A DNA stretch of 64,000 nt from Phallusia mammillata (lineage: Eukaryota), in contig OZ281501.1 in assembly GCA_965637545.1 (NCBI GenBank), positions 11,532,001 to 11,596,000 of the forward strand, read 5' to 3'. The notes beneath the pieces are model-generated. The model ran no database searches, was not told where the DNA came from, and was given only the letters and a program-made list of their open reading frames with translations. Positions 1 to 64,000 of this stretch are shown here, piece after piece (within the stretch, counting starts at the first letter, position 1; each line of letters begins with the position of its first letter). The position numbers were made by a program, and so were the translations under genes.

Positions 1-172
1 GTTGCAGTGAAACAACACAATTAGGATCAAATTAAAGTGGGATTAATGCAATGTCTGTGCATAGGATCTACATCTTAAATAAGCTTAGATAAACCTATCA
101 CTTGTGTTCAGACAAACAATGTACAAACTTACAGAGGCAACATATTTTACATTTATTGGCATTTTTAGAGCA

Positions 173-232
173 CAATCATCAACACATACCAATAAATGTT
201 TGCAATCATCAACACATACCAATAAATGTTTG
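173..232. repeat. Perfect 30-bp intronic tandem duplication
   Basis: caatcatcaacacataccaataaatgtttg occurs twice, at 173-202 and 203-232. Confidence 0.85.
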
Positions 233-382
233 ATATTTTACTTAATTTCCAGGCAATGTTCTTGTAACTTTTTTAAAAATATTTAAAAAGCAAACAGTTT
301 CTGCACAACTAAATGCCCAACTCAGTTAACGCTACCTAAATTGGCAACGGGAATCTTCTATTACTGTATTTGTACCATATAC

Positions 383-3300
383 CTTCACATGTCCATCCAT
401 CGCCGGAATAGCCTTCATTGCATGTGCATGTGTAAGACCCATCTGTGTTCATGCATGCGGCGTTTTTGCTGCAATTATTGTTTTTGAAAGCACACTCATC
501 AAGATCTGTCAACATTTTTTATTTTGCTTTTTTTGGCAGCCGTCATTTGTCAAAAAATGCGTTATAAATGTTTGTTAATATTTCACTTAATTTCCAGGCA
601 ATGTTTTTTGTAACTTTTAAAAAATATTGAAAGCACACAGTTTTTGCACAACTACATGCCCAACTTAGTTATAACCACTTAAATTGGCAACGGGAAACTT
701 CTAATACTGTATTTGTACCATATACCTTCACATGTCCTTCCATCACCGGAATAGCCTTCATTACATCGACATGTGTAAGACCCATTTGTGTTCATGCATG
801 CCGCGTTTTTGCTGCAATTATTGTTTTTGGAGTCACACTCGTCAACATCTGCAAACAAATGTCCCTTTTTGTTCAACTTTTGCAACCGCAATTTATCAAA
901 AAATGCGTTATATTGGTGACATCAATGATAAAACAGATGCAAATTAAAAACAAACAAAAATAACAACATATTTTTAGGGTTCTTGCATCACCCATCTTTT
1001 CATGTAATAGTAACTACGAAAATTAACAAATCACATACCTTCACATGACTTTCCGTCACCCAAAAAGCCTGTTTTGCACATACATGTGTAAGATCCCTGG
1101 GTGTTGTTGCATGTGGCGTTACTGTTGCAATCATTTGTGCTTTTAGGAGAACACTCATTGACATCTATTTACAGCCGCAACATTAATAAACAAGACCATG
1201 GAATTTATATTTTAACATTGTTGCATTTTCTATACCGATGGCTTCGAAACGTTTCATTATTTTATTTATAACTGGCTCTTCTTAACTTTTTTAAACCAGC
1301 TGTCTAAATTGAATGTATTCAGCTGAATATCTATTCAAGCATAATGAAAGCTCAACTTAACAATGATTCAAAAGCTGTCTTGCTTGTATTCACCAAAGAT
1401 GATCAGGTTGTTAACGTAACCAACCCAAAATAACCTGCAGGGAATATTGCTCGGCAAATTGTACCGATGTACACACAACTCAACGCTCCTATAACTGCGC
1501 CATATGATTAATATCATAGTTTACAAAAATATTGTGAGCTATTGGCGTTTCCACCGAAATCGCTTTGCGAACCCCAGTTTGGGAACCGTTGTTAAACCGA
1601 GTAAACAACCGAGTGTACTGTACCTTTACATGACTTTCCATCACCAAAATACCCATCTGTACACGTACATGCGTAAGATCCTTCTGTGTTAGTGCATAAG
1701 GCCTGTTTGCTACAATCATTGGAGCTTTCGGATTCACATTCATTGTTATCTGGCAACAAATTATTTTAAGTGTATATGTAACTGTCATCAATGTGTGCAC
1801 ATGAGGTTTTGGTTGATTTTCAGGTTATATTTGATAAAGTAGGCTTTTGGATTAAAAAAAAAGGATTTTCCTGCAAAAATTATTACCTGTACTTCACAGT
1901 AACTACTAAGAATGGTCAGTATTTGTAATGCAGGGACAACTCAAACTTTTGTAAATCATACGTCTTACCACTGCAATTAAATCCATCTCCCATGTATCCC
2001 CTTTGACATACACAGAAATATCCTCCTGGGTAGCTAGAACATATTCCGTGCAAGGGGTCGCATTTATGGACTCCTTGCTTGCATTGGTCAATGACTAAAA
2101 ACGCATCGTATTACTTTAAATTATAATACAAGAAACAAAAATCGCTTTTAAATGGTGTATATCAGGGGTCGGTCGGCAACCCCTGGCACGCGTGCCAAGG
2201 TTGGCACACGAGGTGGTCAACCGATATGCCTGTTTTTATATTGAAGTAACAATTTAACCTGTTACACTGCTTGTTTATAGTTTTTATCATGCCATTGTCT
2301 TAAAATTCAGCAATAAATGCACAAAACACTCTGTTTTCTCTTTATTGTTGATATCTTCTGGCACGAACCACTATTATTTATAGAAAAGGGTTTGGCACGC
2401 GTGGTCATTAAAACATGGAAACAACAAATAAATATGCACGCGTCGCCTAAAAGGTTGCCGACCCCTGGTGTATATAATAGACTTTGAATATTTTCAACCA
2501 CTCCTGATTCAACGAAACGTTGGTGACCCCTGTAAGCAAAATATACTATATATTCCTAAACTGTGGTCCGCGAAGCGATTCGGCAGGACAGCCAAAAGCT
2601 TGTTGCTTTGTACATCCTTATTTCATGTGATATTTATGTATATGTAATTAATATATATTATGTATTAGAATAATATAGGACACATCTTCCACAAAAGGCG
2701 TGTTTGCAAGGGGTTTCTGCAAAAGGCTTGTGTTGTTTCTGTCGCACCGCTTCACATTATTATTTAACTAGTTGAGATGTTAATTGTTAACGTATTAGCA
2801 CAACTCTCCCAGCAGATACCAAAACGACCTTTTGGTCAAGTGTTAAAGACTGTATTTTTCTGCTGACCTTGACAATGACTTCCGTTTCCGTGGTAGCCAT
2901 TTCCACAGGAACAGTTAAAAGAGCCGAGTGTGTTGATGCAGTTTGCCATTGTGTGACAGTTGTCGAGGTCAGCGTGGCATTCGTCTACGTCTAAACAGGT
3001 CACAAAACTCACCATGTTCAACATTCATGCAATTTTAATCATGCCGCCATTTTAACATATTGCCACGTGGCAATTGTTTGTCATTTAACTTCTATTTATT
3101 TTTTGTTACAAGCTAAGGTTAGACTAGTGAAAACATTACCAGTGCACGAAATGCCATCCCCGCTAAATCCAGTGTTGCAACTGCAGAGAAAAGATCCGTC
3201 TGTGTTTTGGCAAGTTGCGTTTTGGTGACAATTGTGCGTGCTTTCCTCGCACTCGTCCATGTCTAAAATTACACCTTTTAGAAAAGTTTAAACACTGGAT

Positions 3301-3790
3301 ACGACAATTCTTACCGGTGCAGGTGTATCCATCTCCACGAGAACCTGCTATACAGGTACAAAAATAACTGCCGGGGTAATTGTTGCATTGTCCATACTTT
3401 GCATCACAGCCGTGTGTTCCCTGTAGACATTCATTTACATCGGCGACTGCTGTAAGCATAAATGCAAAGAATGTAATTCTGGACAGGATGTTAAACTACA
3501 AAAGCCTATACGTAACTAACAACCAGCATAAATGTTTCTCAGTTTTTGCACATTCAGCAGATGGGAAATAAGTTAAATAACTTGTAATAACGAAGAGTCG
3601 GTTTTGGCCGAATGCTATCGTTTAAATAAGCAGATTTGTGATGCATACTTTATGCATACTTTATGAAATCTCCTACACAACTATTGTTCAAAATTTCAAA
3701 CCATATTTTTAGAGTCGACTGCAACTTACCAGCTGATGAGACGTGGATGCAAAAGTAAAACACGACTGCTCCCAAGAAATACTTCCACAT
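383..3790 (-). CDS. Secreted tandem calcium-binding EGF-domain protein (fibrillin/nidogen-type EGF array); 5' part only, continues off the left edge
   Basis: Signal-peptide exon 3790-3730 ([20 protein letters not shown], then GTAAG donor). Eight phase-1/phase-1 AG..GT exons follow: 3449-3315, 3262-3140, 2990-2868, 2094-1969, 1749-1624, 1164-1039, 848-726, 505-383. Each encodes one six-Cys EGF of the D(V/I)(D/N)EC...C.N..GS(Y/F).C.C..G(Y/F).G.G..C type. Confidence 0.9.
2163..2467. mobile_element. hAT (Charlie/Buster-type) MITE in an EGF-gene intron
   Basis: Ends CAGGGGTCGG...CCGACCCCTG; perfect 8-bp TSD gtgtatat on both sides. Confidence 0.9.
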
Positions 3791-4468
3791 CCCCAGGCAC
3801 TGCAGAAAAACGTAATACTTTACTTAATATGTTAGATTCTATCGTCTATCGCGTTACGGGGCAGCTTCTTGATCAATAAACTTATTATTATGGACTAACA
3901 TATTACCTAAGCTGCCCTTCCGTTATATAGCAATCTAAACGCCTCCCACAACACTTAGAGATCTTGCAGCAATACGTTTACGTCTAAATTAAGTATTTGG
4001 AGCCGTCAAACGTGGGGGTTGTTATTGGTATTTCTGGTAACTGTGTGGAGTTTAGTAGGAGCAATACTGTGACGTGTTGTTATTTTCGTTATTCCTCTGC
4101 CCTGCAAACAACATGACGCTGGTATGCGGTGTTACAAGCTGGTTGTGCATCAAAAATATTGTTATTTGCACCGACCCGTTGGTAGACAACCAGCTTGCAA
4201 CATTCAAACGTCAAACATGATGTCAATATGTAGGAGAATAAAACGTCACAAAACTGAAAACGTTTAATAGCGCAATAAATAGAAAACAGACCATAAGATC
4301 CTAGAAATCGACGACTATGTTACAAATACTGCTGTTGTATAATGCTACACCTATAAGTTGAAATTTTTTCCTGATAAAAATTAGATGGTTTGTAAACCAT
4401 TTAATTGGACGTCAGACTCTTTTTTGGGGTATACGGTATTTTCAGGGCCGCGGTCTACAGAATAAGCC

Positions 4469-4629
4469 AACTTGTACAGAGTCATTTTTGGAGTTATCTA
4501 TTGTTGCATTGACTCAACACCGCTTTTATCGCCGGTTTGCCAGCAAGAAGCAAAAAATGACGCACGCGAAGAGGCTGATCATCATTGGTGGCAAAAGTAA
4601 ATAACGCCAAAAAATACTCCGTACAAGTT
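4469..4629. repeat. ~160-bp element with 29-bp imperfect terminal inverted repeats (possible MITE)
   Basis: aacttgtacagagtcatttttggagttat versus the reverse complement of ataacgccaaaaaatactccgtacaagtt (25/29 match); no clear TSD. Confidence 0.5.
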
Positions 4630-4778
4630 GACTAAAAGAACCAAGTTTAGGGCTAAGTTTGCACATTTTAATTTTTTCTGTAGAGCGCAGCCCTTTGGTC
4701 GCCAAAGCACACTGTTTTCAGTTTCGTGTCCTACACAGCAGTAGGGTTACAACCATTCCATTACTTCAAACCCTAAAA

Positions 4779-5612
4779 CAGGGGTGTCCAACCTTTTTGG
4801 CCAAAGGGCCACATGCGGTTTACGAATGATTGCGCGGGCCCATTGAGTGTTTACTGCTAATTTGTAATCTTAGAAACAGCTGTCTTATAATTTCTAATGA
4901 AAATCCTCACACCGAAATTCTAATCTTACAAATGTGTGTTATCCTTGTTTACAATTGTAAGAACAATAAACACACCAAGATATAGTTAAGTCTACAAAGT
5001 TTTTCCCACACATCGACATTTCAATGTGAAGTTTGGCACTGTTTTTCTCTAACAAGTTTGGCAATATTCGGTGATATGGACGATGTAGCAATGCGAAGCG
5101 TGTTATGCATATGGCTATAAAAAATAGCGATCTTACAGAGGATTTGAAGTCACATGTCAATCCTTTTTGAAATATTCTGTTATTAGCGTTACTTGCTTTT
5201 TGTTTCCTGGTTGACATAATCTGTGTCACTGCAGAGTGTGAAAGATATTTCACTGCTAAATGCGTTTTGCGCGAGTCTCTGATACCAGATGTACTTAAAT
5301 GAGGCAAGAAATATTACTGACCGACTCTTGAAGCACGCCTATAAGATTGTGACGTAACAATGTAAAAATTGTGATGCGTAATAATGTGCATTGTGGCGAA
5401 ATAAAAGCAACTTGAACAGTTGTGTATTGTTACTCCATTAACGAAGAAATAAAGCAAACGATAAATGTCAATTGTTCCGAATGAAAGTTCGCCATAGATT
5501 ACGTAGGCTATTTAGTTGACAATATGAGTCTTTTTAAAAAATGCCGCGCGGGCCACTCAGAATCTTCCTGCGGGCCACATGTGACCCGAGGGCCACGGGT
5601 TAGACACCCCTG
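4779..5612. mobile_element. Non-autonomous hAT (Charlie-type) element
   Basis: TIRs CAGGGGTGTCCAACC / GGTTAGACACCCCTG; subterminal gggccac(atg) motifs; degenerate 8-bp TSD ccctaaaa / ccctacga. Confidence 0.8.
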
Positions 5613-6067
5613 CCCTACGATAAGAAAATTTTAAGTAAATTAATTTGTGATTTGGACTGTCCAACAGTCGTGTTTAGAAAGTGAAACCCAACGAAAATCT
5701 TACATATACCTTTTATGAAAGCATATTTACAATCTGTTTTAAGTATTTTATTTAGAAGGCAACTAATTTTGTAACGGTAATTTGCTTATTAAAACGTCTT
5801 TATGTTTTATTATGAAGTTTTGTGCTTATTTGGACATCGTTGTGCTTTGATGACAATTGCAATTGTGAGGTGGACTACACCAAAATACTCTCACGAGATA
5901 TAAAAGTCCCGTCGATAGTCTTGGATCAATCCTGTGAATCAGGGGTGGGCAACCTTTGTCACTGTGGCTGTGGGGCCAAATACAATTGCAATAATTAGAT
6001 CGCGGGCCGCACCTTTATATAACACAAAATGATTTTACTTCGTTGCATATTAAAAATGCCTCACTAC

Positions 6068-8502
6068 CACGGGCGCAAATCCCGGAAGGGAGGGGGGGGG
6101 ACATGTCCCCCCAAAAAAATTTGGTTGGGGGGACTTCCATTCATCTGTCCCCCCAATATTTTTAATACCCTTAAGCTAAAAATAAGATATAAGTCTATTG
6201 TTCAATATCACACAAATCTAGTGGCATAATACTACTTCACAATTCACATTGTTGTCAACAATGGAACTCAATCGAATTGTTTCATGTCTGTGCAAAAAGC
6301 TTGACGATGCATTCAGTTGATGGAATATTTGCGGCCCTACAAGAATAATGTCTCAAAACGTTAAACGGCTTAAAGTTAGTAAGATAGAACAGTATTTCGT
6401 TTCCAACGCAGCGAGTGGAAAAACATACTTGAGGAAGTAGATAAGGACAATTCTGCAGTGCCTGAAAGTGTTTTACTAGAGAAGGAAACAGAAATACTCA
6501 AAGGCAAAAACAGTTCCACAACAACAGATGGGGGAAGCAACTCCTGTGTAACAGAAATAAATTCTGCGGATCTTTTGTCACAATCCTGCCCGAACCAACC
6601 AAAAGATGTAAGCCATTTGCCAGCAAAGAACTGCGGCGGTAGATTTTTAAAATTTCAAACCAAGTGGTATGTTTTATTCCCGTGGATCCATTGCGTACCA
6701 GGTGTTAATGGGGTGCTCTGTTTTATTTGTTCAAAAGCAGACAAACTGGGCTTGTTGCACGCAGTTCAAAAAAAGAACCTGCGTTTATATCAGACGGTTT
6801 TCGAAACTGGAAAACGGGAAAGAGTTCATTTGATTTGCATCAACTAACAGAAACACATATCTTTGCCACCATGCAACTAGATGCCATAAAGCGGAAGTCT
6901 GTTGCACTTCAAATAAACACAGGCTTTAACGAACAACAAGCTGCCGCCAGGCGATCGCTGATGAAATTGTTCACGTCTTTGCGATATTTATTGCGACAAG
7001 GCCTTGCTATCCGAGGCCATGACGACGGAGAAGGAAATTACCACCTAAAACTTCGTGCTGAAGATAGTGCCGAGTTTAAAGAGTTCCTCCAGCGAAAAAC
7101 CAACTTCACATCATTTCGTGGTCAGCAAGAAATGACACAAATGTTCAGTCACTTTATTTTACGAATTTTAGCGTCTAAAATTAAAGCCAATGGAATGTTC
7201 GCAGTGATGGTCGACGGCACACAAGATATTTGTGGAAGTGAGCAGGAGTCTGTTTGCATCCGCCATGTCGATTCGGAGCTATGTGTACATGAAGATTTTC
7301 TGGGTCTGCACAAAATGCAGCAGACAACTGAAGATGCAATTGCAAGGATAATTTTAGACGTTCTGACTCGATTTTCCCTATCTGCTGGTCAAATACGTGC
7401 ACAAACGTACGACGGAGCCTCAAATATAAGTGGGAAGTACAATGGGTGTCAAGCCGTTATTAGCAGTCAGTACCCTCTCGCTACATATTTCCATTGCCAG
7501 TCACACTTGGCAAACTTGGTTATGCAGGAATCAATTGCAAGTTGTCCGTTTTTCAGGGACGTCGTCCAATGGGTCCATGAACTCGGCGTGTTATTTAAGA
7601 GATCAGGAAAGTTTAAGGTAATGCGACGTAACTATTTTATATGTGTTTTTGTGTGTGATTAATAAATCATGATTAATGTTTGCAGGTTATGTTTGAAAGC
7701 GTCGTTGCTTGTAGTACGGAGCTCATCAATACAAAAGCATCGATTCGGCCGCTTTGTCCAACTCGTTGGCTTTGTCGATTGTTGGCAATGTTGTCGGTAT
7801 TGGAAAATTATTCTGCTGTAACAGTTACAGTGTAACTGAAAGTATTCGCGGCATGTCGGAGGGGAGTACAGATTCTGCCACCAAAGCCAATGCCCTTTTA
7901 AATCGTTTTGAGAAAACCGAAACTTTCTTAGCTTTATACCTTGTTAAAAAACCAATAGCTCTGCTGGAACAACTAAACAGCTCGATGCAGGCATCTTCTT
8001 CAAATTTATCAGGTAGTAAATTGTACCAATTTTTAGACACAGAATGCTTAGGTTTGTATGTTATGCAGGTTCAATAGAGGCTGTAGCGACATGACTGAGA
8101 AGCACGACTACCCAGGTTCGCTTAAATCATCTAGCTGTTTGTCACGTGCATTCAGACTTACTCGATCAAGTACCGGTTGAAGAAAACACTAAAGAGTTTG
8201 TTGCTGTTTCGGAAATTCGTCGAAACATGTTTGGACATATTTGACAACAAAACTGATTATGTGTCATAGATATTTTCGTTTCTCATTTTGTTGTTTGTCA
8301 ACAATACACAAAACATGCTAAAACTTAAAATCTGTTTTCTTTTTTACTCCTTGAGTTTGCTGCAAAGGTTTCGAGGCAACGCATTGTCTGTTATCAAATA
8401 AAATCTGTTTGGTGACGTCATGACTTCCCCAATCGAGGTGACGTCATCTACTCAGATCAGTCATAGCCCCCCCCCAATAATTTTAATGGATTTTCGCCCC
8501 TG
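6068..8502 (+). mobile_element. Nested, internally decayed hAT (Ac-type) transposon
   Basis: TIRs CACGGGCGCAAATCC / GGATTTTCGCCCCTG (13/15); 8-bp TSD ctcactac / cttactac; carries transposase remnants. Confidence 0.85.
6458..8092 (+). pseudogene. hAT transposase pseudogene (ZMYM1/DUF4371-like) with spliceosomal introns
   Basis: TTF-type Zn finger (KWYVLFPWIH...LCFIC), frameshift near 6770, catalytic motifs VMVDGTQD and QTYDGAS, CQSH (CxxH), CPTRW. Introns at 7618-7685 and 8013-8068 restore the frame; the C-terminal dimerisation region is missing. Confidence 0.8.
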
Positions 8503-9527
8503 CTTACTACAAGTAAAATTCGTATTTGATTCTCGCAGCATATTGCCAAGTCGTATAGAAAAATAGCACAGGCGCACTAATCTGCTCAAAAATATATAAT
8601 AATTGGACTCGTTTGCCAGTACATTTGGAGTCCAAGTGACTTCGCGGGCCGCACAACCTTTAATCAAGGGCCGCATGTGGCCCGCGGGCCGCAGGTTGCC
8701 CACCCCTGGTGTAAAGGCTTACTAAAATTGCGTATTTGGCGTTGTTTTTGTCGGACACTGATGGTTTGCTTTTCTTTAGTGTTGTATAGTGTTTCGTAAT
8801 ATCGGGTTTCGTGAAAGCTGTTTCCAAGAACAAGTGCTGGTGTTCATTACAACCAGTGGCGGCTCGTGCCTAAAATTTCTGGGGGTGCTGCTCCAAATTT
8901 TAGCCTTTATTTAACATATATAAGTTGGCAATATATAGAAAAGCCACATTTCTAGATTTCCAGCCATTGTTTTGTGTAGAAAAACAAGTAATACAAATCT
9001 TAATTGGTAATTCCATTGTGACGTAATTTTCGTTACGCATTAATGTGCACGAGTGTAAACAGCGGACAGTATCATTGGGGAATTTTGTTTACTTGCATGG
9101 CAACGGGCCAAACTCAATAACAAGCGGCAATAATGTGGCACAAAAACACACGTGACACAGACACGAAACGAACGGATGTTAATACGGTAAAACGCAACAA
9201 CAATATATATTAAAGTATTTCAGTTGGCCACATTTAAGAATAACTGGTTATAACAATGACCACTGACTAACAGACTTGCTATTCAGTCATTAATATGGTC
9301 ATGTTTCATTTGAGTAACTTATGCACAGTCATTGTTTCAACATATCTCATGACACTTCACAGATTATTGCCACACAAAAAACTAGCCATAAAGCTTTTTA
9401 TTGGTATCATAACTGACAAACTTAACAACCACATTACATTTGTGTCAGAACTTGGTTATTTAAACATCTTTTCTTTAAATTTTTGTGCACACTACAGACT
9501 AATAATTGTCTTTTAGTTTGCTTATAA

Positions 9528-9711
9528 TTCCTTTTTTTAAAGTGCAATACTCCTCCAAGCTTTGAAATTTACAACACTCTTACTTAAATTTAACCCATAT
9601 GATTAAACCTTGTGCTTCCTTTTTTAAAGTGCAATACTCCTCCAAGCTTTGAAATTTACGACACTCTCATTTAAATTTAACCCATATGATTAAACCTTGT
9701 GCTTCCTTTTT
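9528..9711. repeat. ~88-bp tandem duplication inside the hAT element
   Basis: ttcctttttt(t)aaagtgcaatactcctccaagctttgaaattt...aaccttgtgc repeated about twice. Confidence 0.8.
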
Positions 9712-10104
9712 ACAACCACCATGAATCATAAAGTTATAGTTTGGGCAAAGTAGTTGATAGCTTCTTCCTTGATTTCCAAATGACAACTAAGAAAGTATAC
9801 TGTTTAGAGAAACAGTACATGTCCATTATATCAATACACATGATTGCACTTGGTTGCAAATACTGTCCACATGGTGTGAAACCAAAACTTAAAATGGCCA
9901 TCACTCGGTTATTTCAAAAATTCCTGTTGCTTCTGCAATTGTTTGTTCTGCGTTTGATATTGCCTGAATTCCAGTGAGGCATTTAACTTCACAGTCACAG
10001 AGCTATTTTTTCAGTAGCATTCAGAACTAAAACTGAGTATTTCTTGTTGTTGCCTATTCCTGCACGACATATTTGGAATAGCAGATGTTTTATCCCATTC
10101 TGTC

Positions 10105-10731
10105 TGTTACGTCGTTTTCGCCAACTGTTGTGAACATAACTTTGCCCAGCAAAACGTATAACAATTGTCCTGTGACGCAACAGTTAGTGTTCCATTGCGT
10201 GACAATTAATGTTCTAATGCGTGACGTCAATTGCCTGTGTACTGTGTATGTTGCAATCATTTGTAACTTGCCTCGTGGTGTACGTTTGTAAACTGCTGAC
10301 AGGCATAATTTGAATTGAAGCCATCAATCTAAACTTTGATACCTTTATTTAGCAGCTAGAAAGTATAAATAAATTGCTGAGTTGATAAAGCTGCATTTGT
10401 GAATCATTTTGCTGGTAAGTTTGGCTTTGTACTGTAATGTGAAGTTTTGTTCTAAAACTGTAAATGTTTGGTTATTTGTGCAGGATTTGTTCGGCCTTTA
10501 AAACATCATTAAATACCAAAACCCCTGTGGCCAAACAGTCGGTATGTTTACTTGTTGTGTTTCGAGTGCGATTTGTGCTTTATACGTTTTCGTTTTCATT
10601 CGCAGAAAAACCGGAATTGACCATACCATTAAAACGAATTGTCGTTCCTTTATGGTGTCCGCGTTTTTTATTGAGCCACATTGTGTGACGTTTTCGTGAA
10701 AACAGGGGAACACGCGACAGAAAACGTTACA
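10105..10731 (+). repeat. 5' LTR
   Basis: TG...CA ends; TATAAATA at 10364; ATTAAA at 10508. I found no differences from the 3' LTR by eye, and the ORF-track translations of both copies are identical at a constant 6487-bp offset. Confidence 0.95.
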
Positions 10732-10790
10732 TAAAAGTTTTTCGACTGGCCGACTGTCAATTGTCTAGTACCAACGCAATCACGACGAAG

Positions 10791-13700
10791 ATGGCAGCAG
10801 ACGATCCCGAATTCGATTTAGACGACGTGAACCAACGCACGGAAGAATGGGTCGAAGCGAGTGTTCACTCCTTCCGCGATGGCGAACCCTCTACATCGAA
10901 TCCGCTGGAGAATGTAGCGCAACGCCCACCCTCAGTGGATGGTTCGGTGATAAGTAGCGTGCGCACATTATCTAGTTCGGCTATCTTAGAAATGAAGCGG
11001 AGATCTAAATTAAAATTGCAAAGTTTACGTATGCGAATACAGCAGAATTATGAGTTACAGTCTATCCAAAGGGAGAGGGAACGTGTTGAACGTGAAGAAG
11101 AAAGTCGGCACCGCGAAGAAGAGCGTCAGCGCCGCGAAGAAGAAGAACTTTGTTCGCGCGAAGAAAAGGATAGACGACGAAAATTGGATGAGATGGAAAA
11201 GGCAATCCGTTTCAAACACGCACTCCACATGGCGGAGCTGGAAGTAAACTCCTACGAGGAAGACCCCGTTGAAGTACCCCTATCTGTTCCATTGGAAGGA
11301 TTAGGTACGGCAGTTACACAGACCTTGATTACAAAGTCCAACGAACCAAGTAAGTCTGTTCCGTCACCTATTAAACCCAGAAAACTAGTTTTGAAGCCCG
11401 AAGCCACTCCGTTCGAGCCTAAATGCCGTTGTAATTGTGCAAACACCAGTAGTGTCGTTGGCGAAGTCCGCGAATTGTCTGTGTCTGATCTGCCAGTATG
11501 TGCTTTGCCGGAGCCCCAACCGTCGACTAGTAATCAGCGACCTGTTAAGAAAGATTCTAGACTGCCACCCCCACAGATATCAAAGTTTGCCGGTGATCCT
11601 ATGGAGTACCATGCCTTTATTCGTAGCTTTAAATGCCATATTGCTGAACATGTTTCTGACGACGACGTGCGCCTCAGTTACTTGCAGCAATTTTGTGTCG
11701 GTGATGCTAACGATTTGATTAAGCATTGTTCCATGCTCAGTGGAGAAGGAGGATACGCCGAGGCCCTAAAACTGCTAAAGGAAAATTATGGCAAGGATCA
11801 CATCATTGCGCGCACCTGCTTAAACCAACTACAGTACGGACCTTAACTTCGCTCGGAAGACGTCCATAGCATGCAGAAATTCGCGAGGTTGATGAAGACA
11901 TGTCAAGTGGTACTATCCCAAATCGAAGGCAACGCAGGTTTGGACACATTTCAAAATTTGTTGGCGATTGTGCGTCGTTTGTCCAGTGACATGCAAGAGC
12001 AATGGGACAAAGAGGTCGCCCGTATAATTAAAACATACGATCGAGAACCTAATTTCGACGACCTCACCGAATTTGTCGATAATCAAGCTGCCGTGGCAAG
12101 TTCGTCGTTTAGACGGGCCCATCACCCCGTACGGGAGACGCCTAGTGGTCAAAGAAAAAATAGGGCTGCGACGTACGTCGTGTCGTCTGAGCTGCCGGGA
12201 ACTGAAGCCCCGCAGGCTCGCTGTTTGTTTTGTACAGGGCTCCATGATTTGACCACTTGCAATTCGTTTGAAAAGAAGCCTGTCTACCAACGATACGAAT
12301 TTGCACGAAGGCAAAGACTGTGCTTTAAGTGTTTGCAGAAAGGACATAATGCAAGAGATTGCAAGGAGGAGGATCCGTGCAAGATCTCCGGTTGTGATTC
12401 CAACTCTCATCATACGCTGCTACATCGGGAGGTTTCTAGAGCAGAAGCCAACCGCAGTTCTGCTCCTGAAGAAAAGGTAACCAGTGAAGTTAATTCATTT
12501 CACTTGGCGTCAGATTCCAAGCCCTCTGCAATATGTGGCAATACCAGTATATGTGGTGATATGTACATGAATATCGTACCAGTTCGGGCGCGAAATGGCA
12601 ACATAGAATTTCTCACTTATGCATTTTTGGACTCTGGTGCCACTAAATCTATGTGTAGTCAACGGCTAGTGGATGCCCTACACTTGCAAGGGGAGTCTCG
12701 TACTGTATCGCTTCGAACTGTAGGCCACGAGCAAACTATGCCAACAAAAATAGTTTCCCTGTCTGTTGCTCCTGCCTTCGATGATGGACCTAGTATTAAT
12801 CTTAACAGTGTAATGGCCATCGATAAGCTTCCGGTAAAAACTAACAAGTTACCATCAAAGACTAAACTGAAAAGGATGTCATACTTGCGCGGTTTAGAGT
12901 TTCCACAGATCGAAGGTGGAGAAGTGACACTTATGATTGGCGTCGATGCTCCTGAACTGATGGTTTTCCAGGAGACGCGCTGCGGCAGCCGCGAACAACC
13001 CATTGCAGTAAAAACGGCTCTTGGGTGGTCTTTGTTGGGGCCATCGTTTGTGCCCACCAGCGGAACACGCATTGATTTAAACTACGTAAGTAGTTTTGAC
13101 GACAACGTGAGCAAAGAGATCGACTGTCTGTGGAGAACCGATTTTTCTGATTTAACCATAATTGATGACAAGAGAATTTCGCGTGAAGACCGATCGGCGC
13201 TCGAAATTATGAAACGGGACGTGTTGCATGTAGACGGCCATTATCAGTTGCCCTTGCTGTGGAAAGGAAATCAAACTCAACTTCCGCCAAACCGCGTGTT
13301 GGCAGAAAGAAGACTCCGTTCTCTCGAACGAAGACTAAAGAAGGACGAGAAACTTCGTGAGCGATACGTTGGCACTGTGGAAACCTATATCCAAAAGGGA
13401 TACGCGAAAAGGATCTCTTCGCACGATCGCGGCCAAAGTAAACGAGAGTGGTATCTTCCACATCACCCTGTTTTGCACCCGCGCAAGCCTGACAAGGTGC
13501 GCGTCGTGTTCGATTGTGCCGCAAAGCACGCAGGCGTTGCATTAAACGATGCCCTAATGAGTGGCCCAGATCTGATGAACAACTTAGTAGGCGTCCTGAC
13601 AAGGTTCAGAAAGGAACCCGTGGCGGTTGTGTCAGACATTGAATCCATGTTTCATCAAATCCGGGTAAGGCCAGAAGACACTGCGAGCCTTCGTTTCTTG

Positions 13701-16487
13701 TGGTGGCCCAAGGGCGATCTGTCCAAGCCAGCGGAAGACCACGAGATGACTGTACATCTTTTTGGCGCAACATCCTCTCCGAGCTGCGCCGCTTTCAGCT
13801 TGCTCCAAACTGCGGAAGAGTTTGGCCACGAGTTCAGTGCTGCAGCTACTACAGCGCTAAAATCAAATTTCTACGTGGACGATTGCCTTGCAAGCGTGGC
13901 GACCGAGGACGAAGCAATTATGTTGGTGAAAGACTTAGGTCAGCTCCTGCAAAGAGGTGGCTTCCACCTAACCAAGTGGATGAGCAACAGTAATAGAGTT
14001 TTACAATCAATTCCTTCTGACGAACGGTCCAAGATGGCGAAGAATCATGATCTTAATTCGGACGTAGCTGGAAGAATTTTGGGCGTGTTTTGGAACGTCC
14101 CAAATGACGAATTTGGATTTGATGTGCAGATGCCGAATAAGTCGCTGACGCGCCGTGGAATTTTGTCTGCCGTCAGTGCGCTGTACGACCCCTTAGGTCT
14201 TGTTGCTCCTGTTACAGTAAGTGCCAAAATACTTTTGCAGGACCTTTGTCGTCAAGGGTTAGGATGGGACGAAGATATTTCAAATGAAGATGCTAATCGT
14301 TGGAGAAGCTGGATGGAGGGACTTCCTATGTTAAGCCAAGTACGGGTTCAACGCTGCATTAAACCTCCTTCCTTTGGAAAGATAGTTAAGATGGAAATGC
14401 ACCATTTTGCTGACGCATCGTCTTCGGCCTACGGGGCAGTTTCTTATCTGCGCCTTGTTAACCACAATACGCAGGTGCACTGTTGTTTTTTGCTTGGCAA
14501 GTCACGACTTGCACCGATACATACGGTATCCATACCACGCTTGGAGTTGACGGCAGCGGTGCTAGCGGTTAAAATGGATGGCTTTCTGCGACGAGAGTTG
14601 GGCTGTCCCGACTGCGAATCGACGTTCTGGACAGATTCCATGTCGGTGTTGATGAGCATTAGGAATTCTACAAAACGTTTCGAAACCTTTGTAGCAAACC
14701 GACTGGCAAAGATTGACAGTGGAAGCAGAAGTGAGCAGTGGCGACATGTTCCATCCAAATTAAACCCTGCCGACGACGCCTCACGTGGCTTGTCTGTGAA
14801 GAAAATGGTGAATAACAACGTTTGGCTAACCGGTCCACGGTTTCTTTGGGGTGACGAATCTACTTGGCCTAAAGAAGAAGAAGTTTCAAATAGAGATGAT
14901 ATTTTAATGGAAGCAAAGAAGGTCAGTGCAAATTTTACGTGTGGAACCGCTTGCGAGACGGATTCTATCTCAAAACTGATCAATCATTACTCCGATTGGA
15001 ATCGCCTACGACGTGCAACCGCTTGGTTGTTACGGTATAAGCGCGTTTTATTGTCGAAACGGTGTGCAGATACAAATACGACCATTCCGAAGGGAACCCT
15101 TCAGGTTCAAGAGCTTCAAGAAGCTGAATTGGCACTGTTTCGAATTGTGCAACAACAAGCCTTTCCAGAGGTGCTTGAAAATCTGCGAAAAGGCAATGGT
15201 CAGTGGAAGAAAACGAAGAACTCTCGAACGTTTGACAAGCTTGGCCCCACCCTACGCAACGGTCTCCTACGCGTTGGAGGGAGACTTGAATTGGCCTCTA
15301 TTTCGGATGATGCGAAGCATCCTATTATACTTCCAGGCAGACATCACCTCACCGACTTACTGATTGTCAAGTTTCATAAGGACGTAGGTCACTCAGGAAT
15401 GAGTCACACCTGGTCTGAAATCCGTCAAAAATTTTGGATTATAAAGGGCGGAGCCGCTGTACGCCGTGTGTTGGGCAATTGTGTGTTTTGCAGGAAACGA
15501 AATGCGCCCGTTGGCGAGCAACTTATGGCCAGATTGCCGATTGATCGTGTGAACTCCCATAGCCCCGCGTTCACGTACGTTGGCGTTGATTATTTTGGAC
15601 CGCTAATGGTGCGCCAAGCAAGAAGCCAAGTGAAGGTGTACGGCTGTCTATTTACCTGCATGACGGTCAGGGCAGTGCATCTGGAGGTAGCTGACAGTTT
15701 GTCAACGAGTGCTTTTATCAACTGCCTGCGAAGATTCATCGGACGACGTGGCAGACCAACTAAGATTTGCAGCGACAATGGAACAAATTTTGTCGGAGCC
15801 GTGCGTGAGCTAAAAGAGGCTATCGGAAGATGGAATCAACAGAGCATTGATGACTTCTTGAGACAACAGGACATCCAATGGTCTTTTAATCCTCCTGCGG
15901 CAAGCCATATGGGTGGCGTCTGGGAAAGAATGATCAGGTCTGTAAGAAGAGTTCTTTCTGCGTTGCTGACGGCACAAAGCGTGACCCGCGACACCCTTGA
16001 AACGGTGCTTGTTGAAGCGGAGTCCATTCTCAACAGTAGACCCATTGTTCCAGTGGTGATGGATCCACAATCGGACGAGCCGCTGACTCCCAATCATTTA
16101 ATTTTGTTGCGTCCGTCGCCCAACATGCCACCTGGCGTGTTCGTGAAGAAGGACTGTTACGTTCGCCACCATTGGCGACAAGTGCAATACCTGGCTGACC
16201 AATTTTGGCGTCGCTGGGTGCGAGAATACTTACCCACTGTCATTGAACGACAGAAGTGGTTTTCGAAGCAGAGGAACGTCGAGGCAGGCGACCTAGTGTT
16301 GGTTGTGGACGAATCCATTCCGCGAGCACGTTGGAGAATCGGCCGAGTGATTTCGACCTTTCCGGATGCGCATGGTGTCGTGCGCTCTGCACTGGTAGGA
16401 ACCGGTGCCACCTCCGTCAGACGACCCATCACCAAACTGTGTTTAGTGATGGACTCCCGCGGTGATTGCGCGACCGGCAAATTGTAA
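10791..16487 (+). CDS. BEL/Pao gag-pol polyprotein interrupted by one in-frame TAA (11844-11846)
   Basis: Gag (DUF1759-like), three Cys/His knuckles, protease FLDSGA, RT SDIESMF / FYVDD, RNase H HHFADAS, integrase H-H-C-C / GVDYFG / SDNGTNF / GGVWE. The two ORFs are in the same frame, 24 nt apart. Confidence 0.92.
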
Positions 16488-16580
16488 ACTGTTTGCGATG
16501 TTCATTTTCGTTCGTTTTGTTCGGTATATATTCAACGACGTTTTGTGTTTTAGAATGTATGCTCCCCTGGAGATACATTC

Positions 16581-16590
16581 GGGTGGGGGT
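16581..16590 (+). promoter_or_regulatory. Polypurine tract (plus-strand primer)
   Basis: gggtgggggt immediately upstream of the 3' LTR start at 16592. Confidence 0.75.
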
Positions 16591-16591
16591 A

Positions 16592-17218
16592 TGTTACGTC
16601 GTTTTCGCCAACTGTTGTGAACATAACTTTGCCCAGCAAAACGTATAACAATTGTCCTGTGACGCAACAGTTAGTGTTCCATTGCGTGACAATTAATGTT
16701 CTAATGCGTGACGTCAATTGCCTGTGTACTGTGTATGTTGCAATCATTTGTAACTTGCCTCGTGGTGTACGTTTGTAAACTGCTGACAGGCATAATTTGA
16801 ATTGAAGCCATCAATCTAAACTTTGATACCTTTATTTAGCAGCTAGAAAGTATAAATAAATTGCTGAGTTGATAAAGCTGCATTTGTGAATCATTTTGCT
16901 GGTAAGTTTGGCTTTGTACTGTAATGTGAAGTTTTGTTCTAAAACTGTAAATGTTTGGTTATTTGTGCAGGATTTGTTCGGCCTTTAAAACATCATTAAA
17001 TACCAAAACCCCTGTGGCCAAACAGTCGGTATGTTTACTTGTTGTGTTTCGAGTGCGATTTGTGCTTTATACGTTTTCGTTTTCATTCGCAGAAAAACCG
17101 GAATTGACCATACCATTAAAACGAATTGTCGTTCCTTTATGGTGTCCGCGTTTTTTATTGAGCCACATTGTGTGACGTTTTCGTGAAAACAGGGGAACAC
17201 GCGACAGAAAACGTTACA
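16592..17218 (+). repeat. 3' LTR
   Basis: 627-bp direct repeat of 10105-10731, followed by the TSD ctgtc. Confidence 0.95.
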
Positions 17219-19927
17219 CTGTCTTAAAATTCTTTAATTCAGTTATTTATTATAAAGGTTAATCGTGACTTTTCAAAGTGTTAGATACACTTTTTAATTC
17301 AATGATAACTGCAAAAACTGAAGCCCACTAACAGTCATCTTAAAAAGTCACGACTAACCTCCAAACAAATAAATTGATAGATGGAATTGATAGAAATAGT
17401 TATTTAACTATAAGTACACGAGTTTTGCTTTGGCACACAATAAACCCGGAACAGACGACTACATGCTGGATTGCCGGTTCACTCGCTACGTGATTGGTGG
17501 AGCTGCGCGAGCCGCAGCACCCTGTCGCTTATTTCGCCCGGCATGTAGCTTTTCCAAGTGCGCATGCGCACAACTGCAAAACGTTATGAAACGTCACGAA
17601 ACGTCACGAAACGTCATGAAACTGCAGCTCCAGCATAGATAACAATTTTTTTTTTTTGAAAAAAAGGTGATCAAGGGGCAAATTATGCTTATTATATACT
17701 GCTAACGAATAAAAACTATAAAAATAATAAAAGTTATGTGTAATATTATATTAGGAGTATTAAGTAAAAATATTAGGGGGGTGCTGCAGCTCCGCAGCAC
17801 CCTAGCACGAGCCGCCCCTGATTACAACTCTGAAACAGGAGTGCCGAAAAATCTGACATTACAAGCAGCTACTTTTGAAACTATGCTACTTTGCGTAAGC
17901 CACAAGCGTGATAAATAACAAGCAAAACGTTTGAAGTTTGACGCCAGATGGTAGGAGAGAGTACAATAGCTTTCTGACACAGGTTGAGCAAACACAACAT
18001 TGAATAGCGTAGGCTTATGGTCGGTTAAGCACACGACACAATGGACCAAGTCAAGCGTGTTGAGAGCCGTAATATTTGCTTTTCAGTCCGAATGATCGTA
18101 TAACTAGCTGTTTTGTCTTTTTACAGATTAGTATTGAGGACTCAAATTAGTTACAACCGGAATTAGGTACAAGTTTTAGGCCTGGTATATAGAATGCACC
18201 TAGATTTTGAATGGATTTGTGACAAACAAGAGGAATAAAAGCTCGTAAATTCTAGTGCAAACATGTCAGATTTGGTTTGGAATTTGCCTTTGTTCCTGCT
18301 TGCTGTGACAGGATAAGGACAAGCCAGCTTGAATGTTGTAAAAGTTACATTTGCGTATGAATCGGTTTACTGACTGTTCTGAGCCGTGCTGTGTTTTCCA
18401 CGGCACTGTGGGGGTAAATATAGATCAGTGCAAGTACCGAGCTGCTGTTCAAGTCGCAGATGCATGCGCAATCGACCAGTCGGCTTCCAAAAGCGAAACG
18501 TGATGTCAGCGGCACTGCATAGAAAAAGGGCGCGAACGTGTTTAGTTTTTACCGGCGCCTCTATGATGTCACACTATTAATAAGGATTCACATTGATAAG
18601 TCCTATTTGACTTTGATAGTCGTCGACAGACAAGAAAACATTGGAAAGTTTTATTCCCTAGTGTTGGCATAAACTTTATTACGCATGCGTAGTATGACGC
18701 TTGGGTAGAATATAGCTGCATTGGATTTTAGTGGAAGATTTGCGAAAAGCTTGTTTGTTTTGGGTAAGTGCCACGCGCTTGTCTTGGGCGCCTCGTTTGC
18801 CGGAGGATACTTTAAAGCGTATTGGCATTTGAAATAGGCAGAGATGCGCAACAACGAAGAAAAGGCGTCGGGTTTAACTTCATGTGTTTATCAGATTTTA
18901 TAGAAGGTCGAGGTAGTGATGTGCTCCTCTACATGCCCGAGGTCATTTTTGTGCACAGCTATGTTTGCTATTAATGAACCCAGTTGAGCAAATACTGTAA
19001 CCGGATTTGTAGTTTAGTCAGCTAATTTGTGTCCCCAGTTCAACTGGGGCAATGGCTCCTAAATGTGAGAATTTCCACAGTTGTAAGTTCTTGAAATAAT
19101 CAGGACAGTATGCTGGTACGTGCGAAAATAATTTGGGACAAAGCTGTTAGCCCTAAGGTTTGGCAAAGCAACTGTGTAAGTTCCGTGTATTGTTGCTGAC
19201 TCTTTTTCTTTTACTTTTTACGCCAGTGTGTACTTTCTATACAACCAAAATGGTTAAACATAGTTTCGTTTCCATCAGATAGCATCAAGATGGGCAGCGT
19301 AGACAGCTTCAGCGATTTGACAAGGCGATAGTAGACTTGAAACGAGTGTTTTTATTTCCCTTTTTTCCGAGTTTCAAGTAGGCCCAAGTTTCTGGGAGAC
19401 GGTTGAGTAGTGTTGTGTTGACAACTAATCTATGGTCTTATTTTTGCTAACCATAGTTTTTCGCGTGTTGTTACACGGTATGCACTTACTTAGGTAGATG
19501 TCTAAATAAATGTAGTTCTTCTGCAGATTTGTTTAGTACTTCCACCAGACATAAGTACAGCAAAAGTACATTGGCAATCCTGGGGCATTGTGTTGGTGGA
19601 ACGTTGGAATTGGGCAATACCTTTGGCTCAGCGGTCCAGAAAGAAAGGATTTAATATAATTTTAGCCCTCGAAGCATGAACATTGATTCTCCATTCCAAA
19701 AAGTAAGTAGATGAAGGCAACGTGTACGGGCCTATTGAATATGTTTACAAAACGTGCTTGTTGGCTGTGCTGCGTAAGGTTGGTCACAAAACAAACATCA
19801 AATGCGAGCATTACAAACATCTCCATTGATCACTATTTTTTAAAAGTCTTACTTGTTATATAAGGTACTTAACTATGTTTGCACACAAAAATTGTATTTT
19901 TTGCCAGGAGTAAAAACATCGAAGAAA

Positions 19928-22900
19928 ATGGCCCCAGTTTATATCTTACGTGCTGTGATTGTAACATTAATGGTCCTGACAACACATGTCCTGGCACAAA
20001 GTGCAACTACTAGCAGCAAAGGTAAGTCAATTTGTGCACAGTGATACCTGCGACAGCACGAGACGGTGTCATCTTTTCCAATTATATCGTGATAACATTA
20101 CTCAAGATCAACGGTTTTCGAAATTTAAGAAAGTCGCCTCATTTGTCGCCTAAGGCCATTGAAAGTCAACACGCTTTATTCTGCATTGTAAAATTTTCAG
20201 GTTCCCAATGTGTGTAGACATTAAAAAGACTATACTTTAAATTCCCTATAGCAATGAGCAACATTTGCAAAATTTGACAAAAGAAAAAACGTCACGTCAT
20301 CACCAAAGTCATGGACTTGTTGTCTGTAATCCATGATGCCTAACTTAGGTCTGCACACAAGTTGTTATAATTCTTCACAACAATCATTTATACCATCATA
20401 TCGTAGCAAGCAGCGATGCTACGAAGCAACCGCCTCTTTAGATTAGCTAATAGAAAGCAGCTGGTTTCGTATGCCGCCCAAGCTTCGGTATTGTTCTAAC
20501 CTTTTAGATCAATCATTAACCACTGTCCATGTGGATTATATTGTCTGTTTCCGCTTACTTGTGCCGTGATAGATTTTCTCCCACTTTGGCCGTGTCTCAA
20601 CTCCTGTGCAAATGCGTAGTGAATCCCTGCATGTACATACGACTACTTGTTGTGTCAAAAGAAGTTTAAGAGAAAAGTGTTTTTTTTTATTTCTGCTAAT
20701 TCGGACGTTGAGCGTTGCTCTCTCGTCAACGCCTTCAACGCAAACTTGACATTTTGCCCCCATCCCTATGTGATAAAACCAGGTCGGTCTTTCCGACTTT
20801 GCGGTATTTTCTAAGATCAAGGCGAGTTAAAAGTTACTATGTATTAACATTGTTCTGAAAGTACTTCTCATTAACCGAACTTTGCGACAAACACATCGAA
20901 TATGACGCATTTGACATTCGCGGCGGGACAAAAGCTATAACGATAAACGATTTTTGGGAATGAATCATGCTTACGATGCCAATATGCTTTGTAACAAAGG
21001 TCAACTCGGTGTTTACGACGTAATAAACCCTACCCCGCCTTTGTAATGTACAAGGTCATATATTAACTTATGTTTTTGCTTGTGCAACAGTAACATCTAC
21101 TTGTGCTGCTGCCACCGGTTGGTCGTATTCATCATCAGCATCGGCCTCAGCGTCCGCATCGGGTAGTGCTTCCTCGAGCTCATCGTTTTCCGTCAGTGGG
21201 ATCTGTGCTCAAGCGAAACTACCAAGCGACTGCATAGTTGCGCACCCGCATTGTCAGTGGTGTGCACAACCGGTAAGTGTTTGGCCCCAACATCCCATCC
21301 CTCTTGCCTAATCAAGCGTGTATCACGTGACTATTACGGGGTTGCCTTACGACCAGCACTATGCTCTGTGGCTACGCCCATGTTGCCGAGTTACTTCGTG
21401 AAAGCACTTGGCAGAAGCCTGGTTTGCAGTAGGTAATGCGCCTATAGATGTCTCGTGTTTGTGGGTAACGCATGGGCAGGTTTTGCACCAAGTATTGCAA
21501 GGCGGTTTTGCCTCAATACGCCCCAGGCATTTTAACGGCTACCTAACCGCTGTCGACAAGAAGCAACAACACTTCGATGATTTTGACAGAGCCTTGTTTT
21601 TCACTTTATCGTATTCATGTTACCGATTTAAAGAATAAATAGTTTAAACATTATCAGATGCAATTTTTTTTATTGCTCAAAATTTTTACTGTCGCAAGTA
21701 GAAAATAACTGCAAGTTGTTGACATATTAAATTGGTAGCAACCTAAAGTATTGGTATTATCATACATAATAATGATAAAAGTATGTATAGTTTTTTTTAC
21801 CTTAAACAACCTCTTGAATGTGTATTGGTGTTATTCCGGAATTAAACGATCTGTATCCATATAATTACAGCGTGTACGACTGGCGCATAGCTTTCGTACG
21901 TGTTTTGTGGATTGCTCAGCGGTTTGTAACAAGTACTTGCTGCATTTCAAGCCACCGTCGCATATTTTCAACGCATTGTCATGGAAACGAACAGCTTTTG
22001 CTTTGATTATAGGTTTTAGTGGTTTTGTTTACAAACGCGCGTTTACGGCAGCACTGTCCATGTATAATGCTTGAGGCATGTTACACCGACCGTCCTCTTA
22101 TGACAAATGGAATTCTTCAGTTCAAGTAAAGCGCTTTAGGCTTACATCGTTGATTCGTCAATATGCAAAGACCTTCAAGCACATTTTTATGTCTTAAGTT
22201 TGTGTACACTATATTCTAATGCATTAAAGAGAAATAAATCAAACTTTGTCACAAAAAGGGTCGTTTAAAAGAAGTTTTGTTTTTATTTCAGGACTTCAGC
22301 GGCCAACGTTGCAATCTGCACCGAATCCTGAAGAAGCACGAGTGCAATGACATTCAATACATAGAATCACAATACACACTTAACGCTGCCAACGAACTGA
22401 AACGATTTAACCATGAATTTGGGATGGTAAATTCAAAACACCAATAAAACGTTTATGGCATTATGGTCTTTAAATACGAAAAACAGAATCCTGAATGGTT
22501 ATCTGTCAAGAGATATGCCATATGATGCCAATACATCAATGAATTGAACGACTTTTATAACGCAGCCTTCTGAAATAAAATTATGTTTGGCATACGTAAT
22601 GTAAACTGTACGTTTATTTTTTTCACCCAGGCCCGCATTCGAATTGGCGACTCCCTTTTCATTCCCTTCCGAATCAAAGAACCTGAAGTGTACCCGGTTG
22701 ATTTTTACTATCTTATGGATGTGTCGTACAGTATGAAGGATGATTTGGAGGCGGTCGTCACCCTCGCACAGCTGTTAGGTTTGTCACGCGCTTCAACTGT
22801 CTGTTCTTTCCCCCTGTCTGTCTCACTCTCTTGAGTAGACGAAGCAATTTCATGCATTGCCATTGCGCCTATCACTTGGTGACTGTCATACTACGGAGTG

Positions 22901-25900
22901 ACAGCTGTTAAAGGAGAATGGCATGCCGGGATGCAAACAAAATTAACTTGTATTATGTTTGTAATACTACCAAAATAAAGTCGACTTAAAGGCTCCATAC
23001 CCGTTCTTACTTGACTTTTCTGTAAATTTCGAAAGCTTCTGGCCAACTCAGTATCTAATGAATATAGTGTTGTGGCCAGGCATGTTTTTTTAACTTTCTT
23101 TTATTTTCAACCAATATCTAACATATACAATAAATGACAAAAAAACAATGGTGAATATTGCCATGGATTGTTTTTGTCTCATAGTGCTCCAGTACATATT
23201 AAATATTGCGGAATTATTTACAGTGAAGACGCTGCAAGATTTAACAAAGGGAGGAACCGGAAGTGTTAAACTTGGATTTGGAAAATTTGTCGACAAAGTC
23301 CAAAGTCCCATGACGCAAATGACTCAATACAAGTTAGTATGAAAGCCAGGGAAACAACTGCAAATGATTTAGTAGTCCGGTTGCAAACGATGCATTTGCG
23401 GCTTTTTTCTTCACTGCGTTCGGAATGTGTTACACTGACGTGCTTGAGCACTTCTGTCTATAACCGCAGGAATTTTAATTAATGGGTTGTGATATGTATT
23501 GATCGGCCGAATCCATTTTCTTCTTATCAAAACTAATTCTAAATACTCATATCTCAAAATACGTACTCCTTGTTCTGCAGACTGAAAACTTTAAAAAGTC
23601 TGAAGTCATCCACCGTTTTTTATGTTTAGATTTATATATTTTTGCCAAAGTAATAGGCATCGTCAGTATCTTTTTCAAACATTTTTCTGCATTGACACTT
23701 TAAACATCGAACTTTATATGATTGATAAAAACAATGTTATGATTATGCATCTTGTGACTTGCTTTCTGCCAAGTTAAATACCTCAATATATTTACTTCCT
23801 AATTTCCAAACGTGAGCACAACGTATTAAAACCCATTTAATTTATAAGCATTCAACACCAGTTGAGGTTTACGAATTGGAACACTTGAAATAGCAAATTA
23901 CTTTTTTCAGGTTACGTCATCCTTATGGGACGGTCACGGATTCGCCGTTTCTCTTTAAGAACGTGGTCAACCTGACAACTGATGTGGCGCATTTTCAAGA
24001 GGTTCTCCGCCACGAAAACGTTTCTGGTAACTTGGATCCACCAGAGGGCGCGCTCGATGCCATGTTGCAGGTAATCCAATGCAAGGATCTGATTGGCTGG
24101 AGAGGTAACGCACTTCGCTTACTGATGATTGCAACTGAATCAGCTTACCATTATGCTGCTGATGGGTCGGGATACCTTGCTGGTATTTCGAAATCGAACG
24201 ACGGAAAATGTCACACTGGATACGACGGAAGGTAAAAAATGTGCAAAAAGAATGAACCAATTTGACATGGTCTTCTAAATTGCTTGAGGACTATTTTGCT
24301 AACTTATTGTATGGATGCTGTTTAAGTATGTTTGGCCCCTTTCTTACATTTAAAGTTGGTTTTAACAACTAATTGTCAGCCACCTTTCCTTACTATACTC
24401 AATATACTCAATATGCATGATACGTTGTATCAATATAGAAGAAAAGTAATTTCGGCACATGGTTTTCATTGGACAATTTTCCCATGGATTTATTTTAGTA
24501 TTATATGTTCACCATTGTAGTTACCTAAAAACAAATGACGTTTTGGGTTTTCTGTAGATACGTAGGTGCAGAGGATCAGGATTATCCAACAGTAAATCAA
24601 GTGGTCCGAGCTCTTGAAGAAAAATCAATCACTCCTATATTTGCCATTGGCAGCACGTACGAGGATTTATATCGGGTATGTGAAGCGTTCGCAGCAAACA
24701 ATCGTAAAAATCATTTTTTAAGTAGACAAGTTTACTACTTCTCATAAAATCCTGGTACAAATCCGATCTAACTGTTTTGATATTTATCCTTGATTTAACG
24801 AACCTGATAATTTGGTCAACAGCATATGTCGGAAGAAGTATTCCGCGGTTCAACTTGGGGTGTTTTGGCGAGAGATTCCAGTAATGTGGTGGATCTTGTC
24901 CGCGAAGCTTATCTGCAGATCGCCGGTACGTACAAATCATCAACACCTATTACTGTTATACCTATATCATACTGCGTCTGTGTACTAGCTCTGGGTTTTT
25001 GAAATATTTTATCAACTGAAATTACCAAAAGTTTTTTAAAACGTATGCTGGATTGGATTTTTAGTCTATTTGTTCATTGTCGTTACAAAAATAATGATTT
25101 GTCCAATAAACTGGATGGTCACTGTGGTTGTAATTGCCTAATCAACATTCAGTAACTAAATGGTCTTGTAAAACCAAAAGTCGTTTCCGTTTATGACGTA
25201 AGATTTGGTACAACATCTATCTTTCACGGCATTGGATTTTAATTAATACATAAAACTCCAATTTGCATGCAACTCATTTGGACAGTTTACTTTTTCACTT
25301 GCCTTTTTTTATTAATTTAACTATGTCGTTTTCCTACTTGTTTAGGCAAACAAGAACTTGTAACAACGAACCCCGACGCAGATATACTTTGTCCTTGGTA
25401 TCAAGCTACAACTCCAAGCAATGTCGAACTCACTTTTCCTGCACATTCCACTCTTGTGAAAGATCTAAAATCCGGAAGCGAGGTAAGCTGTCATGTTTTG
25501 TTGCCTGTTTTCCAGTAAGATTTAAGTAAGACTTTCATGGCTATTGCATAACACAATTAGAAGCCCCGGTACGAATCAGAAATTTCGTTGCAGTTAAGCC
25601 TGATTTAGGCCCAAAAGTTAAATGTCCAATGGTGACACAAAATTGACCTAATGTGAAGGCAGGCACAGATCAGGCCCGGCTTATAATATCTCAAGTCCCG
25701 AAAAACCCTACCTGACTTACTACTCTGATGTGAACTCAGTTGTATAGTGTTGTTAGTGAAAGTTTTACTCCTATACCTGTAATTCAATATTTGCATTTTC
25801 GTGCAGGTCCATTACAAGTTGTGGCTTGCTGCCAACCGTGGTGCGTGCGCTGAATTCGGCGAATGTCACGTGGGTAACGTCGAAGTAAAGACGAGACAGT

Positions 25901-28351
25901 ATGACGACAACTTGGTGATCAACACAACCGTTCTTGCTGCATTTGGATGCGCCGCTACAGTTGATGTGAATAGAGTTTCTTGTGTTACAAGTAGAGAATA
26001 CGGGGATTTGGTTCAGGACGGAATTTAGATTAGGAAAAGACGAATCTGTTTATGTTTTTTTTTAATCCTACCCGTATCATTTGGAGCTAAACCTTGCAAC
26101 GACCACGTGAACTTCGCCAGGTTATAAGTTAATAATTAATCCCCATTCCGACAAGCAAATGCATGATAGCGGCGCTTAAAAGTTGCCACCGTATGTTTTC
26201 TTGTAAACTTTCAGGTTCCAAATTACAAGCCTTGATTTTGTATATCGCAGATCGCAAGTGCTATTTGTAACGGCCAGGGCGATTTTACGTGCGGAATTTG
26301 TATTTGTGATGCCGGTTGGACGGGCGCGGCCTGTGCTCAACGAACCGTGGCAATTGGATGCGTTCAACCTGGTTCGCTCGACAAATGCTCAGGTCTGTAC
26401 ATTGCTTCACTGGATGAACTTTAGTCAGATTGTATTCGTTTATTCCATCCAGTGTATAAAACGTAATGCCCTTAGAATCCTATACAATAACAAAGAAATT
26501 TAAAAATGTTGTCACAAATTTTCTTCCAATGCCTTTTCTCCTAAGTCTTGTTTTAAACAATGTGACTTTATCTGCCCAGACCATTTTATATGACTGTGAT
26601 ATATCCATCGCCATACTTTATTTTTAAAAAAATCTAAAAGCCCTAGTGAAGCTGATATTTATAAATTGTTCCGACAAATCCCGCCAAATTGGCCACTGTG
26701 GATTCCAGATTATCAGTTGATCCAACTTATTGTGTGTTTGTTTGTGCAGGGAGGGGCCGGTGCTTAAGTGACCAGTGCCAGTGCAACCAGGGCTACCAGC
26801 ACGGGAAGTCGAAAATCTACGGCGATTTCTGCCAGTGCGACGAGTGTCCAAAGCAAGCCGGATTACTTTGCTCCGGCAACGGAATGTGAGTTTTGTTTGT
26901 TTCACTTTCTCGAGCAACGCAAACGCTAATCGGCTTATGGCTGTGATTGAATTGGATAAACGAGCTTGGTGAAATGTAAACAAACTAAAAGAGATTTTTA
27001 AGACCTACACGGTGTGTAATGCAGCGTCTCTGGTTCTGCCATTAAAAAATCAACTTATAAACGTTGAATTTTGATCAAACTGCTATAAAACTTTTGTTTG
27101 TTTTTTATATCTAATTGTCTTATAATGTCCTATCAGTTCAGTTTAATGACATGGGCGTTACCAGTTATGTGGGTTCAGTAAACACAAGAAAATGATATGG
27201 ACTTACATTATACAGCAAAACTTTAACAATTACGACTATAGTACGGGAAAAATTAAAACGAAACTTGGTAACTCTTCAAGTTAAACGACAAAATGTTTTA
27301 CAATAAAAATATATTCGTTGTTTTTGTAGCTCAAATAGCATTAGTGAACTCAGATTTTTAGAGTTTCTTTTATTTTCGCAGAGCAACAAAAGTGGGCCCT
27401 GAATCTTGTTCGTGTGAATGCGTCTGCAATCCTGATTGGACCGGAAGCGACTGTGGTTGTTCTCAACGGAACGACTCCTGTATAGGACTCGACGGATTAG
27501 TTTGCTCCGGTAACGGACGTTGCGAATGCGGAACCTGTGTGTGCACCCCTGGTTCGAAATTCGGAGGTCCGACGTGTGGAGACTGTATTACGGTGAGCTA
27601 TGTTTAAGTAAACCCTGTATCTATCTGTAACTGCTACACATTAATCAATTGTTGTCAAAATATGGATAAATGTACATGTTTAGTCGTCACTCGTCACCAA
27701 AAAATCTGTTTATCCTACTGTGAAAACAATTTATTTTCGTAACTTTTTGTAGATATTGTTGTGGTTTAAATGCTGAATAACAAACTTATGCTTTACTTAA
27801 GCATTTGATAAACTGACTACCACTATTTGTAGGATTGTCCATCCTGTGCCGAGTTCCAAAACTGCATCCAGTGTATCATGCACGGCAGTGGCCCCTACAA
27901 CCAAACTTGCGAAATCAACTGTCCGAAATATTCGGTAAAGCCGGTCGACACCAACTCAATGAGCGAAGGTAAAATATGTCATTTCAAAAATGTGTAGGCG
28001 GGTATCAAATATTTTTTAAACATGCGCGACACCAATGACTCATATGTGACTTATCTGGGGATCGTGCGGTTGGATTTCGACTTGATGCATCACTTTTAAG
28101 GTGGTCGACCATAATGTGAAACGGAAATACCAAAGAAAATGATTTAGCTTAACTGTATATTGTTGTATTACGATGTGTAAAATTATTATAGCTTGTTGAA
28201 ACTTGTGGCGTGTTATGTTTTGTAGAAACCATAAAGCCGGAAAATGGAGAGGTTCTGTGTGCGGCTATTGACGAGAGCGACAATTGCAAGTTCTACTATT
28301 CATACCAAGTTAAACCGGGCGGGATTGAGTATCATGCCGAGGAAGATAAAC
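19928..28351 (+). CDS. Integrin beta ectodomain exons (15)
   Basis: Exons 19928-20021, 21091-21272, 22292-22426, 22631-22778, 23224-23332, 23911-24231, 24558-24675, 24823-24925, 25346-25482, 25807-25965, 26251-26392, 26750-26885, 27382-27592, 27833-27968, 28226-28351. Motifs: PSI [51 protein letters not shown], QDYPT, and Cys-rich CSGNGRCECGTCVC. Confidence 0.95.
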
Positions 28352-31300
28352 GTAAGACATACCTTCATGAAAAAATAAACATACTTTTTGTACACCTGCA
28401 TACCAAAAACTTAGGTCAACATTTGTATGTAACGTAACTTTTACACCCCTGTATGTTACTAAATCATTTTTTCTTTGGTCGTAGGATGTAAGCCCGCTTA
28501 CTCTCTGCTTATCATCTTGTGGTGTATTCTCCTCTTTCTTCTTATCGGACTCATCCTTCTCTGCTGCTGGAGGTGTTGTGTATACGTCATCGACAAGGAG
28601 GAAGCGAAAAATTACAAACTTAGCAGTTTAGCTCAATACACTACTCCAGCTATGATTCCACTTATTCCTGCTATCGGTGCAAGTAAGCAAATAAAACATC
28701 TACTAGTGTCAATCAACTTTTTGAAATTTCACTTCCACGTAAATAAGCTAAAATTATTGCTTATCTAAAAGGCTGAAATTTAATGTCAAAACAATCAAAT
28801 CATTTTTTTACGCAATATTTTTGACAATAGATTCTTTTTTGAATAAACATCCATGTTTTATGTACGTTTACTTATACGAAATTGGTTCGGACACCCAAAA
28901 AGCTTTCGATTCCTTTATTTAATTTCAGGTAGCGTGATTGAATTCATCAAGGCAAAGTACCTCGTAAGACGAAGTGCGAAAGTAGCGGTGATTCCAGTAA
29001 GAAGATCGTTCGTTAAGGGAGGCTCGAAAGTTCTGTGGCGAACTTATCCTGGTAAGAGTTTGCATGCAAACATTTAACGAACCTGTAGCACCCTGAAAAA
29101 CATAAACAACCTCTCATTGTCAGGTTCCTCACAAGATGACGATTTTGAAGTGCTAAGTCAAGGGGAAGAAGGAACGATGGTGCGAAAGAGACAAACAGTC
29201 GAAAGGTAAGACTCTCGATTTTGTTACAGAATTTTGAACGTGGCGAGTTTATTGAGAACCACCAACCGTACGAAAATTCTGTTGTTAGACGCAAACCGAA
29301 GAAATTTGTATTGTAGCCAACGGCGGTTCATTGATGTTAAATTGAAAAACGGTTAACACTTGGCTTTCTAGTCCCACACTTTTTCATTATGACATAGTTC
29401 TTTAATTTACTGTTTATTTACATTTTGTGTCATCAAAACCACTTGCTTGCTTAGTTTTATAATCTTGCATTTCTTGAACATACATCATGTATTTTGAACA
29501 AGAAGCGTTTTTGTTGTGTAGCTTTGAACTTGAATGATTAGTAACAAAATATGGCTTTTTACACAGATTTAAACAATGTTTTCACACAAAACTTAATAAT
29601 GTTTACACATACTGACATAAGTGCTTAGCCTTAATTCGTTTAAACGACCTCCAACATAATGCTGATCCTGTCTTTATTTAGGCTTGTGGTGCAAGGTAAA
29701 AATGGTGAAAGTACAATCGAAGTGGAAGTTGTTGATGGTGGTGAGCGAAGTGCAGCGGCCAACGCTGGTTCGGGAGGTGGTGGAATGAATGGACAACATC
29801 AATCTCTTGCGTCCACTGCAAAGTTTGAGACAGTCAATGAAACAGCACCACTACTTGGAAATGGTTCGGCCGGTTTAGACTGGGGTGAAGGAGAAATTAA
29901 GTAAGTGTACGATTTCATAACAAAGATTTGACACAATTGTAAAGGTCTAGGGATGTTTATCATTTTCTTTTAGCGGATCGTTTAAAAACACAAATGGAAC
30001 ATAGTCACATTTTGACGCTTAACTATATTCTAGTGGAATAAGTCTCATTGTTTTTGACCATCTTCCTGATAGAAACTGATATGTTTGTTGTATTTTGAAT
30101 TTTAGCTTTGACGATGAAAACGAGTTCACCAACATTGAAATACCTCTTCTACACGATTTTTCTGGAAAGGAAATTTCGTTTTGGGTGGAACTCCATGGAC
30201 AGGAACGAGGAGTAGCGCTCGGCCTCAAGAGAACCAAAGTTGTTGTTATCAAAGACGAAGGTTTGTCTCATACAATTTTATCCGTACCCTTGGTTTGAAA
30301 TAAAACGTATTTAATCTTTACACAGAGGCTGGAATTATTGGTTTCCCCAAACCCAGTTACGTGTTCAAGGAAAACGACGGATTTGCTGTCATTCCAATTC
30401 ATCGTACTGTCGGAATGGACGGTCACGTGAGCGTCACTTGGTTCACACGCGACATCACTGGTATCAGTGGCAAACATTATATTGGAGGAAGGGGCGTCGT
30501 CGAGTTTGGAGACGGAGAGGTAAAGATCGAATCTTTTTCATCAAATTTTTTAAAGAAGGATGCTTTTTAAACATTGAACAAAACAAGCCTCACCAAATTT
30601 AACAACCGATTCTTAGTGTGTCTCTGTAACTTGAAGTGTTTTCCTGTTTTTTAATACAGGTCACACAACACGTCCAAGTTGAACTGATTCCTGACATCTT
30701 GTATGACGACAGTGAAAAGGCTTTCAATATAATGTTGGATGAGCCCAAGGGTGGCGCTTCGCTCGATCTCAGTCATTGCATGGTTACTGTGCTGGGAGAT
30801 GAGGAATGTTCGCTCGTTCAATTCCCCAAGGACGCGTATCCATTCATGGGTAATTAGCGCTGTGATGTAAGATGCATGCCGGTTGGCGAAGTAACTGTGT
30901 CTCCTTCGCTAATTAAGTTGTCAATTTATATGCTGGATGTTATTGCCATCAAGCTAAACTGTTTACGAATAGCTAATAAGCTGATTGCATTCACAATGAA
31001 ATTGGGTGAAAGAAAAAAATCAAAAAAAATTACATAGAGCAACTTTAAACACGAAATGACGCTTGGATTGGAGCTATGACTTTAGCACCCTGTGTGGCCT
31101 TGGCCGGTCTTCAAATTGGCAGGTTTAGGTTTTAACACTTGTGGCCCACCGTCCTACACCCACCAATCACGTGACGTCACTACGAAGTTGTATGATTACC
31201 AACAATAGTGGTATAACTGTGATATGTGCGCGGGGTTTATATCCAACTGCTATGGTGCTAAAGGGAAATTTAAGTTCACCTAAGTTAAATAACTTTTTTC

Positions 31301-34300
31301 ATAAAGTTTGAGCTATAAGGCAAAAACCTATTTTACTTTCTCCAGAAAACTGTGGAATCGCTGAAATTGCTGTGATGCGAACAAGAAGCACTAAAGGACA
31401 ATCACAAGTTCGTTGGTACACTGAAGATGACACTGCTATTGCTGGAAAGGATTACGAATCTTCTGAGGCAAGTTTTTCCTTGTTTGTTCTTGTTTCTACA
31501 GTTTATGTAGATTCTCAAACTATGTGCTCGTCGTTATCCGCTCGGAATCGCCTTATCGCGTATGCAACCTATTTCTCTCTTCTTCTAAATGCCACTTTTA
31601 TGGTTACAAAACGCAACTACCTTCTCACCTTTAAGTTACTGATGATGGATAAAGAATTACTTGTTTAAAACAAAAGTAATGCGCTTGAATTATAAAATTC
31701 TGTCTAATCATCTGATAAAATTAACCTTTCATAACCACCACCTCATAAAAAAACTTTGTTATTTTTCCAGGGCATTGTTACGTTTGAGAATCTGGCCACT
31801 GAATCACACATTCGAGTCCCGATCATCGACAATGACGTGTATGACGATTCTGGCCGGGCTTTCCGGGTCATTCTCACTGATCCCAGCGATGGAACCAAAC
31901 TTGCCCACAATACTGCTACTGTTTCAATCATTGAGGATGATGGTAAGCGTTTGCATTTCAAACCAGTGTTAAAATTTCGAGTTCGGGCCAGGTATTAGGC
32001 TTGTCCCTTTGGGTTCGGACCTCAGTGTCAGGGATGCTTGCAACTGTGTTACACCAGCATGTCTAATGTTTAGTTTTTTCCCCCTTTCATTTGGTTTTAA
32101 TTAGTTCTGTTTCTGACCACAATATTTGAGTTTAACAGAGACAGAGCTTTATAGATTTGGGACCGATATTTTAACTTTGGCATTCGATGCAACAAAGCAA
32201 GTAATATTTAAGTTTTGTTAATGTTTTGCAGAACCTGGAATGTTTGAATTTACGAAGACGAATCTTGTAATGAGGTCAAAAGCAACATTGGGAAAACTAG
32301 CTGTGATCCGATCTCTCGGTTCAGATGGACATATCACAGTACCATGGGCTGTTGGTCAATTAGGAGACAATAATGTTCCACCAGGCATGTATATGATGAA
32401 ATTTGTAATGAACCGGTGATAATAATCAAAAATCGTTGTATTGTGCAAAAACAAACCGTTCTTACAAATTATTGCTTCTACAGAGGTTCTGGCCATGAAT
32501 GGAACTTTGGAATTCGCCAACAATGACATCAGCAAATCACTAGAACTTGATCTGAGCAATGTTCCGTCAAGTGAGCTCATGAATTTCATTGTTGTCCTGC
32601 AACAACCAACAGGCGGTGCTAAACTTGGAGCAAAGAGCGAAGCCACTGTGACTGTGTTTGCTGATGAAGGTATGCTGTGTACAAGATATAGCTATTGACT
32701 AGAAATTGTGATTTGTTAATAAGTGTCACTCATAAATTTTGCAGATTTCGGAACTGTCAGTTTTGCTCAATCTCGCTTTGAAGTTTCGGCTACTGTCGGA
32801 CTTGCGACCTTGCTCGTATCCAGGAAAGGTGACACCAGCAGTGCAGCGTTTGTCATCTGTGAAACAACTGACCAATCAGCTGTCAGTGGAATTCATTACA
32901 GAGGTAAACGTGATTTTCTGACACTCAACAATAATGTAACTTCAACCTTTAAAATCACTGTAACATATTGCCATTTGTTTCAAAGAATGTGAAACAACAT
33001 ATTTGTGTTACAGGAGGTACAATTAGCGTTTTGTTTGACGCTGACGAAACAGTGAAGGAAATCGAAGTTCCAATTTACAATGATCCCAATCATAGAGGAC
33101 AACTTGTATTTGGCGCCCAACTCCGATCTACACCGAGTGGTCCAAAAATCGGCAATCCGGACACAGCGCAAGTGGCAATCACTTGTATACCGATGAGTAA
33201 GCACTCTCTTGTTTTCACCACAAACACAGTTAACTTGTTTGGCATTTTCACGCTCCGTTCGCGGTCAATTCGTTTCGGCTTCAATTGGGACGCTGGAAAT
33301 ATTTTCGTTTTGTATTACAGCGCCCGTACACCATGCTGGTTTGGCACCTCCTGGACCGTGTACGATCGAGTTTCTCAAATCAAAGTACTTGTTTAGACGA
33401 AGTGCCAAGGTAAGATAAAATACTTTTTGCAATTACTTTCTACCTTTAATTTTCATACATATGGTTTAAATCAGGGGTCGGCAAACTTTTTTCTACTGCG
33501 GACCGTTTTTGAAACTAAAATTATATCGCGGACCGGTCTTCAAAAAACTACAAATATTTAGCAATAAAAACACTTAAATTAGTTTATCATCCCCGGGATA
33601 CATGGGCAATTTTTTTATAGCATTTAACCTGAAAAACTATACGGCCCGGTAACAAACTCCTCGCGGACCGGTTCCGGGCCGCAGACCGGCGGTTGCCGAC
33701 CACTGGTTTAAATAACAGTCCTAATTTGAGCTATGTTGGCCAATGAACCTATTTGACAAATCTTTGTTTGTTGTGTCTTCTTTTAGTTTGTAAATATATA
33801 CTTATATCATATTTTTGCACAGGTTGCAGTTGTTCCCGTGGCCCGTTCGTCCGAGGATGGTGCTTGCTTCGTACAGTGGAGAGCTGCAGGTCCTCCTCCT
33901 ATTCCGGACAGAAGATCCAGTTTGTCCTCTTCATCTTCCAGCTCCTTATCTTCTTCGGATGACGAGAAACATGGATGGCAGGATGGAGTGGTAAGAATTG
34001 TTACTTGCCCCAGACAAACATATTGCTGAGTTGAACAAGACTATTCCGGGGCACAGCGACGCACAGCACTTTAATAATTTTTGAATAACGATAATGAATA
34101 ACAAAAATGCGTCAAACGCATATTTTTGCTCATGACCTAAATATTAACCAAATGGAAAAAAACGGTTTTTGCGCATAAATTATTCTGGACGTGTATCACA
34201 GATATTTACAAAAAAACATAAAGATACTAAGTAGAAGCTGTAAGTTTAAGCGTCTTTTCTAAACCAAATCAAATCAATACCGCATTCATTCCGATTATCA

Positions 34301-37300
34301 GCCGCTCTTATAAGATATAAAAATGAGATAAGAAAATGTAAATCCTTCAATTGTAAACCGCACATACGAAAGAGTAAAAAGCATTTTAAGATGTGGGTTA
34401 CAATCTAATAAACACTGCTCCCGAAAGACAAAATATATAATGCATTATACATTTGAATTGATGTATAATGTACTATTGTTTTGACACCACAAACAGATTA
34501 CATTCCAAGATGGACAAAATTCGACCTCGATTGAACTCCCGCTCGACTCGCGAAGTATTCATGACGCACAAGTGAGTGTTTATCTGGAACTGACTGATGC
34601 AGAGTGGAAGGAAAGTTTGGACGATCCGATCCGATTCGGCCTCAAGCAAACCGAAGTTGTGATTCTCAACGATATTGGTAAGTTTCTTGGTGATCACAAA
34701 TGTGAAAATGTAAACACGTTAATTAAAGTAGTAAAATTAACTTGCTAATAATACGCGACAAGTTTTTCTCAAAAAAGTCAAAATACAACAAAAACAGACT
34801 TTTTTCAAAAAGTCAACATAACCAAGCAATAGCATTTCGTTGTGTTTTCAATCATTTGTCATGTTTAACTGATAGGTCAAACTCGTAATAAACATGACAA
34901 ATTTATACGTTATCACCCCAACACATAGGGTAAAGAATGAAATTAACTTTACTTTACAAACCATTTTTGACCACACTAACGACAAAACTAAACTTTACCA
35001 ATACTGTTTATAAATGTAGATGCGGGGACACTTGGATTTTCGAAAGCAACCTTCTCCTTCAAAGAAAGCGAAGGTATTGCAATTATTTCCATTCATCGGT
35101 TGGGTGGAATGGACGGAAATGTGTCCGCAAGGTGGCGCACAGTGGACGGAACTGCGAAGAACGGACGTGACTTTGAAGGAAGGGAAGGAGTCGTCAATTT
35201 TGCCCACAATCAGGTAATAAACTGATAAATGAGTAAAAATTTCGGCACATCTGTGGCACTGTTATGAAACAAACGAACTGAATCAGATTTAATGGGTTTA
35301 AAATTAAACATACAAAACAGGCATGTTTATGTGCGACGCTGTTATTAAACACAACACATTGTTTAACGTCTGTCTAACATACACTTGTTACAATTGCTGC
35401 AGATTGTGGAAAATATCGAAGTCCCGTTGCTGGAAGGTGAGAATTACGGTGATGACGGAGAAGACAGAAAGTTCAGCATACAAATCGACAAACTTAAGGG
35501 AGGAGCAAAACCTGGATTACGTCACACAACTGTGTTTATCGTCGGAGATGAAGGTAAAGTTTTTGTAAACATCAACATCTTTTAAATGATATGCTTTAAG
35601 AACTCAAACTGGTTTAAAAACAGCAAGATGTTTTCAAACTATTTGTTTACGATTGTAGCAGGCCTAAAATCATGCTAGAGTACTTCTTTAATTTTACAGA
35701 ACGCAGTGTGGTCCAGTTCAGCAAAGCTTCCTACCCCGTAATCGGCAACTCAACCAGTGTGAAATTACCGGTGTTGCGAACTGGAAGCTTCCAACGTAGA
35801 GTCGCGGTATTTTGGAAAACTGTCCCAGACACAGCAAAAGATGGCGTCGATTACGCAGGCGGGGAGGTGAGAACATTTTTCCAAAGCTGTGTTTGTCCGC
35901 TTGTAATTTACTGGCCGTACGCTACATAGTCTTCTGTTAATTGCACAGATTTTGTCGCCACAACTATGTTTGTTATTATTTTTTTAAAATCTTTTTAGAA
36001 TGTTTTGATTTTCGAACCGGGAGAGACAAAAGCGTTTGTTGAGATTCAACTGAGCGGACAAGCTAAAGAGCCCAAGGTGTTTTCGGTTGAGCTCAATAGT
36101 GATCCATCACAATCAGGTTATGAAGAACTTGCGGGAAAAACTTCCCTTGGCACCAACAAAGTTGCAACTGTTTCCATCATAAGCAGTCAAGGTAATTGGT
36201 TCCCATTTTTCGTGGATAGCGTATTTTTTATGAATGTTTTTTATAGATCGTGTAGTTTGTTAAAAATTAAGGTATCATTCAATACGAGTTTGAACTTTTG
36301 TTGTAAGATGTTTGCAAGTTTGAACAAGTAATTTGTGTTTCAGAACCTGGACGTTTTGAATTTAGCAAAACATCGTTTATTTTCAAAACAAGCGCTGAAC
36401 TTGGCATGGTGCCAGTTTTGCGTTCTGATGGAACTGATGGTGATATTTCCGTTAGGTGGCTCATTGAATCTCTCGACAAGCCATCACCATTTGCGGGTAT
36501 GTCATGTGGTTACTGTTTTTAATTGTGAATCAAATCATTTATAGAATATTAAAGCATTAATGTAGCCTAAAACAAAAGTTTCTCATTGCGAATTATTATT
36601 TACACAAAAAGTTTCCTATTCCCATTTTCTAAACCATTTCAAGATATTTTGTGTCCTATTTCATATGGCACCAATGTTGAAAAAACACAAATCAAACTAT
36701 AGTTTTATAGAATTAAAATTTCATTAATATTTTTGATGCGTTTCAATCTTCCGTTTTGTCGCATGGACATGTGGTTTATGCCCGATATTGTACAACATCT
36801 TCTTAAAAACTCAACTGTAATGTTATTTACGTGGAGACGTAGATATCATCTATATTTCACGGAAATGTTATATTGTAAGTTTAAAAATATAAAATATTTT
36901 TTATTGCAGGTGCAGAAGGTTTCCTATCTTTCCGTGACGGCCAAGTTAGCGCCAACATAGAAATCGCATTAGAAGGAGTTCCTTCAGATGACTTCGTACT
37001 TGTACTGGTTCCGTCAGAAAGTGGTGCAGTGTTGGGAGCAGCCACACGAGCAACTGTTACAATCATTGGAGAGAAAGGTTACTTGATTTGATTCTATTGC
37101 AGTACAAATGTTGCCTCATCCTAAATTATGTGTCCGTGGAATATTACATTCTTTTTTTATGTTCCAAGCCCACATAAAATTCGATATTAGAAATTCATTT
37201 TTTGTAGTAACAACCTTGATTACATCTTTGGTTACGAAACGGCTATTTGACTTGATTTTGCAGAGGAACCGACGATCGAGATGAACCAGGACATGATGAA

Positions 37301-40300
37301 CTTACGTGACCCCGAAGTTGTCGAGGTGAAGGTTTTGCGAAAGGGAAATGTTGAAGATTCAACTTATGTCGGATGGAAAACAGAAGACGGAACAGCCATT
37401 AATGGGAAAAACTTCATTGGTGGAGCAGGTATCGATTGTAGCGAACATTACGAATAGATTATTACATAAATACACATTATTAAACAAACTCGGTACAATG
37501 CAAACGAAATTTAAGAACTTGTTTTCATGCAAGCTTAACAAACTTTTTAGGAAACTTGGTTTTTGATCCAAACGAAACGGAAAAAAATATTCTTATTCCT
37601 GTCCTCGCTTCTCCCAATGACGAGCCAGGAACTTTTTCAGTCAAGATCGTTGACGTCAGAGGCATGGGAAAAATTGGTGACGTATCAGGCACAGAAGTTA
37701 CCCTCGAACCCGTACCACGTGAGTTGTGGAAAATTGAAATTTGCATTTGTTGTTGTATTGCCTTGGTCTAAAAATTTTTTGCTAAATATGTTTTTGTGAC
37801 AAAAGTTCGGTAAAACGCATGAGAAAATGGATGTCCACCCCTTGTATGTCGATTAAATACAAAACGGACCTCAAGAACTTATTCGGAGAAATAAAATTTA
37901 AAATTATGCTTCAAAAGATCTTTTTTATAATATTTTAATGTTTAACCCGATTCGGACGAAAATTTTGTTTCATTTTTTTGGTATGACTTGGAATGGATTT
38001 GTTATTGTTGTAACGTGTTTTATCCGTGTATATAGGAGTACAACATGTGATTTACGAACAAGCTGCTCCCACAGGTATAAAGATCACGTGATCAGCACTC
38101 AAACTAACTTGGTGCTTAATTCGAATCATTGCTCGTAAAAGTCAACTCAATCACTACAAAAACAATAATTTGCAATTTAATTAAATATGCTTGCAAAAAG
38201 AAACTATCTTTAAATGGAAAATTGATGACAATGCCTTGTAAATTACCAGTAATTTGCATGCTAAAATAAGAATAAATATTAACAGATGTATTATTACGAT
38301 AAACGAATTTTTCATATTTTCAACAATTGTTCATGCATAAAAAAGCTAAAGGCGTTGTAGCATGGGTGCCGAATTCAATGATGCATGTTGCAATATTTTT
38401 ACCATTATTTTCAATCATTTTATAATAAAACATGGTGAAATTGACTGAAATCAAATATCACAAATGTAACTTTAATGTTTATTAATAAGTACAAGTATAT
38501 AAAATAAGTTACTTGCTGCGTAGAAACTGTGGTGGAGTTCCTTCGTAAGCGCTACCTCTTCCGGCAATCACAAGGATCTAGTTTTATTCCGGTTCGTCGT
38601 TCCAATGCCAACGGCATGCTTGCTTTGCGATGGAGAACTCAGCCCATCACAGGAACGGATGAAAGTCAAATTAAGCCGAAGTCGGTGGGAGAAGAGTCGA
38701 CCGATGGAAGATTCCCCAGGAGTTTGTCGTCAACATCTTCATCGGATAAGCACGCCGTACAACAGAAGGCGGTCCAGCAAGACATGCCTTACGACGACAC
38801 ACTAATTGACTGGGGATCAGGTATATAAGTTTTTATCGGTTAATGCATATAAAATACACAAAATGGTGAATTAACAATGCAATCTGCTGGATCCACACAA
38901 AGATGTATTATTTAGTGTACATGTATCACCAAGTAAGAGCTTTAAATGACGATTTATCCATTCTTATGTGCAATTGCATTCTTAATTTAATTGATTTTTT
39001 CCAAAGTCCTCAATTTAAAATGCTATTTGATGATATTATTTTGGTTTTTGCATAGGCACCATCACTTTCGATGATGGCGATCACGAGGCCAGCATAGAAC
39101 TCGTAGTCTGTCGCGAGATGGCGCACCGTGAATCGAACTTCCGTGTTGAGTTGGTCGACCCTTACGACAGAGTCACATTTGCTGTGCCAACTACGATGGT
39201 CACCGTAATACGAGACAAAGGTTCGTCAAAAATTGTTAACCTTGAATTTCATGTTTTTTAACTGTAACTTATGTTTACACAGATCCAGGAATGTTGGGAT
39301 TCGCCAGTCCCAAGTACAACTTCATGTGTAGCGAGGGTCAACTCGTTATTCCTGTGCACAGAAGTTCTGGTGCAGATGGAACTGTGGCGGTGCCTTGGTA
39401 CACAAGAGACGTTACTGCAGTTGGTAAGGCCATGGCCGCCTTGTTTCTAGGCACAATTTTGCAAGTTTATAGTGTGGTACATATGCTAATCACTTTTGCA
39501 AGTTTATGTCAACCTGAAATGATAATCGTCTCTGATTTTAGGTGGAATTCATTATCTACCCGCTGACGGGAATCTCATATTTGGCGATGGCGAGGTCTTG
39601 CGAAAGATCATTGTCCCGATGCCGAAACGAGTTGAATACTTCGATGAGGACGAGGTGGCTTTCAAACTCTGTCTGGGTGAACCCACCGGCGGTGCTTCCC
39701 TTAATGTTTACGAGGCTCATGTTGTGCTACAGAATGACATAGGTTAGTGACGTGACTACACAGACCGATTTGATTAGCTGTAGTTGCAAGTTTTTAATTT
39801 TTCTGTTTCATCAAGTGCCAGCGAAAGTGTCCTTCGAGGAGCCAAGTGTCACATGTCAGCAGTCACGTGGTTCGCTCCAGATCCCCGTGCAAAGATCCGA
39901 GGACGCGTCGGGCCTGGTGACATTGGCATGGCAAGTTAGAGGTATCCCCGGCAAGCCCAAGTCGAGATACGAGGGAGCGACAGGCACTCTGGTGTTCGCT
40001 GACGGTGACACGTGCAAAGGTTTGGATCATTTGTAAAATATGTTAATCCTTCACGAATGTTCGATGCATCTATGTTTTACTTTTTCAGACATCACCATAA
40101 AACTTCCGCCACATGTGCAGCAATATACAATGGACCAATTTGCAGTGGTCCTTGAACAACCGACCAGTGGAAGAGCCACATTAGGCGAACATCAACAATG
40201 TACTGCCTCCATCGACAACGACATAAGTATAAACCAGTGCGTTTACTAAGTAAAACGGTTTGGGTAACAACTTTATATTTGCAGTACCAGGAAAATTCCA

Positions 40301-43300
40301 TCTTGAGAAGCACAACTACTACTTCAAACAGAGTGATGGACGCGACGTTATAAAGGTTATAAGAGACGGTGGCACTAAGGGTGCAGTTTCTTTGCCTTGG
40401 AGAGTAAGTTTGTTGTGATAATGCGCCCAAAGCCTTTTGAAACAGTTTTATCACCCAATATACAAATATTTTTAAGAGATAGTAATTTGTAATCTGTAAC
40501 GAAATTCAGGTGCTTCCTGCTCATGAAACATCCCCGCCGTCATCCATGCACGATCTTCACGGTTCAGTGGAGTTCGATGACGGACAACCCACTGCTGACG
40601 TCACTATTCCATTTCCTCCTGACACTGATGAAGACAGGGAAAGGTAAATATCAATTTATATAGGATCAAATAAGTATCAGTTTGAACTTTTAACGTCCCT
40701 AAAACGTGTTTTTTTTTCAGTTTTGTCTTTATGTTGCTACCGCCAGAGGGCAGGGGAGAGTTAGATGAGCCCTACAGAGCTAACATGAATCTGGAAAATG
40801 ATCTGAGATGTGAAATCACCTTTGTCAAATGTGAATATGAGATACGCGGTGATGTGGATACTTTCCTTCTGCCTGTGGTCAGGGATGGACCCAAGGGCAG
40901 ACCAGCTGCAGTCGAATACAAAACAAAAGGTGAATAGATACAAATCCACAGATAGGGTAAAACTAGTTGTTGTTGATACCAGTTAGGCGAAAATATATAA
41001 GCTTATATTCCATTTGAATTTTTTGACTGATTCTGTCATTTGAAAAATATTTTTCATTCTCAGTTATTTATTGTCATGATAAACAATGATCGTCAATGAC
41101 CATGCTTTTTGTTGGAGGGTTTGATATTGTTCAGTATAATCACTCTCAATAGTTGTTGTTTACGTCGAATGACAGAACCCAACAACGTACAACTCAATGC
41201 CTCGGGGTTTACGACTTGTACAACTCTTAATTCGATTGTGTTGTAGATGGATCAGCTGTCGACTGCGCTAATTACATCGGAGGAGAGGGCGTGCTAAGTT
41301 TTGAACCTGGCGAAAATAAGAAGGATATCCTCATTCCTATAATGAACGATTCAAATGGCGGTCGATCGACTTTTACTGTGGAACTTGGTGAAATTACAGG
41401 GCCGGCAGAGTTGGGTGCCAACGAAAGAACTACAGTTTATATTGACAATGTAGCAGGTGTGTTGTGAATCTATTAATTAAAGCTTTAACGACGAAAAGTC
41501 TTTGCTTAGTATCATTGGCACATAAAAATACACAACAAATATATTTTTGCTGTTGTTGAAAACTATTTGAGTGAAAAATCATGTTCTTGCATACAAAAGT
41601 GAGATTTGTCCTTGATTACTGTATTTCGAGTGTTTGGTGTGAACAATATGAACAATTTAGGCTTCCACGGTCAAAAATGTTTTGTCAAGGTGCCGGTAAA
41701 TTCGAAATGGCATCGAGACAGCAAAGAGTCAATCAGAGTGACGGAGTGCTTAAAATTGTGGTGCTTCGCAAGAATGGGCGCAAGGGAGAAGCACAAGTGC
41801 CTTGGTTTGTTGAAAAAACACTCCTTTCACCAAGTGCCACAGCTGTCCCTACAACACAACAAACTGATGATTACGACAACTTGGAAGGAGTGGTGAGTTT
41901 TTTTCGAACTTCGAATCGAAATTCGCTGTAGACCATTTGGTTTGCTGGCTCTTGTAAACAAATTAAGCAGTTTAACATGGTAACGGGAAAGAGTTTCTTT
42001 AAAATTTCTGTTCACTTAAAAAATTAAATAATCTACTCTCTTTTAGTTGAACTTTGAAGAAGGTGATGATGAAAAAGAACTAGAAATCCCGCTGTCGACA
42101 AAACCACAGGATGATGACATTACAGCAATTGACGTCACACTTCTAACCCCAGTATCGGGTGCTGGTGCCACGTTGGGTGATCCGATTTCCACGAAGGTTA
42201 CCATTAACAACGATGTCGGTAAGACAAAGAACTGAATCTAAACTGCTGCCAATGCATAATGCACAACCTAAGCTAATTTATGCGTGAGTAGAACCACGGC
42301 AATACTTGGTGAGATATTACAAAATTTATGACTTTTTAGATGGTGGAACTGTTGAACTTGAAAACGAAGCGATTGAAGCCTTTGGTACAGATGGTGACGT
42401 TCGTATCGTGGTTGTGCGTTCAGGCTCATGTAATCATGCGTGTCATGTCTCATGGGAAGCACAAGACGATACTGCAGTGCGTGGAAAGCATTACCGGGCT
42501 GGAAAGGGAATGCTCACATTCGATGAGGGCGAAGACAGGTAACATTTGCTTTAGTAAACTTTTTTTAAGAAAACATACATGAGATAGTTTATACCAGTGG
42601 TCGGCAAGCACCGGGCCGCGGCTCGGTACCGGTCCGTGAATCGTTTGTTACCGGGCCGCATACCTGCCTAAAATTCACATTGAATCACAGTTGTAATAAC
42701 TGTAATTAGTTTTCAGTGCTGAACATTTGTGTTTTTTGAAGGCCGGTCCGTGATAAAAATTTCAGTTTCAAACCGGTCCGCAGTGCAAAAAAGGTTGCCG
42801 ACCCCTGGTTTACACGATTCTCCTGATTTTACTTTGACAAGCTTTCTTCGCAACTATAAACAATAAAACTTTGATTTATCGTTTTAAGACATTTTAGATT
42901 ATTTAAGACAAAACATACACTGATCCAACAAAAATGTTTGCCTTGTTTATATTTGTGCTGTTTTTAATTTTATAGCAAAGAAATCATCATTCCCATTGTT
43001 AACGACCCATCTGGTGACGTCATGTTTTTCCATGTTGCCTTGGGAACGGTACGCGGGGGTGCTAAACTTGGTGCGATTTGTAAAGCCCAAGTTATGATAG
43101 ATCACGTGCAAGGTGGGTGTGGTCACGTGTTTTGTATGAAATGTTGTTTTGCTGGGTTTACGTCATTGCGTTACGTCATGTAGTTATTTTGTGCTGTGGG
43201 GTCACGGTCTGTTGGTTTTTGCTTGCGTTTTTACACATTTTGTACTTGCATGTTGCTTGTGTGCACGCAGAAATGTCGCAAATCATCGACGTACAGCAGA

Positions 43301-46300
43301 CTACTGCCGTTCTGGTGCCCGAAAACGGTAAGTTGATGTGCAAAGTTTTCTGATTAGAACTTAGAAGCAGCAAGTCCGATAAAAAGTAGTTTTGTATTTT
43401 TTTTTGTGAAATCAAACCATTATATGTTAGGTCATCCGTTACTATGTAAACATGTTTGTTTTGTGTTTTGCCAAAAGTATTTGCACTTTGCTACCGTAAA
43501 GACGTTGCTGTAAGCACGGATTATGCATGATTCATTGTGTGGTAGAAACCGTACACATTTTGCGCTACATTATGCTCTGTAGACATGGTTTTGAGTTTGG
43601 CAAGTTTCATTGCGTTTGCAACAAGTGGTGAACAAATTGCATCCTTTTTTATTAGAAAGTCTGTCCTAAAAAACTTCATGGTGAAAGAACTTATTTACTA
43701 ACCTTTGAACCGTTAAATCTTTGTACACCGAAAATAATTCCAACATTATAACATTAGTTCACGGGGAGATCGGATTTACCGATTGTGTGATGCAGCAGAA
43801 ACAGAGCAATGGCAAAATCGTCATCACCATGACGCGAAAAACCGGAAAACGTGGCCGCGTGGTGGTGCCATGGAGCATCGAGAACGCCGCTACCAAATCT
43901 CGTTACAATGTAAGTGATAATGACATTTGTTATCGTTGAAATCACAAGGGATTGGTTTGTCTATGTTCCACAGTTGATGCTTATAATATGCGCTTACTTG
44001 TGTAAATACTACTTGGGTAAATATTTGTACTCTATGCATTTCTTAGGACTTGCATGGTCAAGAAACTTTCAAAGATGGCGAAGAAGAAAGTCACATAGAA
44101 ATTGAAACTCCCAGCAAACCACAAGATGCGGAGATTGAAACTTTCAGGTATGTTGGATCTCACCGTTTTTTCACATCCAAGAAATTGTGTGCACTGACAC
44201 CATTATATTTACAGTGTTGTTCTCGGTGAACCTACCGGAGGTGCTAGGCTTGCTGGCGACACCGAGTGTGCGGTGACAGTGATTAATGACGTCATACCAG
44301 GGAAAGTTGCTTTCCCCGAGAAAACGTTTGAAGTGAACCAATCTGACGAGATCGTGAAAATTCCCGTGGTTCGAACTGCCAGAACAGAAGGTAACTAACT
44401 TCAATCTGCTGTAAATGTTCGGATTACTAGCAAAGATAAGGGAAAAACTGGACTTGTTTCATAGGCTTGAAATTTAGATATCACCATTATGGTGCGCTTA
44501 ACCGATGCATGCATATTTATCATGACTTTTTACCAACTGACAAAAACTTACTTCGAATTTTTTTCGCTGATATTAAATGCCCAACTTTTTGTTTGGTTAG
44601 GGAGCGTGTTTTAAGCACACGAGGAAGATTGTTTACATATCCGCTGAAAATTATCTTAAAACTAAATGATTTCAGGTAAAATTCGCGTACCTTGGAAATC
44701 GAACAGTGGTGACTTAGAATCTCCATATCACAACTTGTCTGGTATTGAGACCTTCGAAGATGGGGACGACGTGTCGCATATCAAGGTTAAGTTGCCACAG
44801 CAACCACGAGAAGCTTCGGAGGAAAACTTTGTCGTCACTCTTGCCCCTCCTAAATCGAGCGAAGCTGTTCTGGGTGACATCGACATGTGTGATGTCACAG
44901 TGAAGAACGATATTGGTACGAGTTTAATATTTCACGCGGACATATACTTATGGCAAAATAAATACTGTTTAATCTTTTTTGTTGTAATAAAGTTATTTTT
45001 GCACGAAATTACCTAATTAGATAAAAATGTTTTTGGTTTGACGTGGTTTTAAAAACGGTTTTAAGAAATTTTGTGGAAGTAATATTATTAAATTCGCCAA
45101 AAAATACTCTCTTATTCTTATGAAATCTTTACAGCACTGGAAAATGTAATATATAAAGTTAGGTAGTCACTTTTCTAGATGGTAATTGTTTTCTATTTAA
45201 AGCCTGTTTTCTATTTAAAGCACCGGCGCTTATAACGTTCGACGACTCCCAGCACGAAACACTACAGAGTGAGCGCAAGGTTCTCTTGAAAATTGTCCGC
45301 ACTCAGACCACACAAGGTCGGGTGATCGTGCCATGGAAGATAATACCGGAAAGTCCTGATTCTGTTTACATCGGAGTTACAGGTTCGAATACAAGAACAA
45401 CTTGTTTTGTTTATTTATTTGTAACTTGAGTAACTACATAACACATGAGAACTTTTTCTTGGGGCCTACATTTTATCTTAATAAAAGAGTCGATGAGCAA
45501 TCGATGTTACCTTTATCGGTTGGAGACTTCAAAATAGTTTGGGGCCTTTTTTTCCTAATTCAAGTCTAATTAAACTCAAGTAAGCTGAGAAGCCGCAAGT
45601 TGTAAACATTTCTCTTTAAAAACTTACATAAAACCTTAACTGCCTGTCGTTCAATTTAACAATTGTTATTATTAGGTGAAGCAACTTTGGAAGACGGTGA
45701 TGATCATGGAGTTGTTGACATCAATCTTCCACAACTTCCACTTGAAAATCCTGAAGAAACCGTTTCGGTGGCGCTCGAGCCACCAGTGGGCGCTCATGCG
45801 AAACTTGCCGATGACGCAATTTGCACCACGAAAATTATACACGATCTTGGTATGTATTCCAATTAAAATAACCTACAAATATGTACCAATTTCGGCGTGA
45901 GGACTGCGTCTGTACCGGTTTACTTTAAAGCAATTGTTGGGCATATGGTTTAGGATTGGTTAGATTCTAAACCAGTGATTCTCAAACTGTGTGCCGCGAG
46001 AGCTCTCCAAGTGTGCCGCGAAACTTTCAACTTCGAATCTCATTTAAACATCGTTTATTGTTTACGAGATCTAATTTTGCCTGTTCAGTACAGAAATATA
46101 ATGTTGTTTAGATCAGACGTTTTGCCTCATAGTGTTAGCATGGCATATCAATAATAATCAAAACCTATAGTTAGTATTGAAAGCAAACAATTGCCTTCGT
46201 TTATGTGATTAACTCAGTTATATGTCAGTTGTGTTGCAATGAGTATCAGTTCTGCTCAAAAATTTGCCATGGAAAAATATTAAGAAAAGGCTGAATTATC

Positions 46301-49300
46301 TAAACAGAAAGAGCCAGCTCAGCAACGATGCAAGCGTAAATACATGGAAGATTACGTGCAGTACGGTTTTATTGCTTCTGGGCCTTAGGATCATCGGCTT
46401 CCATATTGTATTGTATGTAACACAGCCTTATCTAATCAGTCGCTGGTCCCAAGTAAGCTCAGCAGACACTTGAAACAGAATCATCCGACATTAAAGGATA
46501 AACCGAAAGCCTATTAAACCTGGTGTCGCAAACTAACAAGCAAGCTAAGCGAATAGATGGCCATCTGAAGCTCCCGGAAAAAGGGTTGATTGCAAGTTAC
46601 AAGGTGGCTCACTTGTTGGCCAAACGTAAAAAAGGCGCACACAGGCGCAGAATCAGTTACTGCACCAGCGTTAGCGATTGTTGTCGAAACTATGCTTGGA
46701 TCAGAAGCGGCAGATCAAGTTCGTCGAGTTCCATTGTCAAATAACACGATTTCAAGATAAATAAAAGACCGATTTAAAAGACCAAGTTTGTGAACACTTC
46801 GTGGGCCAAATAGATGAATTACGGGCTCTACAAGTTGACGAATCAACTGACAGAGCTGGGAAACCTCACCTGCTCGCTTTTATAAGGTTCGTGAAGAATG
46901 AAAAAAAGTTATTTTCAAGACGACCTTTGGTGGCTGAAAGTCTTGTTTCTTTCTGACTTGTTCGACAAACTGAACAATTTGAACTCAAGTCTCCAAGGTC
47001 CAACAGAAAATATAATTACGTTAACATCAAAATTAAAATCACTAGATGAAAAAATGATTTTATGGAAAATTAAAATCTCAAAAGGAAGAGGAAAAATCCC
47101 GCTGTAAATACATCTTCACTGAAAAAGAACATTATCCCGGAAATTTTGCAAACATTAACTGGACTTCAGCTGGCAATTCAACACTACTTTCCAGAGTTTG
47201 CAGTAAACGATTATAAGTGGGTAATCAATCCGTTTGCAACTAATGCAGCAAATGACTGTTCTACAGAAGAGGAAGAGCAGCTCATCGATTTGCGTAACGA
47301 CCCATATCTCCAATCAACGTTTTCGCAAAAGAGCTTAGACGAGTTTTGGCTGTCTACTTTAAGATCGTATCCAGTAATCAGTGCCAAGGCCATCAAAATA
47401 ATCTTGTCATTTGCATCTTCGTGGCAGTGCGAATACGGGTTTTCTGCTTTGACAGAAATTAAAAGCAATAAACGACAGAGGCTTTTGGAGCTTGATGACG
47501 AAATGCGAGTTTGTACGTCAACACTGGAACCTCGCATTAATTTGATTTGCTGCCAAAAACAGTCTCACCCGTCGCATTGAGGCAAAATAAAAAAATATTC
47601 ACTTTTTGTGTTATTTGTTTGCAGGGATGCCGCGAAAATAAGTATAGTTTCTTAGTGTGCCGCAAGACAAAAAAATTTGAGAACCACTGCTCTTAACATA
47701 CAAATATTGCACTTTCTTGCTGTAGGGGAAGGAATGATTGAAATGAGGTCACATGACGTGACATGCAGCAGCGAAGAAGGAGAGGCTCTTGTCGCTGTTG
47801 TCAGGAAACTCGGATACGATTTCCCAGCTGAAGTCACGTGGTATACAGAGGATGATGACGCACTTTTCGGTCAACATTATGACGCCGAAAAAGGTAATCG
47901 TACCTACGCACGTTTTGTTTTTGTCGCTAACATTACATCGAAACAAAGATGTGCGTGTGGTTAGTAGTTCCGTTCTAGGTTATTTATAAATTCGCCGTGG
48001 GCCATGTTTTGTAAAATTTTGGTCGCATTTTTTTGCGGTTTACAGTGAGATGTGGTTTGTCAATTGGCAAAACTGCCGAACTGGTGTTTAACCACTTGAC
48101 CACCAACAGTGTGTACTTACGGTCGTCTTGAGGCATTAAAACTGAACCATGTTTGGTTGCGATTTTCTGTTATGTGTTATGGTCGCATTAAACTTAATTC
48201 AAGATTAAAGGGTCTGGACGATTGGGCGGATTTCCTTCAATTAACTTTTACCACTACTATGGCTGGAACGTTAAATGCTTTTATTACTTTACCTCACCCA
48301 CTGTGGAAGACCGGCAATGTTGCCCAAAAACTTATACAATTTTTAGCCTTTTTCCAATTGCTTAGTGTAGTGGTTCTTCGCCACTTTGCCGCGACACATA
48401 TAACGTGTAGTTTTCCAATTGTGTCAAAAAATGTTAGAACTTCGTTATGATCTTGTTTGCTACGAAAACCAGACTCATGGTCACATATAAATGATTGTTT
48501 TGGTGTACTGCAAACCAATGTTCAAATGTATCGTAAACAATAATGTGTCGTGTTAGTGTGCCACAACTTAAAATGGACGGAAAGCACTGGCAACACTTTA
48601 CTAAAATTTCTTTGTCGTTTTAGGAAAACTAAAATTCAAACCCGGTGAAGCGGAACGCAACATCCACATCCCGCTTATCAATGATCCGAGCGGGGAGTCA
48701 CGTGTTTTCAAAGTTCATCTCCAAGACGTGAAAGGACGAGACAAGATCGGCGACAACGACTGCTGTCACGTGACTATCGACAACGAAGCTAGTAAGTTGA
48801 AATTAAAACCATTCAAAACGGCATTTAAGACATGACATTATGGGTTAGATTGAGTTTATCATACCATTATGATGTGATGAGCCCATCTCCTTGTAAATGC
48901 ATTTTGCATGTTTTAATTTTACTTTTAGCGCCGCCGAATGTCGTTGGTGATTTCGAGGCTGATTTGGTTGCCCCGCAAGTTGTCCACACCACGTGGTTAC
49001 CTGCAGATGAGGGTGCACCAGTGGAAGGTTACAAAGTGACTTACTGGAGTCGACCCGGTACAGTGAAAACCCTGCAGCTACCCAAAGATGTAAGTTGGTG
49101 CAAAAATTGTTGTGTCTTGCATTCAACAATGTTATTTGTTATGTTAAAGGCCACGGAGGCCGATCTGGATGACCTGCAACCCAACACTTCGTATCAAGTA
49201 AATGTTCGTCCGTTCAACAACGTCGGTGACGGTCTTGCATCCGACACTGTTGTAGTTGAAACCCAACCAGGTAAAATAATTTTGATATTTATACGTTTGA

Positions 49301-52300
49301 TTGTTATGGTATATCACTTTTGCAAAAATGATCAGAAACTCAATAAATATATTCACTAACTCACATTTTTAGATGTTTCTAAGAGGGATTTATTCTCGTT
49401 GCTACTAAATATGAAACAAAAAATGTTGCTAACATCAATTTACACATAAAATTTTTACACATAATTTGTTTTCCTTTAGAGTTGCGACTTTCGTATCAGA
49501 GTCCGGTACAAGCCAAGACAAGTCAAAAAACGAGCGAGTTTGTTCTTAAACGTAACATCAAAGAATTCAAGGACGTAGTCACGTGGAAAATTGTAAAAGA
49601 GATTCGTCGTCGCAGAAAAACTGCAAGTTCCACATCATCCAGTCAATCCAGCTCCTCAAGGTAAATAAACAACTTATAAACAACTTGTAATCGAATATAC
49701 AGTAAAAAAATAAATTATCTAAATTTTTGATAAAATTGCCGGATACGTTGGTTTGTATAATGTTAATGTATGAATATTTAGATTTATAAACAAAACTTTT
49801 CTGTTAAGTTCGTCGGATAGTAGCGATGCCTCAGAAGAACCTTTGGTCGTGAGCAGCGGTGAACTTCAATACGAGCCTGGAAACGACGTCGCCACTTTGC
49901 AGTTCCCACTTAAACAAGACATGCGTCATTCGTCACAAGTCTATCGTATATTGGTCAGAAAAAAGCCACGTGACGGCGTCAGCGAGGAGGAACTTGAACG
50001 CGAGCGCCCCCTAGCGACAGTTGAACTAAACGTTGTCAATGATACCGGTTTGTAAATTTGTTAATAATGATGAAAAGTAGTTCGTTCCTGTTTTCAACTA
50101 GTTTTTACCAATACGTATTTGAAAAAGGTTATCCAGGCCGGGTTCGCAAACCGTTTGCTGCCTCAATGAACCCACATGAATGTACAGTGTCTTGGGAACC
50201 ACCAGCGCTTGGTGGACCAGTGGAAGGTTACAAAGTTATTGCTAAATCAGATGGTAAGTAATCAAGGTTAAATCCGAAGCTTTATTTGCTTGTTTGCTTG
50301 TAACGAAATAACTGTATGAAAATGTCTTTGTGTAATAAGTGTGAAAAGTTTGGCATTTTGTATTGCAGATGCGGACGATGTTGAAGAAACTGTTGGACCC
50401 GATGAAAGGAAAGTTACTCTTACTGCTTTGAAACCATCCACTAAATATCGTGTATACGTTCAACCGTTTAATAAGATCGGATATGCCCAGCCATCGTCCA
50501 CAGCACATGCTATTACACAAGATGGTACGAAACAAACGTTTTTTATTTATTTTCCGGGCTATACTGTAAATTTTATCTAACTTTTGAGTTTGGAACTGTA
50601 TAGTGTAGATGTTTATTGATGTAATGATGTTTGGTTCCCAAGTCAGTCAGCCTATTTTCATCACATAGAAATGAAAGTGGAGTTTTCCGAGCGTTTCTAC
50701 TCGTTCAAGACCAGTGACAAGGTTGCAGTGATTCCTATCAAACGTCACTTTACACGAGGTTATGCTACTTTGCATTGGAATGTTCGTTGGTGTAAGCGCA
50801 GTGACGCATCTGATGTTTCGTCATCATCCTCATCCGATTCTGAATCTGAATCCGAAGTAAGTAATGTCTTGCAATTTCTTTTTAATTGTTGCCAGAATCT
50901 CAGCACTTTTACTTTAAACGTTATGTTGGACACAGCTATTGTGTATTGTGGCTTTAAGTACACCGTTGAATCTCCTTATAAATATAAACTATAAAAAAAC
51001 TAGATGAATGAAATAGCAAAATTGTTTTAAAGAATAAGTCAATGAAGATAATTGAAGAATATATACATTTTGTCTAAATTCCATCTTCAGTTCTTATAAA
51101 TGAAAGCAATACGATAAAACATGTAATAAAGTAAATGAAACGCAACAGAGTGAAGTTTAGACTTTTATAAAAATACACTTGTTTTGAAACCATGGTTTAG
51201 CATAAATGGCGATTTGTTAACGTTTATCCCTTTCAGGTTCGTGGTCGGGATTGGGCTTCAGGATCAATCACATTCCAGGATGGAGTGGACAAGGCTGAGG
51301 TTCGAATTCCTTTGCAGCAAGCAACACCTGCTCCTGTGCCACGAAAGAGATCATTCTTCTGGCTCTACGTGGTCGATCCCAATAAAAAGAAGAGACTTGC
51401 TGCAATGAGATGCAAACTCGTTGATGACAAGGGTATATGTCATAGAATAATTAGCTAAAAGCATTATTAAAATATTAGTTACTATCTATTATCAAGGTTG
51501 GTTTTGATTTCCGTGTAACCCATTGGTCATTTACAGCTTATGGGTCTGTTGGTTTTGCAAATGATCTGGTCAGCCTCCAGGGCGATCACGATGTCCCTGA
51601 CATTCTTCTCTTGCCATTGTCACGTGATAACGGCTCAGAGGGTCACGTGATCGTGACGTGGGAGGCTAGCGTTGCCGATGCCGCCGATTATCTGTTGTCG
51701 ACCGATTCGTCGGTCGGCACTGTGGCGTTTGTAGATGGTGATACTGAGGCCTCTGTTGTGTTGCGTCTTAACCCGTCGTGGGTTGATGACTTCCAATCAC
51801 GTGATCCTGTTGACGTAAATGTGGAGTTGACGTCAGCAGAGAGGGGAGCTGAGTTGGTTGATGAACGTCGATCTTGCAAAGTTAAATTGTTTCCCGGTGA
51901 GGGTCGAATTAGCCATCTTGTTGGGATTCGTTGGTTATCTTCTTTAGATGCATCTTGTTCTCTTCTGGGATGGAATCTCCATCTCACAACAAACACACTA
52001 AACACATTCATCGTCGATTGTTTTACCAACATTACCCTACTGCATGGCACTTGTCCGTAACCGATTTGCGTTGGTCTAAGTTGTAGACCATTAAATCAAA
52101 ATAATCAATTATTTTTTCCCAAACTCACATCACACACAATCAACTACACACCAAAAACTTACTGGTCTGTCAATACCAAACAACCCTTGCGAGCAAATAA
52201 CGAACCTAATCGTTCCACAACCATTTTCTACGTTACAGGCATTGTATAACCAATAACTACTTACATGCGTAACACTTCCGTGTAGCGAAGTGCGCCGGTT

Positions 52301-55300
52301 TGTCCAACCTAATTGGTCGAATGTTATGCGAGTGGCATGAACTTTCAACTCTACCTCTTAGACGTAAACAAGGTAATGTTGCATGTACTTTCAAATTTAT
52401 GTGAACCAAATTGAGTGAGACAATTAGGTTGTTGTGTAGGCAATTAACGAAAATTAACCTTTGCACGATAACCAGTGATGAAAAACCTACATAGCGTCTG
52501 CTGTTAAATAGAACTGCATTAGTATTTTTTGTACTTTTTTCACCCAACTTTAAAACAGTAGACTTAAAACCGACTGTTTTGTTTCAGCGGAAAGAGGAGT
52601 GATATCTGTGTTACCCCAAACAAGGCAAATCAAATGGCCAGTTGATACAATTGAATTTGAAATTCTGAGAGAGAATGGAAGTTATGGGCCAATGCGCGTA
52701 GCTTGGTCGATAGGTGACAGTGCTAGTTGCAGCTCATCCAGCTCGTCCAGTTCGTCCAGCTCCTCAAGTGATTCGAGTGATGACGGTGAAAGTCTTTCCC
52801 GTTATTTTCAACAAATTTCGGGCGACGTCTGGTTTGCTAACAACGAAAATTCACGAAAGTTTGATGTTTCCACACACCCGGATGTCATGTTGGAAGAAGA
52901 CACGTTTGCATGTCTTTCGATTGCTCCTATGACACCTGGTGTTGCTTTGAAGGATGGTGGAGTAATCTCAACTTTAACTTTGATGCCTGAGAGGGGTTGC
53001 GTGGCAGTGGAACCTGTAAATGCTGATATAAGTTGGCCACCGCCAGACAATTCAATCGAGTTTAATGTAAAACGTAACCTTGGAACTTGCGGTCGAGCGT
53101 ACTTGCAGTGGGACCTCAAGCAAAACGAGCCAAGTGACAGTGATTCTGGTGAGTTGTTTCAACAGACTACTGGCGACATCCATCTTGCGAACGGGGAATC
53201 AGAACGTTTCTTTAGGATACCGGTATCCACTGACGTGTACGGACCACGCAAGGACTCCAGCTACTCTTTGAATATCACGCCAATCACACCAGAGCTAACT
53301 GTAGATCCAAGCTCGGAAAGCGTTCAGTTTACCATGCTTGAACGTGTACCTCCGGGCACAATATCGTTCGAACGCAGACATGTCGACTGTAAAACTGAAA
53401 ATGTGTCGCAAATTGAGATACCGGTAGTACGCGAAAATGGCACTGGTGGAAAAGTCACTGCTGAATACTTTACACGAGACGAAACTGCGTCGGCTGGGGT
53501 TGAATATGAAGAAGATTTAGCGCAAGGGGTGGTCTCATTTGATGACGGCCAATCCCAAAGCAGCATAGTGCTAAACCTAGTCCAAGGTGCCAAGTACAGA
53601 AAACCAAAGAAGCTTTTGATTGAACTTGGGCTGACATCTGGTGATGCTGAACTTGGTACTTTGTATGAAACAGAGGTGATGTTACTTCCGACCTACGTTG
53701 AGCCTCCAGGCGTAATTGGCTTCGAAAGTGATGACGACGTGCAGTTGTGCGTGAATGACTCCCAAAACTTGGAAGTTATCGTAGACAGAAGCGAAGGTGT
53801 TGAAGGCGACGTCGGTGTTCTCTGCATTATTAAGAGCGAAAGCTCGGAAGAGGCGGAAAAACACTTTGCAAGCCTTGAAAAAGAGATAGCATTTGCCGAT
53901 GGCGAAACAAAGTGCGAAGTAAACATTGACTTGCTAAAGGAGCGTTACCGAAAGTCTTTACATTTTTCGATCGTCTTGGCCAAACCAAAGGGTGGTGCAA
54001 AACTTGGAAAACGCACTGAAAAGAGGCTAACGTTGTTACCAACGTACGTTGAACCGCCCGGAAAATTTACCATCCCTAAACTTGAACATCAGAAGTTCAG
54101 CACCTGTGCCACATACAAAAGCACATACCAGATAACGTTGGACAGAACGGGTGGTGTCGGGGGAGATGTAGCTGTAAATTACAGAACTGAAGATGGGACA
54201 GCCGTTGAAGGAAAACATTACAAAGGAAGCAGTGGCGTGTTAAACGTAAAAGATGGGGAAAAGAATGGTACATGCGACATAGAGTTGTTACCTTGCGAAT
54301 ATCGCGAAGAGTTGTTTTTCTATGTCTATGTTGAAAAACCACAAGGTGGCGCTGAACTTGGCGAAGAGAAGCAAATGAAGATCACGCTACTACCGACAGA
54401 TACAGAACCACCTGGAGTGCTTCATTTGCCACAAGAGTCCGTCAAAGCTGATTCCAACGAGTCGGAAATCATTAAAATACCAATTTCCAGAACCAATGGA
54501 GTTGGTGGTGAAGTAACAGTACGCGTTAAAACGATTGACGACAGTGCAAAGGACGATGTTCATTACAAAGGTATTGACGGGACAGTTACTCTCAAAGATC
54601 GCCAGGACCATGTCGACTTGCCAATTTCTTTGCTTCCAGCTGTTTACAGAAAAGAGCTCAAGTTTTATATTGAGATTGGAAATGCATCTGGAGGAGCAGA
54701 TGTTGAGAACAACAAGCTAACCATCGTTCTGCTTCCTACAGACACGGAACCAGAGGGAGTGATTGCGTTGCCGAACGACGCAGAAGTTAAAGTAGATGCA
54801 AATGAAGATAAAATGGCTAAGATACCAATAAAGCGAGTTAATGGTGTCGGTGGTGAAAAGATTTTGAAATACAAAACAAGCGATGGGAGTGCCAAAGCTG
54901 GAATCCACTACGAGTCTGCGGAAGGCGATATTACACTCAAAGATCGTCAAGCTGACGAAAATATCGAGATAAGGCTGCTGCCAGCAATGTACAGGGACAC
55001 ATTGGCTTTTAGCGTACTCATTGAAGATCCAAGTCAGGAGACAGAAGTTACTGCACCAGTCAAGCTGTTGCCAACTGACACCGAACCGCCTGGTAAACTT
55101 ACTTTACCTGATTGTGACGACCTTGTTTCCAATGCTAATGATGATAACGTCGTAAAAATTCCTGTGAGGCGAGTTAAAGGTGCAGGTGGTGAAGTTTCTG
55201 TTGCAATCAAAACACACGATGATACCGCATTGGATGGAGTCCACTATGTAGGCATAGATGGAAGGGTGACTTTGAAGGACAGACAAACTGAAGCTGAAAT

Positions 55301-58300
55301 ACCAGTGCAACTCATATCTACCATGTACAGAAATCCACTGAAATTTACTGTTGAAATCAGCGATCCCTCAGATGGAGCAGATCTCGGAAACAATCCCCAT
55401 AGTCACGTGACTTTACAGCCTACTGATGAAGAACCAGAGGGAAGGCTGACTTTTATATCGGAGTCTGGCCAACCAAGTACTGAAGTGAATGCGAATGATT
55501 GCGAAACTGTCACGATCGATGTTGGGCGAATGGACGGAGTTGGTGGAGACAAAACTGTGCATTTTAGAACAAAAGAGGGTTCTGCAAAAGACGGAAAACA
55601 TTTCAAGGGATGCGAGGGAACCTTAGTTTTGAAAGATCGTGAATCGAAAGGAAGCATTTTCATTCCTCTTCTACCTGAAGTTTATCGCGATACATTATTA
55701 TTTGACGTTGAAATTCACGACCCTAGTGCACCTACCGATAAAGTAACAACCACGATTAAACTTTTACCCACAGACAATGAACCCGAAGGTGAGATTTCGA
55801 TACCAGATGATGCTGGAGTTGAAGTAGATGCAACAAAAGACAAATCAGTGATGATTCCCGTGAAAAGAGTTAATGGTGTCGGTGGTGAAAAGATTTTGAA
55901 ATACAAAACAAGCGATGGCAGTGCTAAAGCTGGAATTCACTACGAGTCTGCGGAAGGCGATATTAGATTGAAAGATCGCCAAGCAGATGATAATGTGAAA
56001 ATTAAGCTGCTGCCAGCAATGTACAGAGATACATTGGACTTTAATGTAATCATTGAAGACCCAAGTCAGCAGACAGAAGTTACTGCACCAGTCAAGCTGT
56101 TGCCAACTGACACCGAACCGCCTGGTAAGCTTACTTTACCTGATTGTAATGATCTTGTTTCCAATGCCAATGATGTTGACGTCATAAAAATTCCTGTGAG
56201 GCGAGTTGAAGGTGCAGGAGGTGAAGTTTCTGTTGCAGTCAAAACACACGATGATACCGCATTGGATGGAGTCCACTATGTAGGCATAGATGGTAGAGTG
56301 ACTTTGAAGGACAGACAAACTGAAGCTGAAATACCAGTGAAGCTCCTATCTACCATGTACAGAAACCCACTAAAATTTACTGTTGAAATCAGCGATCCCT
56401 CAGATGGAGCTGATCTCGGAAACAATCCACATACTCACGTGACTTTACAGCCTACTGATGAAGAACCAGAGGGAAGGCTGACTTTTATATCGGAGTCTGG
56501 CCAACCAAGTACTGAAGTGAATGCGAATGATTGCGAAACTGTCACGATCGATGTTGGGCGAATGGACGGAGTTGGTGGAGACAAAACTGTGCATTTTAAA
56601 ACAATAGAGGGTTCTGCGAAAGACGGAAAACATTTCAAGGGATGCGAGGGAACCTTAGTTTTGAAAGATCGTGAATCGAAAGGAAGCATTTCAATTCCTC
56701 TTTTACCTCAAATTTTCCGCGATACATTGACATTTGACGTTGAAATTCACGACCCTAGTGGACCTACCGATAAAGCAACCACAACTATTAAACTTTTACC
56801 CACAGACAATGAACCCGAAGGTGAGATTTCGGCACCAGATGATGCTGGAGTTGAAGTAGATGCAACAAAAGATAAATTAGTGATGATTCCAGTGAAAAGA
56901 GTTCATGGTGTCGGTGGTGAAAAAAATTTGAAATACAAAACAAGCGATGGCAGTGCCAAAGCTGGAATCCACTACGAGTCTGTTGAAGGCGATATTATTC
57001 TCAAAGATCGTCAAGCTGACGAAAATATCGAGATAAGGCTGCTGCCAGCAATGTACAGGGACACATTGGCTTTTAGCGTAATCATTGAAGATCCAAGTCA
57101 GCAGACAGAATTTACTACACCAGTCAAGCTGTTGCCAACTGACACCGAACCGCCTGGTAAACTTACTTTACCAGATTGTGACGATCTTGTTTCCAATGCT
57201 AATGATGAAAACGTCGTAAAAATTCCTGTGAGGCGAGTTGAAGGTGCAGGTGGTGAAGTTTCTGTTGCAATCAAAACACACGATGATACCGCATTGGATG
57301 GAGTCCACTATAAAGGCATAAATGGAAGGGTGACTTTGAAGGACAGACAAACCGAAACTGAAATACCAGTGCAGCTTCTGTCTTCCATGTACAGAAATCC
57401 ACTGAAATTTACTGTTGAAATCAGCGATCCCTCAGATGGAGCTGATCTCGGAAACAATCCACATACTCACGTGACTTTACAGCCTACTGATGAAGAACCA
57501 GAGGGAAGGCTGACTTTTATATCGGAGTCTGGCCAACCAAGTACTGAAGTGAATGCGAATGATTGCGAAACTGTCACGATCGATGTTGGGCGAATGGACG
57601 GAGTTGGTGGAGACAAAACTGTGCATTTTAGAACAAAAGAGGGTTCTGCAAAAGACGGAAAACATTTCAAGGGATGCGAGGGAACCTTAGTTTTGAAAGA
57701 TCGTGAATCGAAAGGAAGCATTTTCATTCCTCTTCTACCTGAAGTTTATCGCGATACATTATCATTTGACGTTGAAATTCACGACCCTAGTGCACCTACC
57801 GATAAAGCAACGACAACGATTAAACTTTTACCCACAGACAATGAACCCGAAGGTGAGATTTCGATACCAGATGATGCTGGAGTTGAAGTAGTGGCAACAA
57901 AAGACAAATCAGTGATGATTCCAGTGAAAAGAGTTCATGGTGTCGGTGGTGAAAAGATTTTAAAATTTAAAACCAGCAATGGGAGTGCTAAAGCTGGAAT
58001 TCACTACGAGTCTGCGGAAGGCGATATTAGATTGAAAGATCGCCAAGCAGATGATAATGTGAAAATTAAGCTGCTGCCAGCAATGTACAGAGATACATTG
58101 GACTTTATTGTAATCATTGAAGATCCAAGTCAGCAGACAGAATTTACTACACCAGTCAAGCTGTTGCCAACTGACACCGAACCGCCTGGTAAGCTTACTT
58201 TACCTGATTGTGACGATCTTGTTTCCAATGCTAATGATGATAACGTCGCAAAAATTCCTGTGAGGCGAGTTGAAGGTGCAGGAGGTGAAGTTTCTGTTGC

Positions 58301-61300
58301 AATCAAAACACACGATGATACCGCACTGGATGGAGTCCACTATAAAGGCATAGATGGAAGGGTGACTTTGAAGGACAGACAAACTGAAGCTGAAATACCA
58401 GTGCAGCTTCTGTCTACCATGTACAGAAATCCATTGAAATTTGCTGTTGAAATCAGCGATCCCTCAGATGGAGCTGATCTCGGAAACAATCCCCATACTC
58501 ACGTGACTTTACAGCCTACTGATGAAGAACCAGAGGGAAGGCTGACTTTTATATCGGAGTCTGGCCAACCAAGTACTGAAGTGAATGCGAATGATTGCGA
58601 AACTGTCACGATCGATGTTGGGCGAATGGACGGAGTTGGTGGAGACAAAACTGTGCATTTTAGAACAAAAGAGGGTTCTGCAAAAGACGGAAAACATTTC
58701 AAGGGATGCGAGGGAACCTTAGTTTTGAAAGATCGTGAATCGAAAGGAAGCATTTTCATTCCTCTTTTACCTCAAATTTTCCGCGATACATTGACATTTG
58801 ACGTTGAAATTCACGACCCTAGTGCACCTACCGATAAAGCAACCACAACTATTAAGCTTTTACCTACAGACAATGAACCCGAAGGTGAGATTTCGGCACC
58901 AGATGACGTTGGAGTTGAAGTAGATGCAACAAAAGATAAATCAGTGATGATTCCAGTGAAAAGAGTTCATGGTGTCGGTGGTGAAAAGATTTTGAAATAT
59001 AAAACAAGCGATGGCAGTGCTAAAGCTGGAATCCACTACGAGTCTGCTGAAGGTGATATTACACTGAAAGATCGCCAAACTGATGGTGATGTGGAAGTAA
59101 AGCTGTTGCCGGCAACATACAGAGATACACTGGACTTTACTGTAACTCTTAAGGATCCTGGTCAAGACAAAGAAGTACCTTTTAGAGTAAAGCTTTTACC
59201 CACTGACTGTGAACCAGCTGGAAAGATGACAATGTCCGACGTGGTGCAAGTTAATGCCAATGACGTTGATGTCGCTATGGTTACTGTACAACGGGTCGGT
59301 GGAGTTGGTGGACAAGTATCTGTTGCAATAAAAACTGCTAATAATAGTGCTGTTGATGGCGTCCATTACAAGGGCATGGACGGCCGCGTAACATTAAAGG
59401 ACAGACAGCAGAATGTTAAATTGCCAATAGCCCTTGTCCAAGAAAGCTACCGAACACCACTCAAGTTTTATGTTATAATGGATGACCCAATCGGAGAGGC
59501 AGAAATTTCTGAAGACAATAAATGCACGGTGACACTTTTACCAACGGATACAGAACCACAAGGATTTTTAGGATTTTTAGACAGGCAAAGTGAAGAAATT
59601 TCGGTCAACGCCAACGAGATTGGACGCCTTGAAATCCCAGTGAAAAGGTACTCTGGCATCGGAGGAACTGTAACGGCGTCGTACAACACCATCGATGGGT
59701 CGGCAAAAGCTGGAAAACACTACTTGCCGGTTTCGGGAACTTTAACTTTTGGAGATCGTCAAGACAGCGACGAAATATCGATAACTTTGTTACCAGAAAC
59801 GTATCGCAACGAGCTTGACTTTGAACTTGAAATACAGTCTAGTGACGACAAGAAAACATCAAACATGAAAATACTTCTAGCACCAACTGACACCGAAACA
59901 CCAGGCGAACTGACCTTGCCTGACAATGATGTACTTGAAGTTAGTGCCAAGAATTGCAACAGTCTTGGAATTCCGATAAGACGCAAGAACGGGGCAGGTG
60001 GCGAAGTTTCCTTCCGTGTGCGAACCATAGACGGAACAGCTCAGGACGGAAAACACTACAGAGGGATCAACCGTCAAATTACCCTCAAAGACCGTGAAGA
60101 GTTTGTTGAGGTAGAAGTCCCTCTACTCCCACTCCTTTACCGCGACAAACTCGACCTGGTTGTGGAAATTGACCAACCACAGGGCGGGGCTACCCTCGGT
60201 GACGTCAGCAAGTCAACTGTGACGTTTTTGCCGACTGACGACGAGCCAGCTGGGAACTTGACTTGGCCCGGGTTAGACAATGACGATACAGTTACGTGCG
60301 ATGGAAGCACTGTCAAACACGTCGTTGTGCCGATTAGACGCGTTAATGGTAAGGGCGGGCCTATCTCAATCTCATACCGCACTAGGGATGATACCGCAAA
60401 AGCAGATGAACATTACGTACCGACTTCTGGCAACTTGACTATTGGTGACAGGAAAACTGAAGGCGAAATACGCATTCCAATAAAACCTAAAATGTACAGA
60501 AGCGAGTTGAAGTTTTTCCTGGAGATTGGCCGGCCTGACGGCGGAAAAAGCGAAGTACAAATTGTCCTGCAGCCAACTGATAAGGAACCGAGGGGCGAGG
60601 TCGTGTTTAAAGCAGATAAGGATCTGGTCAAAACGAATGCAAATGAAGCGGACAGTGTCGATATTAATTTGGCAAGGATTGGTGGCGTTGGCGGAGAAAT
60701 GCATCTCCATGTTAAGACTGAGGACGGAAGTGCAAAGAGAGATAAGCATTATACCAGCGTTGAGAGAAATTTTGTGATCAAAGATCGCGAACAGGAAGCT
60801 CAAATCAAAGTTCCATTGCTCAAAGAAATGTACAACGACCCCAAGTCCTTCTACGTGGTATTGACCGATCAACACACACAAAAATCAACTAAAATGACCG
60901 TCATGCTCTTTCCTACTTACATTGAACCTCCTGGTGAGATTACATTCGAAACCGATAAAATAAAACTCGGTGAACCTGAAGATAGAAAGGTGATTATTCC
61001 TCTCAAACGCGAAAATGGATGTGGTGGCAAAGTTGGAATGAGCTATGAAACAATACCAGGTAGCGCAAAAGCAGGAGTGCATTTTGAACCTGCGTCTGAA
61101 GTGCTTGAACTTGAAGATGGGGCAAAGGATTGTGCAGTTGAGATAAAACTTCTTAATGCAAAGTATAGAAGCGAACTGGACTTTCATGTCAGACTCTTTG
61201 ATCCTGTGGGTGGGATACAACTTAAGCAATCTGATATTGAAATCAAACTTCCTCCTACAGACACAGAACCGACTGGTAAATTGTTTTTTGATTCTCCAGA

Positions 61301-63931
61301 TGGCGGTCTAAGCTTTGATACCGATGATTCAAAAGTCCTGAAAATTCCGTTAATACGCAAGGGTGGCTGCGGCGGTGACGTTTATATTGATTACGCCACG
61401 GCTGACGGTACGGCCACAAGCGGAGAACATTACGTTGCCACGTCGGGAAAGGCCGTTGTTGGCGATAGGGAGACGAAAGGACACATTGAAATTGATACCG
61501 TAGCATGCAAAAGAATTGAAGAGAAGTTTTTCACTATCCTCCTAACTGACCCTGAAAATAATCGTTCAGAGCAAGTCCAAGTCACATTGCAGCCCAATGA
61601 AGAACCGACAAGCTATGAATTTGACTGTAAACTGTCTAAAATAAAGGCTTGTGTCCTGGATGACGATGTCGTACGTATACCCATACGCAGAAGCAGCGAC
61701 AAATGTCAAAACTCAATTCCCCTGTCGTACAAAACAAAACCGGGATCTGCCAAACCCGACAAGCACTACACTACTAGCAAGGGCTTGGCGCAAATTCCAG
61801 AGGACTCAGACCAATGCACTATTGAGATCCCTCTTAAGAAATCGGTATACAGGCGTTCTGTGAACTTTTTTGTACATGTGAGAAATCAGATGGGTATAAT
61901 TTACGTTGTTGAGGTTGTTCTTAGTGCCACAAAGGAGGATCCACCTGGAATACTTGAGTTTTCATCACCCAATTTCACTTTCCCTGCCTTCACTGGCACA
62001 TCAGGAAACCCACAGATTTCAATCCCTATAATGCGCATGTTCGGTTCAGGTGGCGAAGTGTGCGTGGACTACTTTACCCGAGACAACACAGCTATCAACG
62101 GCAAACATTACGAGGAATCAAGCGGACAAGTTACCTTTGAAGACGGACAGACTGTTAAGGATATTGATATCAAACTGCTGCCATACAATCAGTACACAAA
62201 AGATCTGTCTTTCGTTATTGAACTTGGCTTAGCAAGTGGAGGGGCTGAAGTTGAAGGAAACTATGAGACAGAGGTTGAGCTTCGTGCTCCTCTTGACGAA
62301 AACGATCCCGGGATGCTTGGATTCGAATCCACACGGACTGTCATCTCTTCAACGCGTCTACAACAGAAGAAGAATAAACCAGTGAAAATTGAGATTCCGG
62401 TTCGTCGGACGATCGGTTGTCGTGGAGCAGTTGCTGTCGATTTTTTCACTCGTGACAATACAGCAGTCTCGGGGCAGCATTACGTTGAAACACAAGGCGA
62501 ATTGCCGTTTGCTGCTGGTGAAATCCGCAAAAGCATTAAAGTCGATCTATTGCCGGGTTCTCACTACAAAAAGCAATGCTCATTTACTGCCGAGCTCGGG
62601 GCCGCTACCGGTGATGCTGAAGTGGGTTTGTACGAAACAGAGGTGGTTTTAAACCCGCTGAGAAGGAGATCATCTGCAAGCAGTTCCAGCAGTTCGTCAA
62701 GCTCATCTAGCAGTTCATCCAGTTCGTCCGACGAAGATGTGTTTCGGTCATCGCACACAGAAATTGTGAGACGGGAGATTGGAAGTACTGCTGTGATGAC
62801 TGAACATAGTGAAATAAAAACTGTTACATTCACAACTTACCAGACTCAAACAACTTACGAGACCAGCATACACCGCCATCAAGAATTCGAAGGTAAATCT
62901 AATTTTTCACACACTCTGTTTTAATTGTGTTTTTGCATTATGGGTACATAAAGTTACCTTGTGTATTGCGGGTTTTGGAAGGCCTGTGTAAATTACTTAA
63001 TTGATTTTTCAACCAAAGTGAAGCTTAACACAGAAAATGGTCAACCTCTTTGAGTATGAAATGTATTAAGTAATTATAAGTAACAACACTATGTTCTAAT
63101 GTGAGCCAAATGGATAAAGTCGACTTTTTGTAGTAAATGTATTAAGACTATTGTTAAATCAAACTGTCAGATTTTAAGCTTCTCTAAATGAATTGAAATA
63201 ACAATAACTTTTTCTCTTTCACAGATGATGGAACAGCTGGTGAAATCGGATTTCCAGACGAGCATTATGAATTTGAACTTGGTGTTGGCACCGAAGCTGT
63301 GGTGCCGGTTGCTCGTACTTTTGGTCTGACCGGAGAAGTCACTGTTGATTGGTTTACTCGGGAAAACACAGCGGTTGCTGGTAGAGACTTTATTGAGTCC
63401 GAGGGGCAGATTACCTTCGCTCATGGTCAGCCTTCTGCGGAGATCAAGGTCCCGTTAGTAGATCCACGAAAAACCGCAGGCGAAAAATTCACTGATCGGA
63501 GTTTTATCGTTGAGTTGGGCGAACCTGATGGGGGCGCAACTATGGCTCGCTACGAGACTAACGTAGTGATTTATGGCCCCCAAGGTGATTCCTCGGCCAG
63601 AAAAGGTTGGTTATATCAAACAAAATTGTAAAAAAGTGCACAGAAAGAATTAGCTCACACTTTGTTTACAAAATATACACAAAGAAAATATCATAAAAAC
63701 CATCGTACCAATACTCAATAATATGCTGGCAGTTAATCATTTTAGTCACAAAGTCTTCGTTTTTTTGCAATTTTAGCGTCTGGCGAGGATTCGAGCCCAG
63801 GTGAACACTTGTAGCGCCGCTTTGCTTTGGAAAATGCAATTTTTAAAATAAAAAACATAAAAAACATTGCATTTTCGTTAATTCGATTTTGTTTCACAGG
63901 CAAACATCGAGCTTCGTCCAGTCGAAAATAA
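19928..63931 (+). CDS. ITGB4: Giant integrin beta4-like subunit (~7,520 aa, 75 exons): signal peptide, PSI, hybrid, betaI, I-EGF, beta-tail, TM, then about 54 Calx-beta and 2 FN3 cytoplasmic domains
   Basis: Manual exon chaining in which splice phases match throughout (GT-AG except one or two GC-AG introns). Summed CDS is 22,566 nt = 7,522 codons ending TAA at 63929-63931. The symbol reflects similarity to beta4; orthology is untested. Confidence 0.8.
28485..28682 (+). CDS. Transmembrane and juxtamembrane exon
   Basis: YSLLIILWCILLFLLIGLILLCCWRCCVYVIDKEE; ends at the donor A|GTAAGC, phase 1, matching the next acceptor at 28929. Confidence 0.92.
28929..48791 (+). CDS. Multi-exon cytoplasmic array of about 21 Calx-beta domains
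   Basis: 46 small exons (57-297 nt) repeatedly encoding G.(I/V).F...(Y/F)......IPV.R..G..G...V.W.T.D.TA..G..Y....G...F.DG.....I.IP. Domain boundaries usually fall at phase-1 introns. Confidence 0.88.
33472..33705. mobile_element. hAT MITE (234 bp) in an integrin intron
   Basis: TIRs CAGGGGTCGGCAA / TTGCCGACCACTG; perfect TSD gtttaaat. Confidence 0.92.
42595..42807. mobile_element. hAT MITE of the same family as 33472-33705, opposite orientation
   Basis: Ends CAGTGGTCGGCAA / TTGCCGACCCCTG; shared gcggaccgg motifs inverted; TSD gtttatac / gtttacac. Confidence 0.88.
45973..47689 (+). mobile_element. Internally deleted Buster/Charlie (ZBED5-like) hAT transposon in an intron
   Basis: TIRs CAGTGATTCTCAAA / TTTGAGAACCACTG; TSD ttctaaac / ctcttaac (6/8). 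Remnants: BED finger (CIVC...RHLKQNH), PLSNNTI, LQVDESTD, FLSDLFDKLNNLNSSLQG, CEYGFSAL; several stops and frameshifts. Confidence 0.88.
48929..49270 (+). CDS. Fibronectin type III domain 1 (two exons: 48929-49089, 49150-49270)
   Basis: TW.P.....PVEGYKVTYW ... LDDLQPNTSYQVNVRPFNNVGDG. Confidence 0.88.
50128..50524 (+). CDS. Fibronectin type III domain 2 (two exons: 50128-50253, 50369-50524)
   Basis: VSWEPP..GGPVEGYKV ... LTALKPSTKYRVYVQPFNKIGY. Confidence 0.88.
52588..62892 (+). CDS. Giant 10,305-nt internal exon: 29 Calx-beta domains plus a Ser/Thr-rich linker
   Basis: Acceptor tttcag|CG at 52587/8 and donor AG|GTAAAT at 62892/3; open in one frame (ORF track 3441 aa); phase 1 at both ends. 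Confidence 0.9.
54747..59210 (+). repeat. Coding tandem array: 1,032-bp (344-aa, three-domain A-B-C) unit, about 4.3 copies
   Basis: Near-identical units; shadow ORFs recur at 55413, 56445, 57477 and 58509 (exact 1032-bp step). Confidence 0.95.
63225..63931 (+). CDS. Terminal exons: last Calx-beta (63225-63584), 24-nt micro-exon (63777-63800), stop exon (63900-63931)
   Basis: All phase 1 with AG/GT boundaries; predicted end ...ASGEDSSPGKHRASSSRK*. ATTAAA at 63995-64000 could be the poly(A) signal. Confidence 0.6.
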
Positions 63932-64000
63932 CCTTTGTATTACTAACTGTGTGCTTTGTAAATAACCTAGAAAAGCTACATACTTTACTTTACCATTAAA

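What the first reader, a model, noticed from the sequence alone, without database searches (positions are those of the whole stretch)
19928..63931. Giant-tailed beta4-like integrin: ~6,700-aa cytoplasmic rod of about 54 Calx-beta domains
Seen: a complete integrin beta ectodomain and TM helix spliced in frame to 59 further exons encoding about 54 Calx-beta and 2 FN3 domains (about 7,520 aa in total). Established: most beta tails are ~50 aa; human beta4 has a ~1,000-aa tail with 1 annotated Calx-beta and 4 FN3; the big known Calx-beta arrays (ADGRV1/VLGR1 with 35, FRAS1/FREM) are extracellular. Inference: an intracellular, titin-like Ig-fold spacer, possibly over 200 nm long, linking matrix adhesion to deep cytoskeleton in a hemidesmosome- or tendon-like junction. 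I know of no described integrin like this, but I cannot search to confirm novelty.
Basis: partly seen in the sequence, partly recalled or inferred. Interest (0 to 1): 0.95.

Follow-up and report, generated by a model that had tools for sequence, protein, structure and literature searches.

The report
Giant-tailed tunicate integrin beta4 orthologue
This is a real, transcribed sea-squirt (tunicate) gene for the counterpart of vertebrate integrin beta4, whose intracellular tail has grown to about 6,700 residues made of some 53 Calx-beta domains; relatives already sit unnamed or misnamed in databases, but I found no paper describing the giant tail.

Summary
A curated model has 74 exons and 7,506 aa, with no internal stop. 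It runs signal peptide, PSI, betaI domain (MIDAS DVSYS), I-EGFs, one TM helix, then 53 Calx-beta domains and 2 FN3. One 10,305-nt exon carries 28-29 of the Calx-beta domains. Spliced contigs from three independent studies join the TM exon to the first Calx-beta exon exactly at 28682/28929. One such contig is 13.9 kb, so this is a single transcript.

In a tree the ectodomain groups with Ciona and Styela proteins, sister to vertebrate beta4 (100/100). Predicted orthologues with the same layout exist: Ciona intestinalis "GPR98-like", 4,045 aa, and Styela clava LOC120348632, 4,606 aa. Ewan et al. 2005 named Ci_beta5 the beta4 orthologue and suspected a Calx-type tail. The architecture is therefore not unprecedented, only undescribed.

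New here is the doubling of the array, including a young 1,032-bp tandem array under purifying selection.

Orthologues end in a second FN3 pair that best matches human beta4 FnIII-1,2, the plectin-binding pair. Those exons probably lie beyond base 64000, so the stop at 63931 is doubtful.

The spacer-to-cytoskeleton function is inferred, not shown.

The parts
19928..20021 (+). Exon 1: start codon and signal peptide (MAPVYILRAVIVTLMVLTTHVLAQ...)
   Evidence: ORF list. Hydropathy scan. The length of RNA contig X1 implies about 194 nt of 5'UTR before this ATG.
21091..25482 (+). Nine exons for the PSI, hybrid and betaI (VWA-like) domains, with MIDAS DVSYS at residue 167
   Evidence: Pfam Integrin_beta on exon pieces. 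Exon-by-exon colinear tblastn with Ciona P0158 at 47-89% identity. DxSxS motif. The best full-length hits of the betaI exon are vertebrate beta4.
25807..28351 (+). Six exons for the I-EGF repeats and beta-tail domain
   Evidence: Pfam EGF_integrin, I-EGF_1 and EGF_2. RNA joints 27592/27833, 27968/28226 and 28351/28485.
28485..28682 (+). Transmembrane exon (LLIILWCILLFLLIGLILLCCW) plus a 40-aa juxtamembrane segment without NPxY
   Evidence: Hydropathy scan. This is the most conserved part of the protein: 85% identity to Ciona and 79% to Styela. No NPxY/NPxF anywhere in the protein.
28683..28928 (+). Phase-1 GT-AG intron that joins the TM exon to the first Calx-beta exon. This is the decisive junction.
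   Evidence: Sequence. Spliced out in contigs of X1, X2 and X11, from three studies. Present and unspliced in DNA run X9.
28929..48791 (+). Proximal rod of 21 Calx-beta domains (d01-d21) in 45 exons, most domains split over two exons. d01, d06 and d11 are variant domains with long acidic or Ser-rich inserts. There is a weak 5-domain super-repeat.
   Evidence: Custom HMM. One-to-one colinearity with Ciona (60%) and Styela (51%) in single ~3,280-aa HSPs. The 11 introns from 29051/29124 to 32903/33014 are confirmed by RNA joints, two of them GC-AG. Mean identity at a 5-domain offset is 0.31, against ~0.25 at other offsets.
45850..47725 (+). Longest intron (1,876 nt), holding transposon-like ORFs at 46502-47577. 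The ab initio 'exon' 47249-47512 inside it was rejected.
   Evidence: No counterpart in Ciona P0158, which is contiguous across this point. No Pfam hit.
48929..49270 (+). Internal FN3-a (two exons)
   Evidence: Pfam fn3. Conserved in Ciona, Styela and L001.
49480..50047 (+). Degenerate Calx-beta-like unit with a poly-Ser/acidic insert, lying between the two FN3 (two exons)
   Evidence: The Styela orthologue gives a partial custom-HMM hit at the same place, 3418-3541. Poly-Ser tract at residue ~3504.
50137..50524 (+). Internal FN3-b (two exons)
   Evidence: Pfam fn3 and FN3_DSCAM.
50669..51896 (+). Calx-beta d22 (variant with Ser-rich insert, two exons) and d23 (one whole-domain exon, 51537-51896)
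   Evidence: Custom HMM, E 1e-07 and 4e-13. Pfam's generic model misses d23.
52588..62892 (+). Giant exon of 10,305 nt (3,435 codons, intron phase 1 on both sides) holding about 29 Calx-beta domains (d24-d52)
   Evidence: Open frame. Pfam E 1.1e-250. Custom HMM. Canonical flanking splice sites, and skipping would give an in-frame GAT codon. A homologous single-ORF exon of 2,225 aa occurs in a related species, L001.
54750..59210 (+). Young tandem array inside the giant exon: about 4.3 copies of a 1,032-bp unit (3 domains), 87-99% identical, with a 2,064-bp higher-order pattern
   Evidence: Shift-identity profile. pN/pS between units is 0.24-0.37.
63225..63605 (+). Last Calx-beta domain (d53), one whole-domain exon followed by a usable donor (GAAAAG|GTTGGT)
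   Evidence: Custom HMM. 47.5% identical to the corresponding exon of L001 and 36% to the last Styela Calx-beta domains. Donor sequence.
63777..63931 (+). Doubtful terminal mini-exons (63777-63800, 63900-63931) and stop. Probably not the real 3' end.
   Evidence: They have only ab initio support and no similarity to L001 or Styela. In L001 the next conserved exons (an FN3 pair) lie 2.9-4.3 kb after the last Calx-beta exon, which here would fall beyond base 64000.

Best explanation
The region encodes the orthologue of vertebrate integrin beta4 (Ci_beta5 of Ewan et al. 2005) in an ascidian closer to Ciona than to Styela.

**Shown**
- A normal integrin beta ectodomain and a single TM helix are spliced in one mRNA to a 6,700-aa acidic tail.
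- The tail holds 53 Calx-beta domains, interrupted by one FN3 - Calx-like - FN3 module.
- The first 21 domains are one-to-one orthologous in three ascidians and as conserved as the ectodomain.
- The distal array is evolutionarily plastic (4, 5, 18+ or 32 domains according to species). Here it was enlarged by recent in-exon tandem duplication that remains under purifying selection.

**Inferred**
- By type I topology the tail is cytoplasmic.
- Most domains lack the acidic Ca2+-site residues, as does the beta4 Calx-beta domain, so the chain is most likely a cation-independent rod of Ig-like modules. At roughly 4-4.5 nm per domain it could reach about 200-240 nm if extended.
- From orthologues, the rod probably ends in an FN3 pair homologous to beta4 FnIII-1,2, the plectin-binding module. 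That pair is encoded just beyond this window.
- Together with a laminin-type alpha chain, the protein would then form a hemidesmosome-like anchor. The cytoskeletal (plakin/intermediate-filament) docking site would be held far from the membrane, at a distance set by the number of Calx-beta domains.
For: **One transcript.** GT..AG joints lie exactly at 28682/28929 and at 14 neighbouring introns. They are seen in contigs of X1 (13,926 nt), X2 (5,659 nt) and X11 (2,514 nt), from three studies, and are absent from DNA run X9. The contig coordinates match the model exactly, 2,265 nt over 27382-32667. The runs hold 0.35 of the sampled words, against 0.36 expected for exons only.

**Domains.**

**Orthology.**
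- Single HSPs of about 3,280 aa cross the TM helix: 60% identity to Ciona P0158 and 51% to Styela P0192.
- In the tree the tunicate clade has 100/100 support and is sister to vertebrate beta4 with 100/100.
- The best full-length hits of the betaI exon are lamprey, hagfish and teleost beta4.
- Ewan et al. 2005.

**Constraint.** Tail identity is 0.61/0.52 (to Ciona/Styela) against 0.63/0.54 for the ectodomain. Array units have pN/pS 0.24-0.37. The 22.5-kb reading frame is open.

**Ca2+ site.** Most domains have LLPxxY-R where NCX has DDD..E.

**Distal FN3 pair.** The Styela C-terminal pair hits human beta4 FnIII-1,2 (3F7Q, 3F7P, 1QG3) at E 7.5e-29 over the whole pair. The same exons lie downstream of the last Calx-beta exon in L001.

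**Colinear flanks with vertebrate beta4.** Lamprey beta4 45-1106 aligns with Styela 78-1111, and lamprey 1004-1340 with Styela 4062-4379.

**No talin-type motif.** There is no NPxY anywhere in the protein.
Against: - There are no data on tissue, subcellular position, partners or the shape of the tail. 'Rod', 'spacer' and 'plakin binding' are all inferences.
- The runs are only guessed to be RNA. The guess rests on intron-free GT..AG joints.
- Only 27300-33200 was laid on reads. Inclusion of the giant exon in mRNA is inferred from the length of contig X1, which would end about 1.95 kb into it, near 54,541.
- The exon is frame-symmetric and could be skipped.
- The terminal FN3 pair is not in the window.
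- The array's copy number could be mis-assembled.
- A few domains (d02, d03, d07, d12, d16) keep acidic clusters, and the tail carries a net charge of -358 with poly-Ser tracts. Ca2+- or phospho-dependent behaviour is therefore not excluded.
Confidence: 0.72

Rival explanations
1. The full 7,500-aa form is a minor isoform. The 10.3-kb exon is a skippable cassette, and the main product is a ~4,070-aa integrin with about 24 Calx-beta domains, like the Ciona and Styela predictions.
For: The exon has phase 1 on both sides and a length of 3 x 3,435 nt. Skipping gives an in-frame Asp codon and joins two whole-domain exons. Predicted Styela isoforms X2 and X3 differ by about 430 aa in the distal array.
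Against: The length of contig X1 implies that it continues about 1.95 kb into the giant exon and stops where near-identical repeats begin, as an assembler would. The array is under purifying selection. A related species keeps a 2,225-aa homologous exon. The end of Ciona model P0158 aligns about 375 aa into this exon.
Confidence: 0.2
2. The tail is not a passive spacer. It is a regulated or plaque-forming scaffold: acidic Calx-beta domains and poly-Ser loops bind Ca2+ or are phosphorylated, changing stiffness, or many tails pack side by side into a thick cytoplasmic plaque.
For: The tail has a net charge of -358 and four poly-Ser/acidic tracts of 11-20 residues, sited in loops of variant domains. 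Some domains keep a DD..E/D cluster. Each of the 21 proximal domains is conserved as strongly as the ligand-binding ectodomain, which is more than a mere spacer would need.
Against: Most domains, including all of the young array, replace the NCX-type acidic site with LLPxxY-R. The beta4 Calx-beta domain is reported to be stable without cations (Alonso-Garcia et al. 2009, as cited in PMC11670116). No binding data exist.
Confidence: 0.2
3. The domain count is inflated by assembly. The 87-99% identical 1,032-bp units at 54750-59210 are mis-assembled, and the true gene has fewer, or more, of them.
For: High-identity tandem repeats are error-prone. The transcript contig appears to break at the edge of the array.
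Against: The units differ by 4-9% with a consistent 2,064-bp higher-order pattern, and the frame stays open. That pattern suggests real, distinguishable copies. Even without the array, about 40 domains remain.
Confidence: 0.12
4. These are two neighbouring genes, a short-tailed integrin and a separate Calx-beta protein, wrongly chained together.
For: A read-through stop lies at 28768, just after the TM exon.
Against: The TM exon is spliced to the Calx-beta exon in contigs from three studies, and no contig retains the intron. Independent gene predictions in Ciona and Styela cross the same junction. The juxtamembrane stretch is the most conserved part of the protein.
Confidence: 0.02

Closest known systems
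Vertebrate integrin beta4 (ITGB4; human 1,822 aa, lamprey P0003 1,826 aa)
   Same: - It is the sister clade in the ectodomain tree.
- It has one TM helix and, in this protein, no NPxY motif.
- The tail begins with a split variant Calx-like unit followed by a canonical Calx-beta. Lamprey 45-1106 is colinear with Styela 78-1111, with weak HMM hits.
- Calx-beta followed by FnIII-1,2 is colinear with the last Calx-beta plus terminal FN3 pair of the tunicate protein.
   Different: - Vertebrates have 1-2 canonical Calx-beta domains, against 25-53 here.
- Vertebrates have no internal FN3 - Calx-like - FN3 module.
- Vertebrates have a connecting segment and FnIII-3,4, for which no separate tunicate counterpart was found.
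- The tail here is about 6-7 times longer.
Ciona intestinalis 'G-protein coupled receptor 98-like isoform X2' (P0158, 4,045 aa), the Ci_beta5 locus of Ewan et al. 2005
   Same: Orthologue, with 60% identity over 3,279 aa in one HSP and a nearly identical TM sequence. The layout is the same: 21 Calx-beta, FN3, Calx-like, FN3, then more Calx-beta.
   Different: The prediction ends inside a Calx-beta domain, at a point about 375 aa into the window's giant exon. It has 25 domains. It is named after ADGRV1 although it has an integrin ectodomain and no 7TM hit in Pfam. The 2005 paper could not establish the tail.
Styela clava LOC120348632 (P0192 4,606 aa; P0193 4,177 aa), 'uncharacterized protein'
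   Same: Orthologue, 51% identical over 3,280 aa, with the same 21 + FN3 module layout.
   Different: It has only about 5 distal Calx-beta domains. It is complete at the C-terminus, showing the terminal FN3 pair and a Q-rich C-tail of about 230 aa that the window does not reach.
ADGRV1/VLGR1 and FRAS1/FREM Calx-beta arrays
   Same: Long tandem arrays of Calx-beta domains (one search lists ADGRV1 as a distant hit).
   Different: Those arrays are extracellular and are attached to 7TM/GAIN or CSPG modules. Identity is only 21-24%. Here the array follows a type I TM helix and is therefore cytoplasmic.
NCX/CALX Ca2+-binding domains CBD1 and CBD2
   Same: The same fold family and a cytoplasmic location. 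They are the best PDB sequence hits for a single array domain (3US9, 8JP0).
   Different: The acidic Ca2+-coordinating cluster (DDD..EE) is replaced in most domains here.

Membership tests
Integrin beta subunit | betaI (VWA-like) domain with a MIDAS DxSxS motif | tested here: met
   Pfam Integrin_beta on three exon pieces, E 6.5e-33 to 5.6e-08. DVSYS at residue 167.
Integrin beta subunit | Signal peptide, PSI, I-EGF repeats and a single C-terminal TM helix (type I) | tested here: met
   EGF_integrin, I-EGF_1 and EGF_2. PSI_integrin in orthologues that are colinear with the window exons. Only two hydrophobic segments, the signal peptide and residue 757.
Integrin beta4 clade | The ectodomain groups with vertebrate beta4 rather than with other beta chains | tested here: met
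   IQ-TREE on 22 ectodomains places the window, Ciona and Styela (100/100) sister to lamprey, hagfish and teleost beta4 (100/100). Few other vertebrate paralogues (beta1-like, beta7) were included. Ewan et al. 2005 reached the same placement for Ciona.
Integrin beta4 clade | Long cytoplasmic tail holding Calx-beta followed by FN3 domains, with no NPxY talin-binding motifs | tested here: met
   53 Calx-beta and 2 FN3 after the TM helix. No NPxY/NPxF.
Integrin beta4 clade | FnIII-1,2 pair, the plectin actin-binding-domain docking module | tested here: inconclusive
   Present in Styela, where the best PDB hits are 3F7Q/3F7P/1QG3 at E 7.5e-29, and in L001 downstream of the last Calx-beta exon. Not found within the window, which ends 395 nt after the last Calx-beta exon.
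Integrin beta4 clade | Pairs with a laminin-type alpha chain and binds plectin or intermediate filaments in hemidesmosomes | not testable with these tools
   No interaction or localisation data. Ewan et al. 2005 report two laminin-clade alpha chains in Ciona.
Calx-beta domain (PF03160) | Match to the family profile | tested here: met
   E 1.1e-250 in 27 stretches in one exon. 15 of the 55 tail exons outside the giant exon match on their own.
Calx-beta domain (PF03160), Ca2+-binding subtype (NCX CBD1/2) | Acidic Ca2+-coordinating cluster in the E-F loop (DDD..E..E) | tested here: not met
   Alignment of all 53 domains shows a partial acidic cluster only in about d02, d03, d07, d12 and d16. d27-d50 have LLPxxY-R. 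This is a sequence-level test only.
ADGRV1/GPR98 (the name given to the Ciona orthologue) | 7TM adhesion-GPCR core with GAIN/GPS, LamG/pentraxin and EPTP repeats | tested here: not met
   Pfam on P0158 gives Integrin_beta, PSI, EGF, Calx-beta and fn3, and no 7tm_2, GPS, Laminin_G_3 or EPTP. True ADGRV1 hits carry PF00002, PF13385 and PF03736.

The most novel reading that the evidence does not exclude
The common ancestor of tunicates and vertebrates already had a beta4 integrin whose plakin-docking FN3 pair was separated from the membrane by a Calx-beta chain. Tunicates kept and lengthened that chain (25 to more than 53 domains, about 100-240 nm) as a tunable molecular ruler for an unusually deep hemidesmosome-like plaque. 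Vertebrates collapsed it to one or two domains. The length would still be evolving by in-exon tandem duplication and perhaps by cassette splicing. If so, this is the largest integrin subunit and the longest intracellular Calx-beta rod known to me, and a natural experiment on how tail length sets the geometry of an adhesion.
Probability: 0.3. Interest if true: 0.8.

Novelty: new variant of a known kind. Interest (0 to 1): 0.62.

Why it matters
Integrin beta4 is the odd integrin that couples laminin adhesion to intermediate filaments. Its origin and the role of its Calx-beta domain are poorly understood.

A beta4 orthologue in the sister group of vertebrates is a striking contrast. Its single Calx-beta domain is replaced by a conserved chain of 25-53 domains, placed between a conserved membrane-proximal segment and, in relatives, a conserved FnIII-1,2-like pair. 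It gives a concrete hypothesis: the Calx-beta module is a length element. This is testable in Ciona, where transgenesis and CRISPR are routine.

The finding also corrects database names (the Ciona protein is not a GPR98/ADGRV1 homologue). It answers a question left open in 2005, whether Ci_beta5 has a long tail. It offers a clean example of a protein rod growing by tandem duplication inside one exon while under purifying selection.

The architecture can already be seen in automatic annotations of two species, so the discovery is one of recognition and extent rather than of a new kind of molecule.

Tried and rejected
- **Tandem Repeats Finder** on 52000-63999 found nothing, because the 1,032-bp period exceeds its 500-bp limit. 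A shift-identity profile was used instead.
- **First HMM too narrow.** The HMM built only from the young array missed most proximal domains. It was broadened by iteration on 832 domains.
- **Five ab initio filler exons dropped:** 20201-20209, 38036-38074, 42742-42807, 43271-43327 and 47249-47512. All are frame-neutral and lack a Ciona counterpart. For 43271-43327 Ciona has 15 unaligned residues there, so it remains uncertain.
- **Two GT donors were wrong.** RNA joints showed GC donors after 31467 and 32384.
- **Long Calx-beta proteins P0157, P0230 and P0231** (4,300-6,100 aa) were checked as possible orthologous giant exons. They are about 23% identical, with secreted bacterial-type ends, and are not orthologues.
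- **Pfam gave no hit** for the d23 exon piece 51479-52057 or for the TM exon.
- **The window's last 450 nt** show no similarity to L001 or to the Styela C-terminus.
- **The internal FN3 pair** does not single out beta4 in PDB searches: PTPRF and fibronectin score higher.
- **Literature searches** found no description of the giant tail. Terms covered integrin + Calx-beta + tunicate, Ciona + Itgb4, Ciona + 'receptor 98' and hemidesmosome + Ciona.
- **Protein searches for annotated integrins of 2,225-8,060 aa** found only the Ciona and Styela proteins.
- **Structure prediction was not run.** The tool returns no coordinates, so it could not test rod geometry.
Full report
**1. What is in the sequence**

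The window has no N and looks like a compact animal genome: GC about 0.40 and short introns.

On the + strand from 19,928 onward, stop-free pieces carry three things:
- integrin beta VWA, integrin EGF and fn3 signatures;
- a clear TM segment (LLIILWCILLFLLIGLILLCCW);
- one 3,456-aa open stretch (52554-62921) that Pfam scores as Calx-beta at E 1.1e-250 in 27 stretches.

An HMM built from that stretch resolves 28-29 head-to-tail domains of about 116 aa. No Calx-beta signal lies on the minus strand.

**2. Gene model**

I chained GT/AG-bounded open exons by dynamic programming, using codon and splice-site scores retrained on the result. I then curated the chain in two ways:
- Five frame-neutral filler exons with no counterpart in the Ciona orthologue were removed.
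- Two donors were moved to GC sites, and a third exon's end moved from 33184 to 33196, as transcript contigs demanded.

The result has 74 exons, 22,521 nt and 7,506 aa, with no internal stop. There are 73 introns of 58-1,876 nt (median 205).

Only the signal peptide and one helix at residue ~757 are membrane-like. The protein is therefore type I, and everything after residue ~790 should be cytoplasmic.

A custom Calx-beta HMM, iterated on 832 domains from this protein, its orthologues and other Calx-beta proteins, finds 53 domains. The layout is:
- d01-d21;
- FN3, a degenerate Calx-like unit, FN3;
- d22-d23;
- about 29 domains in the giant exon;
- d53 in its own exon.

Pfam's generic model sees Calx-beta in 15 of the 55 tail exons outside the giant exon taken singly, and fn3 in 4.

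**3. One transcript or two genes?**

The splice 28682|GTAAGC...TTTCAG|28929 is canonical and in frame.

Runs holding 0.35 of the sampled words of 27300-33200 exist in several studies. For exons only the expected share is 0.36.

Three of these runs, from three studies, were laid on the stretch. Their contigs (13,926, 5,659 and 2,514 nt) skip every intron at GT..AG, or at GC..AG in two cases, including exactly 28682/28929. A DNA run covers exons and introns without joints.

The contig coordinates match the model to the base: 2,265 nt between 27382 and 32667. No contig retains the intron that would give the short read-through product.

The runs are only guessed to be RNA. Intron-free joints at consensus sites are not expected from genomic DNA.

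From its length, the 13.9-kb contig should start about 194 nt before the ATG and end about 1.95 kb inside the giant exon, near 54,541. That is close to where the near-identical repeats begin at 54,750. This last point is an inference, because only 5.9 kb could be laid.

**4. What it is**

- *Nearest relatives of the betaI exon.* Searched against 1.84 billion representatives, its best full-length relatives are lamprey, hagfish and teleost integrin beta4, at 47-57% identity.
- *Ciona.* A search with the giant exon returned a 4,045-aa Ciona intestinalis protein called 'G-protein coupled receptor 98-like isoform X2'. Its Pfam content is Integrin_beta, PSI_integrin, I-EGF, Calx-beta and fn3, with no 7TM.
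- *Styela.* A search with the Ciona ectodomain among proteins of 2,225-7,079 aa added only Styela clava LOC120348632 (4,606 and 4,177 aa). A further search up to 8,060 aa added nothing.
- *Colinearity.* The window's protein aligns with both in single ~3,280-aa HSPs that run from the ectodomain through the TM helix into the 21st Calx-beta domain, at 60% (Ciona) and 51% (Styela) identity. tblastn shows exon-by-exon colinearity.
- *Tree.* A maximum-likelihood tree of 22 ectodomains puts the three tunicate proteins together (100/100) as sister to vertebrate beta4 (100/100).
- *Literature.* Ewan et al. 2005 (PMC1145181) had already called Ciona Ci_beta5 the beta4 orthologue. They wrote that they could not establish whether it has the long tail, but saw short ORFs similar to the Na+/Ca2+-exchanger domain in 10 kb of 3' sequence, 'data not shown'.

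The window therefore holds the beta4 orthologue of an ascidian closer to Ciona than to Styela.

**5. Correction at the 3' end**

A 342-kb ENA assembly contig (locus L001) from a further relative carries, in order:
- the FN3/Calx-like/FN3 exons, 50-82% identical to the window;
- a single 2,225-aa ORF with 18 Calx-beta domains, the counterpart of the giant exon;
- a last whole-domain Calx-beta exon;
- then, 2.9-4.3 kb further on, three exons 41-75% identical to the Styela C-terminus.

That Styela region is a pair of FN3 domains plus a Q-rich tail of about 230 aa. Its best matches among all solved structures are human beta4 FnIII-1,2 (3F7Q, 3F7P, 1QG3), at E 7.5e-29 over the whole pair. 3F7P is, from my own knowledge, the complex with the plectin actin-binding domain.

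In the window the last Calx-beta exon ends at 63605 with a usable donor, and only 395 nt remain. Most likely the gene runs off the window and the protein is about 7,900 aa with four FN3.

**6. Homology map to vertebrate beta4**

- Lamprey beta4 residues 45-1106 align in one HSP with Styela 78-1111. That covers the ectodomain, the TM helix, a split variant Calx-like unit with a long insert, and the first canonical Calx-beta.
- Lamprey 1004-1340 (Calx-beta plus FnIII-1,2) aligns with Styela 4062-4379 (last Calx-beta plus terminal FN3 pair) at E 3e-38.
- The custom HMM also gives weak split hits just after the TM helix in lamprey, hagfish and teleost beta4.

Both flanks of the vertebrate Calx-beta domain are thus colinear with the two ends of the tunicate rod. 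Either tunicates expanded the chain or vertebrates collapsed it. Which happened is not resolved.

**7. Properties of the tail**

- *Conservation.* Between the window and Ciona/Styela, identity is 0.63/0.54 for the ectodomain, 0.85/0.79 for the TM helix plus juxtamembrane segment, and 0.61/0.52 for d01-d21. Domains d02, d03, d05 and d12 are the most conserved. The proximal rod is therefore constrained domain by domain.
- *Distal array.* It varies between species: 4 domains in the truncated Ciona model, about 5 in Styela, at least 18 in L001 and 32 here.
- *Young array.* It includes about 4.3 copies of a 1,032-bp three-domain unit at 87-99% identity, with a 2,064-bp higher-order pattern. pN/pS between units is 0.24-0.37.
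- *Super-repeat.* A weak 5-domain super-repeat marks d01-d15. The first domain of each super-repeat is a variant with a long acidic or Ser-rich loop.
- *Charge and motifs.* The tail has a net charge of -358 and four poly-Ser/acidic tracts. There is no NPxY anywhere in the protein.
- *Ca2+ site.* The NCX-type acidic Ca2+ site is kept at best partially in a few proximal domains. It is replaced by LLPxxY-R in d27-d50.

**8. Mechanism**

*Shown.* One mRNA links an integrin beta4-type ectodomain and TM helix to a very long, conserved, open-reading Calx-beta/FN3 chain.

*Inferred.*
- The chain is cytoplasmic, from topology.
- It is a largely cation-independent string of Ig-like modules. At about 4-4.5 nm per domain (my estimate, not measured here) it could span roughly 200-240 nm.
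- Its far end carries the FnIII-1,2-type module that in vertebrates docks plectin.
- The protein would then work as a beta4-type anchor between basal lamina and intermediate filaments or another deep cytoskeleton. The Calx-beta number would set the membrane-to-docking-site distance.

*Alternatives.* These are a regulated or plaque-forming scaffold, cassette skipping of the giant exon, and mis-assembled copy number. They are listed with their tests.

**9. Novelty and score**

Relatives with this architecture are present in public annotation, one misnamed and one unnamed, and the locus was flagged in 2005.

Seven full-text searches found no paper describing a beta4 orthologue with dozens of cytoplasmic Calx-beta domains. 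No annotated integrin of this size appeared in the protein collections searched.

I rate it a new variant of a known kind, interest 0.62.

Noticed in passing
window 10102-16888 (+): Apparently intact BEL/Pao-type LTR retrotransposon. Direct repeats of at least 300 nt and 100% identity lie 6,487 nt apart. A gag-like ORF (DUF1759) lies at 10761-11846. A 1,538-aa pol ORF (Peptidase_A17, RVT_1, Integrase_H2C2, DUF5641) lies at 11871-16487. Identical LTRs suggest a very recent insertion about 3 kb upstream of the integrin start.
   Followed up: partly
window 6458-8077 (+): Transposase-like ORFs with a DUF4371 hit (hAT/ZBED-type). Probably a DNA-transposon remnant.
   Followed up: partly
window 679-891 and 3163-3459 (-): Calcium-binding EGF exons (EGF_CA, EGF_3) of a different minus-strand gene that runs off the window's 5' end.
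   Followed up: partly
window 31468 and 32385: Two GC-AG introns, with donors GCAAGT and GCATGT, both used in transcript contigs from three studies. That is 2 of 73 introns in this gene.
   Followed up: yes
window 45850-47725: The longest intron of the gene (1,876 nt) holds transposon-like ORFs at 46502-47577 with no Pfam match. An ab initio exon predicted inside it was rejected.
   Followed up: partly
L001 10001-16678 (ENA ERZ25067576, contig ctg10113_30x_l, 342 kb): An assembly filed in ENA holds a long contig of a related tunicate-like animal with the orthologous gene. Its giant exon was called as a 2,225-aa 'protein' (P0156), with an internal duplication of about 7 domains, so the array expands independently in this lineage.
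   Followed up: partly
P0009/P0153 (teleost integrin beta4) residues 985-1209: The teleost beta4 has two canonical Calx-beta domains in tandem, whereas the lamprey protein shows one. All three vertebrate beta4 sequences tested give weak split Calx-like hits just after the TM helix.
   Followed up: no
P0154/P0147 (Branchiostoma, 2,658-2,761 aa): Amphioxus proteins carry an integrin betaI-like domain in the middle of the chain (residues ~1054-1146) of a much longer protein. In the tree this sits on a very long branch, unrelated to the beta4 clade.
   Followed up: no

What the first reader, a model, noticed from the sequence alone, without database searches (positions are those of the whole stretch)
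52588..62892. 10.3-kb frame-symmetric exon: a skippable cassette that could nearly halve the protein
Seen: all other exons are 24-360 nt, but this one is 10,305 nt (3 x 3435), phase 1 at both ends. Skipping it (51896 to 63225) keeps the frame and removes 29 domains, about 7,520 to about 4,090 aa. Established: giant alternatively spliced exons set scaffold length in ankyrins and titin. Inference: tissue-specific long and short isoforms tuning linker length.
Basis: partly seen in the sequence, partly recalled or inferred. Interest (0 to 1): 0.75.

Follow-up and report, generated by a model that had tools for sequence, protein, structure and literature searches.

The report
Giant optional exon in integrin tail
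A real, transcribed 10.3-kb exon encoding about 29 Calx-beta domains sits in the cytoplasmic tail of a sea-squirt beta4-like integrin gene and is optional, but it is left out together with its three neighbouring exons by a junction other than the one proposed.

Summary
Observation confirmed. Window 52588-62892 is one open, AG/GT-bounded exon of 10,305 nt with phase 1 at both ends. It encodes 27-29 Calx-beta domains. No other stop-free stretch in the gene exceeds 579 nt.

The gene is the ascidian orthologue of integrin beta4 (Ciona Ci_beta5), with a huge cytoplasmic Calx-beta rod.

RNA contigs from two independent studies show three things:
- The exon is in mRNA and spliced 62892->63225.
- A second contig joins donor 51432 directly to a fibronectin-III exon at 64536, in frame. 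This removes four exons: 51537-51896, the giant exon, 63225-63605 and 63900-.
- Giant-exon transcripts run into a stop about 10 codons after exon 63225-63605, either spliced to 63900 or read through.

The proposed junction 51896->63225 was not seen.

The same branch point is annotated in Ciona intestinalis and Styela clava isoforms. In Styela the optional block is only 419 aa. An unnamed related ascidian has a 6,660-nt, phase 1-1 giant exon. The exon therefore grew by lineage-specific tandem duplication inside a conserved optional block.

Long and short isoforms exist. Here they look like alternative C-terminal modules rather than a simple cassette. Tissue specificity is untested.

The parts
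51237..51432 (+). Branch exon (196 nt). It is the last exon shared by both isoforms. Its phase-1 donor 51432|GT is used with either acceptor 51537 (inferred) or acceptor 64536 (seen in RNA).
   Evidence: The loose-end 30-mer of the high-depth RNA contigs in X1 and X7 maps uniquely to 51402-51431. Sequence. It is homologous to Ciona residues 3662-3721, 62% identity.
51537..51896 (+). First exon of the optional block: 360 nt, phase 1-1, one divergent Calx-beta-like domain.
   Evidence: Sequence. Own-HMM hit E 3.4e-05. Aligns to the Ciona X1-X3-specific tail. No Pfam hit at E<=0.01. Its use in RNA was not tested here.
52588..62892 (+). Giant exon: 10,305 nt, phase 1-1, 27-29 Calx-beta domains.
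   Evidence: RNA contigs cover 59226-62892 without internal joints and splice 62892->63225 in X1 and X7. RNA-like runs hold 0.55-0.68 of the sampled words of 53600-63599.
54735..59195 (+). Tandem array of a 1,032-nt three-domain unit inside the giant exon: four full copies plus the start of a fifth.
   Evidence: spacing 1032 x4. Copies 1-4 are 91-96% identical with dN/dS 0.22-0.35.
52730..52762 (+). Serine-run (acidic/serine low-complexity tract) near the exon's 5' end. A similar tract lies near its 3' end, at roughly 62680-62750.
63225..63605 (+). Third exon of the optional block: 381 nt, phase 1-1, one Calx-beta domain.
   Evidence: RNA joints 62892->63225 (X1, X7) and 63605->63900 (X1). Pfam Calx-beta E 2.8e-12.
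63900..64000 (+). Apparent terminal exon of the long form. It encodes G-KHRASSSRK, then stop TAA at 63929-63931. Transcribed sequence continues past the window's end to at least 64357 in X7.
   Evidence: If donor 63605 is read through, as in X7, the stop is TAA at 63629-63631.

Best explanation
The giant exon is the core of an optional four-exon block (51537-51896, 52588-62892, 63225-63605, 63900-) in the cytoplasmic tail of an ascidian integrin beta4 orthologue.

The choice is made at one phase-1 donor, 51432. Splicing to the far acceptor at 64536 (a 13.1-kb intron, 536 nt beyond the window) gives a short form of about 4,200 aa, in which the Calx-beta rod is followed by a fibronectin-III pair and the C-terminal tail. 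Splicing to the near acceptor at 51537 adds about 31 Calx-beta domains (about 3,680 aa). In this species that form then terminates about 10 codons after the last of them, giving a long form of about 7,400 aa that lacks the fibronectin-III tail.

The block is ancestral to ascidians. Its middle exon was inflated by lineage-specific tandem duplication within the exon, from about 0.75 kb in Styela to 6.7 kb in a related species and 10.3 kb here.

Shown: exon anatomy, transcription, junctions 62892->63225, 63605->63900 and 51432->64536, the stops, and conservation of the branch point.

Inferred: junctions 51432->51537 and 51896->52588 (from the Ciona models only), that the long mRNA starts at the integrin promoter, protein lengths, and any role as a length or partner switch.
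For: inclusion: in X1 (study P1) and X7 (study P3) the 62893-63224 intron has zero depth and is joined out, so these runs are RNA. Contigs tile 59226-62892 with no internal joint.

exclusion: a separate contig in each run starts at L002 4935 with 30 foreign letters. These map uniquely to window 51402-51431. The sites are GT/AG and both phase 1.

long-form end: the X1 contig goes 63605->63900 and meets TAA at 63929-63931. The X7 contig reads through 63605 to TAA at 63629-63631 and continues to 64357 at the same depth as the exon.

other species: Ciona intestinalis X1 (4059 aa) and X4 (3838 aa) share 3,736 residues, ending ..LLDDRA. Then X1-X3 enter the Calx block and X4 enters the fibronectin-III exon. 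Styela clava X1 (4613 aa) and X4 (4194 aa) differ by a 419-aa, three-Calx insert between the homologous donor and acceptor.

the orthologous locus L004 has the same exon order and a 6,660-nt, phase 1-1 giant exon.

the homologous Styela exon is about 755 nt.

array copies are under purifying selection (dN/dS 0.22-0.35), and the expansions are species-specific.

the upstream exons are collinear with the Ciona integrin-beta ectodomain, and Ewan et al. 2005 (PMC1145181) place that Ciona gene with beta4.
Against: All the RNA evidence is assembled contigs, which drop rare variants and cannot give ratios. The depth contrast (about 89-93 against 9-12) is only a hint.

The 5' junctions of the block (51432->51537, 51896->52588) were not observed, because the single read-laying run covered only 59601-65600.

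No poly(A) signal or transcript end was established for the proposed terminal exon.

In Styela the annotated long form rejoins the fibronectin-III exons. An in-frame 63605->64536 join is possible here too and cannot be excluded.

The Ciona and Styela isoforms are automatic NCBI predictions, and I did not check the RNA behind them.
Confidence: 0.62

Rival explanations
1. One reading: the giant exon alone is a skippable cassette, joined out as 51896->63225, and the long form keeps the common C-terminus.
For: Both sites are phase 1, so the join would be in frame. Contigs cannot exclude rare junctions.
Against: No contig and no loose end at 63225 points to any upstream partner other than 62892 in X1 or X7. 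The exclusion junction actually seen is 51432->64536. The Ciona and Styela isoforms branch at the homologue of 51432, not of 51896.
Confidence: 0.08
2. Internal cassette of three exons. The long form is 51432->51537...63605->64536 and keeps the fibronectin-III tail, as annotated in Styela. The 63900 exon and the read-through are minor or unproductive by-products.
For: Styela clava X1 rejoins the same fibronectin-III acceptor after its 419-aa block. A 63605->64536 join would be in frame.
Against: In both runs the contig that leaves the giant exon passes the 63605 donor into stop-containing sequence (63900 exon in X1, read-through in X7). Its depth there equals that of the exon. No branch towards 64536 was reported.
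Confidence: 0.22
3. The giant exon is constitutive. The 51432->64536 contig is an assembly chimera.
For: Assembled contigs can be chimeric at repeats.
Against: The same junction, with the same 30 letters, occurs in runs from two independent studies. It uses canonical GT/AG sites, keeps the frame, and matches the annotated Ciona X4 and Styela X4 junctions.
Confidence: 0.03
4. The block is a separate transcription unit. A transcript starting at an internal promoter or a trans-spliced leader acceptor near 51537 or 52588 would encode a free cytoplasmic Calx-beta rod not attached to the integrin.
For: The 5' junctions were not observed here. The giant-exon contigs differ in depth from the integrin contig and have their own stop. 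Ascidians use spliced-leader trans-splicing widely (my own knowledge).
Against: The Ciona X1-X3 models join the integrin exons to the block through the homologous junctions. The exon borders are phase 1, like the upstream domain borders, and no start-codon context was found.
Confidence: 0.07

Closest known systems
Giant alternatively included exons of ankyrin-G and ankyrin-B (480/440-kDa isoforms), and differentially spliced titin segments
   Same: One exon is tens of times longer than its neighbours. It is frame-symmetric, optional, and roughly doubles the size of a scaffold protein built of repeats or extended sequence.
   Different: Here the exon is excluded together with three neighbours through one distal acceptor. 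The long form appears to end right after the block instead of rejoining the common C-terminus. The exon is made of folded Calx-beta domains and grew by recent tandem duplication. Tissue specificity is unknown.
Vertebrate integrin beta4 (ITGB4) and its Ciona orthologue Ci_beta5 (Ewan et al. 2005, PMC1145181)
   Same: An integrin-beta ectodomain and transmembrane segment are followed by a long cytoplasmic tail holding Calx-beta and fibronectin-III domains. PDB beta4 Calx-beta entries are among the sequence hits.
   Different: Vertebrate beta4 has one Calx-beta domain and a tail of about 1,000 residues. This gene has about 25 Calx-beta domains in the common part and about 31 more in the optional block. 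The 2005 paper could not define the Ciona tail.
NCBI predicted isoforms: Ciona intestinalis 'G-protein coupled receptor 98-like' X1-X4 (XP_018671880-2, XP_026695066) and Styela clava LOC120348632 X1-X4
   Same: They are orthologues, collinear exon by exon, with isoforms that branch at the homologous donor and use the homologous fibronectin-III acceptor.
   Different: The Styela optional block is 419 aa in three small exons. The Ciona models stop about 320 aa into the block, so they do not show its size. Neither is described in the papers I could search.
Calx-beta domains of Na+/Ca2+ exchangers (CBD1/CBD2; PDB 3rb7, 3us9)
   Same: Same domain family by Pfam and by sequence match to solved structures.
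   Different: In the alignment to 3rb7, the exchanger's acidic loop ..IDDDVFEEDE.. is replaced by ..LLPAMYRDT.. in the array domains. Ca2+ binding at that site is therefore unlikely (inference).

Membership tests
Alternatively spliced giant exon (ankyrin/titin type) | A single exon far longer than all others in the gene, open and bounded by canonical splice sites | tested here: met
   10,305 nt against at most 579 nt of stop-free sequence elsewhere in the gene.
Alternatively spliced giant exon (ankyrin/titin type) | mRNAs that include the exon exist | tested here: met
   RNA contigs tile 59226-62892 and splice 62892->63225 in two studies. Word shares are 0.55-0.68.
Alternatively spliced giant exon (ankyrin/titin type) | mRNAs of the same gene that lack the exon exist and stay in frame | tested here: met
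   51432->64536 in X1 and X7, phase 1 on both sides. Four exons are removed, not one.
Alternatively spliced giant exon (ankyrin/titin type) | The long form rejoins the common downstream exons (true internal cassette) | tested here: inconclusive
   Contigs leave exon 63225-63605 into stop-containing sequence in both runs, and no 63605->64536 join was seen. Contigs cannot show absence. The Styela annotation does rejoin.
Alternatively spliced giant exon (ankyrin/titin type) | Tissue- or stage-specific inclusion | not testable with these tools
   Run identities are coded and only contigs are held. Both forms co-occur in X1 and X7, and X11 and X13 show neither.
Integrin beta4 orthologue group (Ci_beta5) | Integrin-beta ectodomain (PSI, beta-I, I-EGF) and a transmembrane segment upstream in the same gene | tested here: met
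   Window exons 21102-29188 are collinear with residues 26-870 of the Ciona protein. That protein's residues 1-900 carry Integrin_beta, PSI_integrin and I-EGF.
Integrin beta4 orthologue group (Ci_beta5) | Long cytoplasmic tail with Calx-beta followed by fibronectin-III domains | tested here: met
Integrin beta4 orthologue group (Ci_beta5) | Groups with vertebrate beta4 in a phylogeny | not tested
   Taken from Ewan et al. 2005 for the Ciona gene. No tree was built here.
Calx-beta domain (PF03160) | Significant match to the family profile | tested here: met
   E 1.5e-251, 26 stretches.

The most novel reading that the evidence does not exclude
An integrin switches its cytoplasmic output by a single splice choice. 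One form has a rod of about 25 Calx-beta domains ending in a beta4-like fibronectin-III adaptor module. The other has a rod of about 56 domains, more than 100 nm longer if extended, with no such module. The optional exon is an evolutionarily expandable ruler whose length differs more than ten-fold between ascidian lineages (0.75, 6.7 and 10.3 kb). This would be a new way of tuning how deep into the cell an adhesion receptor reaches.
Probability: 0.3. Interest if true: 0.75.

Novelty: new member of a known kind. Interest (0 to 1): 0.55.

Why it matters
Integrin beta4 is the only integrin with a long cytoplasmic tail, and that tail links epithelia to intermediate filaments. Its closest invertebrate relative turns out to have a tail several times longer, and one conserved splice decision doubles or halves it.

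This gives three testable things:
- A natural length series (419 aa, about 2,470 aa and about 3,680 aa of optional rod) for asking what such a rod measures or bridges.
- A clear case of an exon growing more than ten-fold by tandem duplication while staying optional and under purifying selection.
- A correction for annotation. The orthologues are currently named 'GPR98-like' or 'uncharacterized', and their long forms look truncated.

Tried and rejected
Protein word search, 5' part: searching the first 715 aa of the giant exon for transcript-derived proteins of this species, to see the 51896->52588 junction, gave only two distant bacterial-type hits. This species appears to be absent from, or withheld in, that collection.

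Protein word search, whole exon: this gave many bacterial and ADGRV1-type Calx-beta proteins that are not orthologues. P0004 (4,878 aa) lies beside a TadE gene on a bacterial contig and was dropped.

Conserved terminal exon: I looked for a conserved counterpart of the 63900 exon in the orthologous intron of L004 by sensitive blastn. Nothing alignable was found, so conservation of that stop-bearing exon is unknown.

Runs X11 and X13 gave no contigs on the stretch at all, so they say nothing about isoform choice.

Steps left out: I did not build or search any joined (spliced) sequence. Frames across junctions were worked out from coordinates and per-exon translations only. The large representative-protein search, structure prediction and fold searches were not used, because the protein family was not in doubt.

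Full report
**1. The observation**

The + strand is open from 52554 to 62921, the only long open stretch in this part of the window. The acceptor reads tttgtttcag|CGG at 52587|52588 and the donor reads TCGAAG|gtaaat at 62892|62893. The exon is 10,305 nt = 3 x 3435. Codons start at positions divisible by three, so both ends are phase 1.

Pfam finds 26 Calx-beta stretches, E 1.5e-251. An HMM built from the exon's own domains finds 27. The first ~250 residues align to two further degenerate domains of the Ciona orthologue. Elsewhere in the gene no stop-free stretch exceeds 579 nt, so the size contrast is real.

Frame symmetry carries little weight, though. Every boundary I could phase in this block is phase 1: donors 51432, 51896, 62892 and 63605, and acceptors 51537, 52588, 63225 and 64536.

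**2. What the gene is**

A Ciona intestinalis protein (XP_018671881, 4045 aa) is named 'G-protein coupled receptor 98-like'. It carries Integrin_beta, PSI_integrin, I-EGF, Calx-beta and fn3 domains. It is collinear with window exons from 21102 to 51431, at 45-90% identity per exon. Its sequence shows a transmembrane segment near residue 750, so everything after that is cytoplasmic.

Ewan et al. 2005 (PMC1145181) identified this Ciona gene (Ci_beta5) as the orthologue of vertebrate beta4. They could not define its tail and saw only short Calx-like ORFs downstream. The window's genome is 240 Mb. By these best matches it is an ascidian. I could not name the species.

**3. RNA evidence**

The one run search listed ten runs from three studies that hold 0.55-0.78 of the sampled words of 53600-63599. 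I laid X1 (study P1), X7 (P3), X11 (P4) and X13 (P5) on L002, which is window 59601-65600. All of these are assembled contigs, so they show presence, not absence or ratios.

- **X1 and X7 are RNA.** Intron 62893-63224 has zero depth and is joined out as GT..AG in both.
- **Inclusion.** Contigs tile 59226-62892 without any internal joint and splice 62892->63225.
- **Fate of the included form in X1.** The same contig splices 63605->63900. By the sequence, the split codon G|GC is followed by KHRASSSRK and TAA at 63929-63931.
- **Fate of the included form in X7.** The contig reads through donor 63605, meets TAA at 63629-63631, and transcribed sequence continues to 64357 at the same depth as the exon.
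- **Exclusion.** In both runs another contig (6,571 nt in X1) starts at L002 4935 with 30 letters that lie on nothing in L002. These letters occur once in the window, at 51402-51431. With the shared G resolved, the junction is donor 51432|GT to acceptor AG|64536. Both are phase 1. The protein reads ...CKLVDDK-A-RLVAPKNVSIDVSS..., the start of a fibronectin-III domain.
- **What is removed.** This junction removes exons 51537-51896, 52588-62892, 63225-63605 and 63900-.
- **Depth.** The exclusion contig has mean word depth 89-93, against 9-12 for the giant-exon contigs. The tool warns that contig depth cannot rank parts of a gene, so I take this only as a hint that the short form is the commoner one in these samples.
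No loose end at 63225 points to any upstream partner other than 62892, so 51896->63225 was not seen.
- **X11 and X13** have nothing on the stretch, including the fibronectin-III exons.

**4. Conservation of the splice choice**

In Ciona intestinalis, isoforms X1 (4059 aa) and X4 (3838 aa) share their first 3,736 residues, ending ...RCSLLDDRA. X1-X3 then continue into the homologue of exon 51537-51896 and the start of the giant exon (...LMP|AERGTISIK...; here ...LFP|AERGVISV...). X4 continues into the fibronectin-III exon.

In Styela clava, X1 (4613 aa) and X4 (4194 aa) differ by a 419-aa insert of three Calx-beta domains. The insert lies between ...CSLIDDK| and |ARITAPKNV..., which are the homologous donor and acceptor. 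There the long form does rejoin the tail. These are automatic NCBI models, and I did not check the RNA behind them.

**5. Evolution of the exon**

In the Styela locus (L006) the insert is coded by an exon of about 755 nt, a small linker exon and a 366-nt exon.

In L004, a 342-kb ENA contig from an unnamed related ascidian, the exon order is the same. The giant exon there is 6,660 nt, again phase 1-1, with at least 15-16 clear Calx-beta domains (about 18 by its length).

Domain by domain, the window's array domains are 81-98% identical to each other but at most 49% identical to any L004 domain. L004 has its own duplication of about 2.6 kb whose copies are 99-100% identical in protein. The inflation is therefore lineage-specific and recent.

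The window's array is four full copies of a 1,032-nt three-domain unit plus the start of a fifth. Copies 1-4 are 91-96% identical, with dN/dS 0.22-0.35, which fits a translated, constrained sequence.

**6. Mechanism (inferred)**

One donor (51432) chooses between a near acceptor (51537, 104-nt intron) and a far one (64536, 13.1-kb intron).

The far choice gives a beta4-like tail: a rod of about 25 Calx-beta domains, then a fibronectin-III pair and the C-terminal tail, about 4,200 aa in all. This figure is scaled from the Ciona branch point at residue 3,722-3,736 plus the 434-aa Styela tail.

The near choice adds about 31 Calx-beta domains (120 + 3,435 + 127 aa). On the contig evidence this form ends about 10 residues later, at about 7,400 aa, without the fibronectin-III module.

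In the alignment to the exchanger structure 3rb7, the acidic Ca2+-site loop ..IDDDVFEEDE.. is replaced by ..LLPAMYRDT... I therefore read these domains as structural spacers rather than Ca2+ sensors. That is inference.

If the domains are strung out at 4-5 nm each (my own estimate from exchanger domain dimensions), the block would add well over 100 nm.

**7. What remains open**

- The 5' junctions of the block were not seen in this genome.
- A 63605->64536 join would be in frame and cannot be excluded.
- No poly(A) site was established.
- Tissue specificity is untested.

I built and searched no joined sequence. All frames across junctions come from coordinates and per-exon translations.

**8. 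Novelty**

I found no paper on a giant exon or on isoforms of this ascidian integrin. The isoform branch is, however, already present in public automatic annotation for two other species. Optional giant exons are a known kind, as in ankyrins. I rate this a new member of that kind, with two twists: the alternative C-terminal module and the more than ten-fold lineage-specific growth.

Noticed in passing
window 10689-16484 (+): Upstream of the integrin gene lie two long open frames of 385 and 1,546 aa. They carry Pao/BEL retrotransposon peptidase, reverse transcriptase, integrase zinc-binding, DUF1759 and DUF5641 domains. This is an apparently intact Pao/BEL-type LTR retrotransposon in a GC-richer patch (0.44-0.48). 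Observed only.
   Followed up: partly
window 6709-7659 (+): A 317-aa open frame with a DUF4371 domain (E 6e-18), probably a transposase-related remnant.
   Followed up: no
L004 10670-15820 (unnamed related ascidian, ENA ERZ25067576): The orthologous giant exon holds its own duplication, with copies about 2,577 nt apart and six domains that are 99-100% identical in protein. It is either a very young expansion or an assembly artefact.
   Followed up: partly
window 63606-64357 (partly beyond the window; L002 4006-4757): Run X7 keeps this stretch unspliced, with a 9-nt and a 1-nt deletion relative to the assembly. Run X1 splices out 63606-63899. So there are two forms of the long isoform's 3' end in different studies. 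The X7 contig ends at 64357, immediately before a GT.
   Followed up: partly
window 52730-52790 and about 62680-62750: Serine runs followed by acidic residues sit at both ends of the giant exon. Similar Ser/Asp/Glu clusters occur between domains in the Ciona protein. They may be phosphorylation-prone linkers.
   Followed up: no
Ciona intestinalis XP_018671880-2 (P0046, P0005, P0048): The annotated long isoforms end ...LQLFPVTLVLG only about 320 aa into the optional block. The public Ciona models are probably truncated there, and the name 'GPR98-like' is misleading for an integrin beta chain.
   Followed up: no
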